Part shown: positions 1 to 46,381 of the stretch, piece by piece | Numbering within the stretch: position 1 is the stretch's first letter | How the letters are laid out: every line of letters begins with the position of its first letter | Source: Alphaproteobacteria bacterium | Lineage (GTDB): Bacteria > Pseudomonadota > Alphaproteobacteria > Rs-D84 | Reading direction: 5' to 3' | DNA: 46,381 nucleotides | Assembly: GCA_017471445.1 (NCBI GenBank) | Contig: JAFUTJ010000008.1 | Coordinates: 1-46,381 of the forward strand | Made by a program: the position numbers and the translations under genes | Notes under the pieces: model-generated | Databases searched by the model: none | Seen by the model: the letters and a program-made list of their open reading frames with translations, nothing else | What the model was told of the DNA's origin: nothing

Positions 1-105
1 CCACCGTTTTTTTGTGCACGGGTAAAGGAAAATAAAATGGCGGATTTCTGGGGTTTTGTAAAAACAATTTGTGCACCAAAAAAACGGTGGTTTTTTGGTG
101 CACGG
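1..105. mobile_element. Putative invertible translation-start cassette, copy 1 (left site cut by window edge)
   Basis: Core CCACCG at 1-6 and inverted core CGGTGG at 85-90, 78 bp apart; + strand AAAGGA RBS and ATG at 37 reading MADFWGFVKTICAPKKRWFFGAR; near-identical to 22664-22768 and 41339-41443; target gene would lie left of the window. Confidence 0.75.
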
Positions 106-127
106 CTTATTTCCCTGTACGCCATAT

Positions 128-156
128 ATTATACCGCATTCACGCGTTTTTGGCAA
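128..156 (-). promoter_or_regulatory. sigma70-like promoter upstream of cassette copy 1
   Basis: Minus strand TTGCCA-17 bp-TATAAT. Confidence 0.8.
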
Positions 157-168
157 TATGTTTTTTAA

Positions 169-966
169 CTAATTCACCGGCACTAATTTCCCACCCTGCC
201 CACGTGTGGCGTTAATCCAGCACACGCTGCCACCGCGTGGTACGGCCATGGCGTATTTTGTGTGCTTTCCCGCATATATATTTATTCCGTTCATTGCGGT
301 GTCACCAATCCGACACAGTGGCAAACACCGGTCATCGGATGTATGACCATACCCCGCATCACATTCCCATGGGCAATCGCCAACATCCGGTGTGCCGGGA
401 CCGGTATAGTACGCATCTGCCGGTGCATTTGTACATTTTCTTAATATGGTTGAATAATACTGATTTACTACATTTGCCACGTAATAACCGGCAAATGCCC
501 GTCTGTATAAAACCCGTTGAAATTTCGTATAGCCACCCGTACTCAGATTATAATAAAAAGATATGGCGTAAGTATGTGCTTCGTCGTAAATAACATCCCG
601 AACAACATAGCCACAGTCTGTTACGGCGATAATGTTCCGGCCCGCCGTAAAATAATAGGTTTCAACCTCGGCTTTCATTTTACTATAATCTGGGTTGGTA
701 AGGGGGACATATTGCGATATCAGGGTCTTAATTTGTTCTGTGGACATATTTTGTTCGGGACATGCGTGTCGTGCATCATCGCCCGGACAATAATATTTAT
801 CAGAACATTCCGTGCAAGAACCGGTATCATCCAACCAATATCCCTTGGCACACGTTGCGGCATGGGCCGTGCCGACAGCACATGCAACAATCAGTACCCA
901 AATACCCAACGCCAAATCAACCGAATGGCGCGATATAAACGGTCGAATCACAAACAATGCTGTCAT
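169..966 (-). CDS. Secreted Cys-rich variable protein, paralog A (265 aa, own RBS, no cassette)
   Basis: AAAAAGGGAAAAAAG-ATG at 966; signal peptide ending VGTAHA; YCPGDD motif; conserved C-terminus CTNAP...CPWECDAGYGHTSDDRCLPLCRIG...GGKLVPVN. Confidence 0.85.
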   Translation of the reverse strand: MTALFVIRPFISRHSVDLALGIWVLIVACAVGTAHAATCAKGYWLDDTGSCTECSDKYYCPGDDARHACPEQNMSTEQIKTLISQYVPLTNPDYSKMKAEVETYYFTAGRNIIAVTDCGYVVRDVIYDEAHTYAISFYYNLSTGGYTKFQRVLYRRAFAGYYVANVVNQYYSTILRKCTNAPADAYYTGPGTPDVGDCPWECDAGYGHTSDDRCLPLCRIGDTAMNGINIYAGKHTKYAMAVPRGGSVCWINATRGQGGKLVPVN

Positions 967-998
967 CTTTTTTCCCTTTTTATAAATTAAAAAATCCC

Positions 999-1172
999 CC
1001 GCAAAATCGGTGGTTGGAGGTTCATAACTATTACTCATTACAATAGCGTGCTTATTCAATATATTCACAGCCCTCCAACCCCGACGAAACTGGAATTGGA
1101 GAATATTTGCCCAACAACGTGGCCAAACATATGAGTAATGGGTTATGACGCCCAAACACGACTTTACGTGCC
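999..1172 (-). ncRNA. Rod-shaped structured RNA candidate (6S RNA-like or regulatory leader)
   Basis: Minus strand CGTAAAGTCG/CGATTTTGCG and TCATAACCCATTACTCAT/ATGAGTAATAGTTATGA closing stems, central bubble, apical CTCCAATTCC/GGGGTTGGAG stem; own promoter upstream. Confidence 0.5.
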
Positions 1173-1178
1173 ACAAGA

Positions 1179-1207
1179 ATAATACCAAAACCGCACAACA
1201 AAAACAA
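1179..1207 (-). promoter_or_regulatory. sigma70-like promoter for structured RNA / paralog A
   Basis: Minus strand TTGTTT-17 bp-TATTAT with extended -10 TG. Confidence 0.55.
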
Positions 1208-1214
1208 GCGGTAT

Positions 1215-2390
1215 TCAATACATGTTCGCAAAACGTAAACGATTTGACCACAACACAAACGTCGCCGCACAAATAATTGCAATAATGTACGGCATGTGCA
1301 CAAATTCAACAAAACCGAACATATGCGTAATACTGGACAAAATAAACGGTGTTAAAAATTGCGACATATACAGTGCCGCCGACAACAATGGCATTACCGT
1401 TGTCATCGCGCCACGCCCGGCAATTCCGGCGGCGGTGGAAATTATAAACGGAATGCCGATACCATTTGCAAAACCAATCATGGCCGAACCCACAATTGTT
1501 GCAAACCACCCGGGCGATGATACCAAGACACAATAACCACCCAAGAATAACATTGGCGCAACAAACCGAACACTGTTGCCAATTTTATGCTTTATAATTA
1601 CATAAGACATACCGCCAACAAACGCAACTAAATCCATTCCGGCCATTATTGGTGCAATATAATTGTGCGGTATTACGGCATCGTGTGCGGCAATTATTGC
1701 AAAGTTGCATGGGTATATAAAGAACACGAACATCAACAAAAACATCGCAACAATAAATCCATAATATTTGCGCATTGTTGCGCCAATTGATGGATGCGGT
1801 ACATTTACATTATGATCGGTCGGTACCATTCGTTCATTTGGCATAAATGCGGCACACATAATAATACTGACCAATCCAATCAGGTATACCAAGAAACTGG
1901 CGCGCCAACTGATTGTACTTAACACCCCAGACAGCAACGTCGCAACCACACCACCAACTTGGTTCATTGCCGACGACAGGCCCAATAATTTATCATGCCG
2001 GTCACGTGTATAATAGTATGTCAATAACCCCGTTGACATTGGCATAATAATACCAACCCCAATACCAACCAACGCACGCGCAAACAATACCATATATATA
2101 TTATTAAACACACCTGCGGCACACCCACCAACGGTGTACAATATTAACCCAATCATAACCAGTGTACGTGTACGAAACCGTGTACACAACCACGGGAACA
2201 CCATGTTTGCCAACACAATGAACAATGCAGGTACACTGATAATCAATTGTATCAATAATTTTGGCGCATCTGTGAAATATGCCGCAATAACATTCAATGC
2301 CGGCGCAACCGCGGCCCCGGCCATTACCGTCAACAATGATAATGACAATATAGATGCGGTAAATAAATGCTTTCTGTCTTTGTGGTTCAT
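1215..2390 (-). CDS. MFS transporter
   Basis: 391 aa, about 12 hydrophobic segments, MFS-like ARALVGIGVG motif, AAAAGGA RBS. Confidence 0.9.
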   Translation of the reverse strand: MNHKDRKHLFTASILSLSLLTVMAGAAVAPALNVIAAYFTDAPKLLIQLIISVPALFIVLANMVFPWLCTRFRTRTLVMIGLILYTVGGCAAGVFNNIYMVLFARALVGIGVGIIMPMSTGLLTYYYTRDRHDKLLGLSSAMNQVGGVVATLLSGVLSTISWRASFLVYLIGLVSIIMCAAFMPNERMVPTDHNVNVPHPSIGATMRKYYGFIVAMFLLMFVFFIYPCNFAIIAAHDAVIPHNYIAPIMAGMDLVAFVGGMSYVIIKHKIGNSVRFVAPMLFLGGYCVLVSSPGWFATIVGSAMIGFANGIGIPFIISTAAGIAGRGAMTTVMPLLSAALYMSQFLTPFILSSITHMFGFVEFVHMPYIIAIICAATFVLWSNRLRFANMY

Positions 2391-2535
2391 AAATTATTCC
2401 TTTTGTTTGCTTTCTTGCATAAAAAATACGCAAGGCCAAATTCAGTTTGGACTTACGCACTGTCGGCAACACAACCGTGGGGTTCAGTATATATTTTTTA
2501 TAAAAATAAATCAATTTTATTTTGGTTATCTTTTA

Positions 2536-3030
2536 TTAATTATTAAACAAATTCCATTCGTGTCGGCGGCGATTAACTAAACCATTTGATACAACACCAT
2601 GCGAATAATTCCATGCCATCCACGCAGATTTCAATGTCGGATATTTTATACTATGGAAATTTGGATTATTTATGTATTTCACAACTGTTGAAATTGTAAA
2701 ATTTTTGGTTCCTATATTGTACGCTAATGATACCAATGCATCATATTGATTTTGTGTTAATGGCACAACAACTGTGTTTTGCACAACACGTTCTGCCGCG
2801 GCAATGTCAACACGTAATAAATCCGTGGCGGCACGTTCCGTTATTCCATTTCCGAAACATTCGCCCGGCGTTATCAAATGCCCGTAACCAATTGTTGCAC
2901 CACGTGGCAACGGTTTATTGACATCAACCGCACTGCCCGTTTTATCGTCGTATATAACATGCCGTTTGTCATGTTTTACACAACCCTCCATTTGTTTTAT
3001 GAACTGTATACCATTATTACTGATTTGCAT
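2536..3030 (-). CDS. Phage-type lysozyme (GH24 muramidase)
   Basis: IKQMEG, TIGYGH, LTQNQYDALVSLAYNIG, GLVNRRRHE motifs. Confidence 0.9.
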   Translation of the reverse strand: MQISNNGIQFIKQMEGCVKHDKRHVIYDDKTGSAVDVNKPLPRGATIGYGHLITPGECFGNGITERAATDLLRVDIAAAERVVQNTVVVPLTQNQYDALVSLAYNIGTKNFTISTVVKYINNPNFHSIKYPTLKSAWMAWNYSHGVVSNGLVNRRRHEWNLFNN

Positions 3031-3123
3031 CTTAGATATTTTTCCCTATTGTAAAAAATCCCGTGAATGCACGGGACAAAATAAAAAAACGTGGCATGTG
3101 CCACATAACCTACCTGTCCCGGA

Positions 3124-3152
3124 ATTATATCACATAATAATAAAAAAATCAA
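3124..3152 (-). promoter_or_regulatory. sigma70-like promoter for lysozyme
   Basis: Minus strand TTGATT-17 bp-TATAAT. Confidence 0.55.
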
Positions 3153-3220
3153 CATTAAATCCCCAGAAACAGGGTGAAAAAGAACATCCCGTGGGATTGC
3201 CCCGGAATGTTCTATATTCC

Positions 3221-3311
3221 TGGCGGAGATGAAGGGATTCGAACCCTTGATACGGTTACCCGTATACCACATTTCCAATGTGGCGCACTAGACCAACTAT
3301 GCGACATCTCC
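3221..3311 (-). tRNA. tRNA-Ser(GGA)
   Basis: GGAGATG...CATCTCC-GCCA acceptor stem, CCACA-TTGGAAA-TGTGG anticodon arm, long variable arm, GTTCGAATC T-loop. Confidence 0.97.
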
Positions 3312-3328
3312 GGCAAACTTATAAAAAA

Positions 3329-3703
3329 CTATTCAGAATCTGTAGGGTCGTCCGATGCATCATCCACAGGTTCAACAACACTATCATCGGCCAATGCGTT
3401 TTCCAATTCTGCATCAATTTCACGCAATAATGGATCTTCGCTGCCGATTTCCAGGGATTCTTCACCTGTTTCAGAAACCGGGGTTTCTTTGTACGATTGG
3501 ACAAATTCATGACGTAACGCATCAATATCCAAATTACCACTGGCAATTTCGCGCAGTGCGACAACCGTCATTTTATCGTTCGCCCGGTCAACCATGGGCG
3601 TTGCGCCGCCGTTCAGGTCGCGAACACGCTGGGATGCCAACATCCCCAGTTCATAACGACTGTCCACGAATGGTAATGTATCAGAATTTGTTGTGCGTGC
3701 CAT
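3329..3703 (-). CDS. rpoZ: RNA polymerase omega subunit
   Basis: MART...SRYELGMLASQRVRDL...NDKMTVVALREIA with acidic tail typical of alphaproteobacterial RpoZ. Confidence 0.93.
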   Translation of the reverse strand: MARTTNSDTLPFVDSRYELGMLASQRVRDLNGGATPMVDRANDKMTVVALREIASGNLDIDALRHEFVQSYKETPVSETGEESLEIGSEDPLLREIDAELENALADDSVVEPVDDASDDPTDSE

Positions 3704-3754
3704 TGCAAAATCCTTTGTTGAAATCGTTTTTAACCCCGCTATAATGCCCCAAGG

Positions 3755-5002
3755 ATGGCAAAAATGCAAGCAGAAAATAATAAAAACAATATTAAAACAT
3801 TATCTTTTGGATGCCGGTTAAATGCATTGGAATCAGAAAAGATAAAACACATGCTGGGGCCGATAATTGATGCGGCAATTGTCGTGAACACTTGTTCCGT
3901 CACCGGCGAAGCCGAACGCCAATCGGCCCAGTCAATACGCCGTACCGCACGCGAAAACCCAGAAATTCCAATTTTTGTTACCGGTTGCGCGGCGACGCGG
4001 AACCCGGGGCTGTTCATGAAAATAAATAATGTTTTTGTTATTCCCAATGCCGACAAAATGAATTGCGCGGCATATACAAATGCAATTCGCAATTCTGATT
4101 TTAACTTTACCGCACATATTGATTTTGGGGGCGACCAAAAACTGTCCAAACAATTTATTCAGATTCAGAACGGTTGCAACCATGATTGCACATATTGCGT
4201 AACACGTCTGTTGCGGGGTACGGCGGTTTCATTTCCATACGCCGAAATATTGCACGATGCGCAATGTGCGGTAAAAAATGGTTTTCATGAAATCATACTG
4301 ACCGGCGTAGACAGTGCGTCATACGTCCGTACCGATAACGGCAACCCGTTCCTGTTATCAGACCTGTGCACGCGACTTTTATCCGATGTTTCAGAAATAC
4401 AACGGTTGCGGTTATCGTCGGTTGACCCGGCATCGCCCGAAATACCCAAGATTATAGAACTGATTCACAATGATGCGCGTATGATGGGGCATTTACATTT
4501 ATCAATGCAGTCGGGTTCTGATACTATTCTGGCGGCAATGCGACGGCGGCACACGACGGCACATGTGCGCAACTTAATGCATAATGCGCATGGTATTACG
4601 TTTGGTTGGGACATTATTTGCGGATTTCCCGGCGAAACCGACGAACTGTTTCGCGAAACATGCGAATTAGCGGCAGAAACCCACGTAATAAAAATTCATG
4701 CATTCCCATTCAGTCCGCGTCCCGGCACCGTTGCCGCCGACATGCCGAACCAGATTCCGCACAACATTGCCAAACGTCGTGTACATGAAATAACCGCCAT
4801 TGCCAACGGGAACCGTAATAAATACATGGTGACCCAGGTTGGAAAACGCGTATCTGTATTGGTTGAAAACAACAATGTTGCCAGAACCGCCGATGACATA
4901 CCGGTGCGTATTGCCGATAAAGAAATCACGCCGCGAACAATTTGCGACGTGACAATTAGCGATATTTGCAACGGCGAATTTATTGGTCACATAGACGCGT
5001 AA
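3755..5002 (+). CDS. mtaB: tRNA methylthiotransferase (MiaB/MtaB radical SAM family, MtaB-like)
   Basis: FGCRLNALESE, NTCSVT, GCNHDCTYC radical SAM motif, FPFSPRPGT. Confidence 0.85.
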   Translation: MAKMQAENNKNNIKTLSFGCRLNALESEKIKHMLGPIIDAAIVVNTCSVTGEAERQSAQSIRRTARENPEIPIFVTGCAATRNPGLFMKINNVFVIPNADKMNCAAYTNAIRNSDFNFTAHIDFGGDQKLSKQFIQIQNGCNHDCTYCVTRLLRGTAVSFPYAEILHDAQCAVKNGFHEIILTGVDSASYVRTDNGNPFLLSDLCTRLLSDVSEIQRLRLSSVDPASPEIPKIIELIHNDARMMGHLHLSMQSGSDTILAAMRRRHTTAHVRNLMHNAHGITFGWDIICGFPGETDELFRETCELAAETHVIKIHAFPFSPRPGTVAADMPNQIPHNIAKRRVHEITAIANGNRNKYMVTQVGKRVSVLVENNNVARTADDIPVRIADKEITPRTICDVTISDICNGEFIGHIDA

Positions 5003-5004
5003 AA

Positions 5005-5559
5005 TTAATAATCCAATATCTGACGAATTAATTCATCGGGCGTTGCGGCAACGTGAATTGTGTAGTCATCGCTGCTTTCAATGAAACCATTTTCTTGCAT
5101 TGCCAAGAACAGGTTACTGAAATCGTTCCAGAATTTTGCGGTGTTCATAAAAAATATCGGTTTATCAGATTCACCAATCTGTTGCATTGTCATAATGTCG
5201 GTAAATTCGTTTAATGTACCAATTCCGCCCGGCAATATTATAAACGCGTCGGACAAATCGTACATTTTTTGTTTACGTTCATTTACACCCGGCACAACAA
5301 TTGTTTCATTTAACCCATCATGCACCGGTTCTTGTTTTGCCATTACATTATGTGTTGAAACACCGGTTACGTGGCCGCCATTATTAACACACGCCGTGGC
5401 CGCGGTACCCATCAGCCCAACATCACCGCCACCAAACACCATGCGTATCTTGTTCCGGGCCAATAATTCACCCACACGCGCCGCGTCACGCATAAATTGC
5501 GGATTTGTTCCAAATTCATGGCCGCAATACACGGCAACAGACATTAATTTTTTATGCAT
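5005..5559 (-). CDS. LOG family (TIGR00730-like) nucleotide phosphoribohydrolase
   Basis: VAVYCG, GGGDVGLMG, ERKQKM, LPGGIGTLNEF; AAAGGA RBS before ATG 5559. Confidence 0.9.
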   Translation of the reverse strand: MHKKLMSVAVYCGHEFGTNPQFMRDAARVGELLARNKIRMVFGGGDVGLMGTAATACVNNGGHVTGVSTHNVMAKQEPVHDGLNETIVVPGVNERKQKMYDLSDAFIILPGGIGTLNEFTDIMTMQQIGESDKPIFFMNTAKFWNDFSNLFLAMQENGFIESSDDYTIHVAATPDELIRQILDY

Positions 5560-5605
5560 TATTTTTCCTTTATTTCTGAAAATTATAGCATAGAATTGCC
5601 ATGGT

Positions 5606-6610
5606 ATGAATAAAAAGTTTATTAATTTTATGAATGCATATCGGGGACAAAAATTGGCCGTCGCGGTCAGTGGCGGTGTCGATTCCGTATGTTTATTGGT
5701 GTGGTTGGCCAAAATTGGCGCAGACATTGTTGCGTTACATGTCAATCACGGTTTGCGACCGGCCGGTGATACAGAAACCCAATACGTGCAAAAACTGTGC
5801 CAGGAAATGGGTATACCGTGTCATACGTTTTATTGGCGTGGCCCCAAGCCGACGCGCGGACTGGAATCGGCGGCACGTGACGCGCGGTATAAATTTATGA
5901 CCGATTTTTGCCACAAAAATAATATTGATGCATTAATGGTTGCCCACCAATCCGACGATCAAATTGAAACGTTTCTGATGAACCTGGGGCGTGGCAGTGG
6001 TGTTTACGGTCTGGCCGCGATGCGGGCCATATCATTTCGCGACGGGGTAAAAATTGTACGTCCATTGCTGGGGGTGTCACGTGCAGAACTGCGCCAGTAT
6101 TGTGACGATAATAGCATTCGATACTTTTTTGACGAAATGAATGACGACACGCACTATACCCGTGTACGCATTCGTAAAAACCGCCATGTATTGGCGGAAG
6201 AACTGGGAATCAGTGACGCACGTATATTGTTGGCGATTGAAAACCTGGGCCGGGTGCGCGATTTCATGGACGGCGAAATTGAACGCATGGCGTGTTCGGT
6301 AATGTGTCGCGACCGGCGTGGCACATTCGCAATGTTTTCTGATTCTTTTCTGTTTGACCCGGGCGACGATATTAGATTAAAGTTGCTGGGGACATTAATT
6401 GTGCGCATTGGTGGCGACACATATCCACCGCGACTGGCATCGCTGAAACGTGGGGCGGAACAATTGCGTGGCGATGTTAAGTTCACACTGGGGCACTGTA
6501 CCGTGCGCCGGTTGGGCTCGCGTATAATTATTGTTCGCGAAGGTGAACTAACAAGTTTTAGGAAAAAATATGAAAGACACGAAAAAAAAGAAAAATCTGT
6601 TCAAGCGTGA
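5606..6610 (+). CDS. tilS: tRNA(Ile)-lysidine synthetase
   Basis: AVSGGVDS PP-loop, HVNHGLR, AHQSDDQIET; precedes ftsH. Confidence 0.95.
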   Translation: MNKKFINFMNAYRGQKLAVAVSGGVDSVCLLVWLAKIGADIVALHVNHGLRPAGDTETQYVQKLCQEMGIPCHTFYWRGPKPTRGLESAARDARYKFMTDFCHKNNIDALMVAHQSDDQIETFLMNLGRGSGVYGLAAMRAISFRDGVKIVRPLLGVSRAELRQYCDDNSIRYFFDEMNDDTHYTRVRIRKNRHVLAEELGISDARILLAIENLGRVRDFMDGEIERMACSVMCRDRRGTFAMFSDSFLFDPGDDIRLKLLGTLIVRIGGDTYPPRLASLKRGAEQLRGDVKFTLGHCTVRRLGSRIIIVREGELTSFRKKYERHEKKEKSVQA

Positions 6611-8477
6611 TGCCGGCACGGTATTCTTGGTAATCTTTGCGGCGGCATTTTGCGCGGTTGTGGCGCGTGTATTTGTTGGTGGGGAAAATTTTTCTATACC
6701 AAATGGCGAATTACCCGTGGTTATGTCAAACAGACCATTGGAACTGTCGTTTTCTGATGTCCTGCGGCGCAGTGATGATATAAAAACCATGAATATTCAT
6801 GGCAATAATGCGTCCGGCGAATTAAAAGACGGCACAAAATATGCGGCAACAATAACGTATAATCCGGAAATGCTGGCCAAAATGGCGGCGGGCGGCACAT
6901 CAATTTCCATTGATTCATCGTATAAATTTTCTGATATTTTTATTATTGTGTTACCTTCTTTGTTGGGCGTGTTATTCTTGTGGTGGTTATTCCGCGGAAT
7001 GCGTGGCGCATCGGGCGCACCCGGATTTCGCAATATTATCAATCAAAATCCGACACGCATTACCACCGGCGATACAAAAACAACATTTAATGATGTCGCA
7101 GGCATCGATTCGGAAAAGCAGGAATTAATGGAAGTGGTTGAGTTCCTGAAAAACAAAGAAAAATATAAAACGGTTGGTGCACGCGTACCGCGCGGGGTGT
7201 TATTGTCCGGGGAACCGGGCACGGGTAAAACATTGTTGGCACGGGCAATCGCGGGCGAAGCAAACGTACCATTCTTTGCCGCATCGGGCAGTGATTTTTC
7301 CGGCATCATAATGGGCCTGGGGGTGGCCAAGATAAAAGAAATCTTTGACATGGCAAAACGCAACGCACCGTGCATATTGTTTATTGATGAAATTGACGCA
7401 ATCGGCACACGGCGCAGTCACGCGGCATATAACGACCAAGACCGCGAACAAACACTGAACCAATTACTGATTGAAATGGACGGTTTTGCAAATGACACTG
7501 GCATAATTGTAATTGGCGCAACGAATCGTCCAGATATGCTGGACCCGGCATTGTTGCGCCCCGGTCGCTTTGACCGCCAGGTATATATTGAATTACCCGA
7601 TTTGGCGGGTCGCCGTGCAATTTTGGATTTATATGCCAAACGGGTCAAGGTTGGTGCGGACGTAAACCTGATGGATTTGGCACGCGGCACAACCGGATTT
7701 TCCGGCGCAGATTTAGAAAACCTGTTGAACGAGGCGGCCTTGCACGCGGTTCGTAACGGTCGCGACGGCGTTTCCCAGGTTGATATAGAAGAAGCGCGCG
7801 ATAAAATCCTGATGGGGCCGCGCAAGGTGCGCAAAATGCGTCCCGAAGATATAAAATTAACCGCATACCACGAAGCGGGCCATGCATTCGTCAGCATGAT
7901 GTACGCAGACATTGCCGACCCGATACACAAGGCAACAATTATTCCGCGTGGCCGCGCCCTGGGCATGGTTCAGCATTTACCCATTGATGACAAGGTTTCA
8001 ATGACAATTGCCGAAGTGCGCGCAAACCTGGCCATTGCGTTGGCGGGACGTGCCGCAGAAGAGGTTTTCTTTGGCCCCGACAAAATAACCACCGGCGCAG
8101 AAAGCGATATTGCCATGGCAACACGTTTGGCGCGGCATTCGATTACGACGGCGGGCCTGTCGGAACGTATCGGCATGGTTGCCGTGAACCAGTCAACCAC
8201 CTTTGGCGCACGTACCGCGTTGGAAAACGCATCTGATAAAACCGCAGAATTGGTTGATTCGGAAATTCGTGAATGGTTAAACGCCGCGCATCAAACAGCA
8301 AAGTCTTTATTAACCCAAAACCGTGACCGCGTGGAAAAATTGGCCACAGAATTGTTGGCACGCGAAACATTAACCGGCGACGAAATCAAAGAAATACTTA
8401 ACGGTGGTGCGCAAAAAAATGCGCCAGTCCAAAAACGCCCACGTGGCCGCCCGAAAAAAAATGCAACAAACAAATAA
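6570..8477 (+). CDS. ftsH: ATP-dependent zinc metalloprotease FtsH
   Basis: Two TM segments, GEPGTGKT, FIDEIDAIG, LLRPGRFDRQ, HEAGH. Confidence 0.97.
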   Translation: MKDTKKKKNLFKRDAGTVFLVIFAAAFCAVVARVFVGGENFSIPNGELPVVMSNRPLELSFSDVLRRSDDIKTMNIHGNNASGELKDGTKYAATITYNPEMLAKMAAGGTSISIDSSYKFSDIFIIVLPSLLGVLFLWWLFRGMRGASGAPGFRNIINQNPTRITTGDTKTTFNDVAGIDSEKQELMEVVEFLKNKEKYKTVGARVPRGVLLSGEPGTGKTLLARAIAGEANVPFFAASGSDFSGIIMGLGVAKIKEIFDMAKRNAPCILFIDEIDAIGTRRSHAAYNDQDREQTLNQLLIEMDGFANDTGIIVIGATNRPDMLDPALLRPGRFDRQVYIELPDLAGRRAILDLYAKRVKVGADVNLMDLARGTTGFSGADLENLLNEAALHAVRNGRDGVSQVDIEEARDKILMGPRKVRKMRPEDIKLTAYHEAGHAFVSMMYADIADPIHKATIIPRGRALGMVQHLPIDDKVSMTIAEVRANLAIALAGRAAEEVFFGPDKITTGAESDIAMATRLARHSITTAGLSERIGMVAVNQSTTFGARTALENASDKTAELVDSEIREWLNAAHQTAKSLLTQNRDRVEKLATELLARETLTGDEIKEILNGGAQKNAPVQKRPRGRPKKNATNK

Positions 8478-9111
8478 TGTAAAATTTGATGTATTAAACA
8501 TGCCGCCCGAAAACACTAATTCCGTGTTGGTGTCGTCGGGCGGTGATTGCGTTATTTTTGACGCATGGGGCCGCGCGGCGGATTGGGTACACGAATTTGA
8601 TTCACGCGGGGTCCGGTTGCGTGCGATTTATTCAACGCATGGGCATCCCGACCATATATCGGCGGCACCAGATTTGGTGCGTAAATATAATGTGCCATGG
8701 TTTATTGATGCCGATGATTTATTTTTGATTGGGCAAAACAATAATATCTTGGACTATTATAGTTTGCCGCATATTGAATTAGGCAATGTTCACCCAACAT
8801 CAATGCCAGATGGTCCATTGAACATATTGCCGGGCATTAAAATGGAAATTATAAAAACACCCGGTCACACGCCCGGTGGCGTCGTGTTCTGGTTTCCTGA
8901 TTTTCGGATTCTGTTATCTGGCGATACTGTCTTTGACGAATGCCTGGGGCGGTATGATTTGCCAGGTGGTGACCGACATAAACTGTGGGATTCGGTGGAA
9001 CGTTTGTACAAAATGGATTTCTCAGATGACACTTTCGTTGTACACGGGCATGGCGCAAATTCAACCATCAAACAATTAAAATTGCATAATCCATGGTTTC
9101 GGGCGCGTTAA
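8461..9111 (+). CDS. MBL-fold metallo-hydrolase (glyoxalase II-like)
   Basis: THGHPDH, TPGHTPG, SGDT, HGHG motifs; start approximate. Confidence 0.9.
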   Translation: MQQTNNVKFDVLNMPPENTNSVLVSSGGDCVIFDAWGRAADWVHEFDSRGVRLRAIYSTHGHPDHISAAPDLVRKYNVPWFIDADDLFLIGQNNNILDYYSLPHIELGNVHPTSMPDGPLNILPGIKMEIIKTPGHTPGGVVFWFPDFRILLSGDTVFDECLGRYDLPGGDRHKLWDSVERLYKMDFSDDTFVVHGHGANSTIKQLKLHNPWFRAR

Positions 9112-9833
9112 TGTTGCGATTTCTGTTATTTTATGTATTGATATTATTTACCGGGTGCACCAATGTATATAAAATGTCACCAGAATTTGTACCGCGCGTA
9201 ATTGAAACCGAACATTTCCAAATTGCAACATGGCAACGTGTTGGCGATGCAACATCTTCTGTGCACGTTTATATCGAAGGCGACGGCCATGCATTTGATG
9301 CATATGGACGCCCGACATCAAACCCAACCCCACGGGGCAATTTGGTGCGCCAATTGGCCGAACGCGACCCATCACCAAACGTTGTCTATATTGCACGCCC
9401 ATGCCAATACGTCACGGACGCACACTGTTCGGTAACAGATTGGACAACCGGTCGTTTTTCCGCACGCGTGATTGATTCTGTGGCGAATGCAATAACCGTT
9501 ATCACAAGCAACCGCCCGGTTGTATTAATCGGATATTCGGGTGGCGCAATTGTTAGCGGTATAATCATATCGCGCCACCCAGAAATACACACAACCGAAT
9601 GGGTAACCATTGCAGGTGTTATAAACCATCACGAATGGACAGAATATTTTGGCGACACATCATTAACAGACTCACTAAACCTGAACGAATTGCCGAATAT
9701 ACCAACACGTCATTATATTGCAGAATCTGATAATGTTGTACCATATGAATTGTCTATGCGGTGGCTGAATGGAAAATTTGTTGTTGTACCACATTCTACA
9801 CACGATAAATTTCCAAATCTGAATTTATTCTGA
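9111..9833 (+). CDS. Alpha/beta hydrolase lipoprotein
   Basis: TAATG coupling, lipobox LFTGC, VYIEGDG, GYSGG nucleophile elbow. Confidence 0.8.
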   Translation: MLRFLLFYVLILFTGCTNVYKMSPEFVPRVIETEHFQIATWQRVGDATSSVHVYIEGDGHAFDAYGRPTSNPTPRGNLVRQLAERDPSPNVVYIARPCQYVTDAHCSVTDWTTGRFSARVIDSVANAITVITSNRPVVLIGYSGGAIVSGIIISRHPEIHTTEWVTIAGVINHHEWTEYFGDTSLTDSLNLNELPNIPTRHYIAESDNVVPYELSMRWLNGKFVVVPHSTHDKFPNLNLF

Positions 9834-9903
9834 AAATAAATTGACAAAACAAATTTTTTGTGCAACGCTTACTGCCAGTTGTTTAATTTTAAGGGGTTTT
9901 GCA

Positions 9904-10662
9904 ATGTCATTAAGCACAGTAAATATATATCCGATATTTGACCAATCAATCGGCCAAACATGGGAACGTTTTGCCGAAATAACATGGTCATGCATGCGCC
10001 AATCGTATCCGGGTACCAGTTATGATAAACATGAAATCAACATGGACATAGATTTGATGAAAGATTCTTGGAACACCCAAGTTGGTAATTTTGCATTTGG
10101 CGCATATAACGCAAACAACGAAATAATCGGATTCACCAATGGCTATGTTGACGGTGCCACGGCATCAATTGAACGTCTGTATGTATTGCCCCAGTACCAG
10201 CGCAAGAATATTGGCACCCGCCTGTTACGTGCCGCAGAACATGCCGCAACAATTTCGGCAAAACGCGTTGAATTAATACCACTGTCTAAGTCGCATGATT
10301 TTTATTCAGAACATTCGGGTTACGCCCGTATGGAAAATGGCTTCTATGGACGCAATATACAACCCGCAAAGTGCGAAACATTACCGGTATTTCATGCAAA
10401 TGATAAAAATGTCCGTAATATCGCATCGTTTATTGAAAAACATCCATCACGCGGTACACCAAAATACACCAAAAAGGATATTCGTACAATCATACAATTA
10501 CACGTTCCTGTATTTATATGGGTTGATATTTCATCACAAATTAACGGCGTTGCAATTCAGAACCCGGCAAAAAAGGCACCAAAAGACACAGAAATATATT
10601 CGCAATACACATTTTTGTTTTGCAATAAATTACTGGAATCTGCGATACGGAACGCACGGTAA
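9904..10662 (+). CDS. GNAT family N-acetyltransferase
   Basis: LYVLPQYQRKNIGTRLL acetyl-CoA motif; AAGGGG RBS. Confidence 0.8.
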   Translation: MSLSTVNIYPIFDQSIGQTWERFAEITWSCMRQSYPGTSYDKHEINMDIDLMKDSWNTQVGNFAFGAYNANNEIIGFTNGYVDGATASIERLYVLPQYQRKNIGTRLLRAAEHAATISAKRVELIPLSKSHDFYSEHSGYARMENGFYGRNIQPAKCETLPVFHANDKNVRNIASFIEKHPSRGTPKYTKKDIRTIIQLHVPVFIWVDISSQINGVAIQNPAKKAPKDTEIYSQYTFLFCNKLLESAIRNAR

Positions 10663-10668
10663 ATCACG

Positions 10669-11454
10669 TTAATTATAACAAAACACCAATACGCGCAGAA
10701 TACCGGACAAATCGGCATCTGCGCGTATAAACGTCCATCCTGCACGGACGAATATATTACGCACATCGTCATACATACCTTCGCCGATTTCAACGTATAT
10801 CTTGCCGTGCACATCAATCCAATTGCGGGCATTTTTTGCAATTGCACAATACGCGGCGCGACCACATTCCCCGGCATATAATGCCATATACGGATCATGA
10901 CGCGCCCCCGCGTTAACACGTGTATCACCCGGTGCAATATATGGTGGATTTGATACAATTATATCAAATTTATGATTCATAATATCGTTTTTTTGGGTTG
11001 TACGCGTAAAGTCACCGGCAACAATACTTATTTTATCATTCATCCCCAGTGTACGAATATTCCGCCGTGCGACACGCCGCGCCATATACGATTTTTCCAT
11101 ACCAACACCGGTCGCCCCAGAAACATTTTTTACAATGGCGGCAATTATACAACCGGTGCCGGTGCCTAAATCCAAAATTCGTGGCAATGTATTCGGCGCA
11201 CAATCGGCAATGACCGACGCAACAATCGTTTCTGTATCCGGCCGCGGATCCAATGTATACATATTGGTATAAAATGGCATGGCATAAAACCATTTTTTAT
11301 GAATAATCTTTGCCACCGGCACCCCGCGACGCAGTGCGCGCGCAATGCGCCAAACCCGCCACCAATACATAGTCCCAAATTCATCAGTTATAATGCGGGC
11401 CGCCCGAATACCGCCTGCGCGTGATAATACAGTGAACGCTTGATTTGTTTTCAT
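10669..11454 (-). CDS. prmC: Release factor glutamine methyltransferase
   Basis: TLDPRPDTE, LDLGTGTGCI, SNPPY. Confidence 0.93.
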   Translation of the reverse strand: MKTNQAFTVLSRAGGIRAARIITDEFGTMYWWRVWRIARALRRGVPVAKIIHKKWFYAMPFYTNMYTLDPRPDTETIVASVIADCAPNTLPRILDLGTGTGCIIAAIVKNVSGATGVGMEKSYMARRVARRNIRTLGMNDKISIVAGDFTRTTQKNDIMNHKFDIIVSNPPYIAPGDTRVNAGARHDPYMALYAGECGRAAYCAIAKNARNWIDVHGKIYVEIGEGMYDDVRNIFVRAGWTFIRADADLSGILRVLVFCYN

Positions 11455-11475
11455 GAACCCATTATAATCAGGCTT

Positions 11476-12726
11476 ATGGAAAATGCAAAAAATATTAATA
11501 AATTAACACGTGTGGTCTTGGGGCTGGCGATAGTACTGTGTATGATTGCGACGGTGGTTGTTATTTCACACTGGGGGAATCGCACAAAACCGGTAACAAC
11601 AACGCCTGAGTGTAAATCTGTTGTTGCGGTTGAAAATGGTGACACACTGTCCAAAATACTGATGGCCCAGGGATTAAAACATGGCGATGTTGAAAAAATT
11701 GCCGCAGAATTAAAGAAAAAGGCCGGAATAACAACACTGCGCGCAAAACGCGACAGGTTTGAGTTTTTACGCAATTCCGACAACGCGCCGGTGAATAAAA
11801 TTGTTATGATACCGTCCCCATGGCGTCAGATAGAATTAACATGTGACGACAATGGCAAATGGCATTGTGATACAGTTGATGTTGAACGTGATATACACGC
11901 GGTCTATCGTTCCGGTAAAATCAAAGACGGGGACAGTTTTTATTTGGCCGGGCAACGTGCTGGCATCCCCGCCGGTGTATTGGCCGATGTTTACGACCTG
12001 TTGGCTTTTGAGATGGATTTTGAGCGCGATGTTCGCGCCGGCCAACATTTTTCTGTTCTGTACGAAGAAAATTATTCTAATGGTGCCAAGGTTGATAATG
12101 GCCACGTTTTGGCGGTTTCGTTTGATGCACTGCGCGGTAATGTAAAAATGTATCGATTCAAGAAATCTGATGGAACCATTGGTTACTATGATGAAAACGG
12201 CAACGGCGCAATAAAATCATTAAAGCGCACACCGATTAACAACGCCAAAGTAACCAGCAGTTTTTCAACCAAACGCCACCATCCTGTGTTGGGATTTACG
12301 CGCGCACACAAGGGGGTTGATTTTCGTGCACCAACGGGCACACCCATTCCGGCCGCCGGTGCGGGACGCGTTATCGCACGCAGTTTTAACCGCGGGCATG
12401 GAAACTTTGTCAGAATTCGCCACAATGGTACATTTGAAACATTGTATGCCCATATGTCAAAATTTGCCAAGGGCGTAAATGTCGGCACCACCGTTCGCCA
12501 AGGGCAAATTATCGGCTATGCCGGGTCAACCGGGTTGGCCACCGGTCCACATTTGCATTACGAAGTTATAAAAAACGGTACACACGTGAACCCGTTAACG
12601 GTTAAATTGCCCGCTATCAGTAATCTGGACAATAACCAAAAGCAGAAATTTATTGAATACCGTAAAATATTAGATTCTGGGATTGAACAATTGGCCAACA
12701 ATCCAAAATGGTTTATTCAATTATAG
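11476..12726 (+). CDS. M23 family peptidoglycan endopeptidase (MepM-like)
   Basis: N-terminal TM, HKGVDF, YAHMS, ATGPHLHYEV. Confidence 0.9.
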   Translation: MENAKNINKLTRVVLGLAIVLCMIATVVVISHWGNRTKPVTTTPECKSVVAVENGDTLSKILMAQGLKHGDVEKIAAELKKKAGITTLRAKRDRFEFLRNSDNAPVNKIVMIPSPWRQIELTCDDNGKWHCDTVDVERDIHAVYRSGKIKDGDSFYLAGQRAGIPAGVLADVYDLLAFEMDFERDVRAGQHFSVLYEENYSNGAKVDNGHVLAVSFDALRGNVKMYRFKKSDGTIGYYDENGNGAIKSLKRTPINNAKVTSSFSTKRHHPVLGFTRAHKGVDFRAPTGTPIPAAGAGRVIARSFNRGHGNFVRIRHNGTFETLYAHMSKFAKGVNVGTTVRQGQIIGYAGSTGLATGPHLHYEVIKNGTHVNPLTVKLPAISNLDNNQKQKFIEYRKILDSGIEQLANNPKWFIQL

Positions 12727-12820
12727 TTTCATAGATTGCAACACGGCCGGGGGCATATTAATCGATGTGTTGCACCACCCTGACCCTGTGTGTATGATAT
12801 TATTTCAATATATGTACAGA

Positions 12821-13393
12821 CTATCGCGTATGCGAATGATACATTTCGTTATAATGCCGCCGACACACAGATTTATAATTATCATCCCCCAGTGCGATTG
12901 CATCACCATTATGTATAACATTCCCATGTGAATCAAATCGCAAATGGTGCGTCGCCAAATTCAAGCACCCAGGCATTTGACAATTTGATTCCATACGGTG
13001 CAATTTCGCCCCAACCGCAACCAATCGCGCCGATGCCGGGAACAGATTCTCGTTACTGTCCACCATCAAGCCATAGCACATTATAATTCGCCCACTATTG
13101 TCGGCAATATCAACCATACGGTCGATATCAGACGGCTGAAAAAACTGAACTTCGTCCACTAAGATAACACGAATGTCCGGCAAAGGTGTGTACGATGACA
13201 AATCTGGCAACGCGACGGCATCAACACTTAACCCAATGCGCGAATTTATTGTTGTTGCACCAAATCGCGTATCGGTAATTGGTTTAATCACATCCGTCGG
13301 GTTGCCATTCTTGCGAAAATTATATGCGGTTATAATCAGCTGCGCGGACTTTGACGCGCCCATTGTTCCGTAATGAAAGTGCAAATTTGCCAT
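12821..13393 (-). CDS. tdk: Thymidine kinase
   Basis: FHYGTMGASKS, SRIG, LVDEVQF, YKSVCRRHY. Confidence 0.93.
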   Translation of the reverse strand: MANLHFHYGTMGASKSAQLIITAYNFRKNGNPTDVIKPITDTRFGATTINSRIGLSVDAVALPDLSSYTPLPDIRVILVDEVQFFQPSDIDRMVDIADNSGRIIMCYGLMVDSNENLFPASARLVAVGAKLHRMESNCQMPGCLNLATHHLRFDSHGNVIHNGDAIALGDDNYKSVCRRHYNEMYHSHTR

Positions 13394-13422
13394 TATATTT
13401 ACCCCTATATTTTAATCGTGGT

Positions 13423-14358
13423 TTAACCCATTTGTTCCAACCGCCGAATACGTTTTTCAACCGGCGGATGCGTTGCAAATAAATCACCAACAAATTCGCG
13501 CGCCCCAGGATATGCAATACAAACCGCCGCCATTGATTTTACCTTGTCCATACTTTCCACACGACAATCTGTGCTGATTTTACGCAGTGCATCCGCCAAC
13601 GCATGCGGATTACGTGTAATTTTTGCCCCGGTTGCATCGGCGGCATATTCACGTTCACGCGAAATCGCCATGCGTAATATTGGCGTAATAATCACATTAA
13701 AAACCATAAACGCCACCCACACCATAAACAGCACCGCCACCATGCCACGATTATCATTTTCATCACGTCGTATACCCATTCCATTCAATACAATACGCAA
13801 TATAATATCTGCCGCAAACACCGTAACCCCAATGCCGGTTATTAACATCATATCTAATCGGATATCGCGATTGCCGATATGTGCCATTTCGTGCGCGATT
13901 ACCCCCTGTAATTCCAATTTATTTAATCGTTTTATTATCCCGCGTGTTAATGCAACCGATGCATCATGGGGGCCGCGCCCGGTGGCAAACGCATTCATTG
14001 ACGCATCATCAATTATATACACACGCGGCGTTGGCAATCCCGCCGCAATCGCAACGTTTTCAACGCTGCGAAACACATCACGATATTCCGGGTCATCATC
14101 GTGTATTTCATGTGCACCCGCCGCATTCAACATCATTGAATCACCAAACGCCCACGATATGCCCATCCATGCAAGACACGCAACGATTGTTGGCACGGCA
14201 ACGTGTACCGCAACATCCGCCGCGCGGTCAATTGGTTCGACAATCCACACGAATAAAAACACCAATGCAATAAATATAATCGGGAACAACGCAACCAAAA
14301 CAGCTGTCTTGATATTATTACTGCGAATATGGTCATACACGGTTTTGACGGGCTTCAT
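13423..14358 (-). CDS. htpX: M48 zinc metalloprotease HtpX
   Basis: NAFATG, HEMAH, SREREYAADA, FATHPP. Confidence 0.93.
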   Translation of the reverse strand: MKPVKTVYDHIRSNNIKTAVLVALFPIIFIALVFLFVWIVEPIDRAADVAVHVAVPTIVACLAWMGISWAFGDSMMLNAAGAHEIHDDDPEYRDVFRSVENVAIAAGLPTPRVYIIDDASMNAFATGRGPHDASVALTRGIIKRLNKLELQGVIAHEMAHIGNRDIRLDMMLITGIGVTVFAADIILRIVLNGMGIRRDENDNRGMVAVLFMVWVAFMVFNVIITPILRMAISREREYAADATGAKITRNPHALADALRKISTDCRVESMDKVKSMAAVCIAYPGAREFVGDLFATHPPVEKRIRRLEQMG

Positions 14359-14401
14359 TGAAATATTCCTTTGTCATACATTTTATGATATAATTATTTG
14401 C

Positions 14402-15370
14402 ATGCCAAAGGCAAGTATCTTTGTTCTGACCACAATTATTACCGCAACGGCATTTGCCGACGGATTTTTAACCGCAAGCAAATTCCCAAAAACATTTGAC
14501 GATTTGTCTTTCGTTGACCAGATGGAGGTACTGCGCGAAGGCTATGCCGAAGAAATTGTATACGACCAATCTGGCAAATGTATTTCCGGATGTCACGCGT
14601 ATAACAGCATATCAATTGAACAAGACATTGAACGCATGGCGGACGCAACCACACGCGCAAACCGAATAATAATGGACGCGATTGCCGAAAATAATTCCAC
14701 AACGCCACCATCCGAAACATCATCTGGGCCCAACACATCCGTCAAAGCACCCCAACCGGAACAACCCACCACACCGCACCAGCCGGGAAACAATACAAAA
14801 TTAAATGGAATACCGTTGGGTTCACCAATACATACGAATAATTTAATCATAACATCTGATTTTGGAATGCGAACATTGGACGGCGGAAAAACATATCGTA
14901 TGCACCCGGCGATTGATATTGGCGTACCAGATGGTACACCCGTGTATACACCGGCATCTGGGACGGTTACACGCGTATGGTGGGACAATTATGGCGGTGG
15001 CAATGTTATTGAAATTGAACATTCGCACGGATTCCGAACAAAATATCTGCATTTAAGTCAACAATTGGTAAAGGCGGGGCAACAAGTCAACCGCGGTGAT
15101 TTGATTGGAAAAAGCGGTCATTCCGGTGGCAACTATGGGCCACATTTGGATTATCGGGTATTATTTAACGACATGTATATTGACATACTGTGTCCATGCT
15201 TTATGTTCCACAAAGATGGCGGCCAACAGCAAAAAATACAACAACGATGCAATTACAACCTGTTACAGTCAAATTATACAATGGACAATTCCAACCGTCG
15301 TACGGAATACAGAATTAAACACAGTTATTGTTTAAGCAAGCCATCTGATAAATTACCGGGGCAAAAATAA
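14402..15370 (+). CDS. Secreted M23 family peptidase with Pro/Thr-rich linker
   Basis: Signal peptide ending ATAFA, HPAIDI, YLHLS, GPHLDY; true start 14402. Confidence 0.85.
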   Translation: MPKASIFVLTTIITATAFADGFLTASKFPKTFDDLSFVDQMEVLREGYAEEIVYDQSGKCISGCHAYNSISIEQDIERMADATTRANRIIMDAIAENNSTTPPSETSSGPNTSVKAPQPEQPTTPHQPGNNTKLNGIPLGSPIHTNNLIITSDFGMRTLDGGKTYRMHPAIDIGVPDGTPVYTPASGTVTRVWWDNYGGGNVIEIEHSHGFRTKYLHLSQQLVKAGQQVNRGDLIGKSGHSGGNYGPHLDYRVLFNDMYIDILCPCFMFHKDGGQQQKIQQRCNYNLLQSNYTMDNSNRRTEYRIKHSYCLSKPSDKLPGQK

Positions 15371-15373
15371 CAC

Positions 15374-15745
15374 CTATCGCATTCGATGGAATCGGACATC
15401 AAAACTGCCGTTATTTATAGGGGTGGCCGAAATTATATACGGCGAAATAACAGATTCGCGCACCCATTCGGGGAATAATTGTCGTAAAACGCCGCTGGCC
15501 CCTGTTATAACTGTGGCACGACGCACCCCCGACTGGCACAATTTCATTATCGCGGACCACGCCATTTCAACCGTATGGTTATGCAAATCCAGTATCGCTT
15601 TATCTGGCACTGTACCCGAATCCTGGGGCGGTATTAATTGCCCCAGTTTTAATTTTGCACGCACATCACGCGACACGGCACGCATATCGGGTACGAACGC
15701 CCCATTTGCCATTTGTTCAATATCAGATTGCGTCAGATGTTTCAT
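15374..15745 (-). CDS. Smr/MutS2 domain protein
   Basis: LDLHNHT, VITGASGVLR, NNGSFDV. Confidence 0.8.
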   Translation of the reverse strand: MKHLTQSDIEQMANGAFVPDMRAVSRDVRAKLKLGQLIPPQDSGTVPDKAILDLHNHTVEMAWSAIMKLCQSGVRRATVITGASGVLRQLFPEWVRESVISPYIISATPINNGSFDVRFHRMR

Positions 15746-15753
15746 GTTATCAA

Positions 15754-15846
15754 TGGTCAGTGTTAGTGGTCAGTGGCCTAGTATTGTTGTGTTTTTAGAG
15801 TGTTTTCGCCCTGCCCCATGTAAAAACACTAGCCACTAACCACTAA
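15754..15846. repeat. Inverted heptamer-repeat arms (TAGTGGT-like) flanking about 45 bp
   Basis: TTAGTGGTCAGTGGCCTAGT (15763-15782) vs ACTAGCCACTAACCACTAA (15828-15846). Confidence 0.6.
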
Positions 15847-15872
15847 AAAACGCGCCATAAGGCGCGATTTTT
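15845..15872 (-). terminator. Intrinsic terminator after rplS
   Basis: CGCGCC/GGCGCG stem with flanking A/T runs. Confidence 0.65.
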
Positions 15873-16263
15873 ATTTGTTTGCATTCTTTTCGGCAGATGT
15901 CGCGGCCAAATCTTCCACAATGCGGGCCTTTTTACCAGACAGACCACGCAAAAAGAACAATTTTGCACGACGAACGCGACCAATACGAACCTTTTCAATC
16001 TTTTCAATTGCCGGGCTGTACAGTGGGAATTTGCGTTCCACGCCAACACCGTATGATTCACGACGAACCGTGAATGATGCATTATTACCCGTGCCGCCAT
16101 CGCGTGCGATAACAACACCTTCGAATATCTGAATACGGAATTTATCGCCATCTTTGATTTTCACGTGCACTTTCAGTGTATCACCCGCCTTGAAATTCGG
16201 AATTTTCTTGTCAGCGGTTAATTTTTCAACCTGTTTTGCTTCTATTTTTTTAATAATGTTCAT
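15871..16263 (-). CDS. rplS: 50S ribosomal protein L19
   Basis: [39 protein letters not shown]. Confidence 0.97.
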
Positions 16264-16946
16264 TTTTTGTTTCCTTGTATTAAGTCCGGACGACGTTTCA
16301 TTGTTATTTCGTCCGATTGTTGTTTCCGCCACCGTTCAATGTTGCCGTGGTGGCCAGACAGCAGGACTTCTGGGACATTACGTCCACGCCATACCGACGG
16401 TCGGGTATATAACGGCCATTCCAACCCACCGATTTCGAAACTTTCGTTCGCGGTCGCGTCTGCGCCACCGCCCAGTACATTATCATTCACGCGAACGCAA
16501 CTGTCAATAAAAACTTGTGCGGCAATTTCGCCACCCGACAGTATATAATCGCCGATTGATAATTCCGTTATATCATATTCATCAATGATTCGTTGGTCAA
16601 TTCCTTCGTATCGGCCACACAGTAATGTATAAACCGCATCCGGCGCGGCGGTAAATTCACGCACCATTTTTTGGTTTAATTGTGACCCGCGCGGCGAAAA
16701 GTATATAATTTTGCCCGGATTTTTTACCGAATCAATCGCCGGGCCAACCGCATCGGCGCGCATAACCATGCCAACACCGCCGCCGAATTGTTCATCATCA
16801 ACACTGCCATAACTGTTTATGGCAAAATCGCGAATATTTATCGTGTCATATGACCAAATGCCGCGTTCCAATGCGCGCCCAACGACCCCACCGGCCAATG
16901 TGCCCGGGAACATTTCCGGAAAAATTGTCAGAATATTAAAGTGCAT
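16260..16946 (-). CDS. trmD: tRNA (guanine-N1)-methyltransferase
   Basis: [38 protein letters not shown]. Confidence 0.97.
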
Positions 16947-16948
16947 TA

Positions 16949-17182
16949 TTATTTTGTTTTCGATTTACATTCTGCACAAATTGCATACATTTTATCAAAA
17001 GTGTTAATAAATTCATTACGTGCAATTTCATATGAACGATTTGGCACCAGATATGTTTCGTTTACAGATATATGAAATGTGTGCTGTTCGTACTTTATGA
17101 ATTTACGTAATGGACAATTACGTTCGGTCATTTTTGATGGACATTCAACATTTATAATATTGGTATTAACCAGCGTACGCAT
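16949..17182 (-). CDS. Hypothetical protein (77 aa, four Cys) inserted between rimM and trmD
   Basis: GGGG RBS, tight spacing with trmD, C-x7-C and CxxC. Confidence 0.6.
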   Translation of the reverse strand: MRTLVNTNIINVECPSKMTERNCPLRKFIKYEQHTFHISVNETYLVPNRSYEIARNEFINTFDKMYAICAECKSKTK

Positions 17183-17202
17183 ACTTTACCCCCAATTCAT
17201 TT

Positions 17203-17667
17203 TTATTTAACAGATATATTTCTTTTAGACGTATCAACAATCGCACCACGAAACGCGACCATATCACCATTGTCCAGTTCAATTATATCACCCGCACCAA
17301 AATTTTGGAAGCCTGAAACAACACCAATTGAAACCCCATCACGAACAACCGTCATACCGATTAAGTCCGCCTGGTAATATTCACCAACGCCCGCCGGTGG
17401 CAATGCATCGCGCATCACAAACAATTCAGTCCCACGCAATGTTTCGGCCGTATTACGGTCGTCAAAGCCACGAATGTGCGCAATTATTATATTGGTATGT
17501 GGAATTGCACGTATAAAACGAAAATCACCGGCTGCAAAATTTGCACCGATGATGGGCAATGTCTTAAAATCTGACGGGTTTTCCGTATATGTCTGAACAC
17601 GTACGTCACCACGTACACCGTGAAACGCAACGATTTTACCAATCAAGATTTTATTTACGTCTGTCAT
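17203..17667 (-). CDS. rimM: Ribosome maturation factor RimM
   Basis: IGKIVAFHGVRG, EYYQADLIG, NFGAGDIIE; operon context. Confidence 0.95.
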   Translation of the reverse strand: MTDVNKILIGKIVAFHGVRGDVRVQTYTENPSDFKTLPIIGANFAAGDFRFIRAIPHTNIIIAHIRGFDDRNTAETLRGTELFVMRDALPPAGVGEYYQADLIGMTVVRDGVSIGVVSGFQNFGAGDIIELDNGDMVAFRGAIVDTSKRNISVK

Positions 17668-17713
17668 GTTTACACAACTTGCATACGCCCGCGATGACGC
17701 GGGCGTATGATTT

Positions 17714-18148
17714 TTATTCTGCAGATGAATCCGCCGATTCCTGGGCCGGTGCGGCGGCGGCTTCTTTTGCCGCTGCTTCGGCGGCGGCCTTTTCTTCGGC
17801 TATTTTGGCCAATTTTGCTTCTTTATCTTTGATTTTTTGCAATGTCTTTTCAGATTGCAGATGTTTCTTGGTCTGAACCGGGATTGCCCGCTTTTCAACC
17901 AATCCCGCATTGGCCAAGAATTTATAAACACGGTCTGATGGTTTTGCGCCTTTGGCCATCCATGCCTTGATTTCATCAACCTTTAATGTCACGCGTTTTT
18001 CATTATCACGCGCCAACATTGGGTCGTATTTACCAACAACCTCTAACACATTGCCGGAATTACGCGCATTGCGTGAATCTGTTACAACGATGTGATAATA
18101 CGGACGCTTTTTTGCACCATAACGTGCCAAACGAATAACTGTTGCCAT
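17714..18148 (-). CDS. rpsP: 30S ribosomal protein S16
   Basis: [26 protein letters not shown], Ala/Glu-rich tail. Confidence 0.97.
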
Positions 18149-18181
18149 TGTTTTTACTCCTTGATTTAATTTGTTATGTTG

Positions 18182-18361
18182 TTAATGTTCTTTGCCAAAG
18201 TACGGTGTCAAACAAAAGAAACGCAACGCATATTCATGTTGACGTTTTGCGACATCTTTGGACACACCTGTCTTTTTATATTCCGCCGATTGCAAACGAC
18301 GCAAATCACGCGTAGATTGCAATATTTCTTGATACGATAGGCCTAATAAATTATCTTCCAT
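18182..18361 (-). CDS. Small hypothetical protein (59 aa, MEDNLLGLSYQE...)
   Basis: AAAAAGGA RBS before ATG 18361. Confidence 0.55.
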   Translation of the reverse strand: MEDNLLGLSYQEILQSTRDLRRLQSAEYKKTGVSKDVAKRQHEYALRFFCLTPYFGKEH

Positions 18362-18519
18362 GTCATATTCCTTTTTGCACAAATACCAAAGTGCCACGTC
18401 AAGGACGAAAACTCGCCGGATGACGTACCAATGCGAACCTGCATCTGGTGTAATATAAATGGCAATCATTGGATTTGCATGGGCATTATTATACACAAAA
18501 CCACAAAAGTCAAGCGGTT

Positions 18520-18784
18520 GAATTAATATCTGATATGTAAATTCGTCGCGTATTTGTTTACGCCATGCCAATAATTCGGCGGACTTATCACGATTATCGT
18601 GGTTTATCGCAATATTCCCGGCGATACCGCCAACCACGCCGGCGGCAGCGACAATTGCGCCGGTTTTTAATTTTGATGCAGATGCCGCCTTTTGTTCGGC
18701 CCAACGGTTGGCATTGTCGCCATCTGGGTTCAACAATGCGCGTGAAATAGATGCATACGCACCAGAACGTGGCCAGGTATGCAC
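18520..18784 (-). pseudogene. Possible fragment of a membrane/secreted protein gene
   Basis: Protein-like Gly-zipper segment TGAIVAAAGVVGGIAGNIAINHD without a convincing start. Confidence 0.35.
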
Positions 18785-18940
18785 GCATTTATATACGCAA
18801 ACGCACCAAATATTGCACCGACAAAAAATGGGCTAAATAATTGCAATTAAAATCCCACCTTATAGCGCATGTTGCCAAACCCACATAATTAAATTTTTAT
18901 GGACATTTGATATAACGTATTATAGAATGTGCTGGCTATC

Positions 18941-19014
18941 GCGGGCGTGGTATAATGGCAGCACGAAAGCTTCCCAAGCTTTAGACGAGGGTTCGATTCC
19001 CTTCGCCCGCACCA
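18941..19014 (+). tRNA. tRNA-Gly(CCC)
   Basis: GCGGGCG...CGCCCGC-ACCA, AAAGC-TTCCCAA-GCTTT anticodon arm, GGTTCGATTCC. Confidence 0.97.
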
Positions 19015-19223
19015 AAAAAATAAAGCCGTCCCTTGTGGTCGGGTTTATTTTTTGGATTGTGACGACAAAATCGAACCCGGTAAAGTGGGTTCGGATTGCG
19101 GCGCAACACTGTTGCGCACAGTGAAAGGGCCTGCCTGGCACGCCCCGTGTTTGGGGTCAAATCACAGACCGCATTGGCTGTCGGGCCATGGATCAAACAG
19201 GGTAAAAAATTATATAAAAAACA

Positions 19224-19508
19224 TTATCTTGTTTTTTGGTGTGCGCGTAATAATTCAATTTTTGCGACTAAATCTTCTAACTCTTGCACTTTACGTATAA
19301 TTGTGCGATATAATTTCTTGTTCGGGGTATTACGCTTAATCACACGTTGTGTATTACGAATTAATTCCAAAACGGCCGTTTGATGCAGATACATTGCCCG
19401 ACGTTCCAACGCATCAAGTCGCGCACCCAAACCATCCCAACTGTTGTCTAATTCACTGGTCAGTGCATTATTTAGAAAACGCTTTTTGGTTTCCCGTTTG
19501 TCGTTCAT
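19224..19508 (-). CDS. Hypothetical coiled-coil protein
   Basis: 94 aa, AAAGGGG RBS, overlaps end of LysM gene. Confidence 0.65.
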   Translation of the reverse strand: MNDKRETKKRFLNNALTSELDNSWDGLGARLDALERRAMYLHQTAVLELIRNTQRVIKRNTPNKKLYRTIIRKVQELEDLVAKIELLRAHQKTR

Positions 19509-20649
19509 GATGCGCCCCTTTGGTTAATATACGTAATTTTTGCCGCGGGTATATCAAGTTCGGATTTTTTATTCCATTATTCTGGGCAATTATTGTAAAT
19601 CGCGTACCACGCCCCATAAAGTTACGCGCAATAATCCATAAACAATCACCACGCCGCACGGTATAAAACGTATTGTCGTTTCCGGTTGCGCGCGGCATTA
19701 TAAAGCCATGTCCAATTTGGGAAATTGTGCGCCCGGCCCCATCATGCATACGTATGGTCAGGACGTATTTCTGGCCCGGCTGTAATTCACCAACATTCGC
19801 GCCGATGCCAAAGTTTTTATGGTCTGACACACGTGCCATACCCAAATATTTATCATTCAGGGCAATTGACACACGCGTACGCGGAATTGCCGTGCCGGTT
19901 ACAACAATGCGCCCCGTGTCCAGATAATCAATTTTAGATACATTTAAATCGCCATCGGTCAATATCGCCGGTGCCTGTAAGATACGACTGCCGTCATCGG
20001 TCATCAATAATGACATGGAATTTTCCACACCGCGCGGCGATATATACAAAAACACACGATTCGCCGAATGCGCATTACGTTCTGGGTCAATTAATGAAAC
20101 CGTGTAATTACCGGGACGCATTGCCCCATTTGGCGAATATACAAATTCACCATTTTTATCGGAATTTATTGTTGCGACAATTTTACCATTAATCTTTATT
20201 GATACATTTGCATTGGGATGCGCACGACCAGCAATTACAACGTTGCCATTTGGTGCAACACGTACAACGTCAAATTCTGGACGGGTAATTTTGTGTGTAA
20301 CCGTGCGTACAATCGGTTCTGGGACCGATGGTGCGGACAACGTCATTATATGATGATATGTAACACGTTGAAAAAACACAGCCCATAATGCAATCAATAC
20401 GACAACCAATGCACATAAAATTGGGAACCAATACGCCCGGAAAATCCCACGCACCCGCGCAGTACGTGATTGCGCATACACAGCACGTCGGGGTGTGGTC
20501 GACGGTTTTGCAAACACATTCAGTCGCCGTAAAAACTGACGCGTAAAATCACGACGGTTTTCCAACCACTCGTTTTGACGGTTAATTGCGTCATCTATCA
20601 TATCATCGGTGGAACGCTTGGTTTTTCCAATTGTATTATTTTTCGCCAT
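19468..20649 (-). CDS. Membrane-anchored LysM peptidoglycan-binding protein with Ig-like domains
   Basis: TM segment, PEFDVVRV, C-terminal YTVRRGDCLWIIA...IKNPNLIYP. Confidence 0.9.
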   Translation of the reverse strand: MAKNNTIGKTKRSTDDMIDDAINRQNEWLENRRDFTRQFLRRLNVFAKPSTTPRRAVYAQSRTARVRGIFRAYWFPILCALVVVLIALWAVFFQRVTYHHIMTLSAPSVPEPIVRTVTHKITRPEFDVVRVAPNGNVVIAGRAHPNANVSIKINGKIVATINSDKNGEFVYSPNGAMRPGNYTVSLIDPERNAHSANRVFLYISPRGVENSMSLLMTDDGSRILQAPAILTDGDLNVSKIDYLDTGRIVVTGTAIPRTRVSIALNDKYLGMARVSDHKNFGIGANVGELQPGQKYVLTIRMHDGAGRTISQIGHGFIMPRATGNDNTFYTVRRGDCLWIIARNFMGRGTRFTIIAQNNGIKNPNLIYPRQKLRILTKGAHHERQTGNQKAFSK

Positions 20650-20769
20650 AGATACCCCCATTGATGCATCAAATGGTTATGTACTCTGGACAAATTATTG
20701 CAAAATATATTTCTTTGTCAACTTATTTATGCTATCATTAGTCATGATAAAACAAAGGAAAGACAAGCC

Positions 20770-21852
20770 ATGAAAAAGATTGGAATTATGACAACAGGCG
20801 GCGATTGTTCGGGCCTGAATGCGGTAATTGCGAATATTGTACGCGCGGCGCAAATTCGCGGGTGGCGCGTTGTCGGCATAACCGACGGCACCGACGGGTT
20901 AACCACACACACGCCAAGTGTTGTTGACCTTGATATAATCAACATGCCGCCAACAATTTCACGCACATCGGGCAGTATTCTGGGCAACGGCCACGCCGGC
21001 ATTATGAATTTCGAAACCGCCACACGTTCTGGCCAATTACGCGCATTTAATAACAATCTGAAAACGGCAATCCGAAAATTAAAACTGGACGTAATAATTT
21101 TGGTTGGTGGCAACGGCAGTTTATCGTTAGCCTGGACAAATCGCGATATTTATTCCGATGTTCAATTGATTTGCATTCCAAAGACCATTGACATGGATAT
21201 TCCATGCACAAGCCGTACAATTGGTTTTGATACCGCGGTTCAACAACTGGTTTCATACTGTGATCAATTAATATTAACGGCACGCAGCCATCACAGATGG
21301 TTTGTCGTTCAATCAATGGGTCGCGATTGCGGGCAATTGGCATTAAATGCCGGCGTGGCGGCGGGTGTGCACGCGATATTAATACCAGAAATTAAGTTTG
21401 ATATGAATGCTTTGATTGCGCATATTAAGCATGCCCCAACCGATTACGGTATAATCATTGTCGCCGAAGGAATCCGCATTCGGGGACATTCGGGGCAACC
21501 TGCGGAAATTATTTCGCGCAAATTAACCGCCGCCGGAATTCCAAACCGCACGGCATTTCCTGGCCATATTCAACGCGCCGGCGACACCACCGCGGCCGAC
21601 CGTATATTGGCCATCCAAATGGCCGATGCCACAATACGCGCGATTGAAAACAACGAAACATATGTTATGACGGCATACGAAAATGACCAGTGTCGAACAA
21701 TTACACTGGCTGATTTTTACGCCGCCGGACGTACCGTTGACGACCCGAATATATCGGGGCTGAAAACATCGAATGCGTATGTAACCCCAGATAATCCACT
21801 GTTACATGTTGTTGAAAATATGGGCATTTATATTGGTGAAAGACGAAAATAA
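20770..21852 (+). CDS. pfkA: 6-phosphofructokinase (PfkA family)
   Basis: IGIMTTGGDCSGLNA, GGNGS, PKTIDMD, MGRDCG, GHIQRAG. Confidence 0.9.
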   Translation: MKKIGIMTTGGDCSGLNAVIANIVRAAQIRGWRVVGITDGTDGLTTHTPSVVDLDIINMPPTISRTSGSILGNGHAGIMNFETATRSGQLRAFNNNLKTAIRKLKLDVIILVGGNGSLSLAWTNRDIYSDVQLICIPKTIDMDIPCTSRTIGFDTAVQQLVSYCDQLILTARSHHRWFVVQSMGRDCGQLALNAGVAAGVHAILIPEIKFDMNALIAHIKHAPTDYGIIIVAEGIRIRGHSGQPAEIISRKLTAAGIPNRTAFPGHIQRAGDTTAADRILAIQMADATIRAIENNETYVMTAYENDQCRTITLADFYAAGRTVDDPNISGLKTSNAYVTPDNPLLHVVENMGIYIGERRK

Positions 21853-21937
21853 AATCATGCATATGTGACGTCTGCATTAAATCCGTGGCCCAGGGATGCA
21901 TGGTTTGGTGTAATGTCTTTTATTGTATATTATTCAA

Positions 21938-22669
21938 CTAATTCACCGGGAACAATTTGCCGCCATCACCGCGTTTTGCACTAATCCAACACGTCGCGCC
22001 ATTACGCGGAACGGCCATGGCGTATTTAGTATGCTTTTCCGCATATATATTTATACCATTCATTGCCGTGTCGCCAATCCGACACAATGGCAAACACCGG
22101 TCGTCGGATGTGTGGCCGAATCCATCATCACATTCCCACGGGCAATCGCCAACATCCGGTGTGCCCGCACCGGTATAGTGCGCATTTGTCGGCGCATTTG
22201 TGCATGGATTTACGTTTTTATAATTCGTGGTACCAGGCTTGTTCAGATTTGATACGTAGTAACCAGTTTGTGCAGCAGAACACAGACCGTTATAGTTTAC
22301 AACCGTATAATCTGATGATTCCATGGAATAGCCTAACACAATATACCTATCCGCGCATGTATCATCTTGCGCCTGACGTACACGCAGACCACACGCCATT
22401 ATTGATGTTGGGCCAACAGAAGCGTATGTTGATGTTTTTTTCAACATATTGTAATCTGAAATATTCGGTATCAAATTCAGAACATCCGACTTGGTCAAAT
22501 TGGTTTCTGGACATTCATAACTTAAATCATCCCCCGGACAGTAATATGACGAGATACAATTTGTACATTCACCATTGTTCATGTATTGCCCCGCGTCGCA
22601 TGTTGCGGCGCGGGCATTGGTTAAAATGCACATGCCAAACATCACACCCCATGCACAAAAAAACCACCG
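21938..22669 (-). CDS. Secreted Cys-rich variable protein, paralog B; start codon supplied only by inverted cassette (259 aa when ON)
   Basis: Fixed part begins RWFFCAWGVMFGMCILTNARA-ATC; YCPGDD; conserved C-terminus; no RBS+start facing the gene in this orientation. Confidence 0.85.
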   Translation of the reverse strand, partial: RWFFCAWGVMFGMCILTNARAATCDAGQYMNNGECTNCISSYYCPGDDLSYECPETNLTKSDVLNLIPNISDYNMLKKTSTYASVGPTSIMACGLRVRQAQDDTCADRYIVLGYSMESSDYTVVNYNGLCSAAQTGYYVSNLNKPGTTNYKNVNPCTNAPTNAHYTGAGTPDVGDCPWECDDGFGHTSDDRCLPLCRIGDTAMNGINIYAEKHTKYAMAVPRNGATCWISAKRGDGGKLFPVN

Positions 22670-22768
22670 TTTTTTTGTGCACAGGTAAAGGAAAATAAAA
22701 TGGCGGATTTCTGGGGTTTTGTAAAAACAATTTGTGCACCAAAAAAACGGTGGTTTTTTGGTGCACGG
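22652..22768. mobile_element. Putative invertible translation-start cassette, copy 2 (OFF orientation)
   Basis: Left site TGCACAAAAAAA-CCACCG-TTTTTTTGTGCA (perfect 12-6-12 palindrome, 22652-22681); right site 22734-22766 with inverted core; RBS+ATG at 22700 on + strand. Confidence 0.8.
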
Positions 22769-22790
22769 CTTATTTCCCTGTACGCCATAT

Positions 22791-22819
22791 ATCATACCGC
22801 ATTCACGCATTTTTGACAA
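22791..22819 (-). promoter_or_regulatory. sigma70-like promoter upstream of cassette copy 2
   Basis: Minus strand TTGTCA-17 bp-TATGAT. Confidence 0.8.
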
Positions 22820-22857
22820 TATGTTTTTTGATAAAAAAACATTACATAAACATATTG

Positions 22858-23199
22858 TTATATTGCGCCACGACACCAATGGATGTGCCAACCACATACA
22901 ATTATCACATCAAAACGCGCATTTCCGCGCCACTGTGTTTTTGCAATATACGTTTCAGCCGCACGACGCAGGCGCACAATTTGCGCGGGTGTAATTGCAT
23001 CCCATGCGGCGGCAACGGTTGGGCGTGCCTTTACCTCTATAAACACCAGGGTATTTTTATTCCGTGCAATAATATCAATTTCGGCACGGGCCGTTTGGCG
23101 GCCGGTTACGTATCGCCGCCGCACTATGCGAAACCCATGCATGCGCAGCATCCACACCGCGCGCCATTCTGCCAATAAACCGGTTTTATATGAATTCAT
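22858..23199 (-). CDS. yraN: YraN family (UPF0102) protein
   Basis: GLLAE, EIDIIAR, LVFIEVKAR, RFDVI. Confidence 0.9.
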   Translation of the reverse strand: MNSYKTGLLAEWRAVWMLRMHGFRIVRRRYVTGRQTARAEIDIIARNKNTLVFIEVKARPTVAAAWDAITPAQIVRLRRAAETYIAKTQWRGNARFDVIIVCGWHIHWCRGAI

Positions 23200-23200
23200 A

Positions 23201-23983
23201 TTAAAATGCATAATTCTTGGCGCGGAAATTTTCACGTGCCGCCTGGACATTTTTGGCCGCATCCGACGCGTTGCGCCCATTGTCCACCAAATCCAGTGCA
23301 CCATAATACGCCGTCATCATCGGATCATATGAATTATTTGATGACACCCACGTATCACCACCTGCGTTTGGTGCGCCATATTTATCCAATACATCTTGCC
23401 AAAACTTTAATATCTTTTTTTCGCGCTGGTTAGAAAATTTGTCGGCATCCCCTTCTAAATCATTAACATCGTTATTGTAAACAACGCGCCACACAACATT
23501 ATCGGTTGCATTACTGGTAAAATAAACCGTTATTGTTTCACCCGTGGCAGCCCGTTCAAGGTGCAATTGCGACGCATACAGCAACCCACGATTACGCGCC
23601 AAACTGGTTATGCATTTTTCCAATTCAGACGGGTTATACGCCTGTTGCTGGCGACATTCATAGTCCAGGTTGTATTTCCATTCTTGGGCAATGGTGTATA
23701 TTATGCTGTCTTTCTTGCGCGGCGCATACAGGCCACCATTATGAAAAAACAGTGTATGAATATCGTCAAACCCCATCCCCAGCATTATTCCCGCAATATC
23801 AAACGCCCCAACATTCGCAGGTGTGGCCCCGACATCCATCGCAACCGAACCAACCGTAACATCGTTATCATCACTGTCCGTTATTGCAAAGTTATTCAGG
23901 TCAAACGGGTCATCGTCTGCGCGCGCGCAAATTGCGCCACCGCATAACATCAAAACCGATAAAAATTTCAATTTCATATTCAT
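23201..23983 (-). CDS. Exported hypothetical protein
   Basis: Signal peptide ending CARA, 260 aa, co-transcribed with upstream VirB8-like genes. Confidence 0.75.
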   Translation of the reverse strand: MNMKLKFLSVLMLCGGAICARADDDPFDLNNFAITDSDDNDVTVGSVAMDVGATPANVGAFDIAGIMLGMGFDDIHTLFFHNGGLYAPRKKDSIIYTIAQEWKYNLDYECRQQQAYNPSELEKCITSLARNRGLLYASQLHLERAATGETITVYFTSNATDNVVWRVVYNNDVNDLEGDADKFSNQREKKILKFWQDVLDKYGAPNAGGDTWVSSNNSYDPMMTAYYGALDLVDNGRNASDAAKNVQAARENFRAKNYAF

Positions 23984-23991
23984 CCGTTTTT

Positions 23992-24654
23992 TTATTCCAG
24001 ATAATTTTTTACATCCGTAACCCGAAACCGAAAAAATGTAATCGGGTCATATTGCTTTTTCAATCTGTCTTGCACAATTTCATCATCCCACGTTCCGGGA
24101 AGATAGCGCACCCCCAGGTACATTTTGCCGCGCGTAATTATTGGACTTTCGGCCAATTTATTCGGATGCAACCATGTCTGTAATTCATATTCAACAACCC
24201 AATACCCGCCATCTGTTTCTGTATCGGTTGTATACAATATTTCACCAATTACACGAACGCTACGCATCGCATTTTTTTCGGCCAATGATAAAATCGTTCG
24301 CGCCTCGCCATCACGCCATTGGTTGAAAACACCCGGCACAGAAATCATCTCCATTGTGCTTTTTTTACGATTTTCACCGTCAATACGCGTACGGATGTTT
24401 TCAGAATCCGGTGTTACATAGAAATATTCTGTCACGAACCGACGTATTAACATGTCGCGCACATACCTATCGCCAATTTCAGATAACGCCATTGGTACAC
24501 CTGGCCGATATTCTGATGCATTGTTCGGTTGAAAAAAATATGGTTGAACAACGAAATGCCGCCCAGAATCAAACATCGCACACGTCACCACCAACATGCC
24601 GCAAATTATCAGCATTAATAACAAAGCAATCAACCCAATAACAAATTTCCGCAT
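23992..24654 (-). CDS. VirB8-like single-pass membrane protein
   Basis: N-terminal TM, RRFVTEYF helix, terminal DPITFFRFRVTD resembling the VirB8 NPxG-F-V strand. Confidence 0.55.
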   Translation of the reverse strand: MRKFVIGLIALLLMLIICGMLVVTCAMFDSGRHFVVQPYFFQPNNASEYRPGVPMALSEIGDRYVRDMLIRRFVTEYFYVTPDSENIRTRIDGENRKKSTMEMISVPGVFNQWRDGEARTILSLAEKNAMRSVRVIGEILYTTDTETDGGYWVVEYELQTWLHPNKLAESPIITRGKMYLGVRYLPGTWDDEIVQDRLKKQYDPITFFRFRVTDVKNYLE

Positions 24655-25359
24655 TTAATTTATCCTGTATGCATTAAATTCAGAAACATAGAACCCCAGT
24701 GTTTGCCAATAATATTCCGTATTACGCGCGACACGAACATACGCAACAACCTGAATATCGCCATGTATTGCGGAACGCACCGTTGCATAGACCTGCCACG
24801 TGCCACCATTACGTGTCGGTTCAGATAATGGAATAACCTTTAATGTATTATATACAATACGCCATGCATCACCACCCAATGCACGCGCCGAATATTCCGG
24901 AATAACATCATTCACAAATGTGTTATATAACTCGTCCCCAGAGGCACAATATATTGCACATGCCCCATTTCCATATATCACGGTACCATCCGGCACACAA
25001 TCACGCGCACGGTCGCATTTGCGCCATAAATCTGCATTTTTAGATTGTGTTTCCGATATTGTCATCCAATCAACTGCAAAACGTCCCACCAAAGACTGCT
25101 GAACCGCGTATTCCGGTGATAAAACCGCAACACCATTCACGCCGCCATCATCTGTAATTGTATTCCAATTCCCTGTGCGCGAATCCACCGATATTATACA
25201 TGGACGTACAGACACACTGCGCATTGTCCAGACAACAACCACACACGCCACAACCATCAACGCAAATACAACCATTGTTCCAATGGCCATAAATCGCGAT
25301 ATCGCAATGCGTCGCCCGGCGGGAAACACATTTGTGTTAAAATCATCTGGATATTTCAC
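24655..25359 (-). CDS. VirB8-like single-pass membrane protein
   Basis: GTG start, TM then VRPCIISVDSRTG (cf. VirB8 PYVIxVD...G), C-terminal LGFYVSEF. Confidence 0.6.
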   Translation of the reverse strand: MKYPDDFNTNVFPAGRRIAISRFMAIGTMVVFALMVVACVVVVWTMRSVSVRPCIISVDSRTGNWNTITDDGGVNGVAVLSPEYAVQQSLVGRFAVDWMTISETQSKNADLWRKCDRARDCVPDGTVIYGNGACAIYCASGDELYNTFVNDVIPEYSARALGGDAWRIVYNTLKVIPLSEPTRNGGTWQVYATVRSAIHGDIQVVAYVRVARNTEYYWQTLGFYVSEFNAYRIN

Positions 25360-25378
25360 GTGGTGTCATCCGTGTTTT

Positions 25379-25525
25379 TTACGCCCGGTACACCATGATA
25401 CATGCGCACGGGCTTAATTTTAATTCATTGTTATCATAACCAACGCCAACCGGCTCGCGGTCATAAACCTGGCCACATCCGGCCAACGCCAACACAACAA
25501 ATATACCCAAGAAAAACCTTTTCAT
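25379..25525 (-). CDS. Small lipoprotein, VirB7-like (48 aa, not in ORF track)
   Basis: AAGGGGG RBS; MKRFFLGIFVVLALAGC lipobox; C-terminal LKLSPCAC; directly upstream of VirB8-like genes. Confidence 0.7.
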   Translation of the reverse strand: MKRFFLGIFVVLALAGCGQVYDREPVGVGYDNNELKLSPCACIMVYRA

Positions 25526-25739
25526 TTTGCTTTCCCCCTTAACATAACATCAGTATAGGAAAAACCCGCCACATCGGTCAAGCGTAAATGAATTGGTTGT
25601 TGGCGAATTTCTAATTTATGATTTGTGGAACGGTGTCCATTATGGGCATCGTGCACATATTTTGTGTTCGCTGCGCTAACATGTATGATTGACCTGGATT
25701 GCCGAGGCACACCCAACAATAACAGCAAATATTTTTGCA

Positions 25740-25985
25740 TCATTGCTCTATGCTTGCAAACTTAAAACTTTCATCATGCACCCCTTTTATTCGCTCAACC
25801 CGTCGTCGGTTGCGCCGACGCCCCCACGCGTACGTGCCATCTTTACCGTTATAGACCAATCTACATGAACCATGTTTTACATTTTGCGGGTCCTGTTGGT
25901 CTGCATAGCCGCGACTGGCCAAATCCGCGTATGATGCAAGTGGCATTATCGCCAATAATGTTATTATGCAGAACAATCTTCTCAT
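25740..25985 (-). CDS. Short exported protein or frameshifted remnant
   Basis: AAGGGAG RBS, signal peptide ending LASYA; composition changes abruptly after a G5 run. Confidence 0.4.
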   Translation of the reverse strand: MRRLFCIITLLAIMPLASYADLASRGYADQQDPQNVKHGSCRLVYNGKDGTYAWGRRRNRRRVERIKGVHDESFKFASIEQ

Positions 25986-26110
25986 TCCGTTTTCTCCCTT
26001 GGATTTTTTATAAAATTACTTAACATAACCATATCAACACCAGCAAATTCGCATAATATAAAATTTTACGTTGTTGACAAACCGCCCTTTTCTGCTAATG
26101 TGAACAGGCT

Positions 26111-27022
26111 ATGCAAAATATTTCTGAAAAGTTTTTCAATAATATGCACGAAATCCGTGACGGTTCGTCTGGCGTAATCGGCAATGTTTATTATACCAAA
26201 ATACCTGATGCGATTGGCACGCTGTACACCATGCACGGTTACGCAGGCAGTCCGGTTGAACCAATCATGCGCATTGCGATTTCGCATGCGATAAAATCTG
26301 GGTTTAATATTGTCGCAATTGAAAATGTTCAACTGTCTGTAACATACCCAATCGCGGACCGCGACCTGGGACGTATGAACCTGGACCGACATGTTGATGT
26401 ATTGCACCGCGGACTAAATTTCACAAAATGCATATCTGAATTGAATCAATGCGGGTATAATATCGCGTGGTTGCATTCATTGGGGGCGCGTGCGTTTACA
26501 GACTTGTTTGTGGAATCGCCGCATACGGGTTCACGATTTAATTCTGTGGTGTTTAATAATCCGTATTTTATGCCACCGGCACGTGTTGAACAAAAACATG
26601 AAAAGTCATTAAAATCTGACCCCAGTGGCATGATTTGGGAAAAAATTATGGATCGCCCATATCAAACGACCCGGATTATTGACGACGAAAAATATACAAT
26701 TCCGGCAACGCTGCGTAATGTATTTTTCCCGTTCAAGAAATTACCAGATGGACGTTTTCCAACATTTACCGACGTAATGGGCGACATGTCACGATTTGCA
26801 GGACGCCGTTCAATTGTGTGCTTTATTCTGGGCACTGATGACACCGAAGCGGAATATAACAAAAACATGGACGTGTTTAATGCACTGCAAATACACAACA
26901 AAGACCTGTATCTGATACCAAATGGTATACACACATTGGAAAATGTATTACCCGAATATGACCAAATTACCCAGGTTGTTTTGGCAAAACTGGCCGCCGA
27001 CGCAAAACTGCACAGACGATAA
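26111..27022 (+). CDS. Alpha/beta hydrolase-fold protein
   Basis: MHGYAG, LHSLGA, GTDD, GIH catalytic-triad-like motifs. Confidence 0.7.
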   Translation: MQNISEKFFNNMHEIRDGSSGVIGNVYYTKIPDAIGTLYTMHGYAGSPVEPIMRIAISHAIKSGFNIVAIENVQLSVTYPIADRDLGRMNLDRHVDVLHRGLNFTKCISELNQCGYNIAWLHSLGARAFTDLFVESPHTGSRFNSVVFNNPYFMPPARVEQKHEKSLKSDPSGMIWEKIMDRPYQTTRIIDDEKYTIPATLRNVFFPFKKLPDGRFPTFTDVMGDMSRFAGRRSIVCFILGTDDTEAEYNKNMDVFNALQIHNKDLYLIPNGIHTLENVLPEYDQITQVVLAKLAADAKLHRR

Positions 27023-27048
27023 AAAACGGAACTTTATTTCCGTTTTTT
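27021..27048. terminator. Bidirectional terminator between convergent genes
   Basis: AAAAAACGGAA-CTTTAT-TTCCGTTTTTT. Confidence 0.7.
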
Positions 27049-27053
27049 ATTAT

Positions 27054-29324
27054 TTAGAACTGGGTTTCGAACGATAACAAGAATCGACGTTCGCGGTCAT
27101 ATTTTGCCATCTTCATCGGCCACCCCCACGAAAAGTTCATCGGCCCCATTGGTGTATTCCAATAAATACCAACACCAATTGATGTGCGAATATCGTTATC
27201 GATATAATTTTCTTTGTCATAGAAATAATTTTCGGCCGCCGGCGGTTTACCCAAAATACCATAATCCGCAAAGACAAATCCCTTTACCTGATATTCGTCC
27301 GGTATAAATACCGGGAAATTCATCTGGGTTGAACCGTTTATTTTCCACAACCCACCCAACGAATACGTACGATATGCCCAGTTTCGGGAACCAACACCTG
27401 CAATATCAAACCCACGCAACGATTCCCCACCCAAGAAATAACGATAAACACGCGTTATATAATCATCGCCAATTGGTTGTATATACCCAAAATCTAATGA
27501 TGTACGTAATTGCCACCGGTCTGACAAAAACTTTACCATTGCGGTTATATCACCATTGTAACGCATAAATTCTTCGGTACCACCAAACCCAGTATATGCC
27601 ACACCAACGTTACCAACAATACCGGTGTGTGTATTCTGCTCAAAATTCGTGTCCAGGTTATAATACTTAAAATTCGTACCCAATGTGTACAACGTCGCGT
27701 CATGCCACCCAGATAATTGAATGTCATAGTTTTGGTCAAACGCCGCCGACATGCGTACAGTCTGGGTCCAATGGTCAGTCAGTCGCCATCCCATACGGCC
27801 CGCAACAGTTAATGAGTCACGGTCGTAACCAAAACTGCCCAAAGAAGAATAATCATACATTGTATACGAAACGTCAAATCCGGCAGACAACGCACGCCCA
27901 AACAGATATGGTTCGGTAAAACTGAACAATGCCTGTTTTTGATATTGCGCAATTGACCCACGCAGTTGTACAACTTGGCCGCGACCCATAAAATTACTTT
28001 CTGTTATACCGGCATCAACCATAAAACCATTGATATTTGACCAACCAAACCCACCTGATAATTCACCGGTTGGTTGTTCTTCTACCTTGACATCCAGGTT
28101 CATCATATTCGCATCGGCAACACGCGTTGGCACCATTTGCACATCCTTGAAATACCGCGTATGCATCAGGTTTTGACGGCCCTCTTCAATCGTCTGCAAT
28201 GAAAACGGGTCACCCGCACGCATCGGTAACGATTGTTCAATAACACTATCAAACGTACGCACATTACCCAATATATTTATTGTATTCAGGTATATGCGAT
28301 TTGTTTTCTGAATCACAAATTGAAAATCAATTGTATGCGCGTCTGAATTTCTAACCGGCACCGGTTCAACATTTATGAATGCATAACCATGTTCGGCAAC
28401 CACACTGCGTAACGCAGACATTGTTGCATCAACCATATCAACGTTATAAGTATCACCACGTGACATTTTTAATGCACGCTGTAATTGCGAATCTGGCACA
28501 TCGGGGAATGGATTCTTAACCGTTATTTCGCCAAATTTATATTTTTCCCCTTCGTCAACGGTGAACACCACAGAATAATATTCCCGATCAGGCGTAAATT
28601 CCCCAGCGGTATTCTTTACCTGAAAATCAGCATAGCCATTGCGCATATAAAACTGACGCAACATCTGCGCATCGTATTGTATACGATCTTCATCAAATAC
28701 ATCAAATTGCGTCATTATGCGCCACCACGCATGTTCACGCGATAATATTTCCCCACGTAACGTACGTGAACGAAACCGCCGATTACCGGAAAACTTTATA
28801 CTGCGAATATATGTCGGGTGACCTTCGCTAATCTCGTAAACAACGTTTACCCGATTATCATCCAACAAGATTTTTTTCGGTTCAATTTTTGTTCCAAAAA
28901 AACCCTTGCGCTGATAAACTGTCAACATACGGCTGACATCGCCACCGACAACAGATTCATCAAACGACGCACGTTCTTTTAACCGTATTTCTTTTTTCAG
29001 GTCATCTGTTGATATTTCATCATTACCTTCTATCGTCACTTGGCCAACCGTGGGCGATTCTGTAACATCTATCTTTAACACATTGCCAGACATGCGAACG
29101 TTAATTTTGGAAAAATACCCACTTTCTTGTAATTTTTTTGCGATTTGGTTCGCACGCGATTCGCCGACGTTTTCGCCAATCCGCACATCGGCCAATATTC
29201 GCACCGATTCCGCATCCATACGTTCATTGCCACGCACATCAATACGCGACACCGTTTCGGCCCCAGCCGCCCAAATTGCACCAAACGCAACAATAACAGC
29301 AATATCAAAACATCTTTTCATCAT
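27054..29324 (-). CDS. bamA: Outer membrane protein assembly factor BamA
   Basis: POTRA repeats, LRGF motif, TPMGPM, terminal Phe. Confidence 0.96.
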   Translation of the reverse strand: MMKRCFDIAVIVAFGAIWAAGAETVSRIDVRGNERMDAESVRILADVRIGENVGESRANQIAKKLQESGYFSKINVRMSGNVLKIDVTESPTVGQVTIEGNDEISTDDLKKEIRLKERASFDESVVGGDVSRMLTVYQRKGFFGTKIEPKKILLDDNRVNVVYEISEGHPTYIRSIKFSGNRRFRSRTLRGEILSREHAWWRIMTQFDVFDEDRIQYDAQMLRQFYMRNGYADFQVKNTAGEFTPDREYYSVVFTVDEGEKYKFGEITVKNPFPDVPDSQLQRALKMSRGDTYNVDMVDATMSALRSVVAEHGYAFINVEPVPVRNSDAHTIDFQFVIQKTNRIYLNTINILGNVRTFDSVIEQSLPMRAGDPFSLQTIEEGRQNLMHTRYFKDVQMVPTRVADANMMNLDVKVEEQPTGELSGGFGWSNINGFMVDAGITESNFMGRGQVVQLRGSIAQYQKQALFSFTEPYLFGRALSAGFDVSYTMYDYSSLGSFGYDRDSLTVAGRMGWRLTDHWTQTVRMSAAFDQNYDIQLSGWHDATLYTLGTNFKYYNLDTNFEQNTHTGIVGNVGVAYTGFGGTEEFMRYNGDITAMVKFLSDRWQLRTSLDFGYIQPIGDDYITRVYRYFLGGESLRGFDIAGVGSRNWAYRTYSLGGLWKINGSTQMNFPVFIPDEYQVKGFVFADYGILGKPPAAENYFYDKENYIDNDIRTSIGVGIYWNTPMGPMNFSWGWPMKMAKYDRERRFLLSFETQF

Positions 29325-30382
29325 AGGTTCAACCCAAATACACGCGCTAAATCATTCCACATCGTCAATACGAACAATGCACCAATTAAAATCCAACCGC
29401 ATAAAATTGCAATTTCCATGCCACGCCCACCCAGTTTACGACGCGTGACCCCTTCTATTATCAAAATCAATAAATAACCGCCATCCAACACCGGCAACGG
29501 CAACAAATTTATTACACCCAAATTTACCGACAATAACGCGATTATTGATATCAACGCAAAGAACCCGGCCGCCATTGCCTGGCCCGATACCTGGGCAATG
29601 GTAATGAACGACCCCAATTGCTTAGACGACCGTTCGCCGGTCACAATCTGCTTTAACACAATTAATAAAGTCTTTGATTGATGGTATGTTTCGCGCGCAC
29701 CGGAATATATGGCGCCAAAGAACCCTTTCTTGCGAAATTCGGTTTTGCTGCCGTCGGCAACCAATCCCCAACGTTCTGCGGGCGACAATTTCACCTGGAC
29801 CAATTTTTCACCACGCAAAATCAAAACGTGTGCGTCACGATGTGCGGCCAATTCCTTGGCCAATACCAATTCGCCCCAATTTGTAATTTTTTCATTATCA
29901 ATTCGCAAAATTGTATCACCCGGTTTTACACCTGCATTAAAAGCAACCGATTCTTGAATAACCTGGGCCACAACCGGTAATTGAACATTACGTGGTTTGA
30001 ACATAAACAATGCAGAATAAATTCCCCACGCCAACATGAAATTCATAAATACACCGGCGGCAATAATAATAAATTGTTTCCATGCCGGCGCAGATAAATA
30101 ATGCCCAACCTGCTTTGCGCGTGGCAACGCAACATATTTTGCACGATTAAACATATCTTCTTGGCCATAAATAGACACATACCCCCCCAGTGGTAGGCAT
30201 GCAATTTGCCATGTTGTATTATGTCTGTCGTGCCATTTGAATAACGCGGGCCCAAAACCGATTGAAAACGTATCAACACGCACACCCGCCCAACGCGCCG
30301 CCAGAAAGTGCCCCAATTCGTGCACGAACACAACAATTCCCAAAACAATCAATAACGCAACAACAGTCAAAACAATATGCAT
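29321..30382 (-). CDS. rseP: Intramembrane metalloprotease RseP
   Basis: HELGH, FSIGFGP, PDZ region, NLLPLPVLDGG. Confidence 0.96.
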   Translation of the reverse strand: MHIVLTVVALLIVLGIVVFVHELGHFLAARWAGVRVDTFSIGFGPALFKWHDRHNTTWQIACLPLGGYVSIYGQEDMFNRAKYVALPRAKQVGHYLSAPAWKQFIIIAAGVFMNFMLAWGIYSALFMFKPRNVQLPVVAQVIQESVAFNAGVKPGDTILRIDNEKITNWGELVLAKELAAHRDAHVLILRGEKLVQVKLSPAERWGLVADGSKTEFRKKGFFGAIYSGARETYHQSKTLLIVLKQIVTGERSSKQLGSFITIAQVSGQAMAAGFFALISIIALLSVNLGVINLLPLPVLDGGYLLILIIEGVTRRKLGGRGMEIAILCGWILIGALFVLTMWNDLARVFGLNL

Positions 30383-30404
30383 GTTAATAATCCCCCTGTG
30401 ACAA

Positions 30405-31055
30405 TCACAACATTATCATCCAAACAATCGGCAAAACATAAATCCACCCGTCAAACCGGTCCAGCAACCCACCATGCCCTGGCAACACGTTACTGAAATC
30501 TTTAATTCCCAACCGGCGTTTAAGCCAACTGGCGGTCAAGTCACCATATTGTGACAGTAAAGATATACTAATACCAATCCACATTAACTGCGGCATGAAC
30601 GTGCCTGTACCGATAAAGCCGTACATTATTGCCGCAACAGTTCCACATATAATACCGGCGATTTGTCCGGCCCATGTTTTACCCGCCGACAGACGTTCCC
30701 ACATCTTGTCACCACCCATTGCACGTCCAACAATCCACGCGCCAACATCGGCCGCACATATTACCAAGAACAACAGAAAAACAATCCACGGGCGCGTACC
30801 AACAAAATAAATCGCACACAGCATCATTGCTAGATAGACCAGCGCAACCCCACACATAACGGCATTACCCGTTTTTTGCATTGCGTCGCCACGCGTCGCA
30901 CGAATACACGACACCATTTCAACAATCATACCAAAAGATATCGCAACACCGACCCAGCGCACTGCGTGAATACCGCGCATTTCTAGCATTGCGACAATAC
31001 CAGCCACCATCAGCATTACAATTCCAACAATTATACGCTTTAATGTATTTGACAT
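30405..31055 (-). CDS. cdsA: Phosphatidate cytidylyltransferase
   Basis: KTWAG, GDLTASWLKRRLGIKD, PGHGGLLDRFD. Confidence 0.95.
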   Translation of the reverse strand: MSNTLKRIIVGIVMLMVAGIVAMLEMRGIHAVRWVGVAISFGMIVEMVSCIRATRGDAMQKTGNAVMCGVALVYLAMMLCAIYFVGTRPWIVFLLFLVICAADVGAWIVGRAMGGDKMWERLSAGKTWAGQIAGIICGTVAAIMYGFIGTGTFMPQLMWIGISISLLSQYGDLTASWLKRRLGIKDFSNVLPGHGGLLDRFDGWIYVLPIVWMIML

Positions 31056-31067
31056 AACTATAACCCC

Positions 31068-31820
31068 CTATTTCTTGCGCCCGGAATAGTTCACCTTTTT
31101 TCCGCCACCGAATCGCCGATTACGATGCGCATATTCATCCAACGTCATTTGCCATAATTTTTCACTGCGAATCAAATCAGGCCAATGCTGGGGTATAAAT
31201 AATAATTCTGCATACGCCAATTTCCACAACAAGAAATTAGAAATGCGAAATTCATTACTGGTGCGAACCATTAAATCAATTGGCAATAAATCGCCGGTAT
31301 CCAAGAACGTCTCAAACGTTTCACGTGTAACAGGTGCCCCTGCCGCAATTGCTGCATTGGTTGCCGCGACAATTTCATCTTGGCCACCGTAATTCAGTGC
31401 AAAAACCACTGTACCACCGGTATTTTCTGCGGACATAGATTCCAATTCATCACACAATTTGGCCAATTTTTTGGGCAACCGTTCACGCGACCCGATAACA
31501 CGATAACGCAAATTTTTTTCCAGTGCATGTTTCATATTCTTTTCCAATTCCGTACAGAACAGATTCATCAGAAAATCAACCTCTTCCTGGGAACGATTCC
31601 AATTTTCCGTTGAAAACAAGAAAAACGTTATCGTACTGATTCCGCGGGCGATATACCAATCAACCATATTCTCAAAATTAGAAATACCTGCTTGGTGCCC
31701 GGCCAACGGCGGCAATCCGCGCATTTCGGCCCACCGACGGTTACCATCACAAATAAACGCAATATGTTCAGGCCGCTTGGCCGGTATGTTGACTGTTTTT
31801 TTCTTGAATATGTTAAACAT
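31068..31820 (-). CDS. uppS: Undecaprenyl diphosphate synthase
   Basis: HIAFICDGNRRWA, FSTENWNR, RTSNEFRISNFLLW. Confidence 0.96.
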   Translation of the reverse strand: MFNIFKKKTVNIPAKRPEHIAFICDGNRRWAEMRGLPPLAGHQAGISNFENMVDWYIARGISTITFFLFSTENWNRSQEEVDFLMNLFCTELEKNMKHALEKNLRYRVIGSRERLPKKLAKLCDELESMSAENTGGTVVFALNYGGQDEIVAATNAAIAAGAPVTRETFETFLDTGDLLPIDLMVRTSNEFRISNFLLWKLAYAELLFIPQHWPDLIRSEKLWQMTLDEYAHRNRRFGGGKKVNYSGRKK

Positions 31821-31842
31821 GTTTTCTCTTTTTCTTGTGTGA

Positions 31843-32403
31843 TTATATTGACATTATATCGGTTTCTTTCTGTTTGGCCAATGCATCCACCGCCACAGCC
31901 TGTGAATCAAATACGCGCTGAATATCATCTTCGTATTTACGCTGTTCGTCTTCGGAAATTTCTTTATCGGCGACGGCACGTTTTATCTTGCCCATAACAT
32001 CTTGGCGAATATTACGCATAGAAATCTTGGCTTCTTCTGCATATTTTCCGGCAACCTTGGTCAATTCTTTGCGCCGTTCTTCGGTCAGTGGCGGCATATT
32101 CAGTCGAATTACCCCACCCGCCGTCATCGGGTTTAATCCCAATCCACTGTCGCGAATGGCTTTTTCCACCGCTGGGGCATTTGTAATGTCCCACACCGTT
32201 ACTGTCAACGTCTGATTATCCGGCGTTGCAACGGTTGCGACCTGGTTAATCGGCATTTCTGCACCGTAAACCGGCACACGAATACCATCCAACAAATGAA
32301 CAGACGCACGCCCCGTACGCAAACCTGCATATTCGTTTTTCAGAACTTCTATGGTTTGTGCGGTTTTCTGTTCGGTTTCCGCCTTGATTGCTTGATAATC
32401 CAT
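31843..32403 (-). CDS. frr: Ribosome recycling factor
   Basis: LRTGRAS, PPLTEERRKEL; AAAAGGAG RBS. Confidence 0.97.
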   Translation of the reverse strand: MDYQAIKAETEQKTAQTIEVLKNEYAGLRTGRASVHLLDGIRVPVYGAEMPINQVATVATPDNQTLTVTVWDITNAPAVEKAIRDSGLGLNPMTAGGVIRLNMPPLTEERRKELTKVAGKYAEEAKISMRNIRQDVMGKIKRAVADKEISEDEQRKYEDDIQRVFDSQAVAVDALAKQKETDIMSI

Positions 32404-32535
32404 GATATATATCTCCTTTTGCAAGAAAGCGTAGCAAATCCGCACAACATTTGGCAAGCAATAAAAATATTGACAAATAAATATTTTTGTTTATATTACA
32501 ACTAAAATATTACAAGTTTATGGGAGATTTTATAG

Positions 32536-33282
32536 ATGTCAGACAAAGCAACTGTAAAAACGGCCGCGCGACGCATGGAAACCCAACGCCGTCGCGATGC
32601 CGAAACACCGTTATTTATACATCTGTGGAATGTATTATGCCGCAAATGTCGCAAAATATGGAATTGGGCACGTGGCGTTGATTGGGCGGGCATAATTAAC
32701 ATCGTCCTGTTAATTGCAATCATCACGATATTCACATACCTGTTGTTAGATATCATTCACACGCACCGATTGTCAAAAAGTGTAACCGTGAACAATGTTC
32801 CAGTTGTCGCCGCACCTGGCCAGGTAAAAAAAACTGTACACGTCAATAAACACGTACGCGCCACGGCAACACCTGCGCCAATTACACGCGAAACAATATT
32901 ACCCATACGCCGTGACAAGAAAACCAAACGGTACGTGCAACGCCCAATAAACGTTGCCAAATGCACACACTGCAGTGTTTCAGATTCACAAATCGCGGCC
33001 CAGAAACAAAAAATGTACGGCGATATTGTTGTTGATAATTCATGCACCGGTAAAATGGTTCGCGATGGCACCGCGATTCATGGCAACCTGTATTTACAGG
33101 GAATGCGCAAATATACATTGCCATGCAACATACACATTGACGGCAACTTGTTCCTGCGCGATGTTCATTTATTACAGTTTTGTGGCGATTTTGTTATCAC
33201 AGGCAACATTTACGTTGGACCACGTTCATCGTTCGGTCCGATTCCGACAACGGCAACGCTGGGCGGTCAAATAATATTATAA
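32536..33282 (+). CDS. Membrane-anchored hypothetical protein with C-terminal IxGNLxL repeats
   Basis: GGGAG RBS, one TM, IHGNLYL/IDGNLFL/ITGNIYV repeats. Confidence 0.7.
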   Translation: MSDKATVKTAARRMETQRRRDAETPLFIHLWNVLCRKCRKIWNWARGVDWAGIINIVLLIAIITIFTYLLLDIIHTHRLSKSVTVNNVPVVAAPGQVKKTVHVNKHVRATATPAPITRETILPIRRDKKTKRYVQRPINVAKCTHCSVSDSQIAAQKQKMYGDIVVDNSCTGKMVRDGTAIHGNLYLQGMRKYTLPCNIHIDGNLFLRDVHLLQFCGDFVITGNIYVGPRSSFGPIPTTATLGGQIIL

Positions 33283-33430
33283 AATACGCGCGACAAATGT
33301 CGCGCGTTTGTGTCATAATGCCCCCACTATTTTTATTACGTTTGTTGATAACCACAGATAACACATTTTTGTGTTTTTTATCATGAACAAATGTGATATA
33401 ATTTATTCTGTACAACAAAAGGAATAAAAA

Positions 33431-33646
33431 ATGGATGGAATAAAAAAACTGTTGTCAACATTAATGTCTAATCTGGGGATTACAATTGTACTGCTGATTG
33501 CGATTGTACTGTTTGTAACATTCTCGAACGGATTATTGCCGGGTATTATTGCGGCATTGTCTGCATTGGTGGCGTATACATGCTGTGAAATGCTGTACAA
33601 AGAATTTCGCAAACCGACTGAAAAGCCACGCGGGAAACGCAAATAA
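33431..33646 (+). CDS. Small two-TM membrane protein
   Basis: AAAAGGA RBS, 71 aa, basic C-tail. Confidence 0.75.
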   Translation: MDGIKKLLSTLMSNLGITIVLLIAIVLFVTFSNGLLPGIIAALSALVAYTCCEMLYKEFRKPTEKPRGKRK

Positions 33647-33661
33647 AAAAAAAAAAAAAAA

Positions 33662-33689
33662 CGAACGCCCAATTGGGCGTTTATTTTTA
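33662..33689. terminator. Terminator between convergent genes, preceded by A17 run
   Basis: AACGCCCAATTGGGCGTT palindrome. Confidence 0.65.
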
Positions 33690-33718
33690 TTCACCATTCC
33701 CCAAAAAGAATGATTTTA

Positions 33719-35797
33719 TTATGCCATTGTACCGACAGACATAGTAATACGGCGAATGCCACTGCTGATTGATTTTTCTTTGTTTATGTGTGCACGAATT
33801 ATTTCGCCGGTGTGATACACGTGCGTTCCACCACATAATTCGCACGAAACGTCGCCTGCGGTAATTACCCGCACCGTATCGCCATATTTTTCACCAAACA
33901 ACGCCATTGCGCCGCGCGATTTTGCCGCGTCAATTGGCATTTCTTCGTGCGAAACCGGCATATCGGCATTAATCCATTCATTTACCAGGTTTTCAACCGC
34001 CGTCTTTTCATCCGCGGTCATGGCACGCCCAAACGAAAAGTCAAACCGAACCGAATCTGGCGATACCTTGGACCCACGTTGTTCGACATCTGGACCCAAA
34101 ACACGTCGCAACGCCGCCTGCAACAGGTGTGTTGCCGTATGGGCACGCGTTATCTGGGTACGCATTGCCGCGTTTACAATCGGTGTAACGGTATCACCAA
34201 CCGATAATTTCTGGGTTAAAACGCCACGATGTACAACAACATTACCTGCGCGCGACGTGTCGGTTACAGACATTATCGACACACCATCACGATACAATTC
34301 GCCATTATCGCCAACCTGGCCACCCTGGGTGCCATAGAATGGTGTTTTGTCCATTGCAATTTCCACCATATCGCCCGATTCGGCCACATTTACAAATTCA
34401 CCGTCGCGTAAAATCGCCAACACCGTTGCCGACATATTATCACACGGCGCGTATTTTGCCGCATCATCGGTTGCCGGTAATTCACCACGCGATTCCCATA
34501 ATGTTTTGGTTCCACGCGTATCGGCACGCGAACGTTCACGTTGTGTTGCCATTGCGGCATTAAATCCATCAACATCAACCGTCATACCATATTCACGCAG
34601 AATCATTTGTGTTAAGTCCAACGGAAATCCATACGTATCATATAACTTGAACGCAACATCACCCGCCAACACACGTGAATTTCCGGCATTGTCACGATGT
34701 TCATCCAACATTTTCATTCCATTGCTTAACATATCTGCAAACGCATTTTCTTCATTCTGCAGAATTTCAACCACGCGCCCTTGTTCGCGCGCCAATTCTG
34801 GGTATGCCGCCCCCATTTCGGCAACCAACGCCGGGTACAGTTTCGACAGCAACGCCCCCCGTGCCCCCAGCATTTGCCCATGCCGCATTGCACGACGCAA
34901 TATACGACGAATCACATACCCGCGGTCGGTATTTGACGGAATAACACCATCGGCAATCGCAAACCCCACACTGCGCAGGTGGTCGGTTATAACCTTGAAC
35001 GATGAAATATTTTCCGCATTACGGTGCACCCCAACAACACTTTCGGTCGCATCCATTAAATGCTGAAACAGGTCGGTTTCATAATTATCGGTTTTGCCCT
35101 GCAATATCGCGGCCCAGCGTTCCAGGCCCGCCCCAGTATCCACGTTTTGCTTTGGTAATTTCGTTAAATTGCCATTTGCATCGCGGTCATATTGCATAAA
35201 CACATTATTCCATAATTCGACATATCGGCCGCCTTCGTCTGGTGCGCCGGGCAAACCACCCGGAATATCGGCCCCCATGTCATAGAATATTTCGGTATCC
35301 GGCCCACATGGCCCGGTATCACCCGCCGCCCACCAATTGTCATGGTCGCCCAGCCGTATCGCATCCAATCCCGCAACACGCCGCCATATTTCGGTTGATT
35401 CGTCATCGGTTTCATGTGTTGTAACAACAATCCGTTTTGGGTCAAAACCAATCACCCGGGTCAGCAATTCCCATGACATCGCAATTGATTCTTCCTTGAA
35501 ATAATCACCAAAGGACCAGTTCCCCAGCATCTCAAAAAAAGTATGATGGCGGCCGTCAAAGCCAACTTCGTCTAAATCATTATGCTTGCCCCCGGCACGA
35601 ATACATTTCTGAACATCGGCCACGCGCGGCGCGAATGCGGGTTCAAGGCCCTGTAAAATCCCCTTCCATGGAACCATGCCGGCAACCGTAAATAATAATG
35701 TCGGGTCATTCGGTATCAGCGATGCCGACGGCACAATCTTATGCCCATGCGATTGAAAATAGCCTAAGAACGCGTTACGTATTTCATCATATGTCAT
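33719..35797 (-). CDS. alaS: Alanine--tRNA ligase (692 aa, no C-Ala domain)
   Basis: DPTLLFT, RHHTFFEMLGNWSFGDYFK, DTGAGLER, HTATHLL, ELCGGTH. Confidence 0.96.
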   Translation of the reverse strand: MTYDEIRNAFLGYFQSHGHKIVPSASLIPNDPTLLFTVAGMVPWKGILQGLEPAFAPRVADVQKCIRAGGKHNDLDEVGFDGRHHTFFEMLGNWSFGDYFKEESIAMSWELLTRVIGFDPKRIVVTTHETDDESTEIWRRVAGLDAIRLGDHDNWWAAGDTGPCGPDTEIFYDMGADIPGGLPGAPDEGGRYVELWNNVFMQYDRDANGNLTKLPKQNVDTGAGLERWAAILQGKTDNYETDLFQHLMDATESVVGVHRNAENISSFKVITDHLRSVGFAIADGVIPSNTDRGYVIRRILRRAMRHGQMLGARGALLSKLYPALVAEMGAAYPELAREQGRVVEILQNEENAFADMLSNGMKMLDEHRDNAGNSRVLAGDVAFKLYDTYGFPLDLTQMILREYGMTVDVDGFNAAMATQRERSRADTRGTKTLWESRGELPATDDAAKYAPCDNMSATVLAILRDGEFVNVAESGDMVEIAMDKTPFYGTQGGQVGDNGELYRDGVSIMSVTDTSRAGNVVVHRGVLTQKLSVGDTVTPIVNAAMRTQITRAHTATHLLQAALRRVLGPDVEQRGSKVSPDSVRFDFSFGRAMTADEKTAVENLVNEWINADMPVSHEEMPIDAAKSRGAMALFGEKYGDTVRVITAGDVSCELCGGTHVYHTGEIIRAHINKEKSISSGIRRITMSVGTMA

Positions 35798-35908
35798 GAT
35801 AAATGTCCCCTTATGTCACAAAAAATAAAGTTCACGACAAATAATAAAAGCATTATTGTAAATTTTCAATCATATATTTGCATAAAATATGATATAATGG
35901 TTAATGTT

Positions 35909-36400
35909 ATGAAGCCGACAATGTTATTTGCAATTGTAATGTTAACCGCAATCGTAATGATTGCATCGTTTGGCTTGCAAATTGCACCAACCCCCCCGGT
36001 TCAGATTCCCGCCGACATGATGGGCAACGTTTTATTCGTATGTCCCGCGGCCAGTTCTGCATGGGATTCATTTGCAACCGCGGTACACCCGTTTACGCAT
36101 TACCTGACTATAATGTTTTTCTTTGCAACAATGATATTACTGTTCCATTGGGGGTGGGCATTGTATCAAAACCTGTTAAAGGACAAATTTGACCGTGGTT
36201 CGTTTACAAATTCGTGGAAGTTTACCAAGTTTTTATTCTGGGCGGCGGTGATTATAATTGTTGCGGTTTCAACACCCAATCATTTCCGGCGCGTCTATGT
36301 GGTTCAGCAAAATGGCGAAAAATACCCGGGCGAATATGTACTGTGCGAACGCGACACACCGGGCGCATTGGCGGTGCGCGCAAATGCGGTGCGCAAATAG
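35909..36400 (+). CDS. Hypothetical membrane protein
   Basis: N-terminal hydrophobic segment plus two TM helices; start approximate. Confidence 0.7.
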   Translation: MKPTMLFAIVMLTAIVMIASFGLQIAPTPPVQIPADMMGNVLFVCPAASSAWDSFATAVHPFTHYLTIMFFFATMILLFHWGWALYQNLLKDKFDRGSFTNSWKFTKFLFWAAVIIIVAVSTPNHFRRVYVVQQNGEKYPGEYVLCERDTPGALAVRANAVRK

Positions 36401-36439
36401 TATAAGTATGAATAAAAATACAGTATTGTAATTATACTC

Positions 36440-36468
36440 TTGACTTAAATGGCGGAATTCTCTACGAT
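36440..36468 (+). promoter_or_regulatory. sigma70-like promoter for hup
   Basis: TTGACT-17 bp-TACGAT. Confidence 0.6.
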
Positions 36469-36481
36469 TCGGACAAGCGGC

Positions 36482-36577
36482 ACGGGTAATACCCTTGGGA
36501 TGCGCCCGATTGACATGAATGTGAAATAAAAATTGGCGCAAAACCGGGGACAAATACATCCCAACGGTATTACCCGT
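36482..36577 (+). repeat. 21-bp inverted repeat (20/21) in the hup leader
   Basis: ACGGGTAATACCCTTGGGATG (36482-36502) vs CATCCCAACGGTATTACCCGT (36557-36577). Confidence 0.8.
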
Positions 36578-36625
36578 AAACAAAACCGCGATGTACCTTA
36601 AAAGTAACCATGAAAGGAGAAACAC

Positions 36626-36898
36626 ATGAACAAACAACAATTGATTGAAGCAATCGCAAACGAAGTTGATGTTACCAAGGCAACTGCTGGTGCGTGCTTG
36701 GATGCATTCATCAACACCGTAACAAAAGTTCTGAAAAAGAAAGGCGAAGTTCGCTTGGTTGGTTTCGGCACATTCACATCTGCAAAGCGCAAGGCAACAA
36801 CCGGCCGCAATCCGCAGACAGGTGCAGCAATTAAAATCCCTGCATCAACCCAGCCGAAATTCAAACCGGGCAAAGCATTGAAAGATGCATTGAACTAA
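36626..36898 (+). CDS. hup: DNA-binding protein HU
   Basis: MNKQQLIEAIA, LVGFGTF, GRNPQTG, PKFKPGKALKD. Confidence 0.97.
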   Translation: MNKQQLIEAIANEVDVTKATAGACLDAFINTVTKVLKKKGEVRLVGFGTFTSAKRKATTGRNPQTGAAIKIPASTQPKFKPGKALKDALN

Positions 36899-36907
36899 AC
36901 AAAAACA

Positions 36908-36970
36908 TAAAAACCGCCAATTGGCGGTTTTTATTTGTGCGCCGCAAATATTTTTGCGGCGCACATTTTT
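36908..36970. terminator. Two adjacent terminator hairpins between convergent genes
   Basis: AAAAACCGCCAATTGGCGGTTTTT and GTGCGCCGCAAA...TTTGCGGCGCAC. Confidence 0.7.
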
Positions 36971-36977
36971 TACACAA

Positions 36978-37196
36978 TTAAAATTCAATAACTTTATCAC
37001 GTGACGTATGGCCACGTATGATTTTTATCTGTCCCTTTGGCACATCAAAATATCGCGCCAGCATTTTTATCACCGCCGCATTTGCATCACCGTCCGTCGG
37101 GGCGGCATTTGTATACACGTGCACATTGCCAGATTCGTCTGCAATAATTTTCTGAACCCGTGCACGTGGTGTCACACGAACATTTATTCGTTGCAT
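36978..37196 (-). CDS. DUF167 / YggU family protein
   Basis: VRVTPRAR, APTDGDANAAVIKMLA, GHTSRDK. Confidence 0.9.
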   Translation of the reverse strand: MQRINVRVTPRARVQKIIADESGNVHVYTNAAPTDGDANAAVIKMLARYFDVPKGQIKIIRGHTSRDKVIEF

Positions 37197-37567
37197 ATGC
37201 ATTGCACCATTTTTTCTAATATTGGCCGTTTTTCGCCCGCAATTAGATGCAGATGGAAATGAAACACCGACTGGCGAAACATTGGCGCGTTTGTTCCGGC
37301 ATTTGCCATTATATTAAAGTTTTCACAAACGCCTATTTTATCGGCGGTTTTAACAAAGCATTCCCAAAACGCCGATTGTTCATCGGCCGACGCATTACGC
37401 GCAAAATCCAACACGTTTTCATACGCCCCCTTGGGTATAATTAAAACATGATTTTCGCACATTGGTTCCACGTCATAGAACGACATGGCATGTTCATTTT
37501 CATAAACTTTATTTGTTGAAATTTCACCGCGGATAATTTTTGCAAAAACGTTATTTTTATCGTACAT
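37184..37567 (-). CDS. HIT family nucleotide-binding protein
   Basis: NVFAKIIRGEI, HVLIIPK, QSVFHFHLH. Confidence 0.93.
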   Translation of the reverse strand: MYDKNNVFAKIIRGEISTNKVYENEHAMSFYDVEPMCENHVLIIPKGAYENVLDFARNASADEQSAFWECFVKTADKIGVCENFNIMANAGTNAPMFRQSVFHFHLHLIAGEKRPILEKMVQCICNE

Positions 37568-37627
37568 ATTGTCCCCTTTCATTTATACCGAATATCAGCC
37601 TAGTACACGCGATTTACAAAATCAAGC

Positions 37628-37656
37628 CTTGAAATAATAAAACGGCGCACTATATT
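37628..37656 (+). promoter_or_regulatory. Promoter for groESL resembling alphaproteobacterial RpoH-type
   Basis: CTTGAA-16 bp-CTATAT; no CIRCE seen. Confidence 0.45.
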
Positions 37657-37702
37657 AATTGCACGATATGAACATTACTAAAAAAATTAAAGGAGATTTT
37701 TT

Positions 37703-37987
37703 ATGTTCAAGCCACTGCACAATTATGTATTGTTGGAAAGAATTGAAGAAGAAAACAAAACCACCGGTGGAATTATTATACCGGACACCGCACGTGAAAA
37801 ACCATCACGTGGGCGCGTAATTGCCGTTGGCGATGGCGAATTTATGAATGGCGCACGTGTACCGTTATCTGTTGCCGCGGGTGATACGGTTTTATTTGCG
37901 AAATGGGCCGCGTCGGCAAATGAAGTAAAACTGGACGGGCATGATTATGTTTTAATCAAAGAATCTGATATTTTGGGAATTTTATAA
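37703..37987 (+). CDS. groES: Co-chaperonin GroES
   Basis: FKPLH, TTGGIIIPDTAREKP, IKESDILG. Confidence 0.97.
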   Translation: MFKPLHNYVLLERIEEENKTTGGIIIPDTAREKPSRGRVIAVGDGEFMNGARVPLSVAAGDTVLFAKWAASANEVKLDGHDYVLIKESDILGIL

Positions 37988-38003
37988 TTAAAAGGGAAAG
38001 ATT

Positions 38004-39623
38004 ATGGCAAAAGATATTGTTTTTGATACAGAAAAAATGGCGGCAGGTGTTGATAAACTGGCCGACGCGGTAAAAATTACTATGGGTCCAAAGGGGCGCA
38101 CGGTTGTAATTGAAAAATCGTATGGCGCACCAACCGCAACCAAGGACGGCGTTACCGTTGCCAAGGCCGTATCATTAAAGGACCCGGCGGAAAACATTGG
38201 TGCCCGCATGGTGCAAGAGGTTGCCAAGAAAGCCGGCGATGATGCCGGTGACGGCACAACAACCGCAACCGTATTGGCACAAAAAATCATCCGCGAAGGT
38301 CGACGCGTTATCGCCGCCGGTATGAACCCAATGGATGTAAAGCGCGGAATTGACATGGCGGTTGCGGCGGTGGTTAACGATATTGAATCGCATGCACGCC
38401 CGGTCAAAGACAGTTCTGAAATCGCCCAGGTTGCGACAATTTCTGCAAATTCGGATTCTGATATCGGTCAAAAGATTGCCGATGCAATGGAACGCGTCGG
38501 CAAAGAAGGTGTTATCACTGTTGAAGAAGCCAAAGGCCTGGACACAGAAATCGATGTCGTTGAAGGGATGCAATTTGACCAAGGGTTTATGTCACCGTAC
38601 TTTGTCACCAACAGTGAAAAAATGTTGGCCGAAATGGAAAACGCCCAGGTTTTGATTTCTGAAAAGAAAATTACGGGATTACAGGCATTATTACCTATTC
38701 TGGAACCGATTGCACAATCGGGTCGGCCATTGTTGATTATTGCCGAAGATGTCGAATCCGAAGCACTGGCGACACTGGTACTGAACCGGCTGCGCGGTGG
38801 GTTAAAAGTCTGTGCGGTCAAGGCCCCCGGATTCGGCGATCGCCGCAAAGAAATGTTAAAAGACATTGCCATTTTAACCGGTGGCACGGTTGTTTCCGAT
38901 GATATGGGCATGACGTTTGAGAATATAACACCGGCGGTATTGGGGTCGGCCAAGAAAGTAGTGGTCAGCAAGGACAACACACTGTTGGCACATGGTGGCG
39001 GCGACAAGAATGCCATTGCGGCGCGCGCCGACGAAATTCGCGTTGGTATCGCAAACACCACCAGTGATTATGATCGCGAAAAATTAACCGAACGTCTGGC
39101 CAAACTGGTGGGTGGTGTCGCAGTGATTAAGGTTGGCGGCATGACCGAAGTAGAGGTTAAAGAAAAGAAAGACCGTGTTGATGACGCATTGGCCGCAACA
39201 CGCGCCGCGGTTGCCGACGGCATTGTCGCAGGTGGCGGTATCGCACTGGTACGGGCGACACATGCACTGGAAAAATTACATGGCGCAAACACCGACCAAG
39301 ATGTTGGCATTGATATTGTTCGCCGCGCAATTGTTGCACCATGCGCACAAATCGCCGCAAACGCCGGTGTGTCGGGCGAAATTGTTGTTGGTAAAATCAT
39401 GGAAAATGCCGATTATAACTTTGGCTATGACGCACAAACTGGCGAATATACGGATATGATGGCGGCGGGCATTATTGACCCGGCCAAGGTTGTAAAAACC
39501 GCCATTATGGCGGCGGCCAGCACGGCGGGCGTAATGTTAACCACCGGTGCGGTTATGACCGAAATCCCCGAAGAAAAGCCATCGGCCCCTGCAATGGGCG
39601 GCGGCATGCCGGGCATGATGTAA
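38004..39623 (+). CDS. groEL: Chaperonin GroEL
   Basis: [28 protein letters not shown] tail. Confidence 0.98.
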
Positions 39624-39650
39624 AAAAATGCGGCCCCGCCGCATTTTTTG
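39622..39650 (+). terminator. groEL terminator
   Basis: AAAAAATGCGGC-CCC-GCCGCATTTTTT. Confidence 0.75.
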
Positions 39651-39688
39651 ATTTCGGATTTATGATTTGTAAAATTATATACGGACAG

Positions 39689-39716
39689 CGTCATACCGCC
39701 GAAGGGCGGTATCCAG
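39689..39716 (+). repeat. REP/RPE-like palindromic unit inside heptamer-flanked intergenic segment
   Basis: CGTCATACCGCCGAAGGGCGGTATCCAG resembles the GTCATTCCCGCGAAAGCGGGAATCCA REP type. Confidence 0.45.
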
Positions 39717-39789
39717 TTCGCGCAGCAAATCGCCGGGCGGTAACAAAAGACAGTGGCATAAAAGCCCCTGACGTGCACGAAATCCAAAA

Positions 39790-40089
39790 TCATAAATCCA
39801 ATTGCGCATTTTCTTGTCGCAATAATTCGCATTTTCGCGCAACGCCACCCGGTGCGGAATATCCACCAATTTTCCCATCACTGCGCACCACACGGTGACA
39901 TGGTATTATCGGCGGCATTGGATTTTTTCCAACCGCATTTGCAACCGCACGCACGGCATTTGGATGTCCGCACATTTTTGCCAATTGTGCATATGTAACA
40001 ACCGTGCCAATCGGAATGCGCGTTAATGCACGCCAAACATCGCGTTGAAAATCCGTACCCGGCAAAGAATCAATATCTATATATGTCAT
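39790..40089 (-). CDS. ogt: O6-methylguanine-DNA methyltransferase (short MGMT)
   Basis: GTDFQRDVW, AVRAVANAVGKNP, IPCHRV. Confidence 0.85.
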   Translation of the reverse strand: MTYIDIDSLPGTDFQRDVWRALTRIPIGTVVTYAQLAKMCGHPNAVRAVANAVGKNPMPPIIPCHRVVRSDGKIGGYSAPGGVARKCELLRQENAQLDL

Positions 40090-40199
40090 TATATTTGTAC
40101 GCTATTTTATCATGCGCATTGTGAAAAAACAAATTCGCACAAATGACGCACAATAATTTATTCTTGGTTTTTTATATAAAAATATGGTATAATTCGGAC

Positions 40200-40502
40200 A
40201 TGAAAGCATTTATGTCTTTTGTTATTGTTTTGGCGTTGACGGCATGTTCGTCACAACGCGAAACGACCGTCGTTGAAAACGGTAATGTTACATCTGCGAT
40301 GACGCGAAATACCAATGATGGGATTACGATTGATACACCAAACGATAATGATTTACGATTGGAAACGGATAATTATATAATTCATATTGATGCCACACCC
40401 GGCCGTAAATATCGGTATAATATATGGGCAAATGCTGATAATACATCAACCGCCCCAGATGTTGTTATTGAAGATGGGGTTGTAATTTCCGAAAAAGAAT
40501 AA
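40200..40502 (+). CDS. Hypothetical lipoprotein
   Basis: MKAFMSFVIVLALTAC lipobox. Confidence 0.75.
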   Translation: MKAFMSFVIVLALTACSSQRETTVVENGNVTSAMTRNTNDGITIDTPNDNDLRLETDNYIIHIDATPGRKYRYNIWANADNTSTAPDVVIEDGVVISEKE

Positions 40503-40573
40503 CCCGTTGTTGACGGTCAAATAATTATATATCTGTTCGTATAACTTATTTGTATTATGGTTTTTGTTGTTAA

Positions 40574-41344
40574 CTAATTCACCGGAACTAATTTCCCGCC
40601 GATGTCGCGTATGGCACTAATCCAACACATACCATCGCCGCGTGGAACGGCCATGGCATATTTTGTGTGCTTTTCGGCGTATATATTTATACCGTTCATT
40701 GCGGTTTCACCAATCCGGCACAGCGGCAAACACCGGTCGTCGGATGTGTGACCGAATCCATCATCGCATTCCCACGGGCAATCGTTCGCGTTCTTAATCG
40801 TACCATCCGGGCTGTCCGGTGTGCCGGGACCGGTATAGTGCGCGTTTGCCGGTGCGTTGGTGCATGGCTTTACGCCATTGTACCAAACCTTATACGTGGT
40901 ACCCATATATGGCGACAGATAATAACCGGTTCCCGCCGCATAATAGTGTGTGCATTTAACGGGGTATTCTTGGCTGGTTGGGTCGTATGCAACCTCTGAC
41001 AGGCAACTATAATTCTTAGTATAAAAATATGCACTGCGATGACAACAGGTTATCCTGTCACGCTCGTAATACGTTGTGCCATTATATACAAATTGCGTCC
41101 GCCAAGAATTGATCCATACTTCGCCGACTGTAAAAGTATCATCAAAAAACTGTTCATATTTTCCCGCCCATTTATCTTCGGGACATTCGTATTGTGCGTC
41201 ATCGCCCGGACAATAAGATGTTTTGCCGCAATATGTACATTCGTTTTTAGAATTCAGATAAAAATTTGCCGGACAATTTGCGGCATGGGCATTGGTTAAA
41301 ATGCACATGCCAAACACCACACCCCGTGCACCAAAAAACCACCG
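40574..41344 (-). CDS. Secreted Cys-rich variable protein, paralog C; start codon supplied only by inverted cassette (272 aa when ON)
   Basis: Fixed part begins RWFFGARGVVFGMCILTNAHA-ANC; YCPGDD; conserved C-terminus. Confidence 0.85.
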   Translation of the reverse strand, partial: RWFFGARGVVFGMCILTNAHAANCPANFYLNSKNECTYCGKTSYCPGDDAQYECPEDKWAGKYEQFFDDTFTVGEVWINSWRTQFVYNGTTYYERDRITCCHRSAYFYTKNYSCLSEVAYDPTSQEYPVKCTHYYAAGTGYYLSPYMGTTYKVWYNGVKPCTNAPANAHYTGPGTPDSPDGTIKNANDCPWECDDGFGHTSDDRCLPLCRIGETAMNGINIYAEKHTKYAMAVPRGDGMCWISAIRDIGGKLVPVN

Positions 41345-41443
41345 TTTTTTTGTGCACGGATAAAGGAAAATAAAATGGCGGATTTCTGGGGTTTTGTAAA
41401 AACAATTTGTGCACCAAAAAAACGGTGGTTTTTTGGTGCACGG
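41324..41443. mobile_element. Putative invertible translation-start cassette, copy 3 (OFF orientation)
   Basis: Perfect 29-bp inverted repeat 41324-41352 / 41415-41443; RBS AAAGGA and ATG at 41375 on + strand. Confidence 0.82.
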
Positions 41444-41465
41444 CTTATTTCCCTGTACGCCACGC

Positions 41466-41494
41466 ATTGTAACATGTTCGGCGATTTTTTTCAA
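41466..41494 (-). promoter_or_regulatory. sigma70-like promoter upstream of cassette copy 3
   Basis: Minus strand TTGAAA-17 bp-TACAAT with extended -10 TG. Confidence 0.8.
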
Positions 41495-41543
41495 TATGTT
41501 TTTTATTAATTTTAATTTGATTTATTATTTCATAAAACTGTGC

Positions 41544-41569
41544 AAAAAAAACGCGGCGATGCCGCGTTT
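41544..41569 (-). terminator. rlpA terminator
   Basis: CGCGGC/GCCGCG stem followed by T8 on minus strand. Confidence 0.75.
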
Positions 41570-41585
41570 GATTATGATTTGATTT

Positions 41586-42476
41586 TTAAATGCTGTCTGC
41601 GTTAATCCACCGGCCATTTTGTAACAATCCCGGTGCCATGCCTTCGTTCGCGCGCAGCGAATCAATCACACGACGTGCATTGGATGCATCCAGGTTAATT
41701 ATACGCACCTTGTACATATCACCTTCGCGAACAACGGTCGCATTACCATATTGGCGCATTTTTGATACCAATGAATTCGCACTATCTTCGGCATAGAATG
41801 CCGCAACCTGAACACTGTAATCACCACCGACCGATGTCGTAACCGGCGTTGGTTCCGGCGCAGGCGCATACGTTACCGCGGGCGTTTCATCCACAGACGG
41901 CTGAACCGGTACCGTACCCATTGTCGCATTTTTCACCGCAATAGACTGGTCGCGCAGAACCTGAACCTGAACCTTGGATTGACCATTAATGCCAATTGCC
42001 CGCGCCGCCGCGGGTGACAAATCCATAATACGCGTATTTACAAAAGGCCCACGATTATTTACACGAACAACCGCAGATTGCCCATTGTCCAGATTTGTAA
42101 CCCGCGCAATTGTGGGTAATGGTAATGTCTTGCTGGTTGCGACCATTTGATTAACATCAAACGTTTCGCCGTTACTGGTCTTGGTACCATTCAGTTCGGT
42201 CGGAATTATACCCGCAACGCCGGTTTGATTATAAGACAAATCTTCCATTGGGATGTATTGAACATCTTCGACTTTGTACGCACTGCCGATATAATACTTT
42301 GGTGCCGCCGCCATCAGGTACGCGTCATTTAACACCGCGCCGCCATTATCGGTCGTAACAAGTGTTTCTTCGCCAAAACCGTCGGTGCCATAGCCCGCAT
42401 TGGTTGTGGTGTTTGTGCCCTGTTGACAACCGGCCAAGACCGCCGTCAAAACCGCCAATGAAACAATTTTTTTCAT
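41586..42476 (-). CDS. rlpA: Septal ring lytic transglycosylase RlpA with SPOR domain
   Basis: Lipobox LAGC, TSNGETFD, TLPLPT, VRVNNRGPF, MDLS, C-terminal VQVAAF. Confidence 0.9.
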   Translation of the reverse strand: MKKIVSLAVLTAVLAGCQQGTNTTTNAGYGTDGFGEETLVTTDNGGAVLNDAYLMAAAPKYYIGSAYKVEDVQYIPMEDLSYNQTGVAGIIPTELNGTKTSNGETFDVNQMVATSKTLPLPTIARVTNLDNGQSAVVRVNNRGPFVNTRIMDLSPAAARAIGINGQSKVQVQVLRDQSIAVKNATMGTVPVQPSVDETPAVTYAPAPEPTPVTTSVGGDYSVQVAAFYAEDSANSLVSKMRQYGNATVVREGDMYKVRIINLDASNARRVIDSLRANEGMAPGLLQNGRWINADSI

Positions 42477-42541
42477 GATTTATGACTCCTTACATTCCTT
42501 CATGTAACACATACTATCATAAAAAAAGGCCTGTTTCAACT

Positions 42542-44008
42542 TTATTTTAATATTTTGCAATCCATGAAATACGCAATGGGCAAATACAGAACCGCATACC
42601 CGCAAATTGCCGCGCCCATGATAAAGATTGACGAAACATTTATCAAACTTAACATCCACCCAAGCGCGGCCGCAACAATTGCAAACGCAATGCATGCGCG
42701 AATTGTGCGCCAATCAAACTGAATCAACCCGCGCCGCCGGCACGCCCGCCCCAACAGGTAATTTTTAAGATAACCACTGGCCACCACACCAATCGGTATG
42801 GCCAGGTAACCAACAAACGGGAACGCCACCAAATATATAACCGATGCCACCCCCAGGGAAATCATACTGGTTTCAACGGGCGTTTTCACATCTTGGGTTG
42901 CGTATAATGTCTTGCTATAAATCTGGCTGACCAGCATGGCGGGCAAAACAAACGCTTGAATCATTATTGCAATGGCGACGGCACGCGTTGACGTATGCGT
43001 CCACGCACCATATTCGAACAGGTATTGTATTATCGGTTCTGCCAACACAACCAGTCCGACAACACATGGTAATATTAACATTAACCCGCGACGCATTGCC
43101 GAATTTTGTTGAATATAAACACTGCGCATATTTTTTGCCGCAATTGCATTTGATAACGACGATATCAGTACCGTTCCAGCCGCCAAACCAATCATCGCGA
43201 ACGGCAATTGAACAATCCGGTCAGAATAATACAGCCACGAAACCGCACCACTTTGGAAACTGGCCACCAAGGTACCAATAATTATTGTAATTTGATAAAA
43301 ACCATTTCCGACAATACTGATTCCCAATTTCTTGAAAATATCTTTCATTTCGGCGTTCCAGTGCGGTCGCACAATACGCAATCCGAAATGTCGCCGCCGT
43401 ATTCGCCACAACAAAACCCCAAACTGAATCACGCCAGATAAAACAACCGTTATCGCCATGATATACAGCATACAGGTCGGCGCCCACACAATCGCCACCA
43501 ACATCGCAAATATCAACATAATATTCAACAACACCGGCATAAACGCGGCCAGTAAAAATCGCGAAAACGCATTTAATATTGCCGATAAAAACGCCGAACC
43601 ACACACAAATATCACGTATAAGAACATTATGCGCGCAATTTTAACGGTTAAATCCATCTTGCCCGGGTCGGCATCAAAACCCGGTGCCAATGCCCAAACC
43701 ACGATTGGCATAAATACTTCGAACACAATTGTTATAATTAACAATATGCACATCAGCCATGAAAACACATTTTTTGCAAACGATTCATCATGTTTTTTGG
43801 CGGCAAACATCGGAATAAATATTGCCGATAATGCCCCCTCGCCCAGTAAATCGCGGAATAAATTCGGTAACTTGAACGCGGCCAAAAACACATCAGACAA
43901 CCGCCCGGCCCCCAAACCACGTGCGATTAACATATCGCGAACGAAACCAAAAACGCGGCTGATGCCGGTCATAATGCCAACGCCGAAAATATTCCTGCCC
44001 AGTTTCAT
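42542..44008 (-). CDS. murJ: Lipid II flippase MurJ
   Basis: SRVFGFVRD, AFKLPNLFR...GEGAL, LYYSDRIVQLP. Confidence 0.95.
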   Translation of the reverse strand: MKLGRNIFGVGIMTGISRVFGFVRDMLIARGLGAGRLSDVFLAAFKLPNLFRDLLGEGALSAIFIPMFAAKKHDESFAKNVFSWLMCILLIITIVFEVFMPIVVWALAPGFDADPGKMDLTVKIARIMFLYVIFVCGSAFLSAILNAFSRFLLAAFMPVLLNIMLIFAMLVAIVWAPTCMLYIMAITVVLSGVIQFGVLLWRIRRRHFGLRIVRPHWNAEMKDIFKKLGISIVGNGFYQITIIIGTLVASFQSGAVSWLYYSDRIVQLPFAMIGLAAGTVLISSLSNAIAAKNMRSVYIQQNSAMRRGLMLILPCVVGLVVLAEPIIQYLFEYGAWTHTSTRAVAIAIMIQAFVLPAMLVSQIYSKTLYATQDVKTPVETSMISLGVASVIYLVAFPFVGYLAIPIGVVASGYLKNYLLGRACRRRGLIQFDWRTIRACIAFAIVAAALGWMLSLINVSSIFIMGAAICGYAVLYLPIAYFMDCKILK

Positions 44009-44090
44009 GGTTACACGTCCTCTGTTGAAAAAATATCTTTTATTTTTATTTGGTTGCAATTATACTGCGAATACCAAAGGAAATTCAAGT

Positions 44091-44813
44091 ATGAAAAAGT
44101 CACTGTTTTTATGTGCAATGTGCGCCACACTGGTGGCGTGCCAGTCGTCTGATACAAAAATCACACCACAACGCCCAATTGGTGAAATTTACGAAAGTGC
44201 GTACCGCGAATTTAATCGCGAAAACTATGACCGCGCCGCATCCGAATTCTTGGACGCAGAAAGCCAGCATCCATCGCACCCATACGCGGCCGATGCATTG
44301 GTTATGGCGGCGTATTCGCATTATATGGACGATGACTTTGCCGGGGCAATATTGGCGGCCGACCGGTTTATGCGTTTTCACCCGGGCCACCCAGATGTCG
44401 CATACGTATTATACCTGCGCGGCATGTGCTATTACCGCCAGGTCAGCGATGTTCGCCGCGAACCGGGTATGTCGGCATATGCCCTGCAACAGTTTCAGCA
44501 ATTGGTCAATCGTTTCCCAAATTCACCGTACGCCGACAACGCGCGTAATAAAATCACAATCTTAAAGAATTATATCGCGGGCAAGGTTATGTATTCCGCC
44601 CGCAATGAAATGCGCCGCCAAAATTGGCCCAGTGCAATATCGCACCTGCAATCAATCGTTACCGGTGCCCAAGAAACCGTCATGACGCCCGAGGCGTTAT
44701 ATCGCCTGACCGAATGTTATACGGCAATCGGATTGCCGCATCAGGCGGCGGGTTATGCCGAAATGTTGCGCACAAATTTCCCAGATAATGAATGGACAAA
44801 ACGGTTAAAGTAA
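44091..44813 (+). CDS. bamD: Outer membrane assembly lipoprotein BamD
   Basis: AAAGGA RBS, lipobox LVAC, TPR-like helices, FMRFHPGHPDVAYVLYLRG. Confidence 0.92.
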   Translation: MKKSLFLCAMCATLVACQSSDTKITPQRPIGEIYESAYREFNRENYDRAASEFLDAESQHPSHPYAADALVMAAYSHYMDDDFAGAILAADRFMRFHPGHPDVAYVLYLRGMCYYRQVSDVRREPGMSAYALQQFQQLVNRFPNSPYADNARNKITILKNYIAGKVMYSARNEMRRQNWPSAISHLQSIVTGAQETVMTPEALYRLTECYTAIGLPHQAAGYAEMLRTNFPDNEWTKRLK

Positions 44814-44920
44814 TAAAACGCGCAAAACTGCGCGTTTTATTTTTATCGCACCACACACAATGCAAAAAAAGAACGCCCCGTAAAAAGTGGAGAGAACAGG
44901 ACGCGCCGTACAAAGCGTGT

Positions 44921-45100
44921 TTAGTGCGAAACTTTTTCTTCTGTAAACACTTCGTGTTTGCGGGTTTTCGGGTCATACTTACGCATTTTCATCTTGCCCG
45001 CTGTATTTTCAGATTTCAGATTCTTGGTGGTTATATAAAAGCTGCCTGTTTCTTTGTTACGCAGCTGAATAACAACTTTATTACCTTTTTTAGATGCCAT
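44921..45100 (-). CDS. rpmG: 50S ribosomal protein L33 (59 aa, not in ORF track)
   Basis: MASKKGNKVVIQL...TGSFYITTKN...MRKYDPKTRKHEVFTEEK. Confidence 0.93.
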   Translation of the reverse strand: MASKKGNKVVIQLRNKETGSFYITTKNLKSENTAGKMKMRKYDPKTRKHEVFTEEKVSH

Positions 45101-45190
45101 TTTATTTTGCCCTTTATTATTATGCGACGAATTTTATGATAAAAATTACTGGAAATCAAGTGTTTTTTATCATAACATGTACACATATAT

Positions 45191-45275
45191 GGGCGTATGG
45201 CGAAATTGGCAGACGCGCTGGATTTAGGTTCCAGTGGGGCAACCCATCAGAGTTCAAGTCTCTGTACGCCCACCA
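45191..45275 (+). tRNA. tRNA-Leu(TAG)
   Basis: GGGCGTA...TACGCCC-ACCA, CTGGA-TTTAGGT-TCCAG anticodon arm, variable arm. Confidence 0.96.
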
Positions 45276-45280
45276 AATAT

Positions 45281-45312
45281 AAAAATCCCCGCATATTGCG
45301 GGGACTTATTTT
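45281..45312. terminator. Terminator after tRNA-Leu
   Basis: TCCCCGCA-TAT-TGCGGGGA stem. Confidence 0.7.
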
Positions 45313-45338
45313 GTACAATTTCAATTGATTGTTTTTAA

Positions 45339-45488
45339 TTAGCAACCACCGGTCGCATTGCCAATCAATTTAGAAATTGAAATATCTTTGTGCAGCAAGA
45401 AATCATATTCACAGTTGCCTGACTTGTATGACCCGGTGCAGGCCGCCAATGTCAAAACCGCAAACAATGCCAACATTACTTTTTTCAT
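45339..45488 (-). CDS. Small lipoprotein, YhfL/DUF4223-like (49 aa, not in ORF track)
   Basis: AAAGGAG RBS; MKKVMLALFAVLTLAACTG; NCEYDFLLHKDISISKLIG resembles YhfL NCSYDYLLHPAISISKIIG. Confidence 0.75.
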   Translation of the reverse strand: MKKVMLALFAVLTLAACTGSYKSGNCEYDFLLHKDISISKLIGNATGGC

Positions 45489-45627
45489 ATGGTTCTCCTT
45501 TCTGTTGAAAAAGTACGAATGTATTGTATCAACATATTCCCATTTTTCAAGTTTTATTTCCGGTTCAATGAATGTTATCAGATGTGCTGCTGTTGATTTA
45601 GATGTTTCATAACGACCAATGACGGAA

Positions 45628-46381
45628 CTAATTCACCGGGACCAATTTACCGCCCTGCCCTTTTTCTGCACTAATCCAACACGTTGCGCCACCGCGTGGT
45701 ACGGCCATGGCGTATTTGGTATGCTTTTCGGCGTATATGTTTATACCGTTCATTGCGGTTTCACCAATCCGGCATAACGGTAAACACCGGTCGTCGGATG
45801 TATGACCGAATCCATCATCACATTCCCATTCACAATTTGGTGTGCCATCGGTTGTATTTGCGGCGGTATAGTGTGCATTTGCCGGCGCGTTTGTGCATGG
45901 CATGCAATCTGATGCCGCGGCGGCGGTGTCCGTTGCCGTATATGTGCCCGCCGGGCATGCGGTATGTTCAACATCATTTGCACCAACATAAAAACCGAAA
46001 CCTGCCGCAATACAAATATCATGCGCCAATAACAGGTTTAAGTTCGCAAACTGAATATTCCAAGATGTTGGTTGTTTGCCCGTTACATTTGCATAATAGC
46101 CCGCATCACACTTGGTTAAATTATATTTGTACTGGCAATTGGTACCGCCAATATATTCCCCATTTAACACACCACAGTTATATGTTGTTATTCCGTGCGC
46201 AATCGGGACATCTGCAAATGTGGCACGGCAATATTTTGCCGCGGTAATAACATCAATGCTTGTATTAATGTAATATTGCTGAAAATAAATATAGTGTGGA
46301 TTAGATGTTGTAACAATTGGACATAGGTGCCGCGTATCATCGCCAGGGCAATAAAAATTGTAATTCTGTGATATATCGGCC
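45628..46381 (-). CDS. Secreted Cys-rich variable protein, paralog D (5' end beyond window)
   Basis: Frame stays open to the edge (...ADISQNYNFYCPGDDTRHLCP...); extra CPAGTY...C repeat; conserved C-terminus. Confidence 0.85.
   Translation of the reverse strand, partial: ADISQNYNFYCPGDDTRHLCPIVTTSNPHYIYFQQYYINTSIDVITAAKYCRATFADVPIAHGITTYNCGVLNGEYIGGTNCQYKYNLTKCDAGYYANVTGKQPTSWNIQFANLNLLLAHDICIAAGFGFYVGANDVEHTACPAGTYTATDTAAAASDCMPCTNAPANAHYTAANTTDGTPNCEWECDDGFGHTSDDRCLPLCRIGETAMNGINIYAEKHTKYAMAVPRGGATCWISAEKGQGGKLVPVN

Follow-up and report, generated by a model that had tools for sequence, protein, structure and literature searches.

The contig that holds this locus begins on the first base of a repeated six-base motif, CCACCG, which raises two questions: what the cassette built around that motif does, and whether the contig breaks there for a biological reason or through the assembly. 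The window (the whole stretch of DNA that was analysed, 46,381 nt) is C19:1-46381, the initial part of the 185,066-nt contig C19 of a gut alphaproteobacterial metagenome-assembled genome (MAG; G000, 0.91 Mb, 23 contigs, 88% complete). An earlier note on this DNA had described bases 1-156 as a third cassette copy that starts with the first base of the CCACCG core and continues with an interior, a right site and a TTGCCA-17-TATAAT promoter lying 12 bp from the stop codon of paralog A. Direct reading found each of these elements in place, with the 12 bp (157-168) separating the -35 hexamer from the stop codon (169-171). The copy is a genuine member of its family, as window positions 1-166 are repeated at 22664-22829 (98% identity) and 41339-41504 (90% identity). 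The best explanation of bases 1-156, to which we assign a probability of about 0.8 when the switch, its inferred enzyme and the cause of the contig end are taken as a whole, is that they represent two-thirds, on the promoter side, of a single copy of a multi-copy inversion switch, cut by the assembler. The features of the window, and the cassette of paralog D that lies outside it, are:

1..19, inner half of the left site, truncated by the contig end: CCACCG at 1-6 and inner arm T7-GTGCAC at 7-19, with the outer arm beyond the end
20..70, plus strand, interior of the putative invertible segment: AAGGA at 25-29, ATG at 37-39, codons MADFWGFVKTI
37..84, plus strand, ATG to the first base of the right core: 48 nt, or 16 codons, a length invariant among copies
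71..103, complete right site GTGCACC-A7-CGGTGG-T6-GGTGCAC, with its core at 85-90 and in inverted orientation to the left site
128..156, minus strand, fixed outside promoter TTGCCA-17-TATAAT, 11 of 12 consensus positions, reading leftward through the cassette
169..966, minus strand, paralog A, a Cys-rich exported protein that has a fixed ATG and a signal peptide of its own and no cassette
21938..22639, minus strand, body of paralog B, start-less in the assembled (OFF) state
22649..22768, cassette B (OFF), two inverted sites and interior
22791..22819, minus strand, promoter of cassette B, TTGTCA-17-TATGAT, 10 of 12 consensus positions
40574..41320, minus strand, body of paralog C (OFF)
41324..41443, cassette C (OFF), 29-nt arms 100% complementary with 62 nt between them
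41466..41494, minus strand, promoter of cassette C, TTGAAA-17-TACAAT with a TG upstream of the -10 hexamer, 10 of 12 consensus positions
45628..46381, minus strand, 3′ part of paralog D, the window being cut inside the gene
C19:46504-46623, cassette of paralog D (OFF), outside the window

Exact copies of the site centre, A4-CCACCG-T4, number 42 in the genome, and complete copies of the left site read GTGCAC(A/C)A6-CCACCG-T6-7(G)GTGCAC. BLAST detection of the interior gave 21 type-1 cassettes (16 complete and five cut by contig ends), which are spread, together with two cassettes of a second type, over 15 contigs, all with inverted repeats of one common type. In type 1, a segment of 83-84 bp that is near-identical among copies lies between inverted 32-bp sites and carries a ribosome-binding site (RBS), an ATG and 16 codons. 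Both orientations of the segment are present in this one assembly, at different loci. Four copies (C1:43394, C2:1847, C15:3360 and C15:20723) are ON, with the promoter flank upstream and the gene flank downstream of the ATG; the other 17, including all three in the window, are OFF, with both flanks the same as in the ON copies and the segment reversed. The ON frame starts M-A-D-F-W-G-F-(V/I)-K, reads the site as K-K-R-W-F-F and continues through a hydrophobic stretch ending in A-x-A into a Cys-rich protein (324 aa for the ON gene at C2:1847); on inspection, K-K-R-W-F-F appears to form the charged start of a signal peptide, and the leader of the ON protein would comprise 36-40 residues. Two gene families lie behind the switches, and a Pfam search of four paralogues returned 0 families. 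The three window cassettes each have their own outside promoter, matching the consensus at 10-11 of 12 positions. The interior of the copy at 1-156, identical at 20..70 to the segments of C11 and C16:13207, has its coding direction pointing away from the missing gene, and on this reading the copy is OFF.

The suspicion that base 1 might be a contig end proved correct, as C19 starts there. All 46 contig ends of the genome were tested for an identical inward prefix; 10 pairs shared one, and its length was exactly 141 nt in every pair (10/10), which is the signature of de Bruijn assembly with k = 141. The left end of C19 and the right end of C16 are identical for 141 nt and have their first mismatch at base 142 (A versus G), and the left end of C11, which begins 15 nt further out, matches both until its own base 141 and differs at its own base 142. 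The assembler stops at base 1 because three promoter-side paths (C19, C16 and C11) merge there into one cassette path, so that the earlier note was right to name repeat collapse; the short linking contigs are absent from this bin. The start of the contig on CCACCG thus results from k = 141 combined with a SNP at base 142 and is no recombination footprint. The k-mer logic implies that the 15 nt to the left of base 1 should read CCGTGCACAAAAAAA, which completes the left site with an A7 arm variant that is also found on the gene side of the cassette at C2:38580. Joining the left end of C19 to the gene-side orphan ends of C12 or C13 was ruled out, the inner arm being one base different. The right edge of the window, said by the earlier note to fall near the 5′ end of paralog D, is an arbitrary cut at 46381 and no contig end, and both the gene and its cassette run on in C19. 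A fifth, tandem paralog had also been predicted to the left of base 1. A paralogue is likely there, since the promoter aims left out of the contig, but the identity of the gene is not recoverable from the assembly; in the other 16 OFF copies a paralog signal-peptide flank lies, where visible, beyond the site at the RBS end. This DNA is present, as k = 31 contigs, in four runs of one study, two of which may be the source sample. Mapped on window positions 1-1500, these contigs, whose k is too small to link an orientation with a unique flank through a site of 32 bp, showed no joints and no piece crossing the cassette and bear on flipping in neither direction, and their depth over the repeat, a sum across copies and organisms, is uninformative on orientation or copy number.

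The break at base 1 had been interpreted differently, as the mark left at the crossover point by a population containing two orientations or exchange products. In its favour, CCACCG begins at base 1, the end of C16 mirrors this position and both cassette orientations exist in the assembly. This interpretation is contradicted by the finding that base 1 is simply the SNP position minus k, and we consider it very improbable: C16 ends at the core because it carries the same 141-mer as the left end of C19, and is no independent case; 141 nt is the shared length in all 10 common ends, with the first difference here at base 142; and mixed orientation would branch the graph at the interior boundary and not at the core, both palindromic arms reading the same after inversion. 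A check for other contigs ending at CCACCG, which the earlier note had proposed, gave C16 at the mirror base, whereas the other cassette-linked ends fall at four other positions (C11 at -15; C12 and C13, with a common 141-mer, two bases into the core on the other side; C18 within the interior; and the right end of C19 in the flank with the promoter). When a contig begins on a suggestive motif, its position should first be compared with the assembler k; here the claimed crossover signature vanishes. In-silico inversion at the cores produced an open in-frame fusion of 112-335 aa in all 13 evaluable OFF copies (three promoter-side ends without a gene, including the copy at 1-156, and C18 were left out). 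In all 18 measurable cassettes, 48 nt separate the ATG from the downstream core, a spacing that stays constant across interiors of 62 or 63 nt and A-runs of 6 or 7, as the 1-nt differences compensate; the non-coding side varies, with a core-to-core distance of 83 in three copies and 84 in 12. The 78-nt segment of the ON copy C15:20723 is identical to that of the OFF copy C20:19534 (78/78). Conservation of the frame and of the 48-nt spacing is what selection on the inverted state would be expected to produce, and would be hard to explain for frozen relics, in which ON and OFF would derive from old inversions or from gene conversion between copies and switching would have ceased. We regard such relics as improbable. 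They would fit the lack of heterogeneity evidence from the reads, which as k = 31 contigs are unable to phase across the 32-bp site, and the cassette at C21:26885-26990, which has a degenerate right core and looks locked ON; set against this are the exact retention of A4-CCACCG-T4 at 42 sites, the identity of one ON with one OFF segment, and the frame kept in 13 of 13 OFF copies, compensating indels included, for which only selection on the inverted state would seem to account. Finally, a miniature inverted-repeat transposable element (MITE) inserted either way round would likewise be short, bounded by terminal inverted repeats and present in many copies. It is scarcely credible here: the copies all occupy one and the same position, flanked by homologous promoter and signal-peptide sequences, without any observed target-site duplication; an in-frame start is supplied by the element; and two copies carry a promoter instead, between divergent genes. 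From the patterns described above, present-day inversion of the segment is inferred.

As candidates for the enzyme that would invert these segments, the genome contains eight to nine serine-recombinase matches, among them four intact proteins of ~200-240 aa that match NCBIfam NF009949 (the master DNA invertase Mpi family), plus two broken copies. The paralogue at C6:63411-64136 scores 298.5 bits, above the curated cut-off of 272, and the other three intact paralogues score 224-266 bits, just below it. Three tyrosine recombinases were found in this 88% complete genome (XerD-like, XerC-like and a P4-type integrase at C19:85045-86277), a search of the genome for IS110/Piv-type genes gave 0 matches, and no invertase gene lies beside any CCACCG cassette in this genome. 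The exact two-site pattern had 0 matches outside the cassettes' own genome among 185,579 species genomes and was found in only two metagenome contigs (L055 and L056), both with an A6-CCACCG-T6 centre and with outer arms that differ. The site in L055 has an Mpi-like gene starting 33 nt away, and the protein of this gene is nearest to the C6 paralogue (57% over 122 aa, versus 43-46% for the three other intact paralogues); in L056, an ORF fragment with a G-F-A-R-V-S motif starts next to the site and is tentatively Mpi-like, the locus being cut off at this point. A survey of 24 genomes of the genus was made with a loose site-pair pattern (AAACCNNSGTTT, a gap of 60-90, then AAACSNNGGTTT), which was present in 3 of 8 genomes with a C6-type orthologue versus 0 of 16 others, these genomes not being independent and the orthologue threshold (at least 66% identity) having been set after seeing the data. 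The loose pattern had 0 matches in 16 genomes of other genera, and five of the eight relatives with a C6-type orthologue had no site pair under the strict pattern that was used. Eight cassettes in the relative G006 have the centre CCAACG; a single one, with CCACCG, is present in each of G017 and G022. No recombination site adjoins the C6-type invertase gene in five relatives or in this genome, the sole match being a near-site within the gene's own codons. On C3, another class of inverted repeat lies directly downstream of an Mpi paralogue and has the centre AACC-AC-GGTT, a perfect palindrome with the same central AC.

The asymmetric 6-bp core may be more aptly seen as a non-palindromic centre of 4 bp, C-AC-C, flanked by perfect arms of 14 bp, with a 2-bp exchange likely at the central AC. 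Hin and Gin sites have an A-tract and then CC next to their central 2-bp crossover. The layout can equally well be read as 13-6-13, the tyrosine type, and as 14-bp arms around a 4-bp centre. It is conceivable, though unlikely in our judgement, that the switch is real and works through a tyrosine recombinase, either XerC/XerD in a moonlighting role or the P4-type integrase at C19:85045-86277, exchanging strands at the edges of the CCACCG spacer, as do the Xer-like enzymes of mycoplasmas and the fim and RecV systems. The 13-bp inverted arms around a 6-bp asymmetric spacer are the classical arrangement for such enzymes, three genes of this type are present, and tyrosine recombinases tolerate short intervening DNA. 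Against this, there is no dedicated enzyme beyond XerC, XerD and one phage-type integrase, whereas the genome has four intact and two broken Mpi-family genes; the same site centre adjoins serine and not tyrosine recombinase genes in two unrelated metagenome contigs (one clear, one tentative); and the second inverted-repeat class, next to the Mpi paralogue on C3, has the related AACC-AC-GGTT centre. The catalyst is probably an Mpi-family serine invertase, with C6:63411-64136 the foremost candidate, as the metagenome contigs, the genus survey and the repeat class on C3 indirectly suggest. For synapsis, a loop of ~84 bp would be very short, no accessory factor came to light, and a dedicated recombinase could be missing from an 88% complete genome.

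In the proposed mechanism, a fixed sigma-70-type promoter would read through the 83-84-bp segment between two inverted 32-bp sites, each with palindromic arms GTGCAC-A7 and T7-GTGCAC around the asymmetric centre CCACCG. With the segment ON, the ATG would be in frame across the site, through K-K-R-W-F-F and the hydrophobic core, with the Cys-rich body of the exported protein; with the segment OFF, the gene would be left without an RBS or start codon. In the OFF orientation only, a consensus scan marks the site that is transcribed first as a hairpin with a T-rich run behind it, and this structure might terminate transcription too, a contribution to the OFF state that is possible but weak. An Mpi-family serine invertase, best represented by C6:63411-64136, would act in trans on all copies, with strand exchange presumably at the central AC dinucleotide.

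The cassettes of the second type have the same sites, and their contents bear on the origin of the start cassette:

C10:3497-3627, type-2 cassette, same sites, 95-bp spacing, TTGGAA-17-TAAAAT instead of a start codon
C18:18086-18210, type-2 cassette, same sites, 95-bp spacing, TTGGAA-17-TAAAAT instead of a start codon

The copy on C10 lies between two divergent exported-protein genes, each with its own RBS and ATG. A further variant, C21:26885-26990, is an ON-oriented start cassette in which the second (right) core is a degenerate CGGTCA and which looks locked ON. Core-to-core distances are 83-84 bp in type 1, 85 bp in the locked copy and 95 bp in type 2, as well as 84-86 bp in three sister species and 82-83 bp in the two metagenome contigs. 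These spacings correspond to ~8 or ~9 helical turns, with none near 8.5 (the type-1 copies not being independent of each other), and would be compatible with the looping of so short a segment. All these cassettes have the central motif AAAATGGCGGA(A/T)(A/T)T. In the type-2 cassettes of G000 and in eight cassettes of the sister species G006, this motif is the 17-nt spacer of a TTGnAA-17-TAnnnT promoter; in type 1, the hexamers flanking the AAAATGGCGGA motif are degenerate and the ATG of the motif is the start codon. We read type 1 as an invertible promoter that was converted (exapted) to an invertible translation start; as an alternative to this promoter origin, the AAAATGGCGGA motif may be the site of an accessory protein. 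A solitary motif of the AAAATGGCGGA type occurs in one or two copies in other species of the genus. An Rfam search of six loci with the 24-nt motif gave 0 matches, and a BLAST search of the 232-nt module against 60 relatives matched the 24-nt motif only. The most complete form of the proposal, which we put forward as a possibility and hold to be less likely than not, is that an Mpi-family invertase flips segments of 83-86 bp (~8 turns) or 95 bp (~9 turns), that the site doubles as signal-peptide codons, that translation start and export rather than transcription are controlled, and that the start cassette is an exapted invertible promoter. If this is true, the 24 switches and 4-6 invertase genes packed into 0.91 Mb would rank with the densest repertoires of phase variation known, and the segments would be some of the shortest that invert in nature.

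Several known systems share parts of this arrangement. In cwpV of Clostridioides difficile, the tyrosine recombinase RecV acts at a single locus on a segment in the untranslated leader that has no start codon. As at cwpV, the promoter here is fixed outside and the invertible segment lies between the promoter and a surface-protein gene, with an OFF state that may involve a terminator; unlike cwpV, the start codon is inside the segment and there are 21 loci. The Mpi system of Bacteroides fragilis comprises dispersed short invertible promoters with a common repeat type before surface-structure genes, and its loci switch independently (PMC10403206). The likeness lies in an NF009949-family recombinase, many scattered short regions with one inverted-repeat type and a gut bacterium as host. 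In contrast to B. fragilis, the type-1 payload consists of an RBS, a start codon and 16 codons, with the promoter outside (it is inside only in the two type-2 copies), the site lies within signal-peptide coding sequence, the segment is only 83-84 bp, and the host, a 0.9-Mb alphaproteobacterium, has four intact Mpi paralogues. We take the sequence of the site to be unrelated to the Bacteroides repeat.

Two mycoplasma systems offer further comparisons. The mpl family of Mycoplasma penetrans has 38 genes, each beside an invertible promoter, with Xer-like tyrosine recombinases as the candidate enzymes (PMC2268961). It resembles the present case in its large surface-protein family, reduced genome, private short switch for each gene and clusters across the chromosome, and differs in what inverts, which here is the translation start behind a fixed promoter, and in the enzyme, for which a serine invertase is the candidate. 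In the vsa locus of Mycoplasma pulmonis, a single expression site serves all silent genes by large inversions, which join a 5′ end (promoter, RBS and first codons) to the silent bodies, and the recombination site is in the coding region (PMC2268961). A coding-region site is found here also, and inversion would again join a 5′ end (RBS and first codons) to a silent body, although each gene here keeps its own promoter and its own 5′ cassette. Hin, Gin and Cin are small serine recombinases acting on imperfectly palindromic inverted sites, of which Hin inverts ~1 kb and needs a Fis-bound enhancer near one site (PMC3798978, PMC4817059); the segments here, unlike theirs, are 83-95 bp, have no adjoining recombinase gene or enhancer, and are bounded by 32-bp rather than 26-bp sites. 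In the 'partial intergenic' invertons, as here, one inverted repeat is in the gene and the other outside; those described are mostly long and shufflon-like and swap gene parts (Chanin et al., 10.1101/2023.03.11.532203; Milman et al., PMC9881135). The terms 'start codon', 'signal peptide' and 'ribosome binding' were all absent from the searched passages of Chanin et al. (10.1101/2023.03.11.532203), and the searched passages of Milman et al. (PMC9881135) have one mention of 'start codon', in the methods, and none of 'signal peptide' or 'ribosome'. Literature searches and the passages covered gave no description of an inverton carrying the RBS and start codon of a signal peptide. Compared with known invertons, what appears to be new is the translation-start payload, the site translated within a signal peptide, the size and the host. 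A minimal-genome, host-associated bacterium seems to devote some two dozen independent switches to Cys-rich exported proteins. Such a switch would account for the many family genes that seem to be without a start codon or signal peptide in MAG annotations and, if confirmed, would argue that inverton finders should include very short gene-overlapping segments and genes that look start-less; it would also offer a compact natural 84-bp ON/OFF translation switch.

Members of the exported-protein family (30-39% identity) were also found in MAGs of gut Alphaproteobacteria, two of them labelled Candidatus Enterousia sp. At seven further family loci, no inverted repeats were detected at the thresholds used, and six of the seven have ordinary fixed starts, the start of L054 being outside the locus. 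One wild-mouse MAG carries a different switch before three paralogues, in which the repeats are 19 nt long and the interior 49 nt, the ATG being part of the repeat.

Paralog A (window positions 169-966), a member of the switched family, has a private, fixed start and a signal peptide, and the family is therefore a mixture of constitutive and switchable members. A start-codon cassette of the same genome, lying in the ON orientation, is apparently locked in that state; its second core is degenerate and its interior differs from that of the other cassettes:

C21:26885-26990, start-codon cassette, ON orientation, second core CGGTCA

Two further cassettes of the genome carry 32-bp sites identical in type to those of the type-1 (invertible start-codon) cassettes, at a spacing of 95 bp, and both lie outside the window:

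C10:3497-3627, cassette with 95-bp spacing
C18:18086-18210, cassette with 95-bp spacing

The interior of both is a predicted promoter, TTGGAA-17-TAAAAT. The C10 cassette is flanked by two divergent exported-protein genes, and would therefore switch between the two. A sister species (G006) has eight cassettes, with sites of the form CTATAAAACAAAC-CAAC-GTTTGTTTTATAG that are 86 bp apart from centre to centre; their interior is promoter-like, and the genes behind them have their own ribosome-binding site and ATG. At the four loci inspected in this species (L065, L067, L069 and L071), the promoter is directed away from the gene.

A different switch was found in a wild-mouse Alphaproteobacteria MAG, where it precedes three paralogues from the switched protein family:

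L042 1399-1485, switch
L045 37-123, switch
L046 1342-1428, switch

It consists of a 49-nt interior between 19-nt inverted repeats with the end TAGGCATA, and the repeat itself contains the start codon; CGGATTTCTGC is common to its interior and those of the G000 cassettes. Among genus relatives, a conserved motif of ~24 nt, AAAAATGGCGGATTTCTGCGGTTTTT, is present once or twice per genome (L015, L016, L019, L020, L022-L024 and L027), near position 1500 of each locus and often with GCCCTATT upstream. No recognisable cassette was found around this motif, and an Rfam search with the motif loci gave no matches.

The Mpi serine invertase family, the candidate enzyme, has six members in the 0.91-Mb genome, counting two broken genes at C19:100766-101375 and C6:38330-38773; of these two, one carries a frameshift and the other has no N-terminus. 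One intact paralogue (C3:113946-114563) is adjoined by two inverted-repeat pairs, which, together with an invertase of their own, may represent a separate class of inverton or a shufflon-like region:

C3:114551-114695, 18-nt arms 109 nt apart, centre AACC-GT-GGTT
C3:116459-116615, 18-nt arms 121 nt apart, centre AAACC-GA-GGTT

Invertons with sites of the type TATCA-A6-CCACCG-T6-GATA were also located on two metagenome contigs:

L055 401-496, inverton
L056 401-497, inverton

The L055 inverton is directly adjoined by an Mpi-like serine recombinase gene, with a lipoprotein gene on the opposite side. The L056 inverton has an exported-protein gene on one side, and beside the other starts an ORF fragment that is possibly a recombinase. 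In the C6-type invertase genes, named for the paralogue at C6:63411-64136, the E-N-Q-R-F codons near the start read AAAACCAGCGTTTT (L057, ~2165; L061, ~1547), one mismatch from the cassette site centre, a near-match that is probably coincidental.

Two contigs of the genome, C11 and C23, finish at their right ends in a dinucleotide repeat, (CT)n/(GA)n, and these ends are further assembly breaks caused by repeats.

Follow-up and report, generated by a model that had tools for sequence, protein, structure and literature searches.

Mpi is the global invertase of the Bacteroides invertible promoters, and the variable lipoprotein locus vsa of Mycoplasma pulmonis is switched by site-specific inversion. 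The same holds for the variable lipoprotein loci of M. agalactiae, Vpma with Xer1 (PMC2268961). The invertible segment of cwpV in Clostridioides difficile is 195 bp long and contains neither a promoter nor an ORF (Emerson et al. 2009, PMC2784873). Invertons which overlap a gene start are called 'partial intergenic invertons' and are described mostly as shufflon-like domain swaps in the preprint of Chanin et al. (PMC10028968), in the available text of which the terms 'start codon' and 'ribosome binding' are absent.

We analysed a stretch of 46,381 nucleotides (the window, meaning the whole of this stretch) with four copies of one gene family for exported Cys-rich proteins, preceded by two kinds of leader, class A and class B. 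As far as the available parts of the above descriptions go, class A elements belong among the partial intergenic invertons and resemble cwpV in having the promoter upstream of the invertible segment, the segment between promoter and gene, and one silent orientation; in two related genomes (G137 and G187) one strand of the core also carries a terminator-like hairpin and a T-run, as in the cwpV model. There, a surface-protein gene is served by a site-specific recombinase, while here the genes code for exported proteins and the recombinase is presumed. The segment here differs in being 77–78 bp long and, in this genome, in carrying SD, ATG and the first 12–13 codons, which belong to the signal peptide, for which reason a cwpV-type segment without an ORF part was rejected; furthermore, about 19–21 loci share one site type here as against a single locus there. 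With Vpma and vsa our system shares a reduced genome, a variable exported multigene family and on/off control by inversion, through which a gene gains or loses a functional 5' end. But in the mycoplasmas one expression site is moved among clustered silent genes, and shuffling of this type was rejected since here promoter and inverton are separate for each gene and the loci with class A leaders are scattered over at least 12 contigs; moreover, the mycoplasma proteins are lipoproteins, whereas the present family lacks a lipobox. The Bacteroides invertons are likewise many, dispersed, of one type, found in a gut bacterium and probably served by a shared recombinase, but in our case the promoter lies outside the flipped part and the segment is far shorter.

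We consider it probable that the window genes belong to a large, lineage-specific family of Sec-exported, disulfide-rich proteins expressed gene by gene through two leaders, and that the class A segment is flipped by a site-specific recombinase. The sequence shows the family itself, its export signals, its mosaicism, both segment orientations and the conservation of frame, while we infer active switching, the enzyme, an envelope location and a contact role towards a host or partner cell.

The exported Cys-rich family

The original prediction had placed four paralogs on the minus strand, and all four were recovered in their places (Table 1); the gene of copy 4 and its leader extend past the window end on the same contig. 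The starts it gave at 22669 and 41344 had to be abandoned, as both positions lie inside a regulatory DNA element and hold no start codon. The common N- and C-modules were confirmed in the four-copy alignment by 77 invariant columns, which cover YCPGDD..CP, with a C-terminal block that hardly varies; in the last 72 codons, identity among the four copies is 81–86% for protein and 77–81% for DNA. A tblastn search of the genome with copy 4 as query found 46 matches at E ≤ 1e-3, with full C-modules at E 1e-39 to 1e-83, which excludes chance likeness. When we built an HMM of the C-module and counted members among 8,245 stop-to-stop frames of the 0.91-Mb assembly, 39 frames matched, 33 of them whole, amounting to ~3.4% of the assembly, and the dispersed repertoire is thus larger than the four copies first noticed.

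Table 1. Positions of the family genes and their leaders in the window
Feature	Position	Strand	Remark
Class A leader fragment	1..168	-	directly downstream of copy 1; 'off' orientation
Parts of this fragment	promoter 156..128; site 1 103..71; core 53..32		
Copy 1	169..966	-	complete CDS, Cys-rich family; ATG at 966, stop at 169-171
Copy 1 subfeatures	858; 435	-	signal peptide predicted to be cleaved before 858; C-module from 435
Class B leader of copy 1	964..1082	-	predicted three-way-junction RNA, then terminator hairpin, U-run, SD, ATG
Copy 2	21938..22606	-	mature-protein coding part and stop
Copy 2 signal-peptide h- and c-regions	22607-22672	-	
Copy 2 candidate invertible leader	22651..22766	-	assembled without SD and ATG
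Copy 2 leader, site 2	22682..22651		CGGTGG centre
Copy 2 leader, site 1	22766..22734		33-bp palindrome, CCACCG centre; 78-nt inner segment
Copy 2 promoter	22791..22819	-	sigma-70-like, TTGTCA-17-TATGAT, 10/12; outside the invertible segment
Copy 3	40574..41281	-	mature-protein coding part and stop; protein used for structure model
Copy 3 candidate invertible leader	41326..41441	-	site 1 41441..41409, site 2 41357..41326; 'off'
Copy 3 promoter-like site	41466..41494	-	TTGAAA-17-TACAAT
Copy 4	45628..46381	-	C-terminal 250 codons inside the window
Copy 4 candidate invertible leader	core at contig position 46571		beyond the window; 'off' orientation

Repeats did disturb this assembly, as 22 of 46 contig ends lie at most 1.2 kb from a family frame and 11 such frames are cut off by the end of a contig, where the fragments may be halves of the same genes. 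It is nevertheless highly improbable that misjoined repeats created the apparent inversions and inflated the copy number, because 23 complete genes sit inside contigs, the copies differ throughout (centre identity mean 0.52, maximum 0.91), the inverted copies show matching arm swaps and open frames, and the family is found with both orientations in independent assemblies of other species.

In each protein the signal peptide is followed by a Cys-knot at the N-terminus (C..G.Y..C..C..YCPGDD..CP), then by a beta-rich centre, which is variable, and by a further Cys-rich unit (CTNAP.NAHYTG..CPWECD) with a C-terminal beta module under strong constraint. In agreement with the secretion first proposed, an AxA-type signal peptide stands ahead of the Cys-rich mature part in every complete copy, and export, as judged from these signals, is of the Sec type. 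In bacterial lipoproteins the lipobox has a Cys directly after the small residue at the cleavage site; comparing the junctions with this rule by eye, we rejected the family as lipoproteins, since they read A-x-A / A-[TNQ]-C and the first Cys is that of the conserved Cys-knot. Pfam gave no family at cut-off for the four window proteins and no match at all for three, the best being PF07699 (Ephrin_rec_like) in the fourth at 14.1 bits against a cut-off of 23.1 (E 0.04); NCBIfam matched 0/4, and for homologues all matches were below threshold. The copy 3 model (pLDDT 91.4, pTM 0.78) is all-beta, and the whole chain is predicted to form one compact, disulfide-rich fold, for which Foldseek and VIA found no clear solved relative: the best matches were weak both for the whole chain (Foldseek E 0.02, 4-1BB; VIA Z 4.5, CaSR Cys-rich domain) and for the C-module (Foldseek E 0.86; VIA Z 3.3, poxvirus CrmE). 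The suggested resemblance to protist Cys-rich variant surface proteins survives as an architectural one, but no Pfam cut-off was reached and the TNFR-type fold matches are weak. What the family shares with these proteins and with TNF-receptor, ephrin-receptor and CaSR Cys-rich domains is the way in which Cys residues are spaced around aromatic residues and Gly, whereas its central beta domain and C-terminal module have no counterpart in them and it lacks a C-terminal membrane anchor.

A constant anchoring or secretion module had also been envisaged. In its favour, the C-terminal ~60 residues also close frames in related genomes that are otherwise unrelated and 134 to 3,299 aa long, but Pfam, NCBIfam and C-module structure searches recognised no known domain of this kind. 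The C-terminal module may serve as a common handle for sorting to, or anchoring in, the cell envelope, while the variable centre would be the part meeting the outside world, and the proteins may have a role in contacts with host or partner cells. It is possible, though on balance unlikely, that they are exported but form no surface coat, being soluble periplasmic or released binding proteins, effectors or toxins for which the C-module is a secretion tag (e.g. of the secretin pathway). The mature chains, in which we found no transmembrane segment, lipobox or beta-barrel signal, the fold without adhesin-like repeats and the one secretin gene of the genome all agree with soluble factors; phase-variable, mosaic and expanded families are typically under outside selection, though secreted effectors may fit this too. 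A DsbA-like thioredoxin gene adjoins one family gene; DsbB and VKOR were not found in this genome, which is 88% complete.

The similarity of the C-modules at DNA level is real but moderate, with a mean identity of 81% among 23 full copies and half of the synonymous sites changed. The dN/dS of 0.13 (pS 0.49, pN 0.10) indicates that their constancy comes from protein-level purifying selection and not from frequent DNA exchange or homogenisation. The centres, said barely to align, are indeed variable but alignable, and keep a Cys and a GYY(L/V)S motif across the wider family. Identities of leader, N, centre and C were uncorrelated (Spearman 0.02–0.25), and one copy pair matched at 0.91 in the centre and 0.92 in N, yet at 0.52 in the leader and 0.73 in C. 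These incongruent histories of leader, centre and C-module show that the genes are mosaic. A silent-cassette architecture was ruled out, as no complete copy lacks a leader, a signal peptide or a stop codon of its own.

The class A leader and its two orientations

Class A leaders head three of the four window copies (2, 3 and 4) and 21 loci genome-wide. Each comprises a promoter, found upstream of site 1 wherever the upstream side of a copy is intact, and two 32–33-bp palindromic sites flanking the segment, whose asymmetric 6-bp centres, CCACCG and CGGTGG, are oppositely oriented and reverse-complementary. Of the 21 paralogous loci, 17 have the segment in one orientation with respect to promoter and gene, and 4 have it inverted. 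SD, ATG and an in-frame signal-peptide start were present in 4/4 inverted copies and in the inverted state only; all three window copies are assembled OFF. The class A fragment is cut by the contig start, which is why the next family gene after copy 1 is missing. Two near-identical loci were found in opposite states, with flanks matching at 86/87 and 283/290 positions (97.6–99% identical) and the inner segment at 76/78 only after reverse complementing, which indicates a clean inversion, and the swap of the inner arms of the sites is precisely the one expected from a crossover at the centre. All complete 'off' copies (11/11) came in frame once flipped in silico, despite tract lengths of A6/A7 and T6/T7 and inner lengths of 77/78, and the frame is kept in 15/15 complete class A copies.

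Since a start signal for translation is available in one orientation only, each such gene can probably be switched on and off, and the sequences make on/off variation of the inverton-headed copies likely. We propose that a constitutive-looking promoter transcribes into the segment between two palindromic recombination sites, and that a site-specific recombinase would flip these 77–78 bp. In the ON state the mRNA would carry AAGGA, 7 nt, ATG and the 12–13 codons completing the signal peptide, whereas in the OFF state it would have neither ribosome-binding site nor start codon, and a T-rich tail after site 1. The ~90 bp between crossovers is very short for recombinase-mediated inversion.

Both orientations were observed across paralogous loci and across species, a pattern which old, fixed inversions could also give. 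That no switching occurs today and that the 'off' copies are silent or decaying, possibly as sequence donors for the few expressed ones, is in our judgement improbable. Orientation differed between loci and never within one locus in the data examined, and some members are broken or truncated (C3:17763-18434, C22:161-376, C21:26517-26807), as fixed inversions would allow; but all 11 complete 'off' copies keep long open frames and would come in frame on flipping, notwithstanding compensating changes in tract length, purifying selection acts on the C-module in comparisons across copies, near-identical flanks surround opposite states, and the palindromic sites with their asymmetric centres persist between species whose elements are 73% identical. 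Logan contigs from 4 runs of one study broke at the repeat borders 22594 and 22779, and none bridged the element.

Inverted repeats of 33 bp can recombine without a specialised enzyme, and each site forms an almost perfect hairpin whose A/T tracts vary in length between copies, site 1 and its T-rich tail scoring as terminator-like. The sites might accordingly be mainly RNA or DNA structures (attenuators, homopolymer slippage sites or replication template-switch hot spots) with no dedicated recombinase and with inverted copies as by-products. We hold this to be decidedly improbable, because the 6-bp centre is conserved while the arms change between species, the arm swaps point to crossover at that centre and the frame has been kept throughout. 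As candidates for the proposed recombinase, the genome has ~7 serine-recombinase genes or fragments (9 Resolvase matches) and 3 tyrosine-recombinase genes (3 Phage_integrase matches), none of them linked to the class A sites. A small serine recombinase family occurs in all 17 genomes of the genus with the inverton, but its presence in 113/151 genomes means that this says little.

Relatives and host

Homologues are confined to small-genome gut Alphaproteobacteria (Candidatus Enterousia-like MAGs), with 20 related loci in MAGs titled Candidatus Enterousia, Alphaproteobacteria or Rickettsiales; genomes of the genus measure 0.6–1.1 Mb. We place the host among the gut alphaproteobacteria with reduced genomes, of the Candidatus Enterousia / Rs-D84 kind, and an obligate partner-dependent life has been predicted for Rs-D84 (PMC12306168). 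The inverton site architecture was found in 17/151 genomes of the genus, a backward control pattern giving 0 matches, and both states occur among relatives, in G180 and, reversed, in G152. As assembled, G038 has a frame of 133 aa that begins with the core ATG. Downstream genes of G180 and G137 are preceded, beyond site 2, by an SD and ATG of their own, and the G180 core reads ATC in place of the ATG of the present genome (G000), so the start-codon mechanism does not extend to the whole genus.

The class B leader

The junction upstream of copy 1 is formed by P1 (GGUUGGAGG/CCUCCAACC), P2 with a conserved loop, and P3, and its closing stem is overlapped by 2 nt by the 5' strand of the terminator; model R1 matches 982-1080 at 98.2 bits. 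Over 17 copies of this genome, 90.0% of cells were paired as against 33–54% when slid, 11/21 pairs had changed on both sides, and the covariation score was reached by 0/500 shuffles. In 22 matches from 19 other genomes 96.8% were paired (0/500 shuffles), in an alignment fitted to the model. Class B resembles riboswitch-type and attenuator leaders in its covarying, conserved multi-stem junction followed by an intrinsic terminator, SD and ATG, but differs in its unusually high copy number and in belonging to no Rfam family: the window gave no Rfam match at gathering score, the best weak one being WsnRNA46 (17.5 bits against 65.3, E 0.98). Since class B combines a structured RNA with an intrinsic terminator, it is probably a conditional attenuator.

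Tentatively, a wider reading may be put forward in which ~20 translation-level miniature invertons with a shared invertase, together with a new riboswitch-like leader, run most of the exported proteins. If so, invertons with ~90 bp between crossovers would flip ribosome-binding site, start codon and signal-peptide start into and out of the mRNA, giving combinatorial on/off states of two protein families, and the riboswitch-like leader, which would be very abundant, with 10 to more than 40 copies in a 0.9-Mb genome and a presence in almost every species of the genus, would gate the remaining members. The Cys-rich proteins would have a new fold and be the organs of contact by which the bacterium attaches to a host or partner cell, and both devices, in an uncultured, partner-dependent gut alphaproteobacterium, would be hitherto undescribed. 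The class B leader was found in 93/101 genomes of the genus, with 29 copies in this genome and at least 40 scored candidates in each of 10 others.

A family of exported, mosaic Cys-rich proteins

Translation and alignment of the four minus-strand frames of the window showed that they are clear paralogs, as had been claimed in the original prediction. Seventy-seven columns of their alignment are invariant, among them YCPGDD..CP near the N-terminus, and the stretch from CPWECD to the C-terminus, which belongs to the shared C-module, is an almost unbroken invariant run. The rest of the window is ordinary Gram-negative housekeeping DNA (BamA, BamD, MurJ, an RlpA-like protein, FtsH, GroEL, AlaRS, TrmD, RimM, S16 and others) with three tRNA genes. 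The alanyl-tRNA synthetase frame (33719-35797, minus strand) is just 692 aa long; the catalytic and SAD domains are there, while the C-terminal extension normal for this enzyme is apparently missing, in keeping with a reduced genome.

The assembly, of which the window forms the first 46 kb of contig 19, comprises 910,822 bp in 23 contigs and is 88% complete. With copy 4 as query, tblastn gave 46 matches in it, and an HMM of the C-module matched 39 of its 8,245 stop-to-stop frames, which together amount to about 3.4% of the assembly. The whole C-module is present in 33 of the 39 frames, 11 run off contig ends, and 23 are complete copies that extend from the leader through the signal peptide to the stop. 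Since 22 of the 46 contig ends lie no more than 1.2 kb from a family frame, the assembly broke at family repeats, and some of the contig-end fragments may be halves of one gene. The genes are headed by one of two leaders, namely class A, a promoter followed by a short segment between two palindromic sites (copies 2-4), and class B, a structured RNA with a terminator (copy 1). Tandem pairs are frequent, in which the class A promoter begins about 10-15 nt past the stop codon of a class-B-led gene.

Positions of the features discussed (C followed by a number denotes a contig of the assembly; other positions are those of the window)
Feature	Position	Strand	Remarks
Copy 1	ATG 966, stop 169	-	complete gene
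Copies 2 and 3	ends at 21938 and 40574	-	translated frames
Copy 4	extends past window end	-	translated frame
Class B leader of copy 1	964-1082	-	three-way junction and terminator
Tandem pairs	169 and 1-168; C3:37692-37758, C13:6609, C1:43298, C18:148		class-B-led gene, then class-A-led gene
Inverted class A cores	C1 at 43432; C2 at 1809; C15 at 3322 and 20761		core reverse-complemented
Second family, class A leader	C2:1783, C9:16689, C12:77, C13:77, C15:3296, C16:8041		same genome
Second family, class B leader	C5:21910, C3:97325, C9:24908, C3:70880, C3:53833, C2:7479, C15:19787		same genome
Resolvase-type genes	C3:113946-114560, C9:35690-36271, C19:74879-75388, C6:63558-64133, C9:36804-38465, C19:87346-88422		Resolvase matches
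Damaged Resolvase-type genes	C19:100757-101405 (split), C6:38294-38770 (partial)		Resolvase matches

Signal peptides were read from the sequences themselves, and in every complete copy a basic n-region, a hydrophobic stretch and an A-x-A site precede A-[TNQ]-C of the first Cys-knot; distant homologues carry textbook signal peptides as well. The mature chains contain 12-15 Cys and 16-23 Tyr per 222-250 residues. No Pfam or NCBIfam model matched at cut-off in the four window proteins or in eight homologues. The one listed Pfam match of note, in a single window protein, is Ephrin_rec_like (14.1 bits, cut-off 23.1). The precomputed domain table placed PF26010.1 on 4 of 54 homologues. From an alignment of 49 sequences AlphaFold2 produced an all-beta model (pLDDT 91.4, pTM 0.78), for which Foldseek gave no clear match in the PDB (best E 0.02, TNF-receptor 4-1BB, TM 0.15-0.27). 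A fold search independent of Foldseek reached at best Z 4.5 with the whole model (to a CatSper subunit and to the calcium-sensing receptor's Cys-rich domain), under that search's own meaningful level. The C-module modelled alone (pLDDT 80.6) gave Z of 3.3 or less in the fold search (poxvirus TNF receptor CrmE, CCP modules), no Foldseek match, and in the ESM Atlas a best score of 0.83, below 0.9 and under the meaningful level, to unnamed 'hypothetical protein' clusters only. These searches make two TNFR-like Cys-rich knots plausible, the remainder of the chain being without a recognised relative. As to disulfide formation, the sole DsbA-like (Thioredoxin_4) gene found, at C12:2119-2625 on the plus strand, has an inverton-headed gene of the Cys-rich family about 1.2 kb upstream of it, and DsbB and VKOR were looked for and not found in the 88% complete genome. 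The genome has one secretin gene.

The original prediction described a variable surface repertoire in which a constant anchoring or secretion module flanks barely alignable centres, possibly exchanged as cassettes by homologous recombination. Over the last 72 codons of the 23 complete copies, DNA identity is 81%, with pS 0.49, pN 0.10 and dN/dS 0.13. A pS of this size argues against recent gene conversion, which is rejected as what keeps the C-module constant; selection on the protein explains it. When copies are compared in pairs, identity in one part (leader, N-part, centre or C-part) says next to nothing about identity in another (Spearman 0.02-0.25). For example, the genes at C19:184206 and C21:38039 are close in the centre (91% identity) and the N-part (92%) and much less so in the leader (52%) and the C-part (73%), and in nine pairs the leaders are at least 85% identical while the centres fall below 50%. 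Read from these comparisons, the family genes are therefore mosaics whose modules differ in their histories. As a working model, a variable repertoire that shares a constant handle is fair; the proposed mechanism of cassette exchange was not upheld. Taken at the level of sequence, this is a genuine, large and so far uncharacterised family of exported proteins with mosaic genes.

A candidate invertible translation-start cassette

Of greater weight are the two dedicated leaders and, above all, the putative miniature inverton that would move the translation start. The conserved 'peptide' in frame upstream of copies 2-4 is in fact non-coding DNA, in which a sigma-70-like promoter (TTGTCA-17-TATGAT, 10/12, at 22819..22791) is followed by site 1, a 33-bp palindrome with the centre CCACCG, by a core of about 52 nt, and by site 2, a 32-bp palindrome with the centre CGGTGG. 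After site 2 come GGGGTGTG(A/G)TG and then the signal peptide's hydrophobic part. The genome contains 21 copies of the core. Judged against promoter and/or gene, 17 are forward (11 complete, 6 cut by contig ends) and four are reverse-complemented; in these four the sites have exchanged their inner arms, which matches a crossover at the centres. In all four the RNA would read AAAGGA, 7 nt and ATG, and from that ATG the frame runs through 12-13 codons and KKRWFF... into the signal peptide and the mature protein; forward copies lack such a start. When the inner segment was inverted in silico, all 11 complete forward copies came into frame, and the frame is kept in spite of differences between copies in tracts and length (A6/A7, T6/T7, inner segment 77/78 nt). 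The end of contig 1 ('on') and the end of contig 13 ('off') have flanks identical at 86/87 and 283/290 positions, and their inner segments match (76/78) only once one is reverse-complemented. As assembled, window copies 2-4 and the fragment at 1-168 are all 'off', an orientation in which site 1 followed by AAATTGTTTT scores as terminator-like.

Altogether the class A leader heads 17 frames, 11 from the Cys-rich family and six from a second exported family, to which both leader types are likewise common. Proteins of the second family share a constant N-terminal domain, ELPENVKFCIPKQY... / (E/D)LP.N..FCIPKQY...WRV.D.DTIITPNTTLPYTY, and have very different C-terminal parts; two of its inverton-headed genes are assembled 'on'. 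In four public runs from one study, the unique Logan contigs over 21500-23600 have their ends at 22594 and 22779, with no contig across the inverton; as these are repeat borders, no record there ties orientation to unique flanks. An exact search with 22 nt of the core in JGI metagenome contigs gave a single match, on a high-GC unrelated contig, due to chance.

Within the genus, BLAST with the leader DNA found relatives of 72-73% identity only in G180 (four places) and G152 (one place), the other matches being fragments of 24-37 nt. The arms of these elements differ in sequence yet are palindromic, and the centres CCACCG/CGGTGG are unchanged; relative to promoter and gene, three G180 loci are forward, while the fourth and the G152 locus are reversed. 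Of 151 genus genomes, 17 contain the pattern AAACCACCGTTT-N50-80-AAACGGTGGTTT (this genome 16 times, G180 five, G014 three and the others once or twice), and the backward control pattern has no occurrence in the 151. As assembled, the core of G038 carries an ATG with SD which opens a frame of 133 aa, and by eye an SD and ATG were noticed on one strand of several other cores. On one core strand of G137 (locus L072), G187 (L077) and, more weakly, G153 (L075) there is, in place of SD and ATG, a GC-rich hairpin with a T-run, each at about 1504-1590 or 179-263, and the downstream genes of G180 and G137 carry their own SD and ATG past site 2. We read these elements as one putative inverton family with two uses, carrying a terminator, as in cwpV, or a start codon as cargo. 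The exchange of cargo between species suggests that a single element has evolved into a terminator-flip and a start-codon-flip variant.

Like the class A leaders, the cwpV switch has its promoter outside the inverted segment (PMC2784873). The Mycoplasma Vpma/Xer1 system is alike in combining a small genome with a variable exported family switched by inversions, but its layout differs from that of the class A leaders (PMC2268961). Invertons overlapping gene starts are a recognised class, 'partial intergenic', described in passages of one preprint as mostly shufflon-like (PMC10028968), and neither 'start codon' nor 'ribosome binding' occurs in its text. Among the papers listed by searches of open-access texts, none describes an inverton cassette of start codon, Shine-Dalgarno sequence and signal peptide, a scope which cannot prove absence from print. 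The proposed switch would be a case of phase variation by inversion in an exported multigene family, to which the class B leader adds a candidate new RNA. If true, the switch adds to the catalogue a translational type of inverton, whose cargo is the start codon and the beginning of the signal peptide, and one that is unusually small.

With their A/T tracts around a short asymmetric centre, the class A sites presumably resemble the half-site organisation of Hin/Gin-type crossover sites. The genome has three Phage_integrase matches (two Xer-like proteins and one 406-aa integrase) and nine Resolvase matches, comprising about four intact serine recombinases of 200 aa, broken ones and two larger ones. 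We considered co-occurrence with invertons as a pointer to the enzyme, but relatives of the 205-aa serine recombinase are present in 113 of the 151 genus genomes, and none of the 17 that show the site pattern lacks them; with so common a family, and genomes that are not independent, the association does not discriminate. Candidates for the flipping enzyme are the serine recombinases of about 200 aa at C3:113946-114560, C9:35690-36271, C19:74879-75388 and C6:63558-64133 and the tyrosine recombinase at C19:85045-86277. Serine-recombinase genes are unusually many for a genome of 0.9 Mb, and C19:74-101 kb, with several of them and the 406-aa integrase, may be an integrated element.

The class B leader, a candidate regulatory RNA

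In the class B leader the first stem, P1 (GGUUGGAGG/CCUCCAACC), pairs an SD-like GGAGG with an anti-SD-like CCUCC. P2 is a covarying stem around the conserved loop GAAUAUAYYGAAUAAR and P3 is a third stem; the 5' strand of the terminator hairpin overlaps P1 by 2 nt and is followed by the U-run, SD and ATG. This structure was written by hand and then tested, RNAalifold on a plain MAFFT alignment having given P1 only. Among 17 copies from this genome 90.0% of cells pair, against 33-54% with slid partners, 11 of the 21 pairs change on both sides, and none of 500 shuffles reached the covariation score. A covariance model matched 29 places in this genome. Matches, more than 1,200 altogether, occur in 93 of the 101 genus genomes searched, and 10 other genomes reached the limit of 40 candidates scored per genome. 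In 22 top matches from 19 other genomes 96.8% of the positions are paired, with covariation mainly in P2 and the terminator; this alignment was fitted to the model from the best matches and so leans toward the structure. An ORF begins within 110 nt downstream of 27 of the 29 matches in this genome, and a hydrophobic N-terminal stretch follows 25 of the 29, with 13 in the Cys-rich family and, as judged by eye, seven in the second. All 19 copies of the motif have the same orientation relative to the gene, so the class B leader is not an inverton. No Rfam family matched it, and we propose it as a candidate for a new class of regulatory RNA.

Occurrence in related bacteria

Rs-D84 / Enterousia bacteria are widespread in animal guts and have genomes below 1 Mb. 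They are reported to be without respiration, standard transporters and pathways to make amino acids, nucleotides and lipids, and an obligate symbiotic or parasitic life is probable (PMC12306168). The relatives found and the genome sizes suggest that the window's genome belongs to this group. The same paper mentions 'hypothetical membrane-bound proteins' in general terms only, and not the Cys-rich family. So small a genome spends about 3.4% of its DNA on one mosaic exported family, and adds a putative dedicated DNA switch and a dedicated RNA leader; family and leaders point directly at the molecules that would mediate dependence on a partner.

A search of 5.8 billion proteins gave 54 relatives, none with an informative name and one called 'hypothetical protein [bacterium]'. 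Relatives turned up in MAGs whose records carry the titles Candidatus Enterousia sp., (uncultured) Alphaproteobacteria bacterium, Rickettsiales bacterium or 'bacterium', and 20 related loci were obtained from 21 confirmed of 46 candidate stretches. A profile search, in which the best 21 candidates were scored per genome, detected family members in 58 of 121 genomes from the order; for the window's own genus the figure is 51 of 81. Scored in this way, most genomes have 1-8 matches, while this one has at least 23, G046 at least 20 and G091 at least 17, and the family is thus expanded in only some species of the genus. The last 60 or so positions of the profile also matched the C-terminal ends of frames 134 to 3,299 aa long, which makes this piece a general end-module in the lineage. 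Two homologues in NCBI (P0039 and P0046, 419-425 aa) carry tandem family units, two per protein, the first of which keeps the C-terminal module internally.

Follow-up and report, generated by a model that had tools for sequence, protein, structure and literature searches.

A likely 84-bp start-codon inversion switch, dispersed through an alphaproteobacterial genome and probably flipped in trans by a serine invertase

The window, meaning the whole 46,381-nucleotide stretch that was analysed, carries a repeated element with palindromic ends beside genes for cysteine-rich secreted proteins. The 19-mer A7-CGGTGG-T6 from these ends occurs five times in the window, against 0.15 expected, and none of 100 shuffled sequences contained five or more. 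The five matches resolve into three cassettes, at 1-103, 22651-22766 and 41326-41441. The features used below are as follows.

1..103, no strand: cassette copy 1, truncated by the contig start within its left core
128..156, minus strand: fixed promoter of copy 1, TTGCCA-17-TATAAT, read by eye
21938..22660, minus strand: body of a cysteine-rich secreted-protein gene, with the signal-peptide h-region and a NARA/A cleavage motif after the site
22651..22766, no strand: cassette copy 2, two palindromic ends with core dyads 84 bp apart
22651..22682, no strand: putative gene-proximal recombination site, palindrome ATGCAC-A7-CCACCG-T7-GTGCAC
22683..22733, plus strand: putative invertible interior, in the OFF orientation here, facing away from the gene
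22702..22716, no strand: central motif GGCGGATTTCTGGGG, a quasi-palindrome at the exact cassette midpoint, conserved across species
22734..22766, no strand: putative promoter-proximal recombination site, GTGCAC-C-A7-CGGTGG-T6-G-GTGCAC
22791..22819, minus strand: fixed promoter of copy 2, sigma-70-like TTGTCA-17-TATGAT, matching 10 of 12 consensus positions
36626..36895, plus strand: HU/IHF-family gene, one of three in the genome
40574..41335, minus strand: gene body under copy 3, a paralog in the cysteine-rich family
41326..41441, no strand: cassette copy 3
41466..41494, minus strand: fixed promoter of copy 3, TTGAAA-17-TACAAT with an upstream TG

In copy 2 the left end, TGCACAAAAAAACCACCGTTTTTTTGTGCA (22652-22681), has 13-nt arms that are 100% complementary around a 4-nt gap, with the core CCACCG at 22664-22669 and the dyad between 22666 and 22667. 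The right end, GTGCACCAAAAAAACGGTGGTTTTTTGGTGCAC (22734-22766), is an imperfect palindrome (82%) with the core CGGTGG at 22748-22753 and the dyad between 22750 and 22751. Over 29 nt each end repeats the other in inverted form (93% complementary), and the cores are reverse complements; the palindromic ends with opposed asymmetric cores described in the first-pass annotation are borne out. In copy 3 the cores (41339-41344 and 41423-41428) are likewise 84 bp apart, with an ATG at 41375, and the cassette is in the OFF orientation. Copy 1 retains an ATG at 37 and a right site at 71-103, and is OFF-type as judged by its right flank. A search of Rfam with the inverted repeat returned only two microRNA-hairpin matches, at 33-36 bits against gathering scores of 101-120.

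The interior contains a Shine-Dalgarno (SD) sequence, AAAGGAAAA, at 22687-22695 and an ATG at 22700-22702, and the codons that follow, MADFWGFVKTICAP, continue into the right-hand site. The SD is similar to those of groEL, ftsH and other genes of this organism. On the minus strand, the left site forms the gene codons C T K K R W F F C A; the site does double as coding sequence (KKRWFF), as had been proposed, and in the gene frame. The gene at 21938..22660 lacks an SD and start of its own in the present cassette orientation. Its protein matched no Pfam family, and gave 50 matches within its own genome. The promoter at 22791..22819 lies outside the invertible segment and is directed through the cassette toward the gene.

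Approximately 23 cassette copies are dispersed over the 0.91-Mb genome, and the same site ends flank three kinds of interior. The main type is represented by 21 interiors, four of which (C1:43416, C2:1825, C15:3338 and C15:20745) read into long signal-peptide ORFs, while 17 face the opposite way, away from the gene and toward the conserved promoter flank (both flanks are assembled for 11, and contig ends cut the other six). Both states were found in both gene subfamilies, among paralogous loci. The distance from ATG to core is exactly 48 nt and in frame in all 19 complete copies, despite compensating indels, and is also 48 nt in a third interior, on C21, that is unrelated in sequence. On C10 and C18, the same ends surround a 95-bp interior with an internal promoter (TTGGAA-17-TAAAAT, read by eye). 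Gene bodies beneath OFF copies are intact ORFs of 214-319 codons. The site arms co-vary, with two-sided changes in 11 of 16 arm pairs across site classes. The suggestion that identical cores might permit rearrangement between loci found no exchange product in its favour, as each of the 15 main-type copies with both flanks joins one gene flank to one promoter flank, though the six contig ends inside cassettes could hide such products.

The locus was also followed in four gut-metagenome runs from one study, where short contigs stop at 22594 and 22779 and none spans the cassette. In the same runs, summed depth over the repeat region was approximately 35-40 times that of the unique flanks, a figure that is not a copy number.

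Homologous cassettes are present in a related species (G045), where 12 could be analysed, eight in one orientation and four in the other; they have an equivalent fixed promoter of different sequence. A BLAST search with cassette DNA in 40 relatives had matched only a 24-nt motif, in 12 genomes, which gave the appearance of a species-specific element. A structure-aware covariance model overturned this, identifying full-length cassettes in 38 of 96 genomes of the genus; since the model was trained on cassettes of the window genome (G000) and of G045, and its filters were strict, some cassette-negative genomes may be misses. The same search found none in 37 genomes from 18 other genera of the order. 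Across species the dyads are approximately 83-86 bp apart, with a single longer form of 95 bp that adds one helical turn. Conservation extends to the AAAC-N4-GTTT centre, and the arms of both half-sites can be recognised even where partner sites differ. The central motif lies within 1.5 nt of the cassette midpoint in the best cassette of 24 out of 24 species.

Both orientations are thus established among paralogous loci in two species. Since they occur against fixed flanks in this genome and in the second species, the ends behave as paired site-specific recombination sites, and the cassette is very likely an inversion switch. That switching is ongoing is inferred from the distribution of orientations. 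The cassette carries the SD, the ATG and the first 16 codons, and the crossover site would fall in the codons for the signal-peptide KKR n-region. In the ON state, an in-frame junction would place the cassette ATG ahead of the signal peptide, allowing synthesis of the cysteine-rich secreted protein. In the OFF state, to which all three window copies belong, the gene would be left with neither ribosome-binding site nor start codon.

The main-type cassette differs from a classical inverton in that the promoter is not inside the segment. The promoter in the non-gene flank would transcribe through the cassette and, because it is fixed outside, a flip would chiefly switch the translation start. In the OFF orientation, the first palindrome followed by a T-rich tail scored as terminator-like in copies 2 and 3, so transcription may also be terminated. 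Folding predictions paired the transcript ends in a long stem in both states, at -58.9 kcal/mol (z -3.65) for OFF and -65.3 kcal/mol (z -5.57) for ON.

Recombinase genes were then considered. As first noted, no integrase or invertase is encoded in the window: positions 1-46381 gave no match to PF00589, PF00239 or PF01548, and the nearest recombinase gene is at contig position 74,879. No IS110/Piv-type recombinase (PF01548) was found. With no linked recombinase and approximately 23 dispersed copies, a trans-acting enzyme is the only economical reading. The genome contains four full-length PF00239/NF009949 (Mpi-family) genes of 198-241 aa. One of these, at C6:63411-64136, scored 298.5 bits against the curated NF009949 cut-off of 272, and the other three fell under that cut-off at 224-266 bits. 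The closest solved structure is the Gin invertase, with which the RVST catalytic serine motif aligns, and the genome encodes a small serine recombinase with the catalytic serine and a C-terminal helix-turn-helix. No obvious accessory gene was seen next to the C6 invertase. In G045 there is just one gene of the Mpi family. Both genomes, G000 and G045, also encode XerC-like and XerD-like proteins, and the only non-Xer tyrosine integrase in the window genome is a 406-aa phage-type protein.

It had been proposed that recombinase genes be correlated with the cassette across relatives. For serine recombinases the outcome was favourable in the simple count, with cassettes in 32 of 35 genomes with a C6 ortholog (at least 72% identity) and in 6 of 61 genomes without one (Fisher p = 4.5 × 10−16, a co-occurrence counted among kin). 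Three genomes have the ortholog and no cassette match. The six with cassette matches and no ortholog at that threshold include G006, with a 66% homolog, and G056 and G101, with no match. Controlling for kinship gave less: on a groEL tree of 30 genomes, six independent pairs differed in the ortholog, and the cassette differed in the same way in approximately 2.9, in the opposite way in 0 and not at all in approximately 3.1 (sign test, median p = 0.25, with too little power). For the 406-aa tyrosine integrase, the expected association did not appear. Close homologs of it occur in 17 of the 96 genomes, and cassettes in 5 of these 17 against 33 of the 79 others (p = 0.42); in G045 the integrase has no match. 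No tyrosine recombinase gene is linked to the sites in the window, and the integrase is not co-distributed with them across the 96 genomes.

The position of the crossover also bears on the class of enzyme. Arm polymorphisms in the window genome were uninformative, as all four arms are alike. In G045, identity between partner sites past the dyad ends at +1 in seven of the 12 cassettes, at +3 in one and at +6 in four, and the +1 class includes class-A copies found in both orientations. Among the other species, 9 of 24 have a best cassette whose partner identity stops 0-1 nt beyond the dyad. A stop 1 bp beyond the dyad is consistent with a 2-bp serine crossover but not with an overlap of 6-8 bp. 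In the cassettes of all 24 species the two central bases form a non-palindromic dinucleotide (GT, TC, TT or AC), and in G045 partner sites agree at the central 2 bp even where the adjoining bases differ. The window site is centred on AAAC-GG/TG-GTTT. The ends thus have the form of serine-invertase sites, namely inverted palindromic dimer sites with a shared non-palindromic central dinucleotide. They also have an arm-spacer-arm layout of 13-6-13 (22651-22682 and 22734-22766), which is not exclusive to the tyrosine family. The identical 6-8-bp overlap expected between partners of a tyrosine system was seen in the window copies (identical CGGTGG), but not in the +1 class of G045 or in the 9 other species with equally short identity.

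A serine invertase whose gene lies elsewhere is a likelier enzyme than a tyrosine recombinase and, given a switch, a serine enzyme of the Mpi family is fairly probable. The cut would fall at the central 2 bp, between G and T, of AAAC-GGTG-GTTT. One recombinase encoded elsewhere would flip all copies, the most likely candidate being the C6:63411-64136 invertase. As a whole, the explanation that this is an 84-bp start-codon inversion switch, flipped in trans and likely by the C6 Mpi-family serine invertase, is one towards which we lean. Of the trans-acting tyrosine recombinase put forward in the first-pass annotation, action in trans is upheld by the missing linkage and the dispersed copies; the tyrosine class is not, as G045 identity stops at +1 in seven of 12 cassettes and an Mpi-family ortholog, not the integrase, tracks the cassettes.

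The tyrosine alternative nevertheless has points in its favour. A XerC/XerD pair or other integrase, acting in trans, would exchange strands at the edges of the 6-bp CGGTGG between 13-bp arms. The 13-6-13 layout does exist, partner sites in the window genome agree throughout the 6-bp core and both arms, and the span of approximately 32-36 bp is nearer to lox/FRT-type sites than to the 26-bp hix. Candidate enzymes exist in the XerC-like and XerD-like genes and the 406-aa integrase, Xer-like enzymes drive surface-gene inversions in mycoplasmas, and Cre is active down to a spacing of roughly 80 bp. Yet such an overlap is hard to reconcile with G045, where in 7 of 12 cassettes the partners diverge from the second base beyond the dyad onward while class-A copies occur in both orientations, or with the equally short identity in 9 of 24 other species. 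The phage-type integrase shows neither association with cassettes nor a match in G045; if Xer enzymes are near-universal in the genus, as they may well be, cassettes in only 38 of 96 genomes would go unexplained, whereas the Mpi-type ortholog does track cassette presence. A tyrosine recombinase seems unlikely.

Inversion might instead proceed with no dedicated enzyme, by RecA-dependent recombination or replication template-switching between the 30-bp inverted repeats, the palindromes serving mainly as RNA hairpins or terminators. Close inverted repeats are prone to template-switch inversions, and the long transcript stem in both states and the terminator-like OFF palindrome would suit such a role. 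It would not account for the conserved AAAC-N4-GTTT centre with recognisable half-site arms in differing partners, the dyad spacing kept at approximately 83-86 bp or one turn more at 95 bp, the motif at the midpoint, or the tie between cassettes and one invertase ortholog; moreover, the partner identity in G045 is only 19 bp, short for homologous recombination. We regard this route as very improbable. Less credible still, and in our view the least probable, is that no switch operates at present, with ON and OFF loci as fixed paralog variants of ancient events and the palindromes as operators for a regulator. Metagenome contigs, which break at the cassette, provide no read-level heterogeneity, and one orientation is common to 17 of 21 copies. 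Against fixed variants stand the finding of both states within either gene subfamily and again in a second species whose site sequences differ, intact gene bodies (214-319 codons) beneath OFF copies, a reading frame preserved from the cassette ATG in all 19 complete copies, and co-varying repeat arms.

If a serine invertase does act here, the geometry invites a further and more tentative reading. The cassette could be a miniature, helically phased 'invertasome', with sites exactly 8 helical turns apart (9 where the interior carries a promoter), an apical palindromic motif that recruits a bending or accessory protein, and a serine invertase flipping a loop of approximately 84 bp, maybe the smallest programmed invertible segment. 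It would then amount to a portable 'translation-start cassette', spread in each genome over 20-40 genes for surface proteins, within a single genus of gut alphaproteobacteria that are uncultured and genome-reduced. Taken together these proposals are possible but doubtful; if true, they would imply combinatorial surface variation, with roughly one switch per 40 kb. The central motif may bind an architectural (bending) or accessory protein. An 84-bp loop would probably need a DNA-bending helper, for which the HU/IHF gene at 36626..36895 is only a candidate. The sites span approximately 32-36 bp, compared with 26 bp for hix. The motif was also considered as a promoter or sigma-54 site and rejected by eye, as its spacing is unfit and it occurs in either orientation relative to the SD.

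Among known systems, cwpV of Clostridioides difficile has its promoter outside the invertible element, uses the tyrosine recombinase RecV and, as far as is known, acts via termination only. The cassette resembles it in that transcription starts upstream of the switch, orientation would act after initiation, and the OFF state has a terminator-like hairpin with a T-rich tail; it differs in that the main effect here would be an SD and start codon fused in frame, present or absent. In Mycoplasma vsa/vpma and shufflons, alternative gene bodies are shuffled onto one expression site by tyrosine recombinases. Sites within or beside the 5' coding region of surface-protein genes are common to these systems and the cassette, but here each gene has its own promoter and a private ON/OFF mini-cassette. 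The cassette is about half the size of the Bacteroides switches. In Bacteroides fragilis, the serine recombinase Mpi flips 13 regions, of which seven are polysaccharide promoters (PMC4747536), and Mpi-family genes are enriched beside predicted programmed inversions (PMC9881135). The present candidate, also NF009949, is likewise a small serine recombinase encoded away from many dispersed targets, a likeness of family and mode. Unlike in the Mpi system, the promoter here stays in place and it is the SD and start codon that move with the flipped segment, the site falls within codons of the signal peptide, and the host is a reduced-genome alphaproteobacterium with approximately 23 copies in 0.91 Mb.

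The segment inverted by Hin is approximately 1 kb long and bounded by 26-bp sites, the reaction requires an enhancer in cis to which Fis binds, and the Hin invertasome forms a tight loop of approximately 100 bp aided by HU (PMC3798978). As in Hin/hix and Gin/gix, the sequences here suggest a small serine invertase acting on dimer-binding palindromes in inverted orientation with a non-palindromic central 2 bp. The system departs from Hin and Gin in its 84-bp segment, its sites of approximately 32-36 bp, an invertase gene outside the segment and the Fis-type gene, for which no HTH_8 match was found in the 88%-complete genome; the conserved central motif here sits where an enhancer might. Invertons that partly overlap genes ('partial intergenic invertons') are a recognised class (PMC10028968). 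Nothing specific on start-codon- or RBS-carrying invertons was found in the literature, which is no proof of their absence from print. The features that extend known invertons are the 84-bp unit, the site doubling as signal-peptide codons, the fixed external promoter and the flipping start codon, and these same features make a very compact, modular genetic switch.

The nearest named relatives of the window are genomes labelled Candidatus Enterousia, a group known, to our knowledge, only from metagenomes. A dedicated paper on Candidatus Enterousia describes a reduced metabolism, and the words inversion, recombinase and surface are absent from its excerpted text. Approximately 23 switches and 50 matches to one protein family within 0.9 Mb probably reflect strong pressure from host immunity or phages. 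The data permit a clean experiment that would separate a serine from a tyrosine mechanism, and the variable secreted proteins offer a first handle on the lifestyle of this organism.

The first-pass annotation had described the focal cassette (22651-22766) as a segment with palindromic ends and opposed cores, and this description was correct: the left and right ends are mutual inverted repeats of 29 nt with 93% complementarity. The cores CCACCG (22664-22669) and CGGTGG (22748-22753) run in opposite directions, with a dyad-to-dyad distance of 84 bp. Read in the frame of the gene on the minus strand, the site also codes for K K R W F F, as had been proposed. A 19-mer spanning the core occurred five times in the window against 0.15 expected, and five or more occurrences were found in none of 100 shuffles. 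From this 19-mer, three window cassettes were located, at 1-103, 22651-22766 and 41326-41441; the first is truncated by the contig start, the break falling exactly within the core.

Cassette ends and promoters in the window
22652-22681, left palindrome TGCACAAAAAAACCACCGTTTTTTTGTGCA, 13-nt arms with 4 nt between, 100% complementarity
22734-22766, right end GTGCACCAAAAAAACGGTGGTTTTTTGGTGCAC
22819-22791, promoter TTGTCA-17-TATGAT, 10 of 12 consensus positions
41494-41466, promoter TTGAAA-17-TACAAT, 10 of 12 consensus positions
156-128, promoter TTGCCA-17-TATAAT, read by eye

The genome assembly (G000; 910,822 bases, 23 contigs, 88% complete), in which the window is the start of contig C19, was scanned for the core pair, which was found at about 23 places. 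The 21 interiors of the main type, with a Shine-Dalgarno (SD) sequence and ATG as in the window, were aligned on the internal ATG. In four of these (C1:43416, C2:1825, C15:3338 and C15:20745) the ATG opens a reading frame that crosses the right-hand site and continues as a signal peptide and long ORF, of 324 and 273 aa where uncut by a contig end (the ON state). In the remaining 17, of which 11 had both flanks assembled and 6 were cut by a contig end, the ATG faces a conserved, non-coding flank; the gene is on the opposite strand, at the rear of the cassette (OFF). All three window copies are of this type. Both states were present in both gene subfamilies (signal peptides ...WGVMFGMCILTNA... 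and ...WGVVCGIGAANAELPENVKF...). This distribution across copies and subfamilies indicates that the segment has been inverted repeatedly relative to fixed flanks.

The conserved flank carries a sigma-70-like promoter aimed through the cassette toward the gene and, given this location, the promoter itself does not flip. The flipped cargo is instead an SD, AAAGGAAAA (22687-22695), similar to those of groEL, ftsH, alaS and other window genes, with an ATG (22700) and 16 codons. All 19 complete copies kept the reading frame and an ATG-to-core distance of exactly 48 nt, and the interior versions VKTICAPKKRWFF and VKNNLCTKKRWFF differ by single-base indels that compensate each other. Recombination geometry could be an alternative source of this length constraint; however, the deletion in the three 83-bp copies is located upstream of the SD. 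With the cassette OFF, AAATTGTTTT follows the promoter-proximal palindrome, which scored as terminator-like. RNA folding predicted that the transcript of either orientation can pair both ends into one long stem, with the interior as loop. The products of the controlled genes are cysteine-rich and bear a signal-peptide cleavage motif of AXA type. None of three paralogs had a Pfam match at E 0.001 or better, and the window protein had 50 matches within the genome.

Followed backwards into the inverted cassette, the gene frame of OFF copies contained no stop for 16-86 codons; in the focal copy (minus strand, 22660-22897) it reaches an ATG overlapping the -10 box, producing a 319-aa ORF at 21938-22897. 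This open frame is probably a by-product of palindromic A/T runs, though it might conceivably give read-through transcripts a different N-terminus. Immediately next to the promoter flank, probably by coincidence, is a gene of the UPF0102/YraN family (nuclease-like fold; PF02021, E 1.4e-19; 22858-23304, minus strand). Six contig ends fell inside cassettes (starts of C11, C12, C13, C18 and C19; end of C16), and several further ends lay no more than a few hundred bases away from a cassette. Repeats, possibly together with mixed orientations, break the assembly, so the cassette copy number is a lower bound. Metagenome data with the locus came from one study (runs X1-X4), as short contigs ending at 22594 and 22779.

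Other cargo was found between the same ends. Two loci, C10:3506-3601 and C18:18092-18187, have identical palindromes at a 95-bp spacing (84 + 11) around a different interior that holds, by eye, a good promoter, TTGGAA-17-TAAAAT. The C10 copy separates two divergently oriented genes, both equipped, by eye, with an SD, ATG and signal peptide of their own, and looks like a toggle that would be able to drive either gene. A third interior, at C21:26883-26968, is in the ON orientation with a strong SD, AAAGGAG, and an ATG 48 nt ahead of the core, in frame with the signal peptide (by eye). Its gene-side core is CGGTCA, not CGGTGG; this element may be a locked variant, or a variant tolerated by a serine recombinase. 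Modular ends with exchangeable cargo have the appearance of recombination sites.

Well-studied switches span roughly 135-320 bp or more. In a limited literature search we found no 84-bp switch that flips an SD and start codon downstream of a fixed promoter, its crossover being in signal-peptide codons, and no report of inversions in Enterousia. An Enterousia paper (PMC12306168) uses neither the word 'inversion' nor the word 'recombinase'. Switches based on DNA inversion, and invertases that act globally, are well established (PMC4747536), and invertons with partial gene overlap have been recognised as a class (PMC10028968).

A DNA search with the cassette matched only a 24-nt motif, in 12 of 40 relatives. 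A homologous system was located in a related species, G045 (95% complete), via a paralog of the window protein, with about 28 promoter-plus-cassette copies. A fixed promoter (...CTTGTCAAAAATCGTGCAAACGGGTATAAT) is followed by a palindromic left site of 36 bp, an interior of 49-50 bp and a right site in which the signal peptide M P K K T V G F... has its ATG. The interior was oriented one way in eight and the other way in four of 12 analysable cassettes, and we inferred which orientation is ON from the sequence. In one state a G-rich SD and a TTG or GTG start are, by eye, in frame with the downstream ATG. Dyad-to-dyad alignment of 9 G000 and 12 G045 cassettes showed that the central motif is common to both genomes, that the AACCACC...GGTGGTT centre is common to G000 and G045 class C, and that GCA/TGC is invariant in the arms. 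Inverted-repeat pairing was preserved by two-sided changes at 11 of 16 pairs. At six G045 loci (L057, L058, L060, L062, L064 and L068) the left inner arm is swapped for ...GAGCGGTC... and the inverted repeat is largely gone; their interiors were forward-like by eye, the motif test flagging only two as forward. These loci are possibly decayed, locked switches.

A covariance model, R1, was built from the alignment of G000 and G045 cassettes. Full-length cassettes were identified in 38 of 96 other genus genomes, and in 35 of 72 high-quality genus genomes with G000 counted. Among genomes drawn from across the order, 32 of 63 within the genus were positive against 0 of 37 from 18 other genera. Negatives in any of these sets may contain misses, as the model came from two species and was run under strict filters. 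In the best cassette of each of 24 further species, the centre was AAAC-N4-GTTT, with N4 being GGTG (7), GGTC (5), GTCG (5), GTTG (3), CACC (2), GTCC (1) or GACC (1). Match lengths of 93-96 nt place the dyads about 83-86 bp apart, and a motif resembling CCCGGATTTCTGC lay no more than 1.5 nt from the midpoint in all 24. Its flanks measure 42 nt on both sides in the window cassette, 42 and 43 nt in G045, and 42 and 53 nt in the 95-bp variant. The motif AAAAATGGCGGATTTCTGCGGTTTTT was also seen in relatives at loci with no visible flanking inverted repeats (L014, L015, L016 and L018); at L014 (contig C3 of relative G017) it occurs twice, 310 bp apart, in tandem 310-bp units. Such loci may be degenerate cassettes, or the motif may have a second use there.

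Six-frame searches of the whole genome for PF00589, PF00239 and PF01548 gave no matches within window 1-46381. This bears out the earlier statement that these 46 kb contain no recombinase gene, and supports the proposal of a trans-acting enzyme.

Recombinase genes elsewhere in G000
C3 and C17, XerD-like and XerC-like genes
C19:85042-86262, phage-type integrase, 406 aa
two large serine recombinases
small serine recombinases matching NCBIfam NF009949 ('master DNA invertase Mpi family'), four full-length copies and additional fragments

The Mpi-family copy at C6:63411-64136 scored 298.5 bits against a cut-off of 272. Its nearest solved relative is Gin invertase (4m6f, E 4.6e-12), with which its GY(I/V)RVST motif and GRP arm align. 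The G045 set consists of a Xer pair, a 365-aa integrase and fragment, two large serine recombinases and just one gene of the Mpi family. Published predictions of programmed inversions show an excess of Mpi-family genes close by (PMC9881135).

The first-pass annotation had suggested matching recombinases to cassettes across relatives. Over 96 genus genomes, the phage-type integrase did not associate (at least 45% identity; cassettes in 5/17 genomes with the gene and 33/79 without, p 0.42) and had no match in G045. The C6-type ortholog (at least 72% identity) did, with cassettes in 32/35 genomes with the gene versus 6/61 without (Fisher p 4.5e-16), or 29/31 versus 6/41 among high-quality genomes (p 6.5e-12), values that overstate the association since the genomes are kin. 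Cassette-positive and -negative genomes were interleaved at every GroEL distance. On a groEL DNA tree of G000 and 29 genomes with loci, the other 67 omitted, the minimum number of changes was 7 for cassette state and 9 for ortholog state. Across six independent pairs differing in the ortholog, the cassette changed the same way in ~2.9, the opposite way in 0 and was unchanged in ~3.1 (sign test, median p 0.25, too little power). Carriers of the closest invertase orthologs were animal-gut MAGs labelled Alphaproteobacteria or Candidatus Enterousia.

The layout of the cassette sites fits either recombinase class. Tyrosine recombinases are defined by the requirement for a 6-8-bp overlap that matches between partner sites. 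In G045, identity between partner sites, followed outward from the shared inner arm, stopped 1 nt past the left-site dyad in 7 of 12 cassettes, at +3 in one and at +6 in four. The dyad was positioned, to within about 1 nt, from the symmetric 36-bp left site and the symmetric AAAC/GTTT flanks. The +1 group includes class-A cassettes that share identical site pairs and occur in either orientation (L053, L054 and L055 versus L063 and L066). Identity ending there leaves no matched 6-8-bp overlap, so the tyrosine class proposed earlier is probably wrong; these sites do accommodate the 2-bp crossover at the centre that serine recombinases use. Among the best cassettes of the 24 other species, identity stopped 0-1 nt past the dyad in nine (site sequences alone, inversion aside), and none had a palindromic central dinucleotide. 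From such site comparisons we infer that cassette inversion is probably the work of a serine-type recombinase with a 2-bp central crossover. Against this, the sites, at about 32-36 bp, exceed the 26-bp length of hix sites (PMC3798978), no Fis-type gene was found in G000, and an 84-bp loop is very tight. The Hin invertasome forms an HU-aided loop of about 100 bp (same source); G000 has three HU/IHF-family genes, one at window 36626-36895.

A recombinase cluster was also observed at C19:74,879-101,375, 28-55 kb past the window end. In addition to the 406-aa integrase, it contains an Mpi-family paralog (74879-75499), a large serine recombinase of 354 aa (87343-88407) and a split Mpi-family gene (100754-101375), and looks like one or more integrated mobile elements.

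Follow-up and report, generated by a model that had tools for sequence, protein, structure and literature searches.

A candidate invertible translation-start cassette repeated across the small genome of a gut alphaproteobacterium

In a contig of an Alphaproteobacteria bacterium (GCA_017471445.1, JAFUTJ010000008.1), a gene without a start codon adjoins a short segment whose ribosome-binding site and ATG point away from it. Could inversion of that segment turn the gene on, and does one such switch serve many loci? We examined these questions in the 46,381-nt stretch of DNA analysed here, called the window, and in the rest of the 0.91-Mb host genome, which belongs to a gut alphaproteobacterium near Candidatus Enterousia. 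At the locus in question (window 21938-22819; Table 1), two palindromic sites bracket the segment, each core lying within a separate palindrome. The cores are 78 bp apart (84 bp from core start to core start), and the two sites form inverted repeats with 29-nt arms that are 93% complementary. On the minus strand the gene-proximal site supplies the codons for KKRWFF of the predicted signal peptide. The interior includes a central motif, ATGGCGGATTTCTGGGG. Neither inspection by eye nor the promoter scan of the window found a -35/-10 pair inside the 84-bp interior; the putative promoter outside it matches the consensus at 10 of 12 positions, on a consensus reading only. A search of the window against Rfam returned three tRNAs only and no match at the cassette. 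The cores, their spacing, the outward-facing ATG and the TTGTCA-17-TATGAT promoter described in the original prediction are all present, and when the segment was flipped by script it gave a 259-aa open frame of the predicted length and N-terminus. From these features and those described below, we consider it probable that window positions 22651-22766 are one copy, in the OFF orientation, of a multi-copy invertible translation-initiation cassette.

Table 1. Features of the candidate switch at paralog B and of related loci in the window
Feature	Position	Strand	Basis or details
Fixed putative promoter, TTGTCA-17-TATGAT, outside the invertible segment and directed toward cassette and gene	22791..22819	-	Consensus scan; sigma-70-type
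Promoter-proximal recombination site, GTGCACC-A7-CGGTGG-T6-GGTGCAC	22734..22766		Palindrome; core CGGTGG 22748-22753
Invertible interior, 51 nt, OFF at present	22683..22733	+	Shine-Dalgarno sequence AAAGGA 22687-22692, ATG 22700, codons 2-12, central motif 22700-22716
Gene-proximal recombination site, ATGCAC-A7-CCACCG-T7-GTGCAC	22651..22682		Palindrome of the form (A/G)TGCAC-A7-core-T7-GTGCAC; core CCACCG 22664-22669
Paralog B body, start-less	21938..22650	-	Remaining signal peptide (..GMCILTNARA) and cysteine-rich part; stop codon 21938-21940
Copy cut by contig start, OFF-type	1..156		Core 1-6, ATG 37, promoter-proximal site 71-103; promoter TTGCCA-17-TATAAT at 156..128; attached gene off the contig
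Copy on paralog C, OFF	41324..41494		Cores 41339 and 41423; ATG 41375 on + strand; promoter TTGAAA-17-TACAAT at 41494..41466; gene 40574-41323, minus strand
Fourth paralog in the window	45628..46381	-	Cassette just past the window end, cores C19:46519 and 46603, OFF
Family member without cassette	169..966	-	Own Shine-Dalgarno sequence, ATG, ordinary signal peptide

The cassette is not confined to this locus. A degenerate 33-nt site pattern matches the window three times and 100 dinucleotide shuffles of it not once, and the window holds three copies of a module of about 166-232 nt that are 90-98% alike. Position 1 of the window is the exact start of another copy's core. The cassettes of paralogs B and C are 18.7 kb apart, and the next one lies 5.1 kb beyond C. 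The genome contains 42 recombination sites in total, with the core identical in all of them: 16 pairs spaced 83-84 bp apart, five half cassettes at contig ends, two pairs at 95 bp and one site with a degenerate partner. Twenty-one cassettes carry a start codon, 4 of them ON (C1:43380, C2:1772, C15:3285 and C15:20709) and 17 OFF; of the latter, 11 retain both flanks and a further six, cut by contig ends, have OFF-type junctions. An identical interior is found both ways round between the same two flank types, across paralogous loci. The count agrees with the proposal that many dispersed loci share one switch. The proposal that it is a start-codon switch fits these 21 cassettes, but the same sites also flank two 95-bp cassettes (C10 and C18) that carry a promoter inside.

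Placement and reading frame were compared among the copies. The 15 cassettes with both flanks all lie between a promoter module of one kind and a signal-peptide-coding gene start, and in each the ON orientation gives an in-frame start and a predicted signal peptide. Whether every copy heads a member of one family, a check set by the original prediction, found a yes in part: the two-flank copies do sit at gene starts, but the genes they head belong to two protein families. All 14 assessable loci have a putative -35/-10 pair, spaced by 17 bp and placed 24 nt upstream from the promoter-proximal site, and its sequence has two variants among loci (TTGCCA..TATGAT and TTGAAA..TACAAT). The conservation of the cassette on divergent genes was confirmed: among 13 loci, mean pairwise identity is 97% at the promoter-proximal site and 91% at both the interior and the gene-proximal site, 75% in the promoter region, 71% in the signal peptide, and only 32% in the gene body. 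The tail-side inner arm is distinguished by an extra C, and this base moves together with the interior; the crossover must accordingly fall in the A-tract, the core or the T-tract. The central motif is common to start-codon and promoter-type cassettes. Whatever the cassette type, 23-24 nt separate it from one of the sites, and both directions relative to the promoter occur; compared by eye with consensus sequences for sigma-54, IHF, Fis and MraZ sites, it fitted none. The A6-7/T6-7 tracts were considered as places of slipped-strand switching, but this was rejected, since the tracts are short and each length variant is compensated in frame.

The following mechanism would account for this arrangement. 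The fixed promoter would transcribe across the cassette into the start-less gene, and the cargo of the interior would be a ribosome-binding site, an ATG and eleven further codons, nothing more. Strand exchange by a recombinase inside the two palindromic sites, in the cores CCACCG and CGGTGG or next to them, would flip the interior. In the ON state the mRNA would read AAAGGA-7 nt-ATG, with the frame passing through the gene-proximal site and on into the hydrophobic part and A-x-A cleavage site of the signal peptide, and a cysteine-rich protein would be made and exported. When the segment is OFF, as at paralog B, the mRNA would contain the cassette in antisense and would have neither the ribosome-binding site nor the start codon; the promoter-proximal hairpin and the T-rich stretch after it may additionally terminate the transcript early.

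That last element raises the question of whether the switch, though real, is mainly transcriptional, with termination in the OFF state as the decisive step and the start codon secondary. There is a precedent in cwpV, where the promoter likewise lies upstream of the invertible region (PMC2784873), and two strong hairpins are predicted in the leader RNA of the OFF state (z = -4.7). When the segment is OFF, the promoter-proximal hairpin (minus strand, 22766..22734) is followed by AAATTGTTTT, which the scan labelled terminator-like, albeit with a weak tail; when it is ON, the same hairpin is followed by GGGTAAAGGA. However, the T-run of the OFF hairpin begins only past AAA and is interrupted, so that the hairpin would be a weak terminator. 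The Shine-Dalgarno sequence and ATG of the cassette are also suitably spaced, and no alternative start of the gene would give a usable signal peptide. Moreover, the frame is kept in all 15 cassettes, compensating indels included, and a switch acting through a terminator alone would have no need of that. We therefore regard a mainly transcriptional switch as improbable; translational and terminator mechanisms are compatible, and they can act jointly. A selfish, MITE-like repeat inserted at many places would also be short, multi-copy and bounded by terminal inverted repeats, but it would be a most implausible source of these copies. The repeated unit is the entire 5' module of about 230 nt, the flanks show no visible target-site duplication, and the positions are non-random and the flanks constant, the opposite of the random, unlinked or out-of-frame copies by which the original prediction would have recognised such an element. 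Two interior variants carry mutually compensating indels that preserve the frame, which likewise argues that the copies are not randomly placed repeats.

Other assemblies bear on whether the switch still operates. Gene callers have recorded ON forms as whole ORFs (P0017, P0060, P0062, P0070, P0092, P0099) and OFF forms as read-through ORFs (P0010, P0011, P0061, P0063, P0080, P0081). The only candidate for an ON/OFF pair at the same locus in the protein clusters is ambiguous: past the cassette, P0060 (ON) and P0063 (OFF) share 250 of 253 residues, but the three differing residues come directly after the site, so the pair may reflect two almost identical paralogs, or a chimeric assembly, instead of a single locus in two states. 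All five contigs on record for paralog B, the one in this genome and four more (P0080), have it OFF, and at least five other loci keep one constant state across the assemblies on record, which may not be independent samples; no read or contig among them has both orientations at one locus. In Logan contigs (four runs, one study) compared with window positions 21500-24000, unique contigs end at 22594 and resume at 22779, and the cassette is represented by short multi-copy pieces from which orientation cannot be read. These constant orientations are what would be expected of frozen relics, that is, a module that spread with the gene family, inverted a few times in the past and no longer switches. 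The copy at C21:26889, with a degenerate second core (CGGTCA) and a divergent interior, indicates that sites can decay. Against this, the cores are identical at all 42 sites and the sites 91-97% alike while gene bodies fall to 32%, the frame is intact in 11 of 11 OFF copies, close paralogs show both orientations, and the candidate recombinase genes are intact. At least six contig ends fall in cassettes as well, though repeats alone could explain this. In two other species, moreover, the core flanks promoters in both orientations. On balance we think it quite improbable that switching has ceased, and we infer that individual loci, paralog B among them, can still invert.

The distribution of the sites among relatives is narrow. 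Among 301 genomes of the order, 20 contain the 16-nt core pattern, and all 20 belong to one genus. Two congeneric species (G175 and G267) have site pairs at 83-84 bp around TTGAC(C/T/A)-18-TAT(A/T)AT promoters; judged against homologous genes, these are the cassettes that face either way (L115 versus L126). Blastn of a 191-nt module against 30 relatives found no cassette, only 24-nt matches to the central motif in eight genomes, and a metagenome scan with a 19-nt motif gave 24 contigs, none with recombination sites.

Which enzyme would act on the sites? No recombinase gene adjoins any cassette in the genome, which has nine resolvase-domain matches and three tyrosine recombinases (genes with a Phage_integrase domain). 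Several of the former are small serine recombinases of 198-241 aa with Resolvase and HTH_7/HTH_38 domains, whose best solved relative is Gin (E 2.7e-12). The enzyme is most likely one of the small serine recombinases, which belong to the resolvase/invertase family; the gene at C6:63411-64133 of this genome (G000) is the first candidate, followed by those at C3:113946-114563, C9:35675-36271 and C19:74879-75499. Co-occurrence with the core sites points to the C6 type: G175, which has the sites, encodes a single small serine recombinase, 73% identical to the C6 copy, while G057 has an 83% ortholog yet just two isolated sites. A tyrosine recombinase, either Xer-like or a 406-aa integrase, is a less likely agent that nevertheless deserves some weight. 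The site layout, with 13-bp inverted arms and a 6-bp asymmetric centre, is usual for tyrosine recombinases and suits them equally well. Xer1 drives the vpma inversions of Mycoplasma agalactiae. Candidates exist in the three genes of this genome, and G175 and G267 have two Xer-like genes each. However, two Xer-like genes are the usual XerC/XerD pair, present in 4 of 4 relatives checked whether or not they have cassettes, and the third tyrosine gene appears to belong to a mobile element, beside a large serine recombinase. The site core is similar to the sites of Din-type serine invertases, and one further small serine recombinase of the genome has hix-like repeat pairs of its own beside it; both points also speak against a tyrosine enzyme. 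Returning to the serine recombinase, one enzyme could set many loci independently, since the same sites serve 21 start-codon cassettes and two promoter cassettes. The segment between crossover points, only 84 bp, is a point against inversion of the Hin type, whose classical segments are far longer at roughly 1 kb.

The promoter spacer in the cassettes of the congeneric species and in the 95-bp cassettes is the conserved central motif, GGCGGATTTCTG(G/C)GG. This allows a tentative reading, which we put forward as a possibility rather than an expectation, that the translational inverton descends from a promoter inverton. The promoter hexamers would have decayed in this species, a fixed promoter outside would have taken over, and the ATG immediately before the central motif would have been recruited as start codon. 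Fis and HU play a bending or enhancer role for Hin, and the position of the central motif would suit a similar binding site, for a DNA-bending or enhancer-like protein that enables a serine invertase to work across 84 bp. About 23 loci of a 0.9-Mb genome, some switched translationally and others transcriptionally, might then be under a single invertase, and two surface families of roughly 60 genes would be displayed combinatorially.

The controlled proteins offer few clues to function. Paralog B is a predicted secreted, cysteine-rich protein with the conserved C-terminal part of its family, and many members of the family have an ordinary start and no cassette (the gene at 169-966 of the window is an example). 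Neither paralog B nor paralog C matches Pfam, and in relatives there are Ephrin_rec_like and TNFR-like hits at sub-threshold level only. The structure model of paralog B (pLDDT 88) has no significant match to a solved fold: Foldseek against the PDB gave TNF-receptor ectodomains as best hits (E 0.049, TM about 0.2), and VIA-align against 48,161 chains gave a best Z of 5.6, within the tool's stated noise range.

Invertible switches are usually understood as promoter switches. Here the promoter is fixed and the cargo is no more than a ribosome-binding site, an ATG and a handful of codons, and a recombination site is translated within the signal peptide. If active, the cassette would make a gene switchable at translation and export while transcription continues. 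Inverton surveys centred on promoters will misread such loci, as will gene callers; existing records list the OFF copies as ORFs of truncated or read-through form. With 84 bp between crossover points, the inversion would rank among the shortest programmed ones, which raises the question of how a synapse forms. Within 0.9 Mb this one species carries about 23 putative switches and some 60 paralogous genes for secreted proteins, which suggests that hosts, phages or partner cells exert strong pressure on it. The gut lineage around Candidatus Enterousia is uncultured and genome-reduced, and a role of these switches in surface variation would give a first view of how its members vary their surface.

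Several known systems share parts of this design. The Mpi-type global promoter invertons of Bacteroides fragilis, which Coyne et al. 2003 are said to have described, reportedly have segments of about 170-230 bp. As in that system, one repeat class serves many dispersed surface loci, a single serine recombinase gene located elsewhere presumably supplies the enzyme, and ON/OFF states would be combinatorial. The Mpi cargo is a promoter, whereas here it is a translation start and the promoter lies outside; the only cassettes of the Mpi kind are the two 95-bp ones and those of G175 and G267. Expression-site inversion is known from Mollicutes, as in the vsa system of Mycoplasma pulmonis. The MBA/UU172 inversions of Ureaplasma are of this type (PMC3047005), and in the accessible parts of that report, as here, silent genes lack a start, inversion supplies the start and N-terminal part, and the sites lie within coding sequence. 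There, however, a single expression site shifts among alternative gene bodies, so that expression is mutually exclusive and chimeras arise, while the loci described here can switch independently because each gene has its own promoter and a private mini-cassette.

The site core, AAAACC-AC-CGTTTT, resembles the 26-bp site consensus of the Din family, TTC---AAAC- -A -GTTT---GAA, and the pixR and mix sites, as far as these are tabulated in PMC3241671 (Table 3). With the hix, gix, cix and pix sites of Hin, Gin, Cin and Pin it shares the order A-tract, C(C), 2-bp centre, (C/G)G, T-tract, and small serine recombinases with a C-terminal HTH are present in the genome, as in Din systems. The full 26-bp site is not matched, as an outer GTGCAC replaces TTC..GAA and the centre is AC rather than AA or GA. 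Din segments, moreover, measure about 1-3 kb, compared with 84 bp here, and here there are many target loci. In the Hin invertasome a loop of roughly 100 bp needs HU, according to the portion of PMC3798978 that treats it, and 84 bp is shorter still. The "partial intergenic invertons" of PhaVa (Chanin et al., PMC10028968) and the gene-altering inversions of Milman et al. (PMC9881135) also have one repeat in the gene and the other outside, so that inversion alters the 5' end of the coding sequence. As presented in the accessible text of those reports, they are long, shufflon-like elements that exchange homologous domains, unlike the minimal cassette here; a minimal cassette of ribosome-binding site and ATG with a fixed promoter is not described in that text, supplementary lists aside.

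Among these systems cwpV of Clostridioides difficile (Emerson et al. 2009) offers a further parallel, with a fixed promoter outside a small invertible leader element and a surface-protein gene behind it. Its invertible region, as set out in the available text of PMC2784873, is 195 bp long, contains neither a promoter nor part of an ORF, and is thought to act via a terminator. The 84-bp segment described here, by comparison, holds a ribosome-binding site, a start codon and 11 codons, has one of its recombination sites within coding sequence, and belongs to a set of 21 copies, as against the single cwpV locus. The cwpV enzyme is a tyrosine recombinase, whereas a small serine recombinase is the leading candidate here. 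In both systems the promoter is fixed upstream and the element lies in the leader, so the decision would fall after transcription initiation. Judged by what it carries, the cassette looks like an on/off switch at the level of translation rather than transcription.

The cassette of B, a start-less minus-strand gene (21938-22651), has two palindromic sites around an interior that carries a Shine-Dalgarno sequence and an ATG. We call a cassette "ON" when this ATG points towards the gene and "OFF" when it points away. The asymmetric cores of the two sites lie in opposite orientation with 78 bp between them and, because the sole long gene at the locus is on the minus strand, the plus-strand ATG points in the opposite direction. 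When the segment from core to core is inverted in silico, a 259-aa frame opens at the ATG at 22700; it reads through the gene-proximal site, which encodes KKRWFF, and then through hydrophobic residues that end in A-R-A. The cores, spacing, outward ATG and promoter of the original prediction are all present in the sequence, and its inverted N-terminus and product length were reproduced exactly by the scripted inversion. In the window, the site pattern has three matches, versus none in 100 shuffles, and the 5' module occurs in three copies with 90-98% identity.

Coordinates of cassette features at gene B (window positions) and of related elements elsewhere in the genome (contig positions)
Feature	Position	Strand	Remarks
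Gene-proximal site, own palindrome	22651-22682		ATGCAC-A7-CCACCG-T7-GTGCAC
Interior between palindromes	22683-22733		
AAAGGA	22687-22692	+	ATG 22700 (+) seven bases further
Promoter-proximal site, own palindrome	22734-22766		GTGCACC-A7-CGGTGG-T6-GGTGCAC
Putative promoter TTGTCA-17-TATGAT	22819..22791	-	upstream of cassette; consensus scan, 10/12 positions matched
hix/gix-like pairs AAACCGTGGTT, AAACCGAGGTT	C3:114551-114695, 116459-116615		directly downstream of 205-aa serine recombinase gene C3:113946-114563
95-bp cassettes, TTGGAA-17-TAAAAT	C10:3497-3627, C18:18086-18210		recombination sites as in start-codon cassettes
Module with degenerate second core (CGGTCA)	C21:26874-27003		usual promoter and first site; differing interior with own SD and ATG in ON direction

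In the OFF state, the reading frame of B is open backwards through the cassette and promoter (22642-22897, minus strand), so that gene callers give truncated starts (MFGMC.., protein P0002) or read-through ORFs (P0080), and the annotation of OFF loci is misleading. Among the small secreted or membrane proteins encoded downstream (23201-25359), the one at 24655-25359 has a weak VirB8-like match that misses the cut-off (E 0.0058); homologs of BamA and RseP are encoded at 27054-30382.

The assembly (G000; 910,822 bp in 23 contigs, the window being C19:1-46381) was searched for A5-8, either core, then T5-8. The 42 sites found comprise 16 pairs at 83-84 bp spacing, five singles in half cassettes cut at contig ends (C12, C13, C16, C18 and the start of C19), two pairs at 95 bp spacing (C10, C18) and one site at C21:26889. 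The C19 half cassette begins at the window's first base, the contig starting exactly at a core. The 83-84 bp pairs and half cassettes together make 21 start-codon cassettes, each flanked by the promoter module on one side and, where the other side is present, by a signal-peptide-coding gene start. The genome-wide count proposed in the original prediction revealed both orientations: ON in four loci (C1:43380, C2:1772, C15:3285, C15:20709) and OFF in 11 loci with both flanks, while all six copies cut by contig ends have OFF-type junctions. An extra C, the mark of the tail-side inner arm, occurs without exception on whichever side holds the tail, which places the exchange point in the A-tract, the core or the T-tract. 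At least six contig ends fall inside cassettes (window 1-6; ends of C11, C12, C13, C16 and C18), and C12 and C13 begin with an identical 109 nt; the assembly seems to break at cassettes because of the repeat itself or mixed orientations.

Copies that were randomly placed, unlinked to the gene family or out of frame with it would have pointed to a selfish, MITE-like repeat. All 15 of the 15 cassettes with both flanks supply an ATG-initiated frame into the gene when ON, and between the two interior variants, ..VKTICAP.. and ..VKNNLCT.., the gain of an A is offset by the loss of a C. At a constant upstream distance, 14/14 assessable loci have a -35/-10 pair with 17-bp spacing, whose two sequence versions each conform to the consensus. 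Mean pairwise identity among 13 loci (two others, cut by contig ends, were omitted) falls from 97% in the promoter-proximal site to 91% in both the interior and the gene-proximal site, 75% in the promoter region (80 nt), 71% in the signal peptide (51 nt) and 32% in the next 240 nt of the gene. Frame, promoter position and identity gradient argue that the repeat is a conserved 5' control module and not a random insertion.

The expectation that every copy heads a member of the same gene family held in part: all cassettes with both flanks head genes, but these belong to two protein families. The family of B and its paralog C, represented by 46 tblastn segments genome-wide, combines a C-x-AG-Y..C..C..YCPGDD module at the N-terminus with a variable central region and a CPWECD..GHTSDDRCLPLCRIG..NIYAEKHTKYAMAVPR part that is conserved at the C-terminus. 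The second family (20 segments) begins ELPENVKFCIPKQY. The cassette-headed P0100/P0113 (G000:C12:65-...) joins an ELPENVKF-family N-terminal module to the other family's CTNAPANAHYTG..CPWECD part, so the two families exchange modules. The majority of both families lack a cassette and start with a Shine-Dalgarno sequence, an ATG and a signal peptide of the ordinary kind (e.g. window 169-966). Cassette-less members share another leader (..AACCTCCAACCAC(C/T)G.., short hairpin, T-run, A-rich stretch, GGGGGAA, ATG), found on the minus strand at window 967-1045 and at the start of about 25 further genes; this 5' leader resembles a terminator or attenuator, and Rfam gave nothing there. The 54 homologs of B in a large protein collection are all unnamed, the closest being from the same species; relatives at 29-40% from other sources have ordinary signal peptides. 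Pfam gave no match above threshold, and a confident structure model of B (pLDDT 88) had no significant match among solved structures; the predicted product is a cysteine-rich secreted or surface protein. The size and diversity of the family suggest that it may act as an antigen.

Orientation differences among loci and assemblies are indirect signs that the cassette inverts. Among loci with like flanks, both orientations of the interior occur, and in other assemblies ON forms are called as complete ORFs (P0017, P0060, P0062, P0070, P0092, P0099) and OFF forms as read-through ORFs (P0010, P0011, P0061, P0063, P0080, P0081, P0113, P0114). After the cassette, P0060 (ON) and P0063 (OFF) are identical at 250/253 residues; the three differences come immediately behind the site, so the pair may represent separate paralogs or result from a chimeric assembly. 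The state of B is constant in five contigs, and at least five other loci are likewise constant in every assembly on record. Consensus assemblies cannot reveal minority orientations, and recorded assemblies may not be independent samples. The four runs with the B locus exist as contigs only, which break at the repeat.

The sites also bear on which enzyme would turn the segment. Their 13-6-13 layout would suit a tyrosine recombinase as well as a serine recombinase; G000 has three tyrosine recombinase genes, one for a 406-aa integrase and two Xer-like. The core AAAACC-AC-CGTTTT is similar to the Din-family consensus and closest to the pixR and mix sites (..AAACC AA CGTTT..) in Table 3 of PMC3241671. 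Nine resolvase-domain matches in G000 include four intact small proteins (198-241 aa, C-terminal HTH), whose closest solved relative is Gin invertase. In the related genome G175, which has core sites, a single small serine recombinase is encoded; it is 73% identical to G000 C6:63411-64133 and near-identical (100% in blastp) to the copy on contig C4 of G267, another relative. Besides it, G175 encodes a large serine recombinase and two Xer-like proteins. This makes the C6-type enzyme the first candidate to drive the cassettes. Against this assignment, an ortholog of the candidate (83%) occurs in G057, which lacks cassettes. A genome scan for short-range inverted repeats of at least 18 nt returned 18 cassette pairs and four others, two of them hix-like and adjoining the C3 recombinase gene. 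One of these precedes a lipoprotein-like gene and the other lies between divergent genes. They form a predicted second inverton class, and their position indicates that this enzyme family runs small invertons in G000. Also counting against a C6-type enzyme at the cassettes, the 84-bp segment is shorter than the roughly 100-bp HU-assisted loop described for the Hin invertasome (PMC3798978).

GroEL shares 84-91% identity with its counterparts in gut MAGs labelled Alphaproteobacteria or Candidatus Enterousia; the genome belongs to a genome-reduced, uncultured lineage within the order Rs-D84 (PMC12306168). Of 301 genomes sampled from the order, 20 contain the 16-nt core pattern, and all 20 are of the window's genus (reversed control pattern, at most one match per genome); pairs at 83-84 bp are present only in G000 (42 sites), G267 (10) and G175 (5). 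The core shared with two other species of the genus is a further indirect sign of inversion. The pairs of G175 and G267 have GCCG/CGGC as outer arms and enclose a promoter (e.g. TTGACC-18-TATAAT), and the adjoining gene has its own start; at homologous genes the promoter faces the gene (L126) or away (L115). No start-codon cassette was found in 30 relatives (blastn) or the other 300 genomes (pattern search), and this form appears to be derived within the inverton family.

The two 95-bp cassettes of G000 also carry a promoter. The C10 copy, between two divergent secreted-protein genes with a common C-terminal domain, one with an OmpA-like part, looks like an either/or toggle. The C21 module precedes a gene for a 131-aa protein without a Pfam match, in which a signal peptide and hydrophobic stretches can be recognized by eye; the module may derive from a cassette that became locked ON. 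All cassette forms have in common a central motif, GGCGGATTTCTG(G/C)GG (window 22700-22716), which lies 23-24 nt away from one of the two sites. Promoter cassettes use it as their spacer, with the promoter reading in either direction across it, and in start-codon cassettes it directly adjoins the ATG. A longer version of about 24 nt (AAAATGGCGGATTTCTG(G/C)GGTTTT) lies outside any cassette in seven congeneric genomes (L013-L018, L020). The exact 19-mer of the motif is in 24 unrelated metagenome contigs of varied composition (L132-L155); a promoter-like site often follows 50-60 nt downstream of it and, at L138, a 16S rRNA gene about 440 nt downstream.

The use of one repeat class at many loci is nearest in logic to an Mpi-type global invertase. 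The nearest architecture is the cwpV switch of C. difficile, with its promoter upstream and an invertible leader that holds neither promoter nor ORF (PMC2784873). Inversions overlapping a gene start have been catalogued as "partial intergenic invertons" and described as long shufflons (PMC10028968). In the full texts searched, no description was found of a minimal cassette that inverts an RBS and start codon while the promoter stays fixed. The Mollicute systems, for comparison, move one expression site among start-less genes (PMC3047005).

Follow-up and report, generated by a model that had tools for sequence, protein, structure and literature searches.

A putative inversion switch acting on the translation start of predicted secreted protein genes in a gut alphaproteobacterium

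How can a gene be translated when its promoter is in place but the ribosome-binding site and start codon beside it are directed away from it? This question is raised by a locus in the window, by which we mean the whole stretch of DNA that was analysed; it covers bases 1–46,381 of contig C19 in a genome of 910,822 bp (23 contigs, 43% G+C, 88% complete). Most characterised invertons (fimS, hin, Bacteroides CPS) flip promoters, and shufflons swap C-termini. A preliminary description of the locus had proposed a translational ON/OFF switch for a surface-protein family, found here in the OFF state. As set out below, we consider it highly probable that the locus is one of many copies of a site-specific inversion switch that acts on the translation start.

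The gene body has no start and the adjoining cassette carries one

The gene body (positions 40574–41323, minus strand) codes for the 14 last residues of a leader peptide (GVVFGMCILTNAHA), a cysteine-rich mature protein of 235 residues and a stop codon. Near the leader its frame shows neither a Shine-Dalgarno (SD) sequence nor a start codon, and the one ATG in frame further upstream overlaps the –10 box of the promoter. This sigma70-type promoter (TTGAAA-17-TACAAT with a TG ahead of the –10; 41466–41494, minus strand) scored 10/12 in a promoter scan and is followed by a fixed 5′ leader (41444–41465, minus strand) and then by a putatively invertible cassette of 120 bp (41324–41443), the start codon of which is directed at the promoter (OFF orientation). 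Inside the cassette, the SD sequence AAAGGA (41362–41367, plus strand) lies 7 nt before an ATG (41375–41377), an arrangement noted in the preliminary description and read directly in the sequence. The ATG and its 22 further codons (MADFWGFVKTICAPKKRWFFGAR; 41375–41443, plus strand) constitute the N-terminal part of a leader peptide, and the last base of this 23-codon reading (41443) is also that of the right repeat arm. The plus-strand ORF to which it belongs (41375–41509) extends into the promoter, and the locus offers no alternative partner ORF. SD sites of the AAGGGA type, comparable to the AAAGGA of the cassette, were also seen ahead of groEL and of paralog A.

The cassette is bracketed by the perfect 29-bp inverted repeat that had been described earlier (41324–41352 and 41415–41443), for which a repeat search returned 100% complementary arms, 62 nt apart. 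No other perfect inverted repeat in the window with a gap of 10–150 nt is as long, and 100 simulations of the window under a first-order Markov model gave at most 15 nt, versus the 29 nt observed. Going beyond the preliminary description, each arm turned out to belong to a 33–36-bp palindromic site. Specifically, the gene-side site (41324–41359, centre CCACCG) contains the left arm, and the promoter-side site (41408–41443, palindromic arms GTGCACCAAAAAA and centre CGGTGG) contains the right arm. On the minus strand, the outer half of the gene-side site codes for part of the KKRWFFGAR of the leader, and the gene frame does cross this repeat in the way previously claimed, reading KKRWFFGAR across the left arm and then GVVFGMCILTNAHA followed by the ANC of the mature protein. 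In-silico inversion joined the cassette-borne and gene-borne parts in frame into the 37-residue leader that had been anticipated; the 36-residue leader attributed to the unswitched paralog A (169–966, minus strand) was found as well, behind a fixed SD and start codon (AAGGGA-N6-ATG) and with no cassette.

The window holds further members of this family. A second complete cassette (22649–22768, OFF) precedes a gene at 21938–22648 (minus strand), and a third (1–105), truncated by the contig start, shows an OFF-type junction to its own promoter (106–167). The fourth family gene (45628–46380, minus strand) has its cassette past the window edge, at contig positions 46504–46623, also OFF.

The switch that we propose would work as follows. 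The 33–36-bp sites would bracket an SD sequence, followed by the start codon and the opening 23 codons of a secretion leader 37 residues long, with the upstream sigma70 promoter and the downstream remainder of the gene staying fixed. In the ON orientation the cassette would point towards the gene, the gene-side site would be read as the KKRWFF of the leader, and a complete secreted cysteine-rich protein would be made. In the OFF orientation, as found here, the cassette points towards the promoter, and the mRNA would carry no ribosome-binding site or start codon before the gene and would be silent in translation; it would also gain a hairpin and a T tract early in the leader. One recombinase acting in trans would flip each locus independently and reversibly, yielding combinatorial variation of about 20 surface proteins.

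The cassette occurs in both orientations across the genome

The 120-bp segment is present in about 24 copies in the genome. When the promoter-cassette-gene region was compared with the genome by blastn, four loci were found at which the flanks aligned one way at 74–77% identity and query positions 78–197, exactly the 120-bp cassette, aligned the opposite way at 93–96%. Each cassette copy was oriented by its own start codon, which divided the class-1 loci with both flanks into 4 ON and 11 OFF, a split between paralogous loci and not within a single one. The ON loci, with the promoter to the left and the gene to the right, are C1:43365, C2:1757, C15:3270 and C15:20694; the OFF loci are C2:38490, C3:37573, C9:16596, C13:6676, C16:8015, C19:22649, C19:41324 (the locus studied), C19:46504, C19:184932, C20:19444 and C23:8546. 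Fragments at contig ends (C11:1, C12:1, C13:1, C16:13117, C18:1 and C19:1) had OFF-type junctions in six of six cases. The paralogs starting MADFWGF to which the preliminary description had pointed were thus at hand in the same genome, as contiguous ORFs at the four loci of opposite orientation.

Both flanks appear to keep their place whichever way the cassette lies. The promoter-side junction is constant at ON and OFF loci (AAATAAG joined to CCGTGCAC), as is the gene-side junction (GTGCA(C/T)GG joined to GGTGTGG). Each locus retains its own conserved promoter beside its own cassette and there is no single shared promoter block; the promoter of an ON locus (TTGCCA-17-TATGAT) occupies the equivalent position outside the cassette, so that the earlier placing of the promoter outside the invertible segment holds for ON and OFF loci alike. 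Inverting the cassette in silico restored the frame at 11/11 full OFF loci, which as paralogs are not independent counts; 8 of these then had complete intact ORFs of 230–335 aa and 3 ran off contig ends. Moreover, the cassette is inverted between two near-identical loci, C1:43365 (ON) and C13:6676 (OFF), which share 98.1% identity over 269 nt of the gene and 95% over 80 nt upstream. A MITE-like insertion was rejected as an origin of this pattern, as the cassette provides the sole start codon and does so at the same codon position at all loci.

Not all cassettes share this interior. Two class-2 cassettes (C10:3498–3626 and C18:18083–18210) use these sites too, at a spacing of 95 bp, but enclose another interior in which TTGGAA-17-TAAAAT with a TG is found, a promoter-inside feature seen only at these two, and by their sequence they would be classified as classical invertible promoters. 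The C10 copy sits between two divergent genes, each with its own leader. A third type of interior (leader MQKTKVV...) was found at C21:26874–26991, directed at its gene.

Half-site patterns place the putative exchange in the site centre

The sites are palindromes in which 13-nt arms, GTGCAC(C/A)AAAAAA, flank an asymmetric centre, CCACCG or its complement, and the two sites at the locus stand in inverted orientation with their centres 84 bp apart. Searching the genome with the 16-nt site core AAAAACCACCGTTTTT at up to 2 mismatches gave 47 matches, 43 of them true sites, and the core was exact in 42 of the 43; the exception is the C21 cassette, the gene-side centre of which is mutated. Among these 43 sites, all complete loci are convergent pairs, with none solitary and none direct. 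The spacing was 83–84 bp in 16 complete class-1 pairs, 95 bp in the two class-2 pairs and 85 bp in the one class-3 pair.

Comparison of half-sites at the 13 of 15 loci with parsable sites revealed that sequence variants follow position. The promoter-side outer half was CCGTGCACC in 12/13 loci and the gene-side outer half CCATGCAC in 10/13, irrespective of orientation. Likewise, the inner half on the SD side was GTGCACA in 12/13 loci and the inner half in the coding part GTGCACC in 10/13, again ON or OFF. Because the outer halves are tied to the flanks and the inner halves to the cassette, strand exchange would have occurred within the invariant 6-bp centre CCACCG or immediately beside it. This pattern argues for exchange within the site centre, as conservative site-specific recombination would have it. 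For synapsis, crossover sites 84 bp apart lie very close together, which counts against the inversion reading.

Loss of the start codon is the probable main effect of the OFF orientation

From the sequence we infer that the main effect of the OFF orientation is that no SD sequence or start codon precedes the gene body. The cassette also contains a terminator-like element (41399–41441, minus strand) with a 13-bp stem, a 7-nt loop and a tail AAATTGTTTT, and a scan located this hairpin on the sense strand of the gene at the OFF locus, whereas at an ON locus it falls on the antisense strand. The switch might in turn act mainly on transcription in the manner of cwpV, with this OFF-specific hairpin and T-rich tract terminating the mRNA and the loss of the start codon being secondary. 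However, three A residues intervene between the stem and the T tract and the stem is A/U-rich, which makes for a weak terminator, and transcripts reading through it would still go untranslated, since the gene body lacks its own SD sequence and start codon. We therefore judge a mainly transcriptional switch to be very unlikely. A switch acting on the translation start is in any case compatible with termination, and the hairpin may add to the OFF state. Of the earlier claim of a translational ON/OFF switch, the part on two orientations is borne out by the cassettes lying both ways at paralogs, but the silencing may not be purely translational.

The two arms of the inverted repeat can moreover pair in RNA in both orientations, at –73.7 and –73.5 kcal/mol (z scores –5.5 and –7.2), and such pairing may bear on translation in the ON state.

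Individual loci show one state in public assemblies

No locus was found in both orientations: each of seven loci had the same state in every public assembly carrying it, and these assemblies are perhaps not independent. The locus studied here (locus C) was OFF in P0002 and P0064; the 3 other contigs carrying it show it OFF. Locus B was OFF in P0081 (4 contigs), the C23 locus was OFF in P0082 (4 contigs), and the C13-type locus was OFF in P0070 and P0072. The C1-type locus was ON in P0019, P0069 and P0071, C15:20694 was ON in P0079, and C15:3270 was ON in P0089 (3 contigs). Contigs of sequencing runs covering 40600–42200 came from 4 runs of one study and are, as contigs only, fragmentary over the repeat: they break at the repeat, with a unique-flank contig starting at 41444. 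No strand-change joint appeared among the run contigs listed at the locus, with 60 loose ends falling outside that listing.

Palindromic repeats of this kind might have led assemblers to misorient cassettes or to join flanks wrongly, and besides the breaks in the run contigs, seven contig ends do fall within cassettes. However, both junction types cover the whole site together with unique sequence on either side, the ON forms are also present in other, separate public assemblies, in contigs whose lengths differ, and the pattern is repeated in an independent genome of another species (see below). It is thus scarcely conceivable that the orientations are an assembly artefact.

Somewhat less far-fetched, though still improbable, is that the loci are frozen relics of past inversion or insertion either way, now fixed, with the OFF copies serving as a silent archive for recombination within the family. 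The unchanging state of the seven loci and the lack of a strand-change joint among the listed run contigs would agree with this, as would the mosaic make-up of family members, such as P0076 and P0079, which have different leaders on a common mature N-terminus. On the other hand, the site core is exact in nearly all sites even as the cassette interiors differ by 2–7%, and relics would hardly have kept the frame at every full OFF locus with complete ORFs at 8 of them, nor sites that are never solitary or direct. Opposite states on near-identical gene pairs, and a mixture of ON and OFF in a second species that uses different repeats, likewise speak against fixation. Active switching, the reading that we prefer, thus draws on paralogs in both states, on site conservation and on the preserved frames.

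Candidate recombinases are encoded away from the cassettes

The recombinases encoded in the genome include two Xer-like ones of the tyrosine class (316 and 303 aa) and one phage-type integrase (406 aa; C19:85042). Small serine recombinases are represented by four intact ones (198–241 aa; three of them with a Resolvase and an HTH (HTH_7) domain) and by two partial or broken copies, and there are two larger serine recombinases. Among the small serine recombinases, those at C3:113946, C19:74879, C9:35675 and C6:63411 are candidates for the enzyme, as are the two Xer-like genes and the integrase. Genome-wide, no recombinase gene adjoins a cassette and no solitary site lies beside any recombinase gene. 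Small serine and Xer-like genes were present in 5/5 other genomes of the genus, with or without a detected cassette, so that presence or absence of a recombinase did not discriminate among these 5 genomes. The 13+6+13 layout of the site fits the core site of a tyrosine recombinase; the pattern of an A-tract, CC, two central bases and a mirrored T-tract presumably also fits Hin/Gin sites, and we take the repeat of the second species (one half-site plus centre) to resemble the 14-bp hix repeats. Compared with Hin/Gin, no enhancer was identified here and the invertible segment is about 10 times shorter than Hin/Gin segments. With their 33–36 bp and 84-bp spacing, the compact sites may be attractive as a minimal substrate for a recombinase.

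The family proteins have a predicted secretion leader and a variable middle

Native contiguous ON ORFs starting MADFWGF were found at L012:252–1226 (324 aa) and L013:218–1039 (273 aa), and full-length ON forms occur in public collections, namely P0019, P0069 and P0071 (267 aa) together with P0079 and P0089 (each 273 aa). P0069 (ON) and P0072 (an OFF read-through call) have identical mature sequences. The codons of their gene-side outer half-site differ, indicating that they represent different loci or alleles and not two states of one. P0076, with an ordinary leader, and P0079, with a cassette-type leader, begin their mature part identically and have the leader attached at one and the same residue, which supports cleavage after the A-x-A motif.

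Inspected by eye, the leader consists of a basic KKR, a hydrophobic stretch and AHA followed by A, from which Sec-type secretion of the gene product is predicted. The family proteins have a conserved cysteine framework around a hypervariable middle. None of five family proteins matched Pfam or NCBIfam. An AlphaFold2 model of a family protein had a mean pLDDT of 74.9, and a Foldseek search of the PDB found no structure reaching E≤0.001; TNFR-type cysteine-rich domains appeared in weak rows only. Protein Atlas scores reached 0.80 at most, with TNFR_ELAPOR1 and Ephrin_rec_like as leads only. The family's designation as surface proteins in the preliminary description is in keeping with the leader and the cysteine-rich, hypervariable sequence, and on these features the proteins are putatively exposed at the surface, a location that stays an interpretation.

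A second species carries a related arrangement with different repeats

Record titles of the relatives read 'uncultured Alphaproteobacteria bacterium' or 'Candidatus Enterousia sp.', and the protein family is present in 17/100 other genomes of the genus. In its available sections, the literature on Enterousia describes members of the order Rs-D84 with genomes of about 0.75–1.0 Mb from animal guts (PMC12306168).

In a second species (G045), a fixed promoter (TTGTCA-17-TATAAT) and family genes are separated by an 87-bp cassette, the inverted repeat of which is a different one (19 nt, with a 49-nt spacer). Its 19 distinct cassettes comprise 6 that offer the gene an SD sequence, a TTG start and 12 extra codons, and 13 that are reversed. 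Since the G045 repeat itself contains an ATG from which a normal leader could begin in both states, the switch there may be quantitative or modulating instead of all-or-none. With the G045 cassette as query, related elements were found in a further 14 genomes out of 150 of the genus, and at 9/9 inspected related loci an SD-ATG cassette (MQKSGIF-like sense reading) was directed away from the gene, in a sample biased towards OFF by the OFF-oriented query.

The cassette of the locus itself was not found whole in 40 relatives. Its 24-nt core motif alone was matched, in 13/24 genomes of the same genus, and no repeats surrounded this motif in 8 loci of relatives; Rfam returned nothing. A scan of metagenome contigs gave 4 distant relatives, none of the same species.

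We hold it reasonably likely that a genus-wide system exists in these gut Alphaproteobacteria of reduced genome size, in which one trans-acting recombinase would serve about 20 independent start cassettes with 84-bp spacing, in which the site would double as the n-region of the leader and would also surround promoters, and which would exert combinatorial control over the surface coat. Such cassettes would be among the shortest invertons, with sites spaced by whole helical turns (84 and 95 bp).

Relation to known inversion systems

What is known here is the kind of system, namely phase variation by an inverton, and what would be new is the flipping of the translation start. The comparisons that follow concern the available sections of the cited papers. 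In Clostridioides difficile, cwpV has a fixed promoter and a 195-bp invertible leader segment without an ORF (Emerson et al. 2009, PMC2784873), and both a terminator in the OFF transcript and a recombinase acting in trans have been proposed or described for it (PMC2784873). The present locus is similar in placing a short invertible segment between a fixed upstream promoter and a (putative) surface-protein gene, but its cassette holds an SD sequence, a start codon and 23 codons, with one site inside the coding sequence. Moreover, cwpV is a single locus versus about 20 loci here.

The mpl (P35) family of Mycoplasma penetrans comprises 38 genes, each with an invertible promoter (Horino et al. 2003, 2009; via PMC2268961, PMC3047005), and features short repeats and a trans-acting recombinase that works on dispersed loci, which switch independently (PMC2268961, PMC3047005). 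Shared with mpl are the reduced genome, the large family and an own short invertible element for each gene. However, the promoter is fixed here and the translation start would flip, although two loci here flank a promoter with the same sites. [quoted passage not shown] As in vsa/mba, the inverted DNA here contains a ribosome-binding site and a signal-peptide 5′ coding region, and a site lies inside the coding sequence; in vsa/mba one gene is on at a time, whereas here every gene has its own promoter and 120-bp cassette and the states would be independent.

Gene-altering inversions keep the upstream part of a gene and exchange downstream parts (Milman 2023, PMC9881135), and 'partial intergenic invertons' have been catalogued but handled as shufflons (Chanin 2023, PMC10028968); both kinds are significantly longer than other invertons (PMC9881135, PMC10028968). 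The locus resembles them (PMC9881135, PMC10028968) in having one repeat inside the coding sequence and the other outside it. Unlike in shufflons, no part is exchanged, there is one cassette per gene, and the upstream part would merely be turned on or off. In the open literature we found no precedent for an inverton limited to a ribosome-binding site and start codon, while the supplements of PMC10028968 and PMC9881135 may list similar cases, and the text of the Enterousia genome paper contains neither 'invert' nor 'phase varia'.

With such a switch, an uncultured gut bacterium of about 1 Mb would gain some 20 independently switchable secreted proteins. The antigenic variation of mycoplasmas would have a parallel in an unrelated lineage of Gram-negative bacteria, a hint of close contact with host or other cells that would select for surface variation. 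Phase variation by inversion is usually taken to mean that a promoter flips, an assumption on which inverton finders and annotators are based. With the translation start as the flipped unit, gene callers would therefore mis-annotate every OFF gene. In public records, OFF genes are indeed called either from a read-through ATG further upstream or from a Met inside the gene (P0002, P0063, P0064), and the ON gene P0065 was likewise called from an internal Met.

Cassette use and annotation of the associated genes

The Cys-rich family has four members within the window (169-966, 21938-22648, 40574-41323 and 45628-46380) and is large, with at least 27 matches across the genome (G000). Its proteins have a hypervariable middle framed by two conserved parts, an N-module (C..G.Y...G.C..C..G.YCPGDD) and a C-module with GGKLVPVN at its end. 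Family members are mosaic, carrying either a cassette-type or an ordinary leader, and the genes often stand in tandem, the stop codon of one being followed immediately by the promoter of the next. The same cassette is also used by a second, unrelated secreted family, whose mature proteins start with ELPENVKFCIPKQYT... (contig positions C2:1757, C15:3270, C9:16596, C16:8015, C12:1 and C13:1) and for which Pfam and NCBIfam yielded no match.

Inspection of window positions 40574-41494 and of public proteins P0002, P0063, P0064 and P0065 revealed that the N-termini of the Cys-rich family are wrong in public annotations, because gene callers start OFF loci (cassette facing the promoter) either within the promoter region, at an ATG or a TTG, resulting in a long read-through ORF, or at an internal Met (MFGMCILT...). 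One ON locus was likewise called from this internal Met.

Architecture of the probable invertible segments

Two further cassettes (L130 at C10:3498-3626 and L131 at C18:18083-18210; class 2) share the recombination sites of the start-codon cassettes (class 1) and differ from them in their interior, which harbors a sigma70-like promoter (TTGGAA-17-TAAAAT) between sites 95 bp apart. The C10 cassette is flanked by two divergent genes, each with its own leader, and thus resembles a classical promoter inverton of the either/or kind, which would be operated by the system that serves the start-codon cassettes. Measured from centre to centre, all site pairs in G000 were spaced at 83-84 bp (class 1), 85 bp (class 3, with the C21:26874 interior) or 95 bp (class 2). 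Since these spacings approximate 8 and 9 helical turns, they suggest that synapsis over such a very short loop is subject to a phasing constraint.

The centre of the window's cassette (41371-41392) contains the motif AAAAT-N4-GATTTCTG, which recurs in loci L019-L033 of relatives, is common to cassette lineages coding on opposite strands (the MADFWGF type of G000 and the MQKSGIF type of G045, a second species of the genus, and others), and also forms the class-2 promoter spacer. This core may be bound by a DNA-bending or other accessory protein. One or two copies of AAAAATGGCGGATTTCTGCGGTTTTT were present in non-coding DNA of 13 of the 24 same-genus genomes, and no repeats were found around such copies at the 8 loci searched.

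Among the 13 reversed cassettes of G045, seven (L080-L085 and L091) have a degenerate promoter-adjacent repeat, in which the TATGCCTAA part is replaced; these seven may be locked copies.

Upstream of the switch, a GC-rich bidirectional hairpin (41549-41569) separates rlpA (41586-42476, minus strand) from the family gene's promoter. This hairpin probably terminates rlpA transcription and would therefore insulate the switch from upstream transcription.

With nine Resolvase-domain matches (contigs C3, C6, C9 and C19), G000 is unusually rich in genes for serine recombinases, given its size of 0.9 Mb. Five or six of the nine are small and closely related, two of these being broken or partial.
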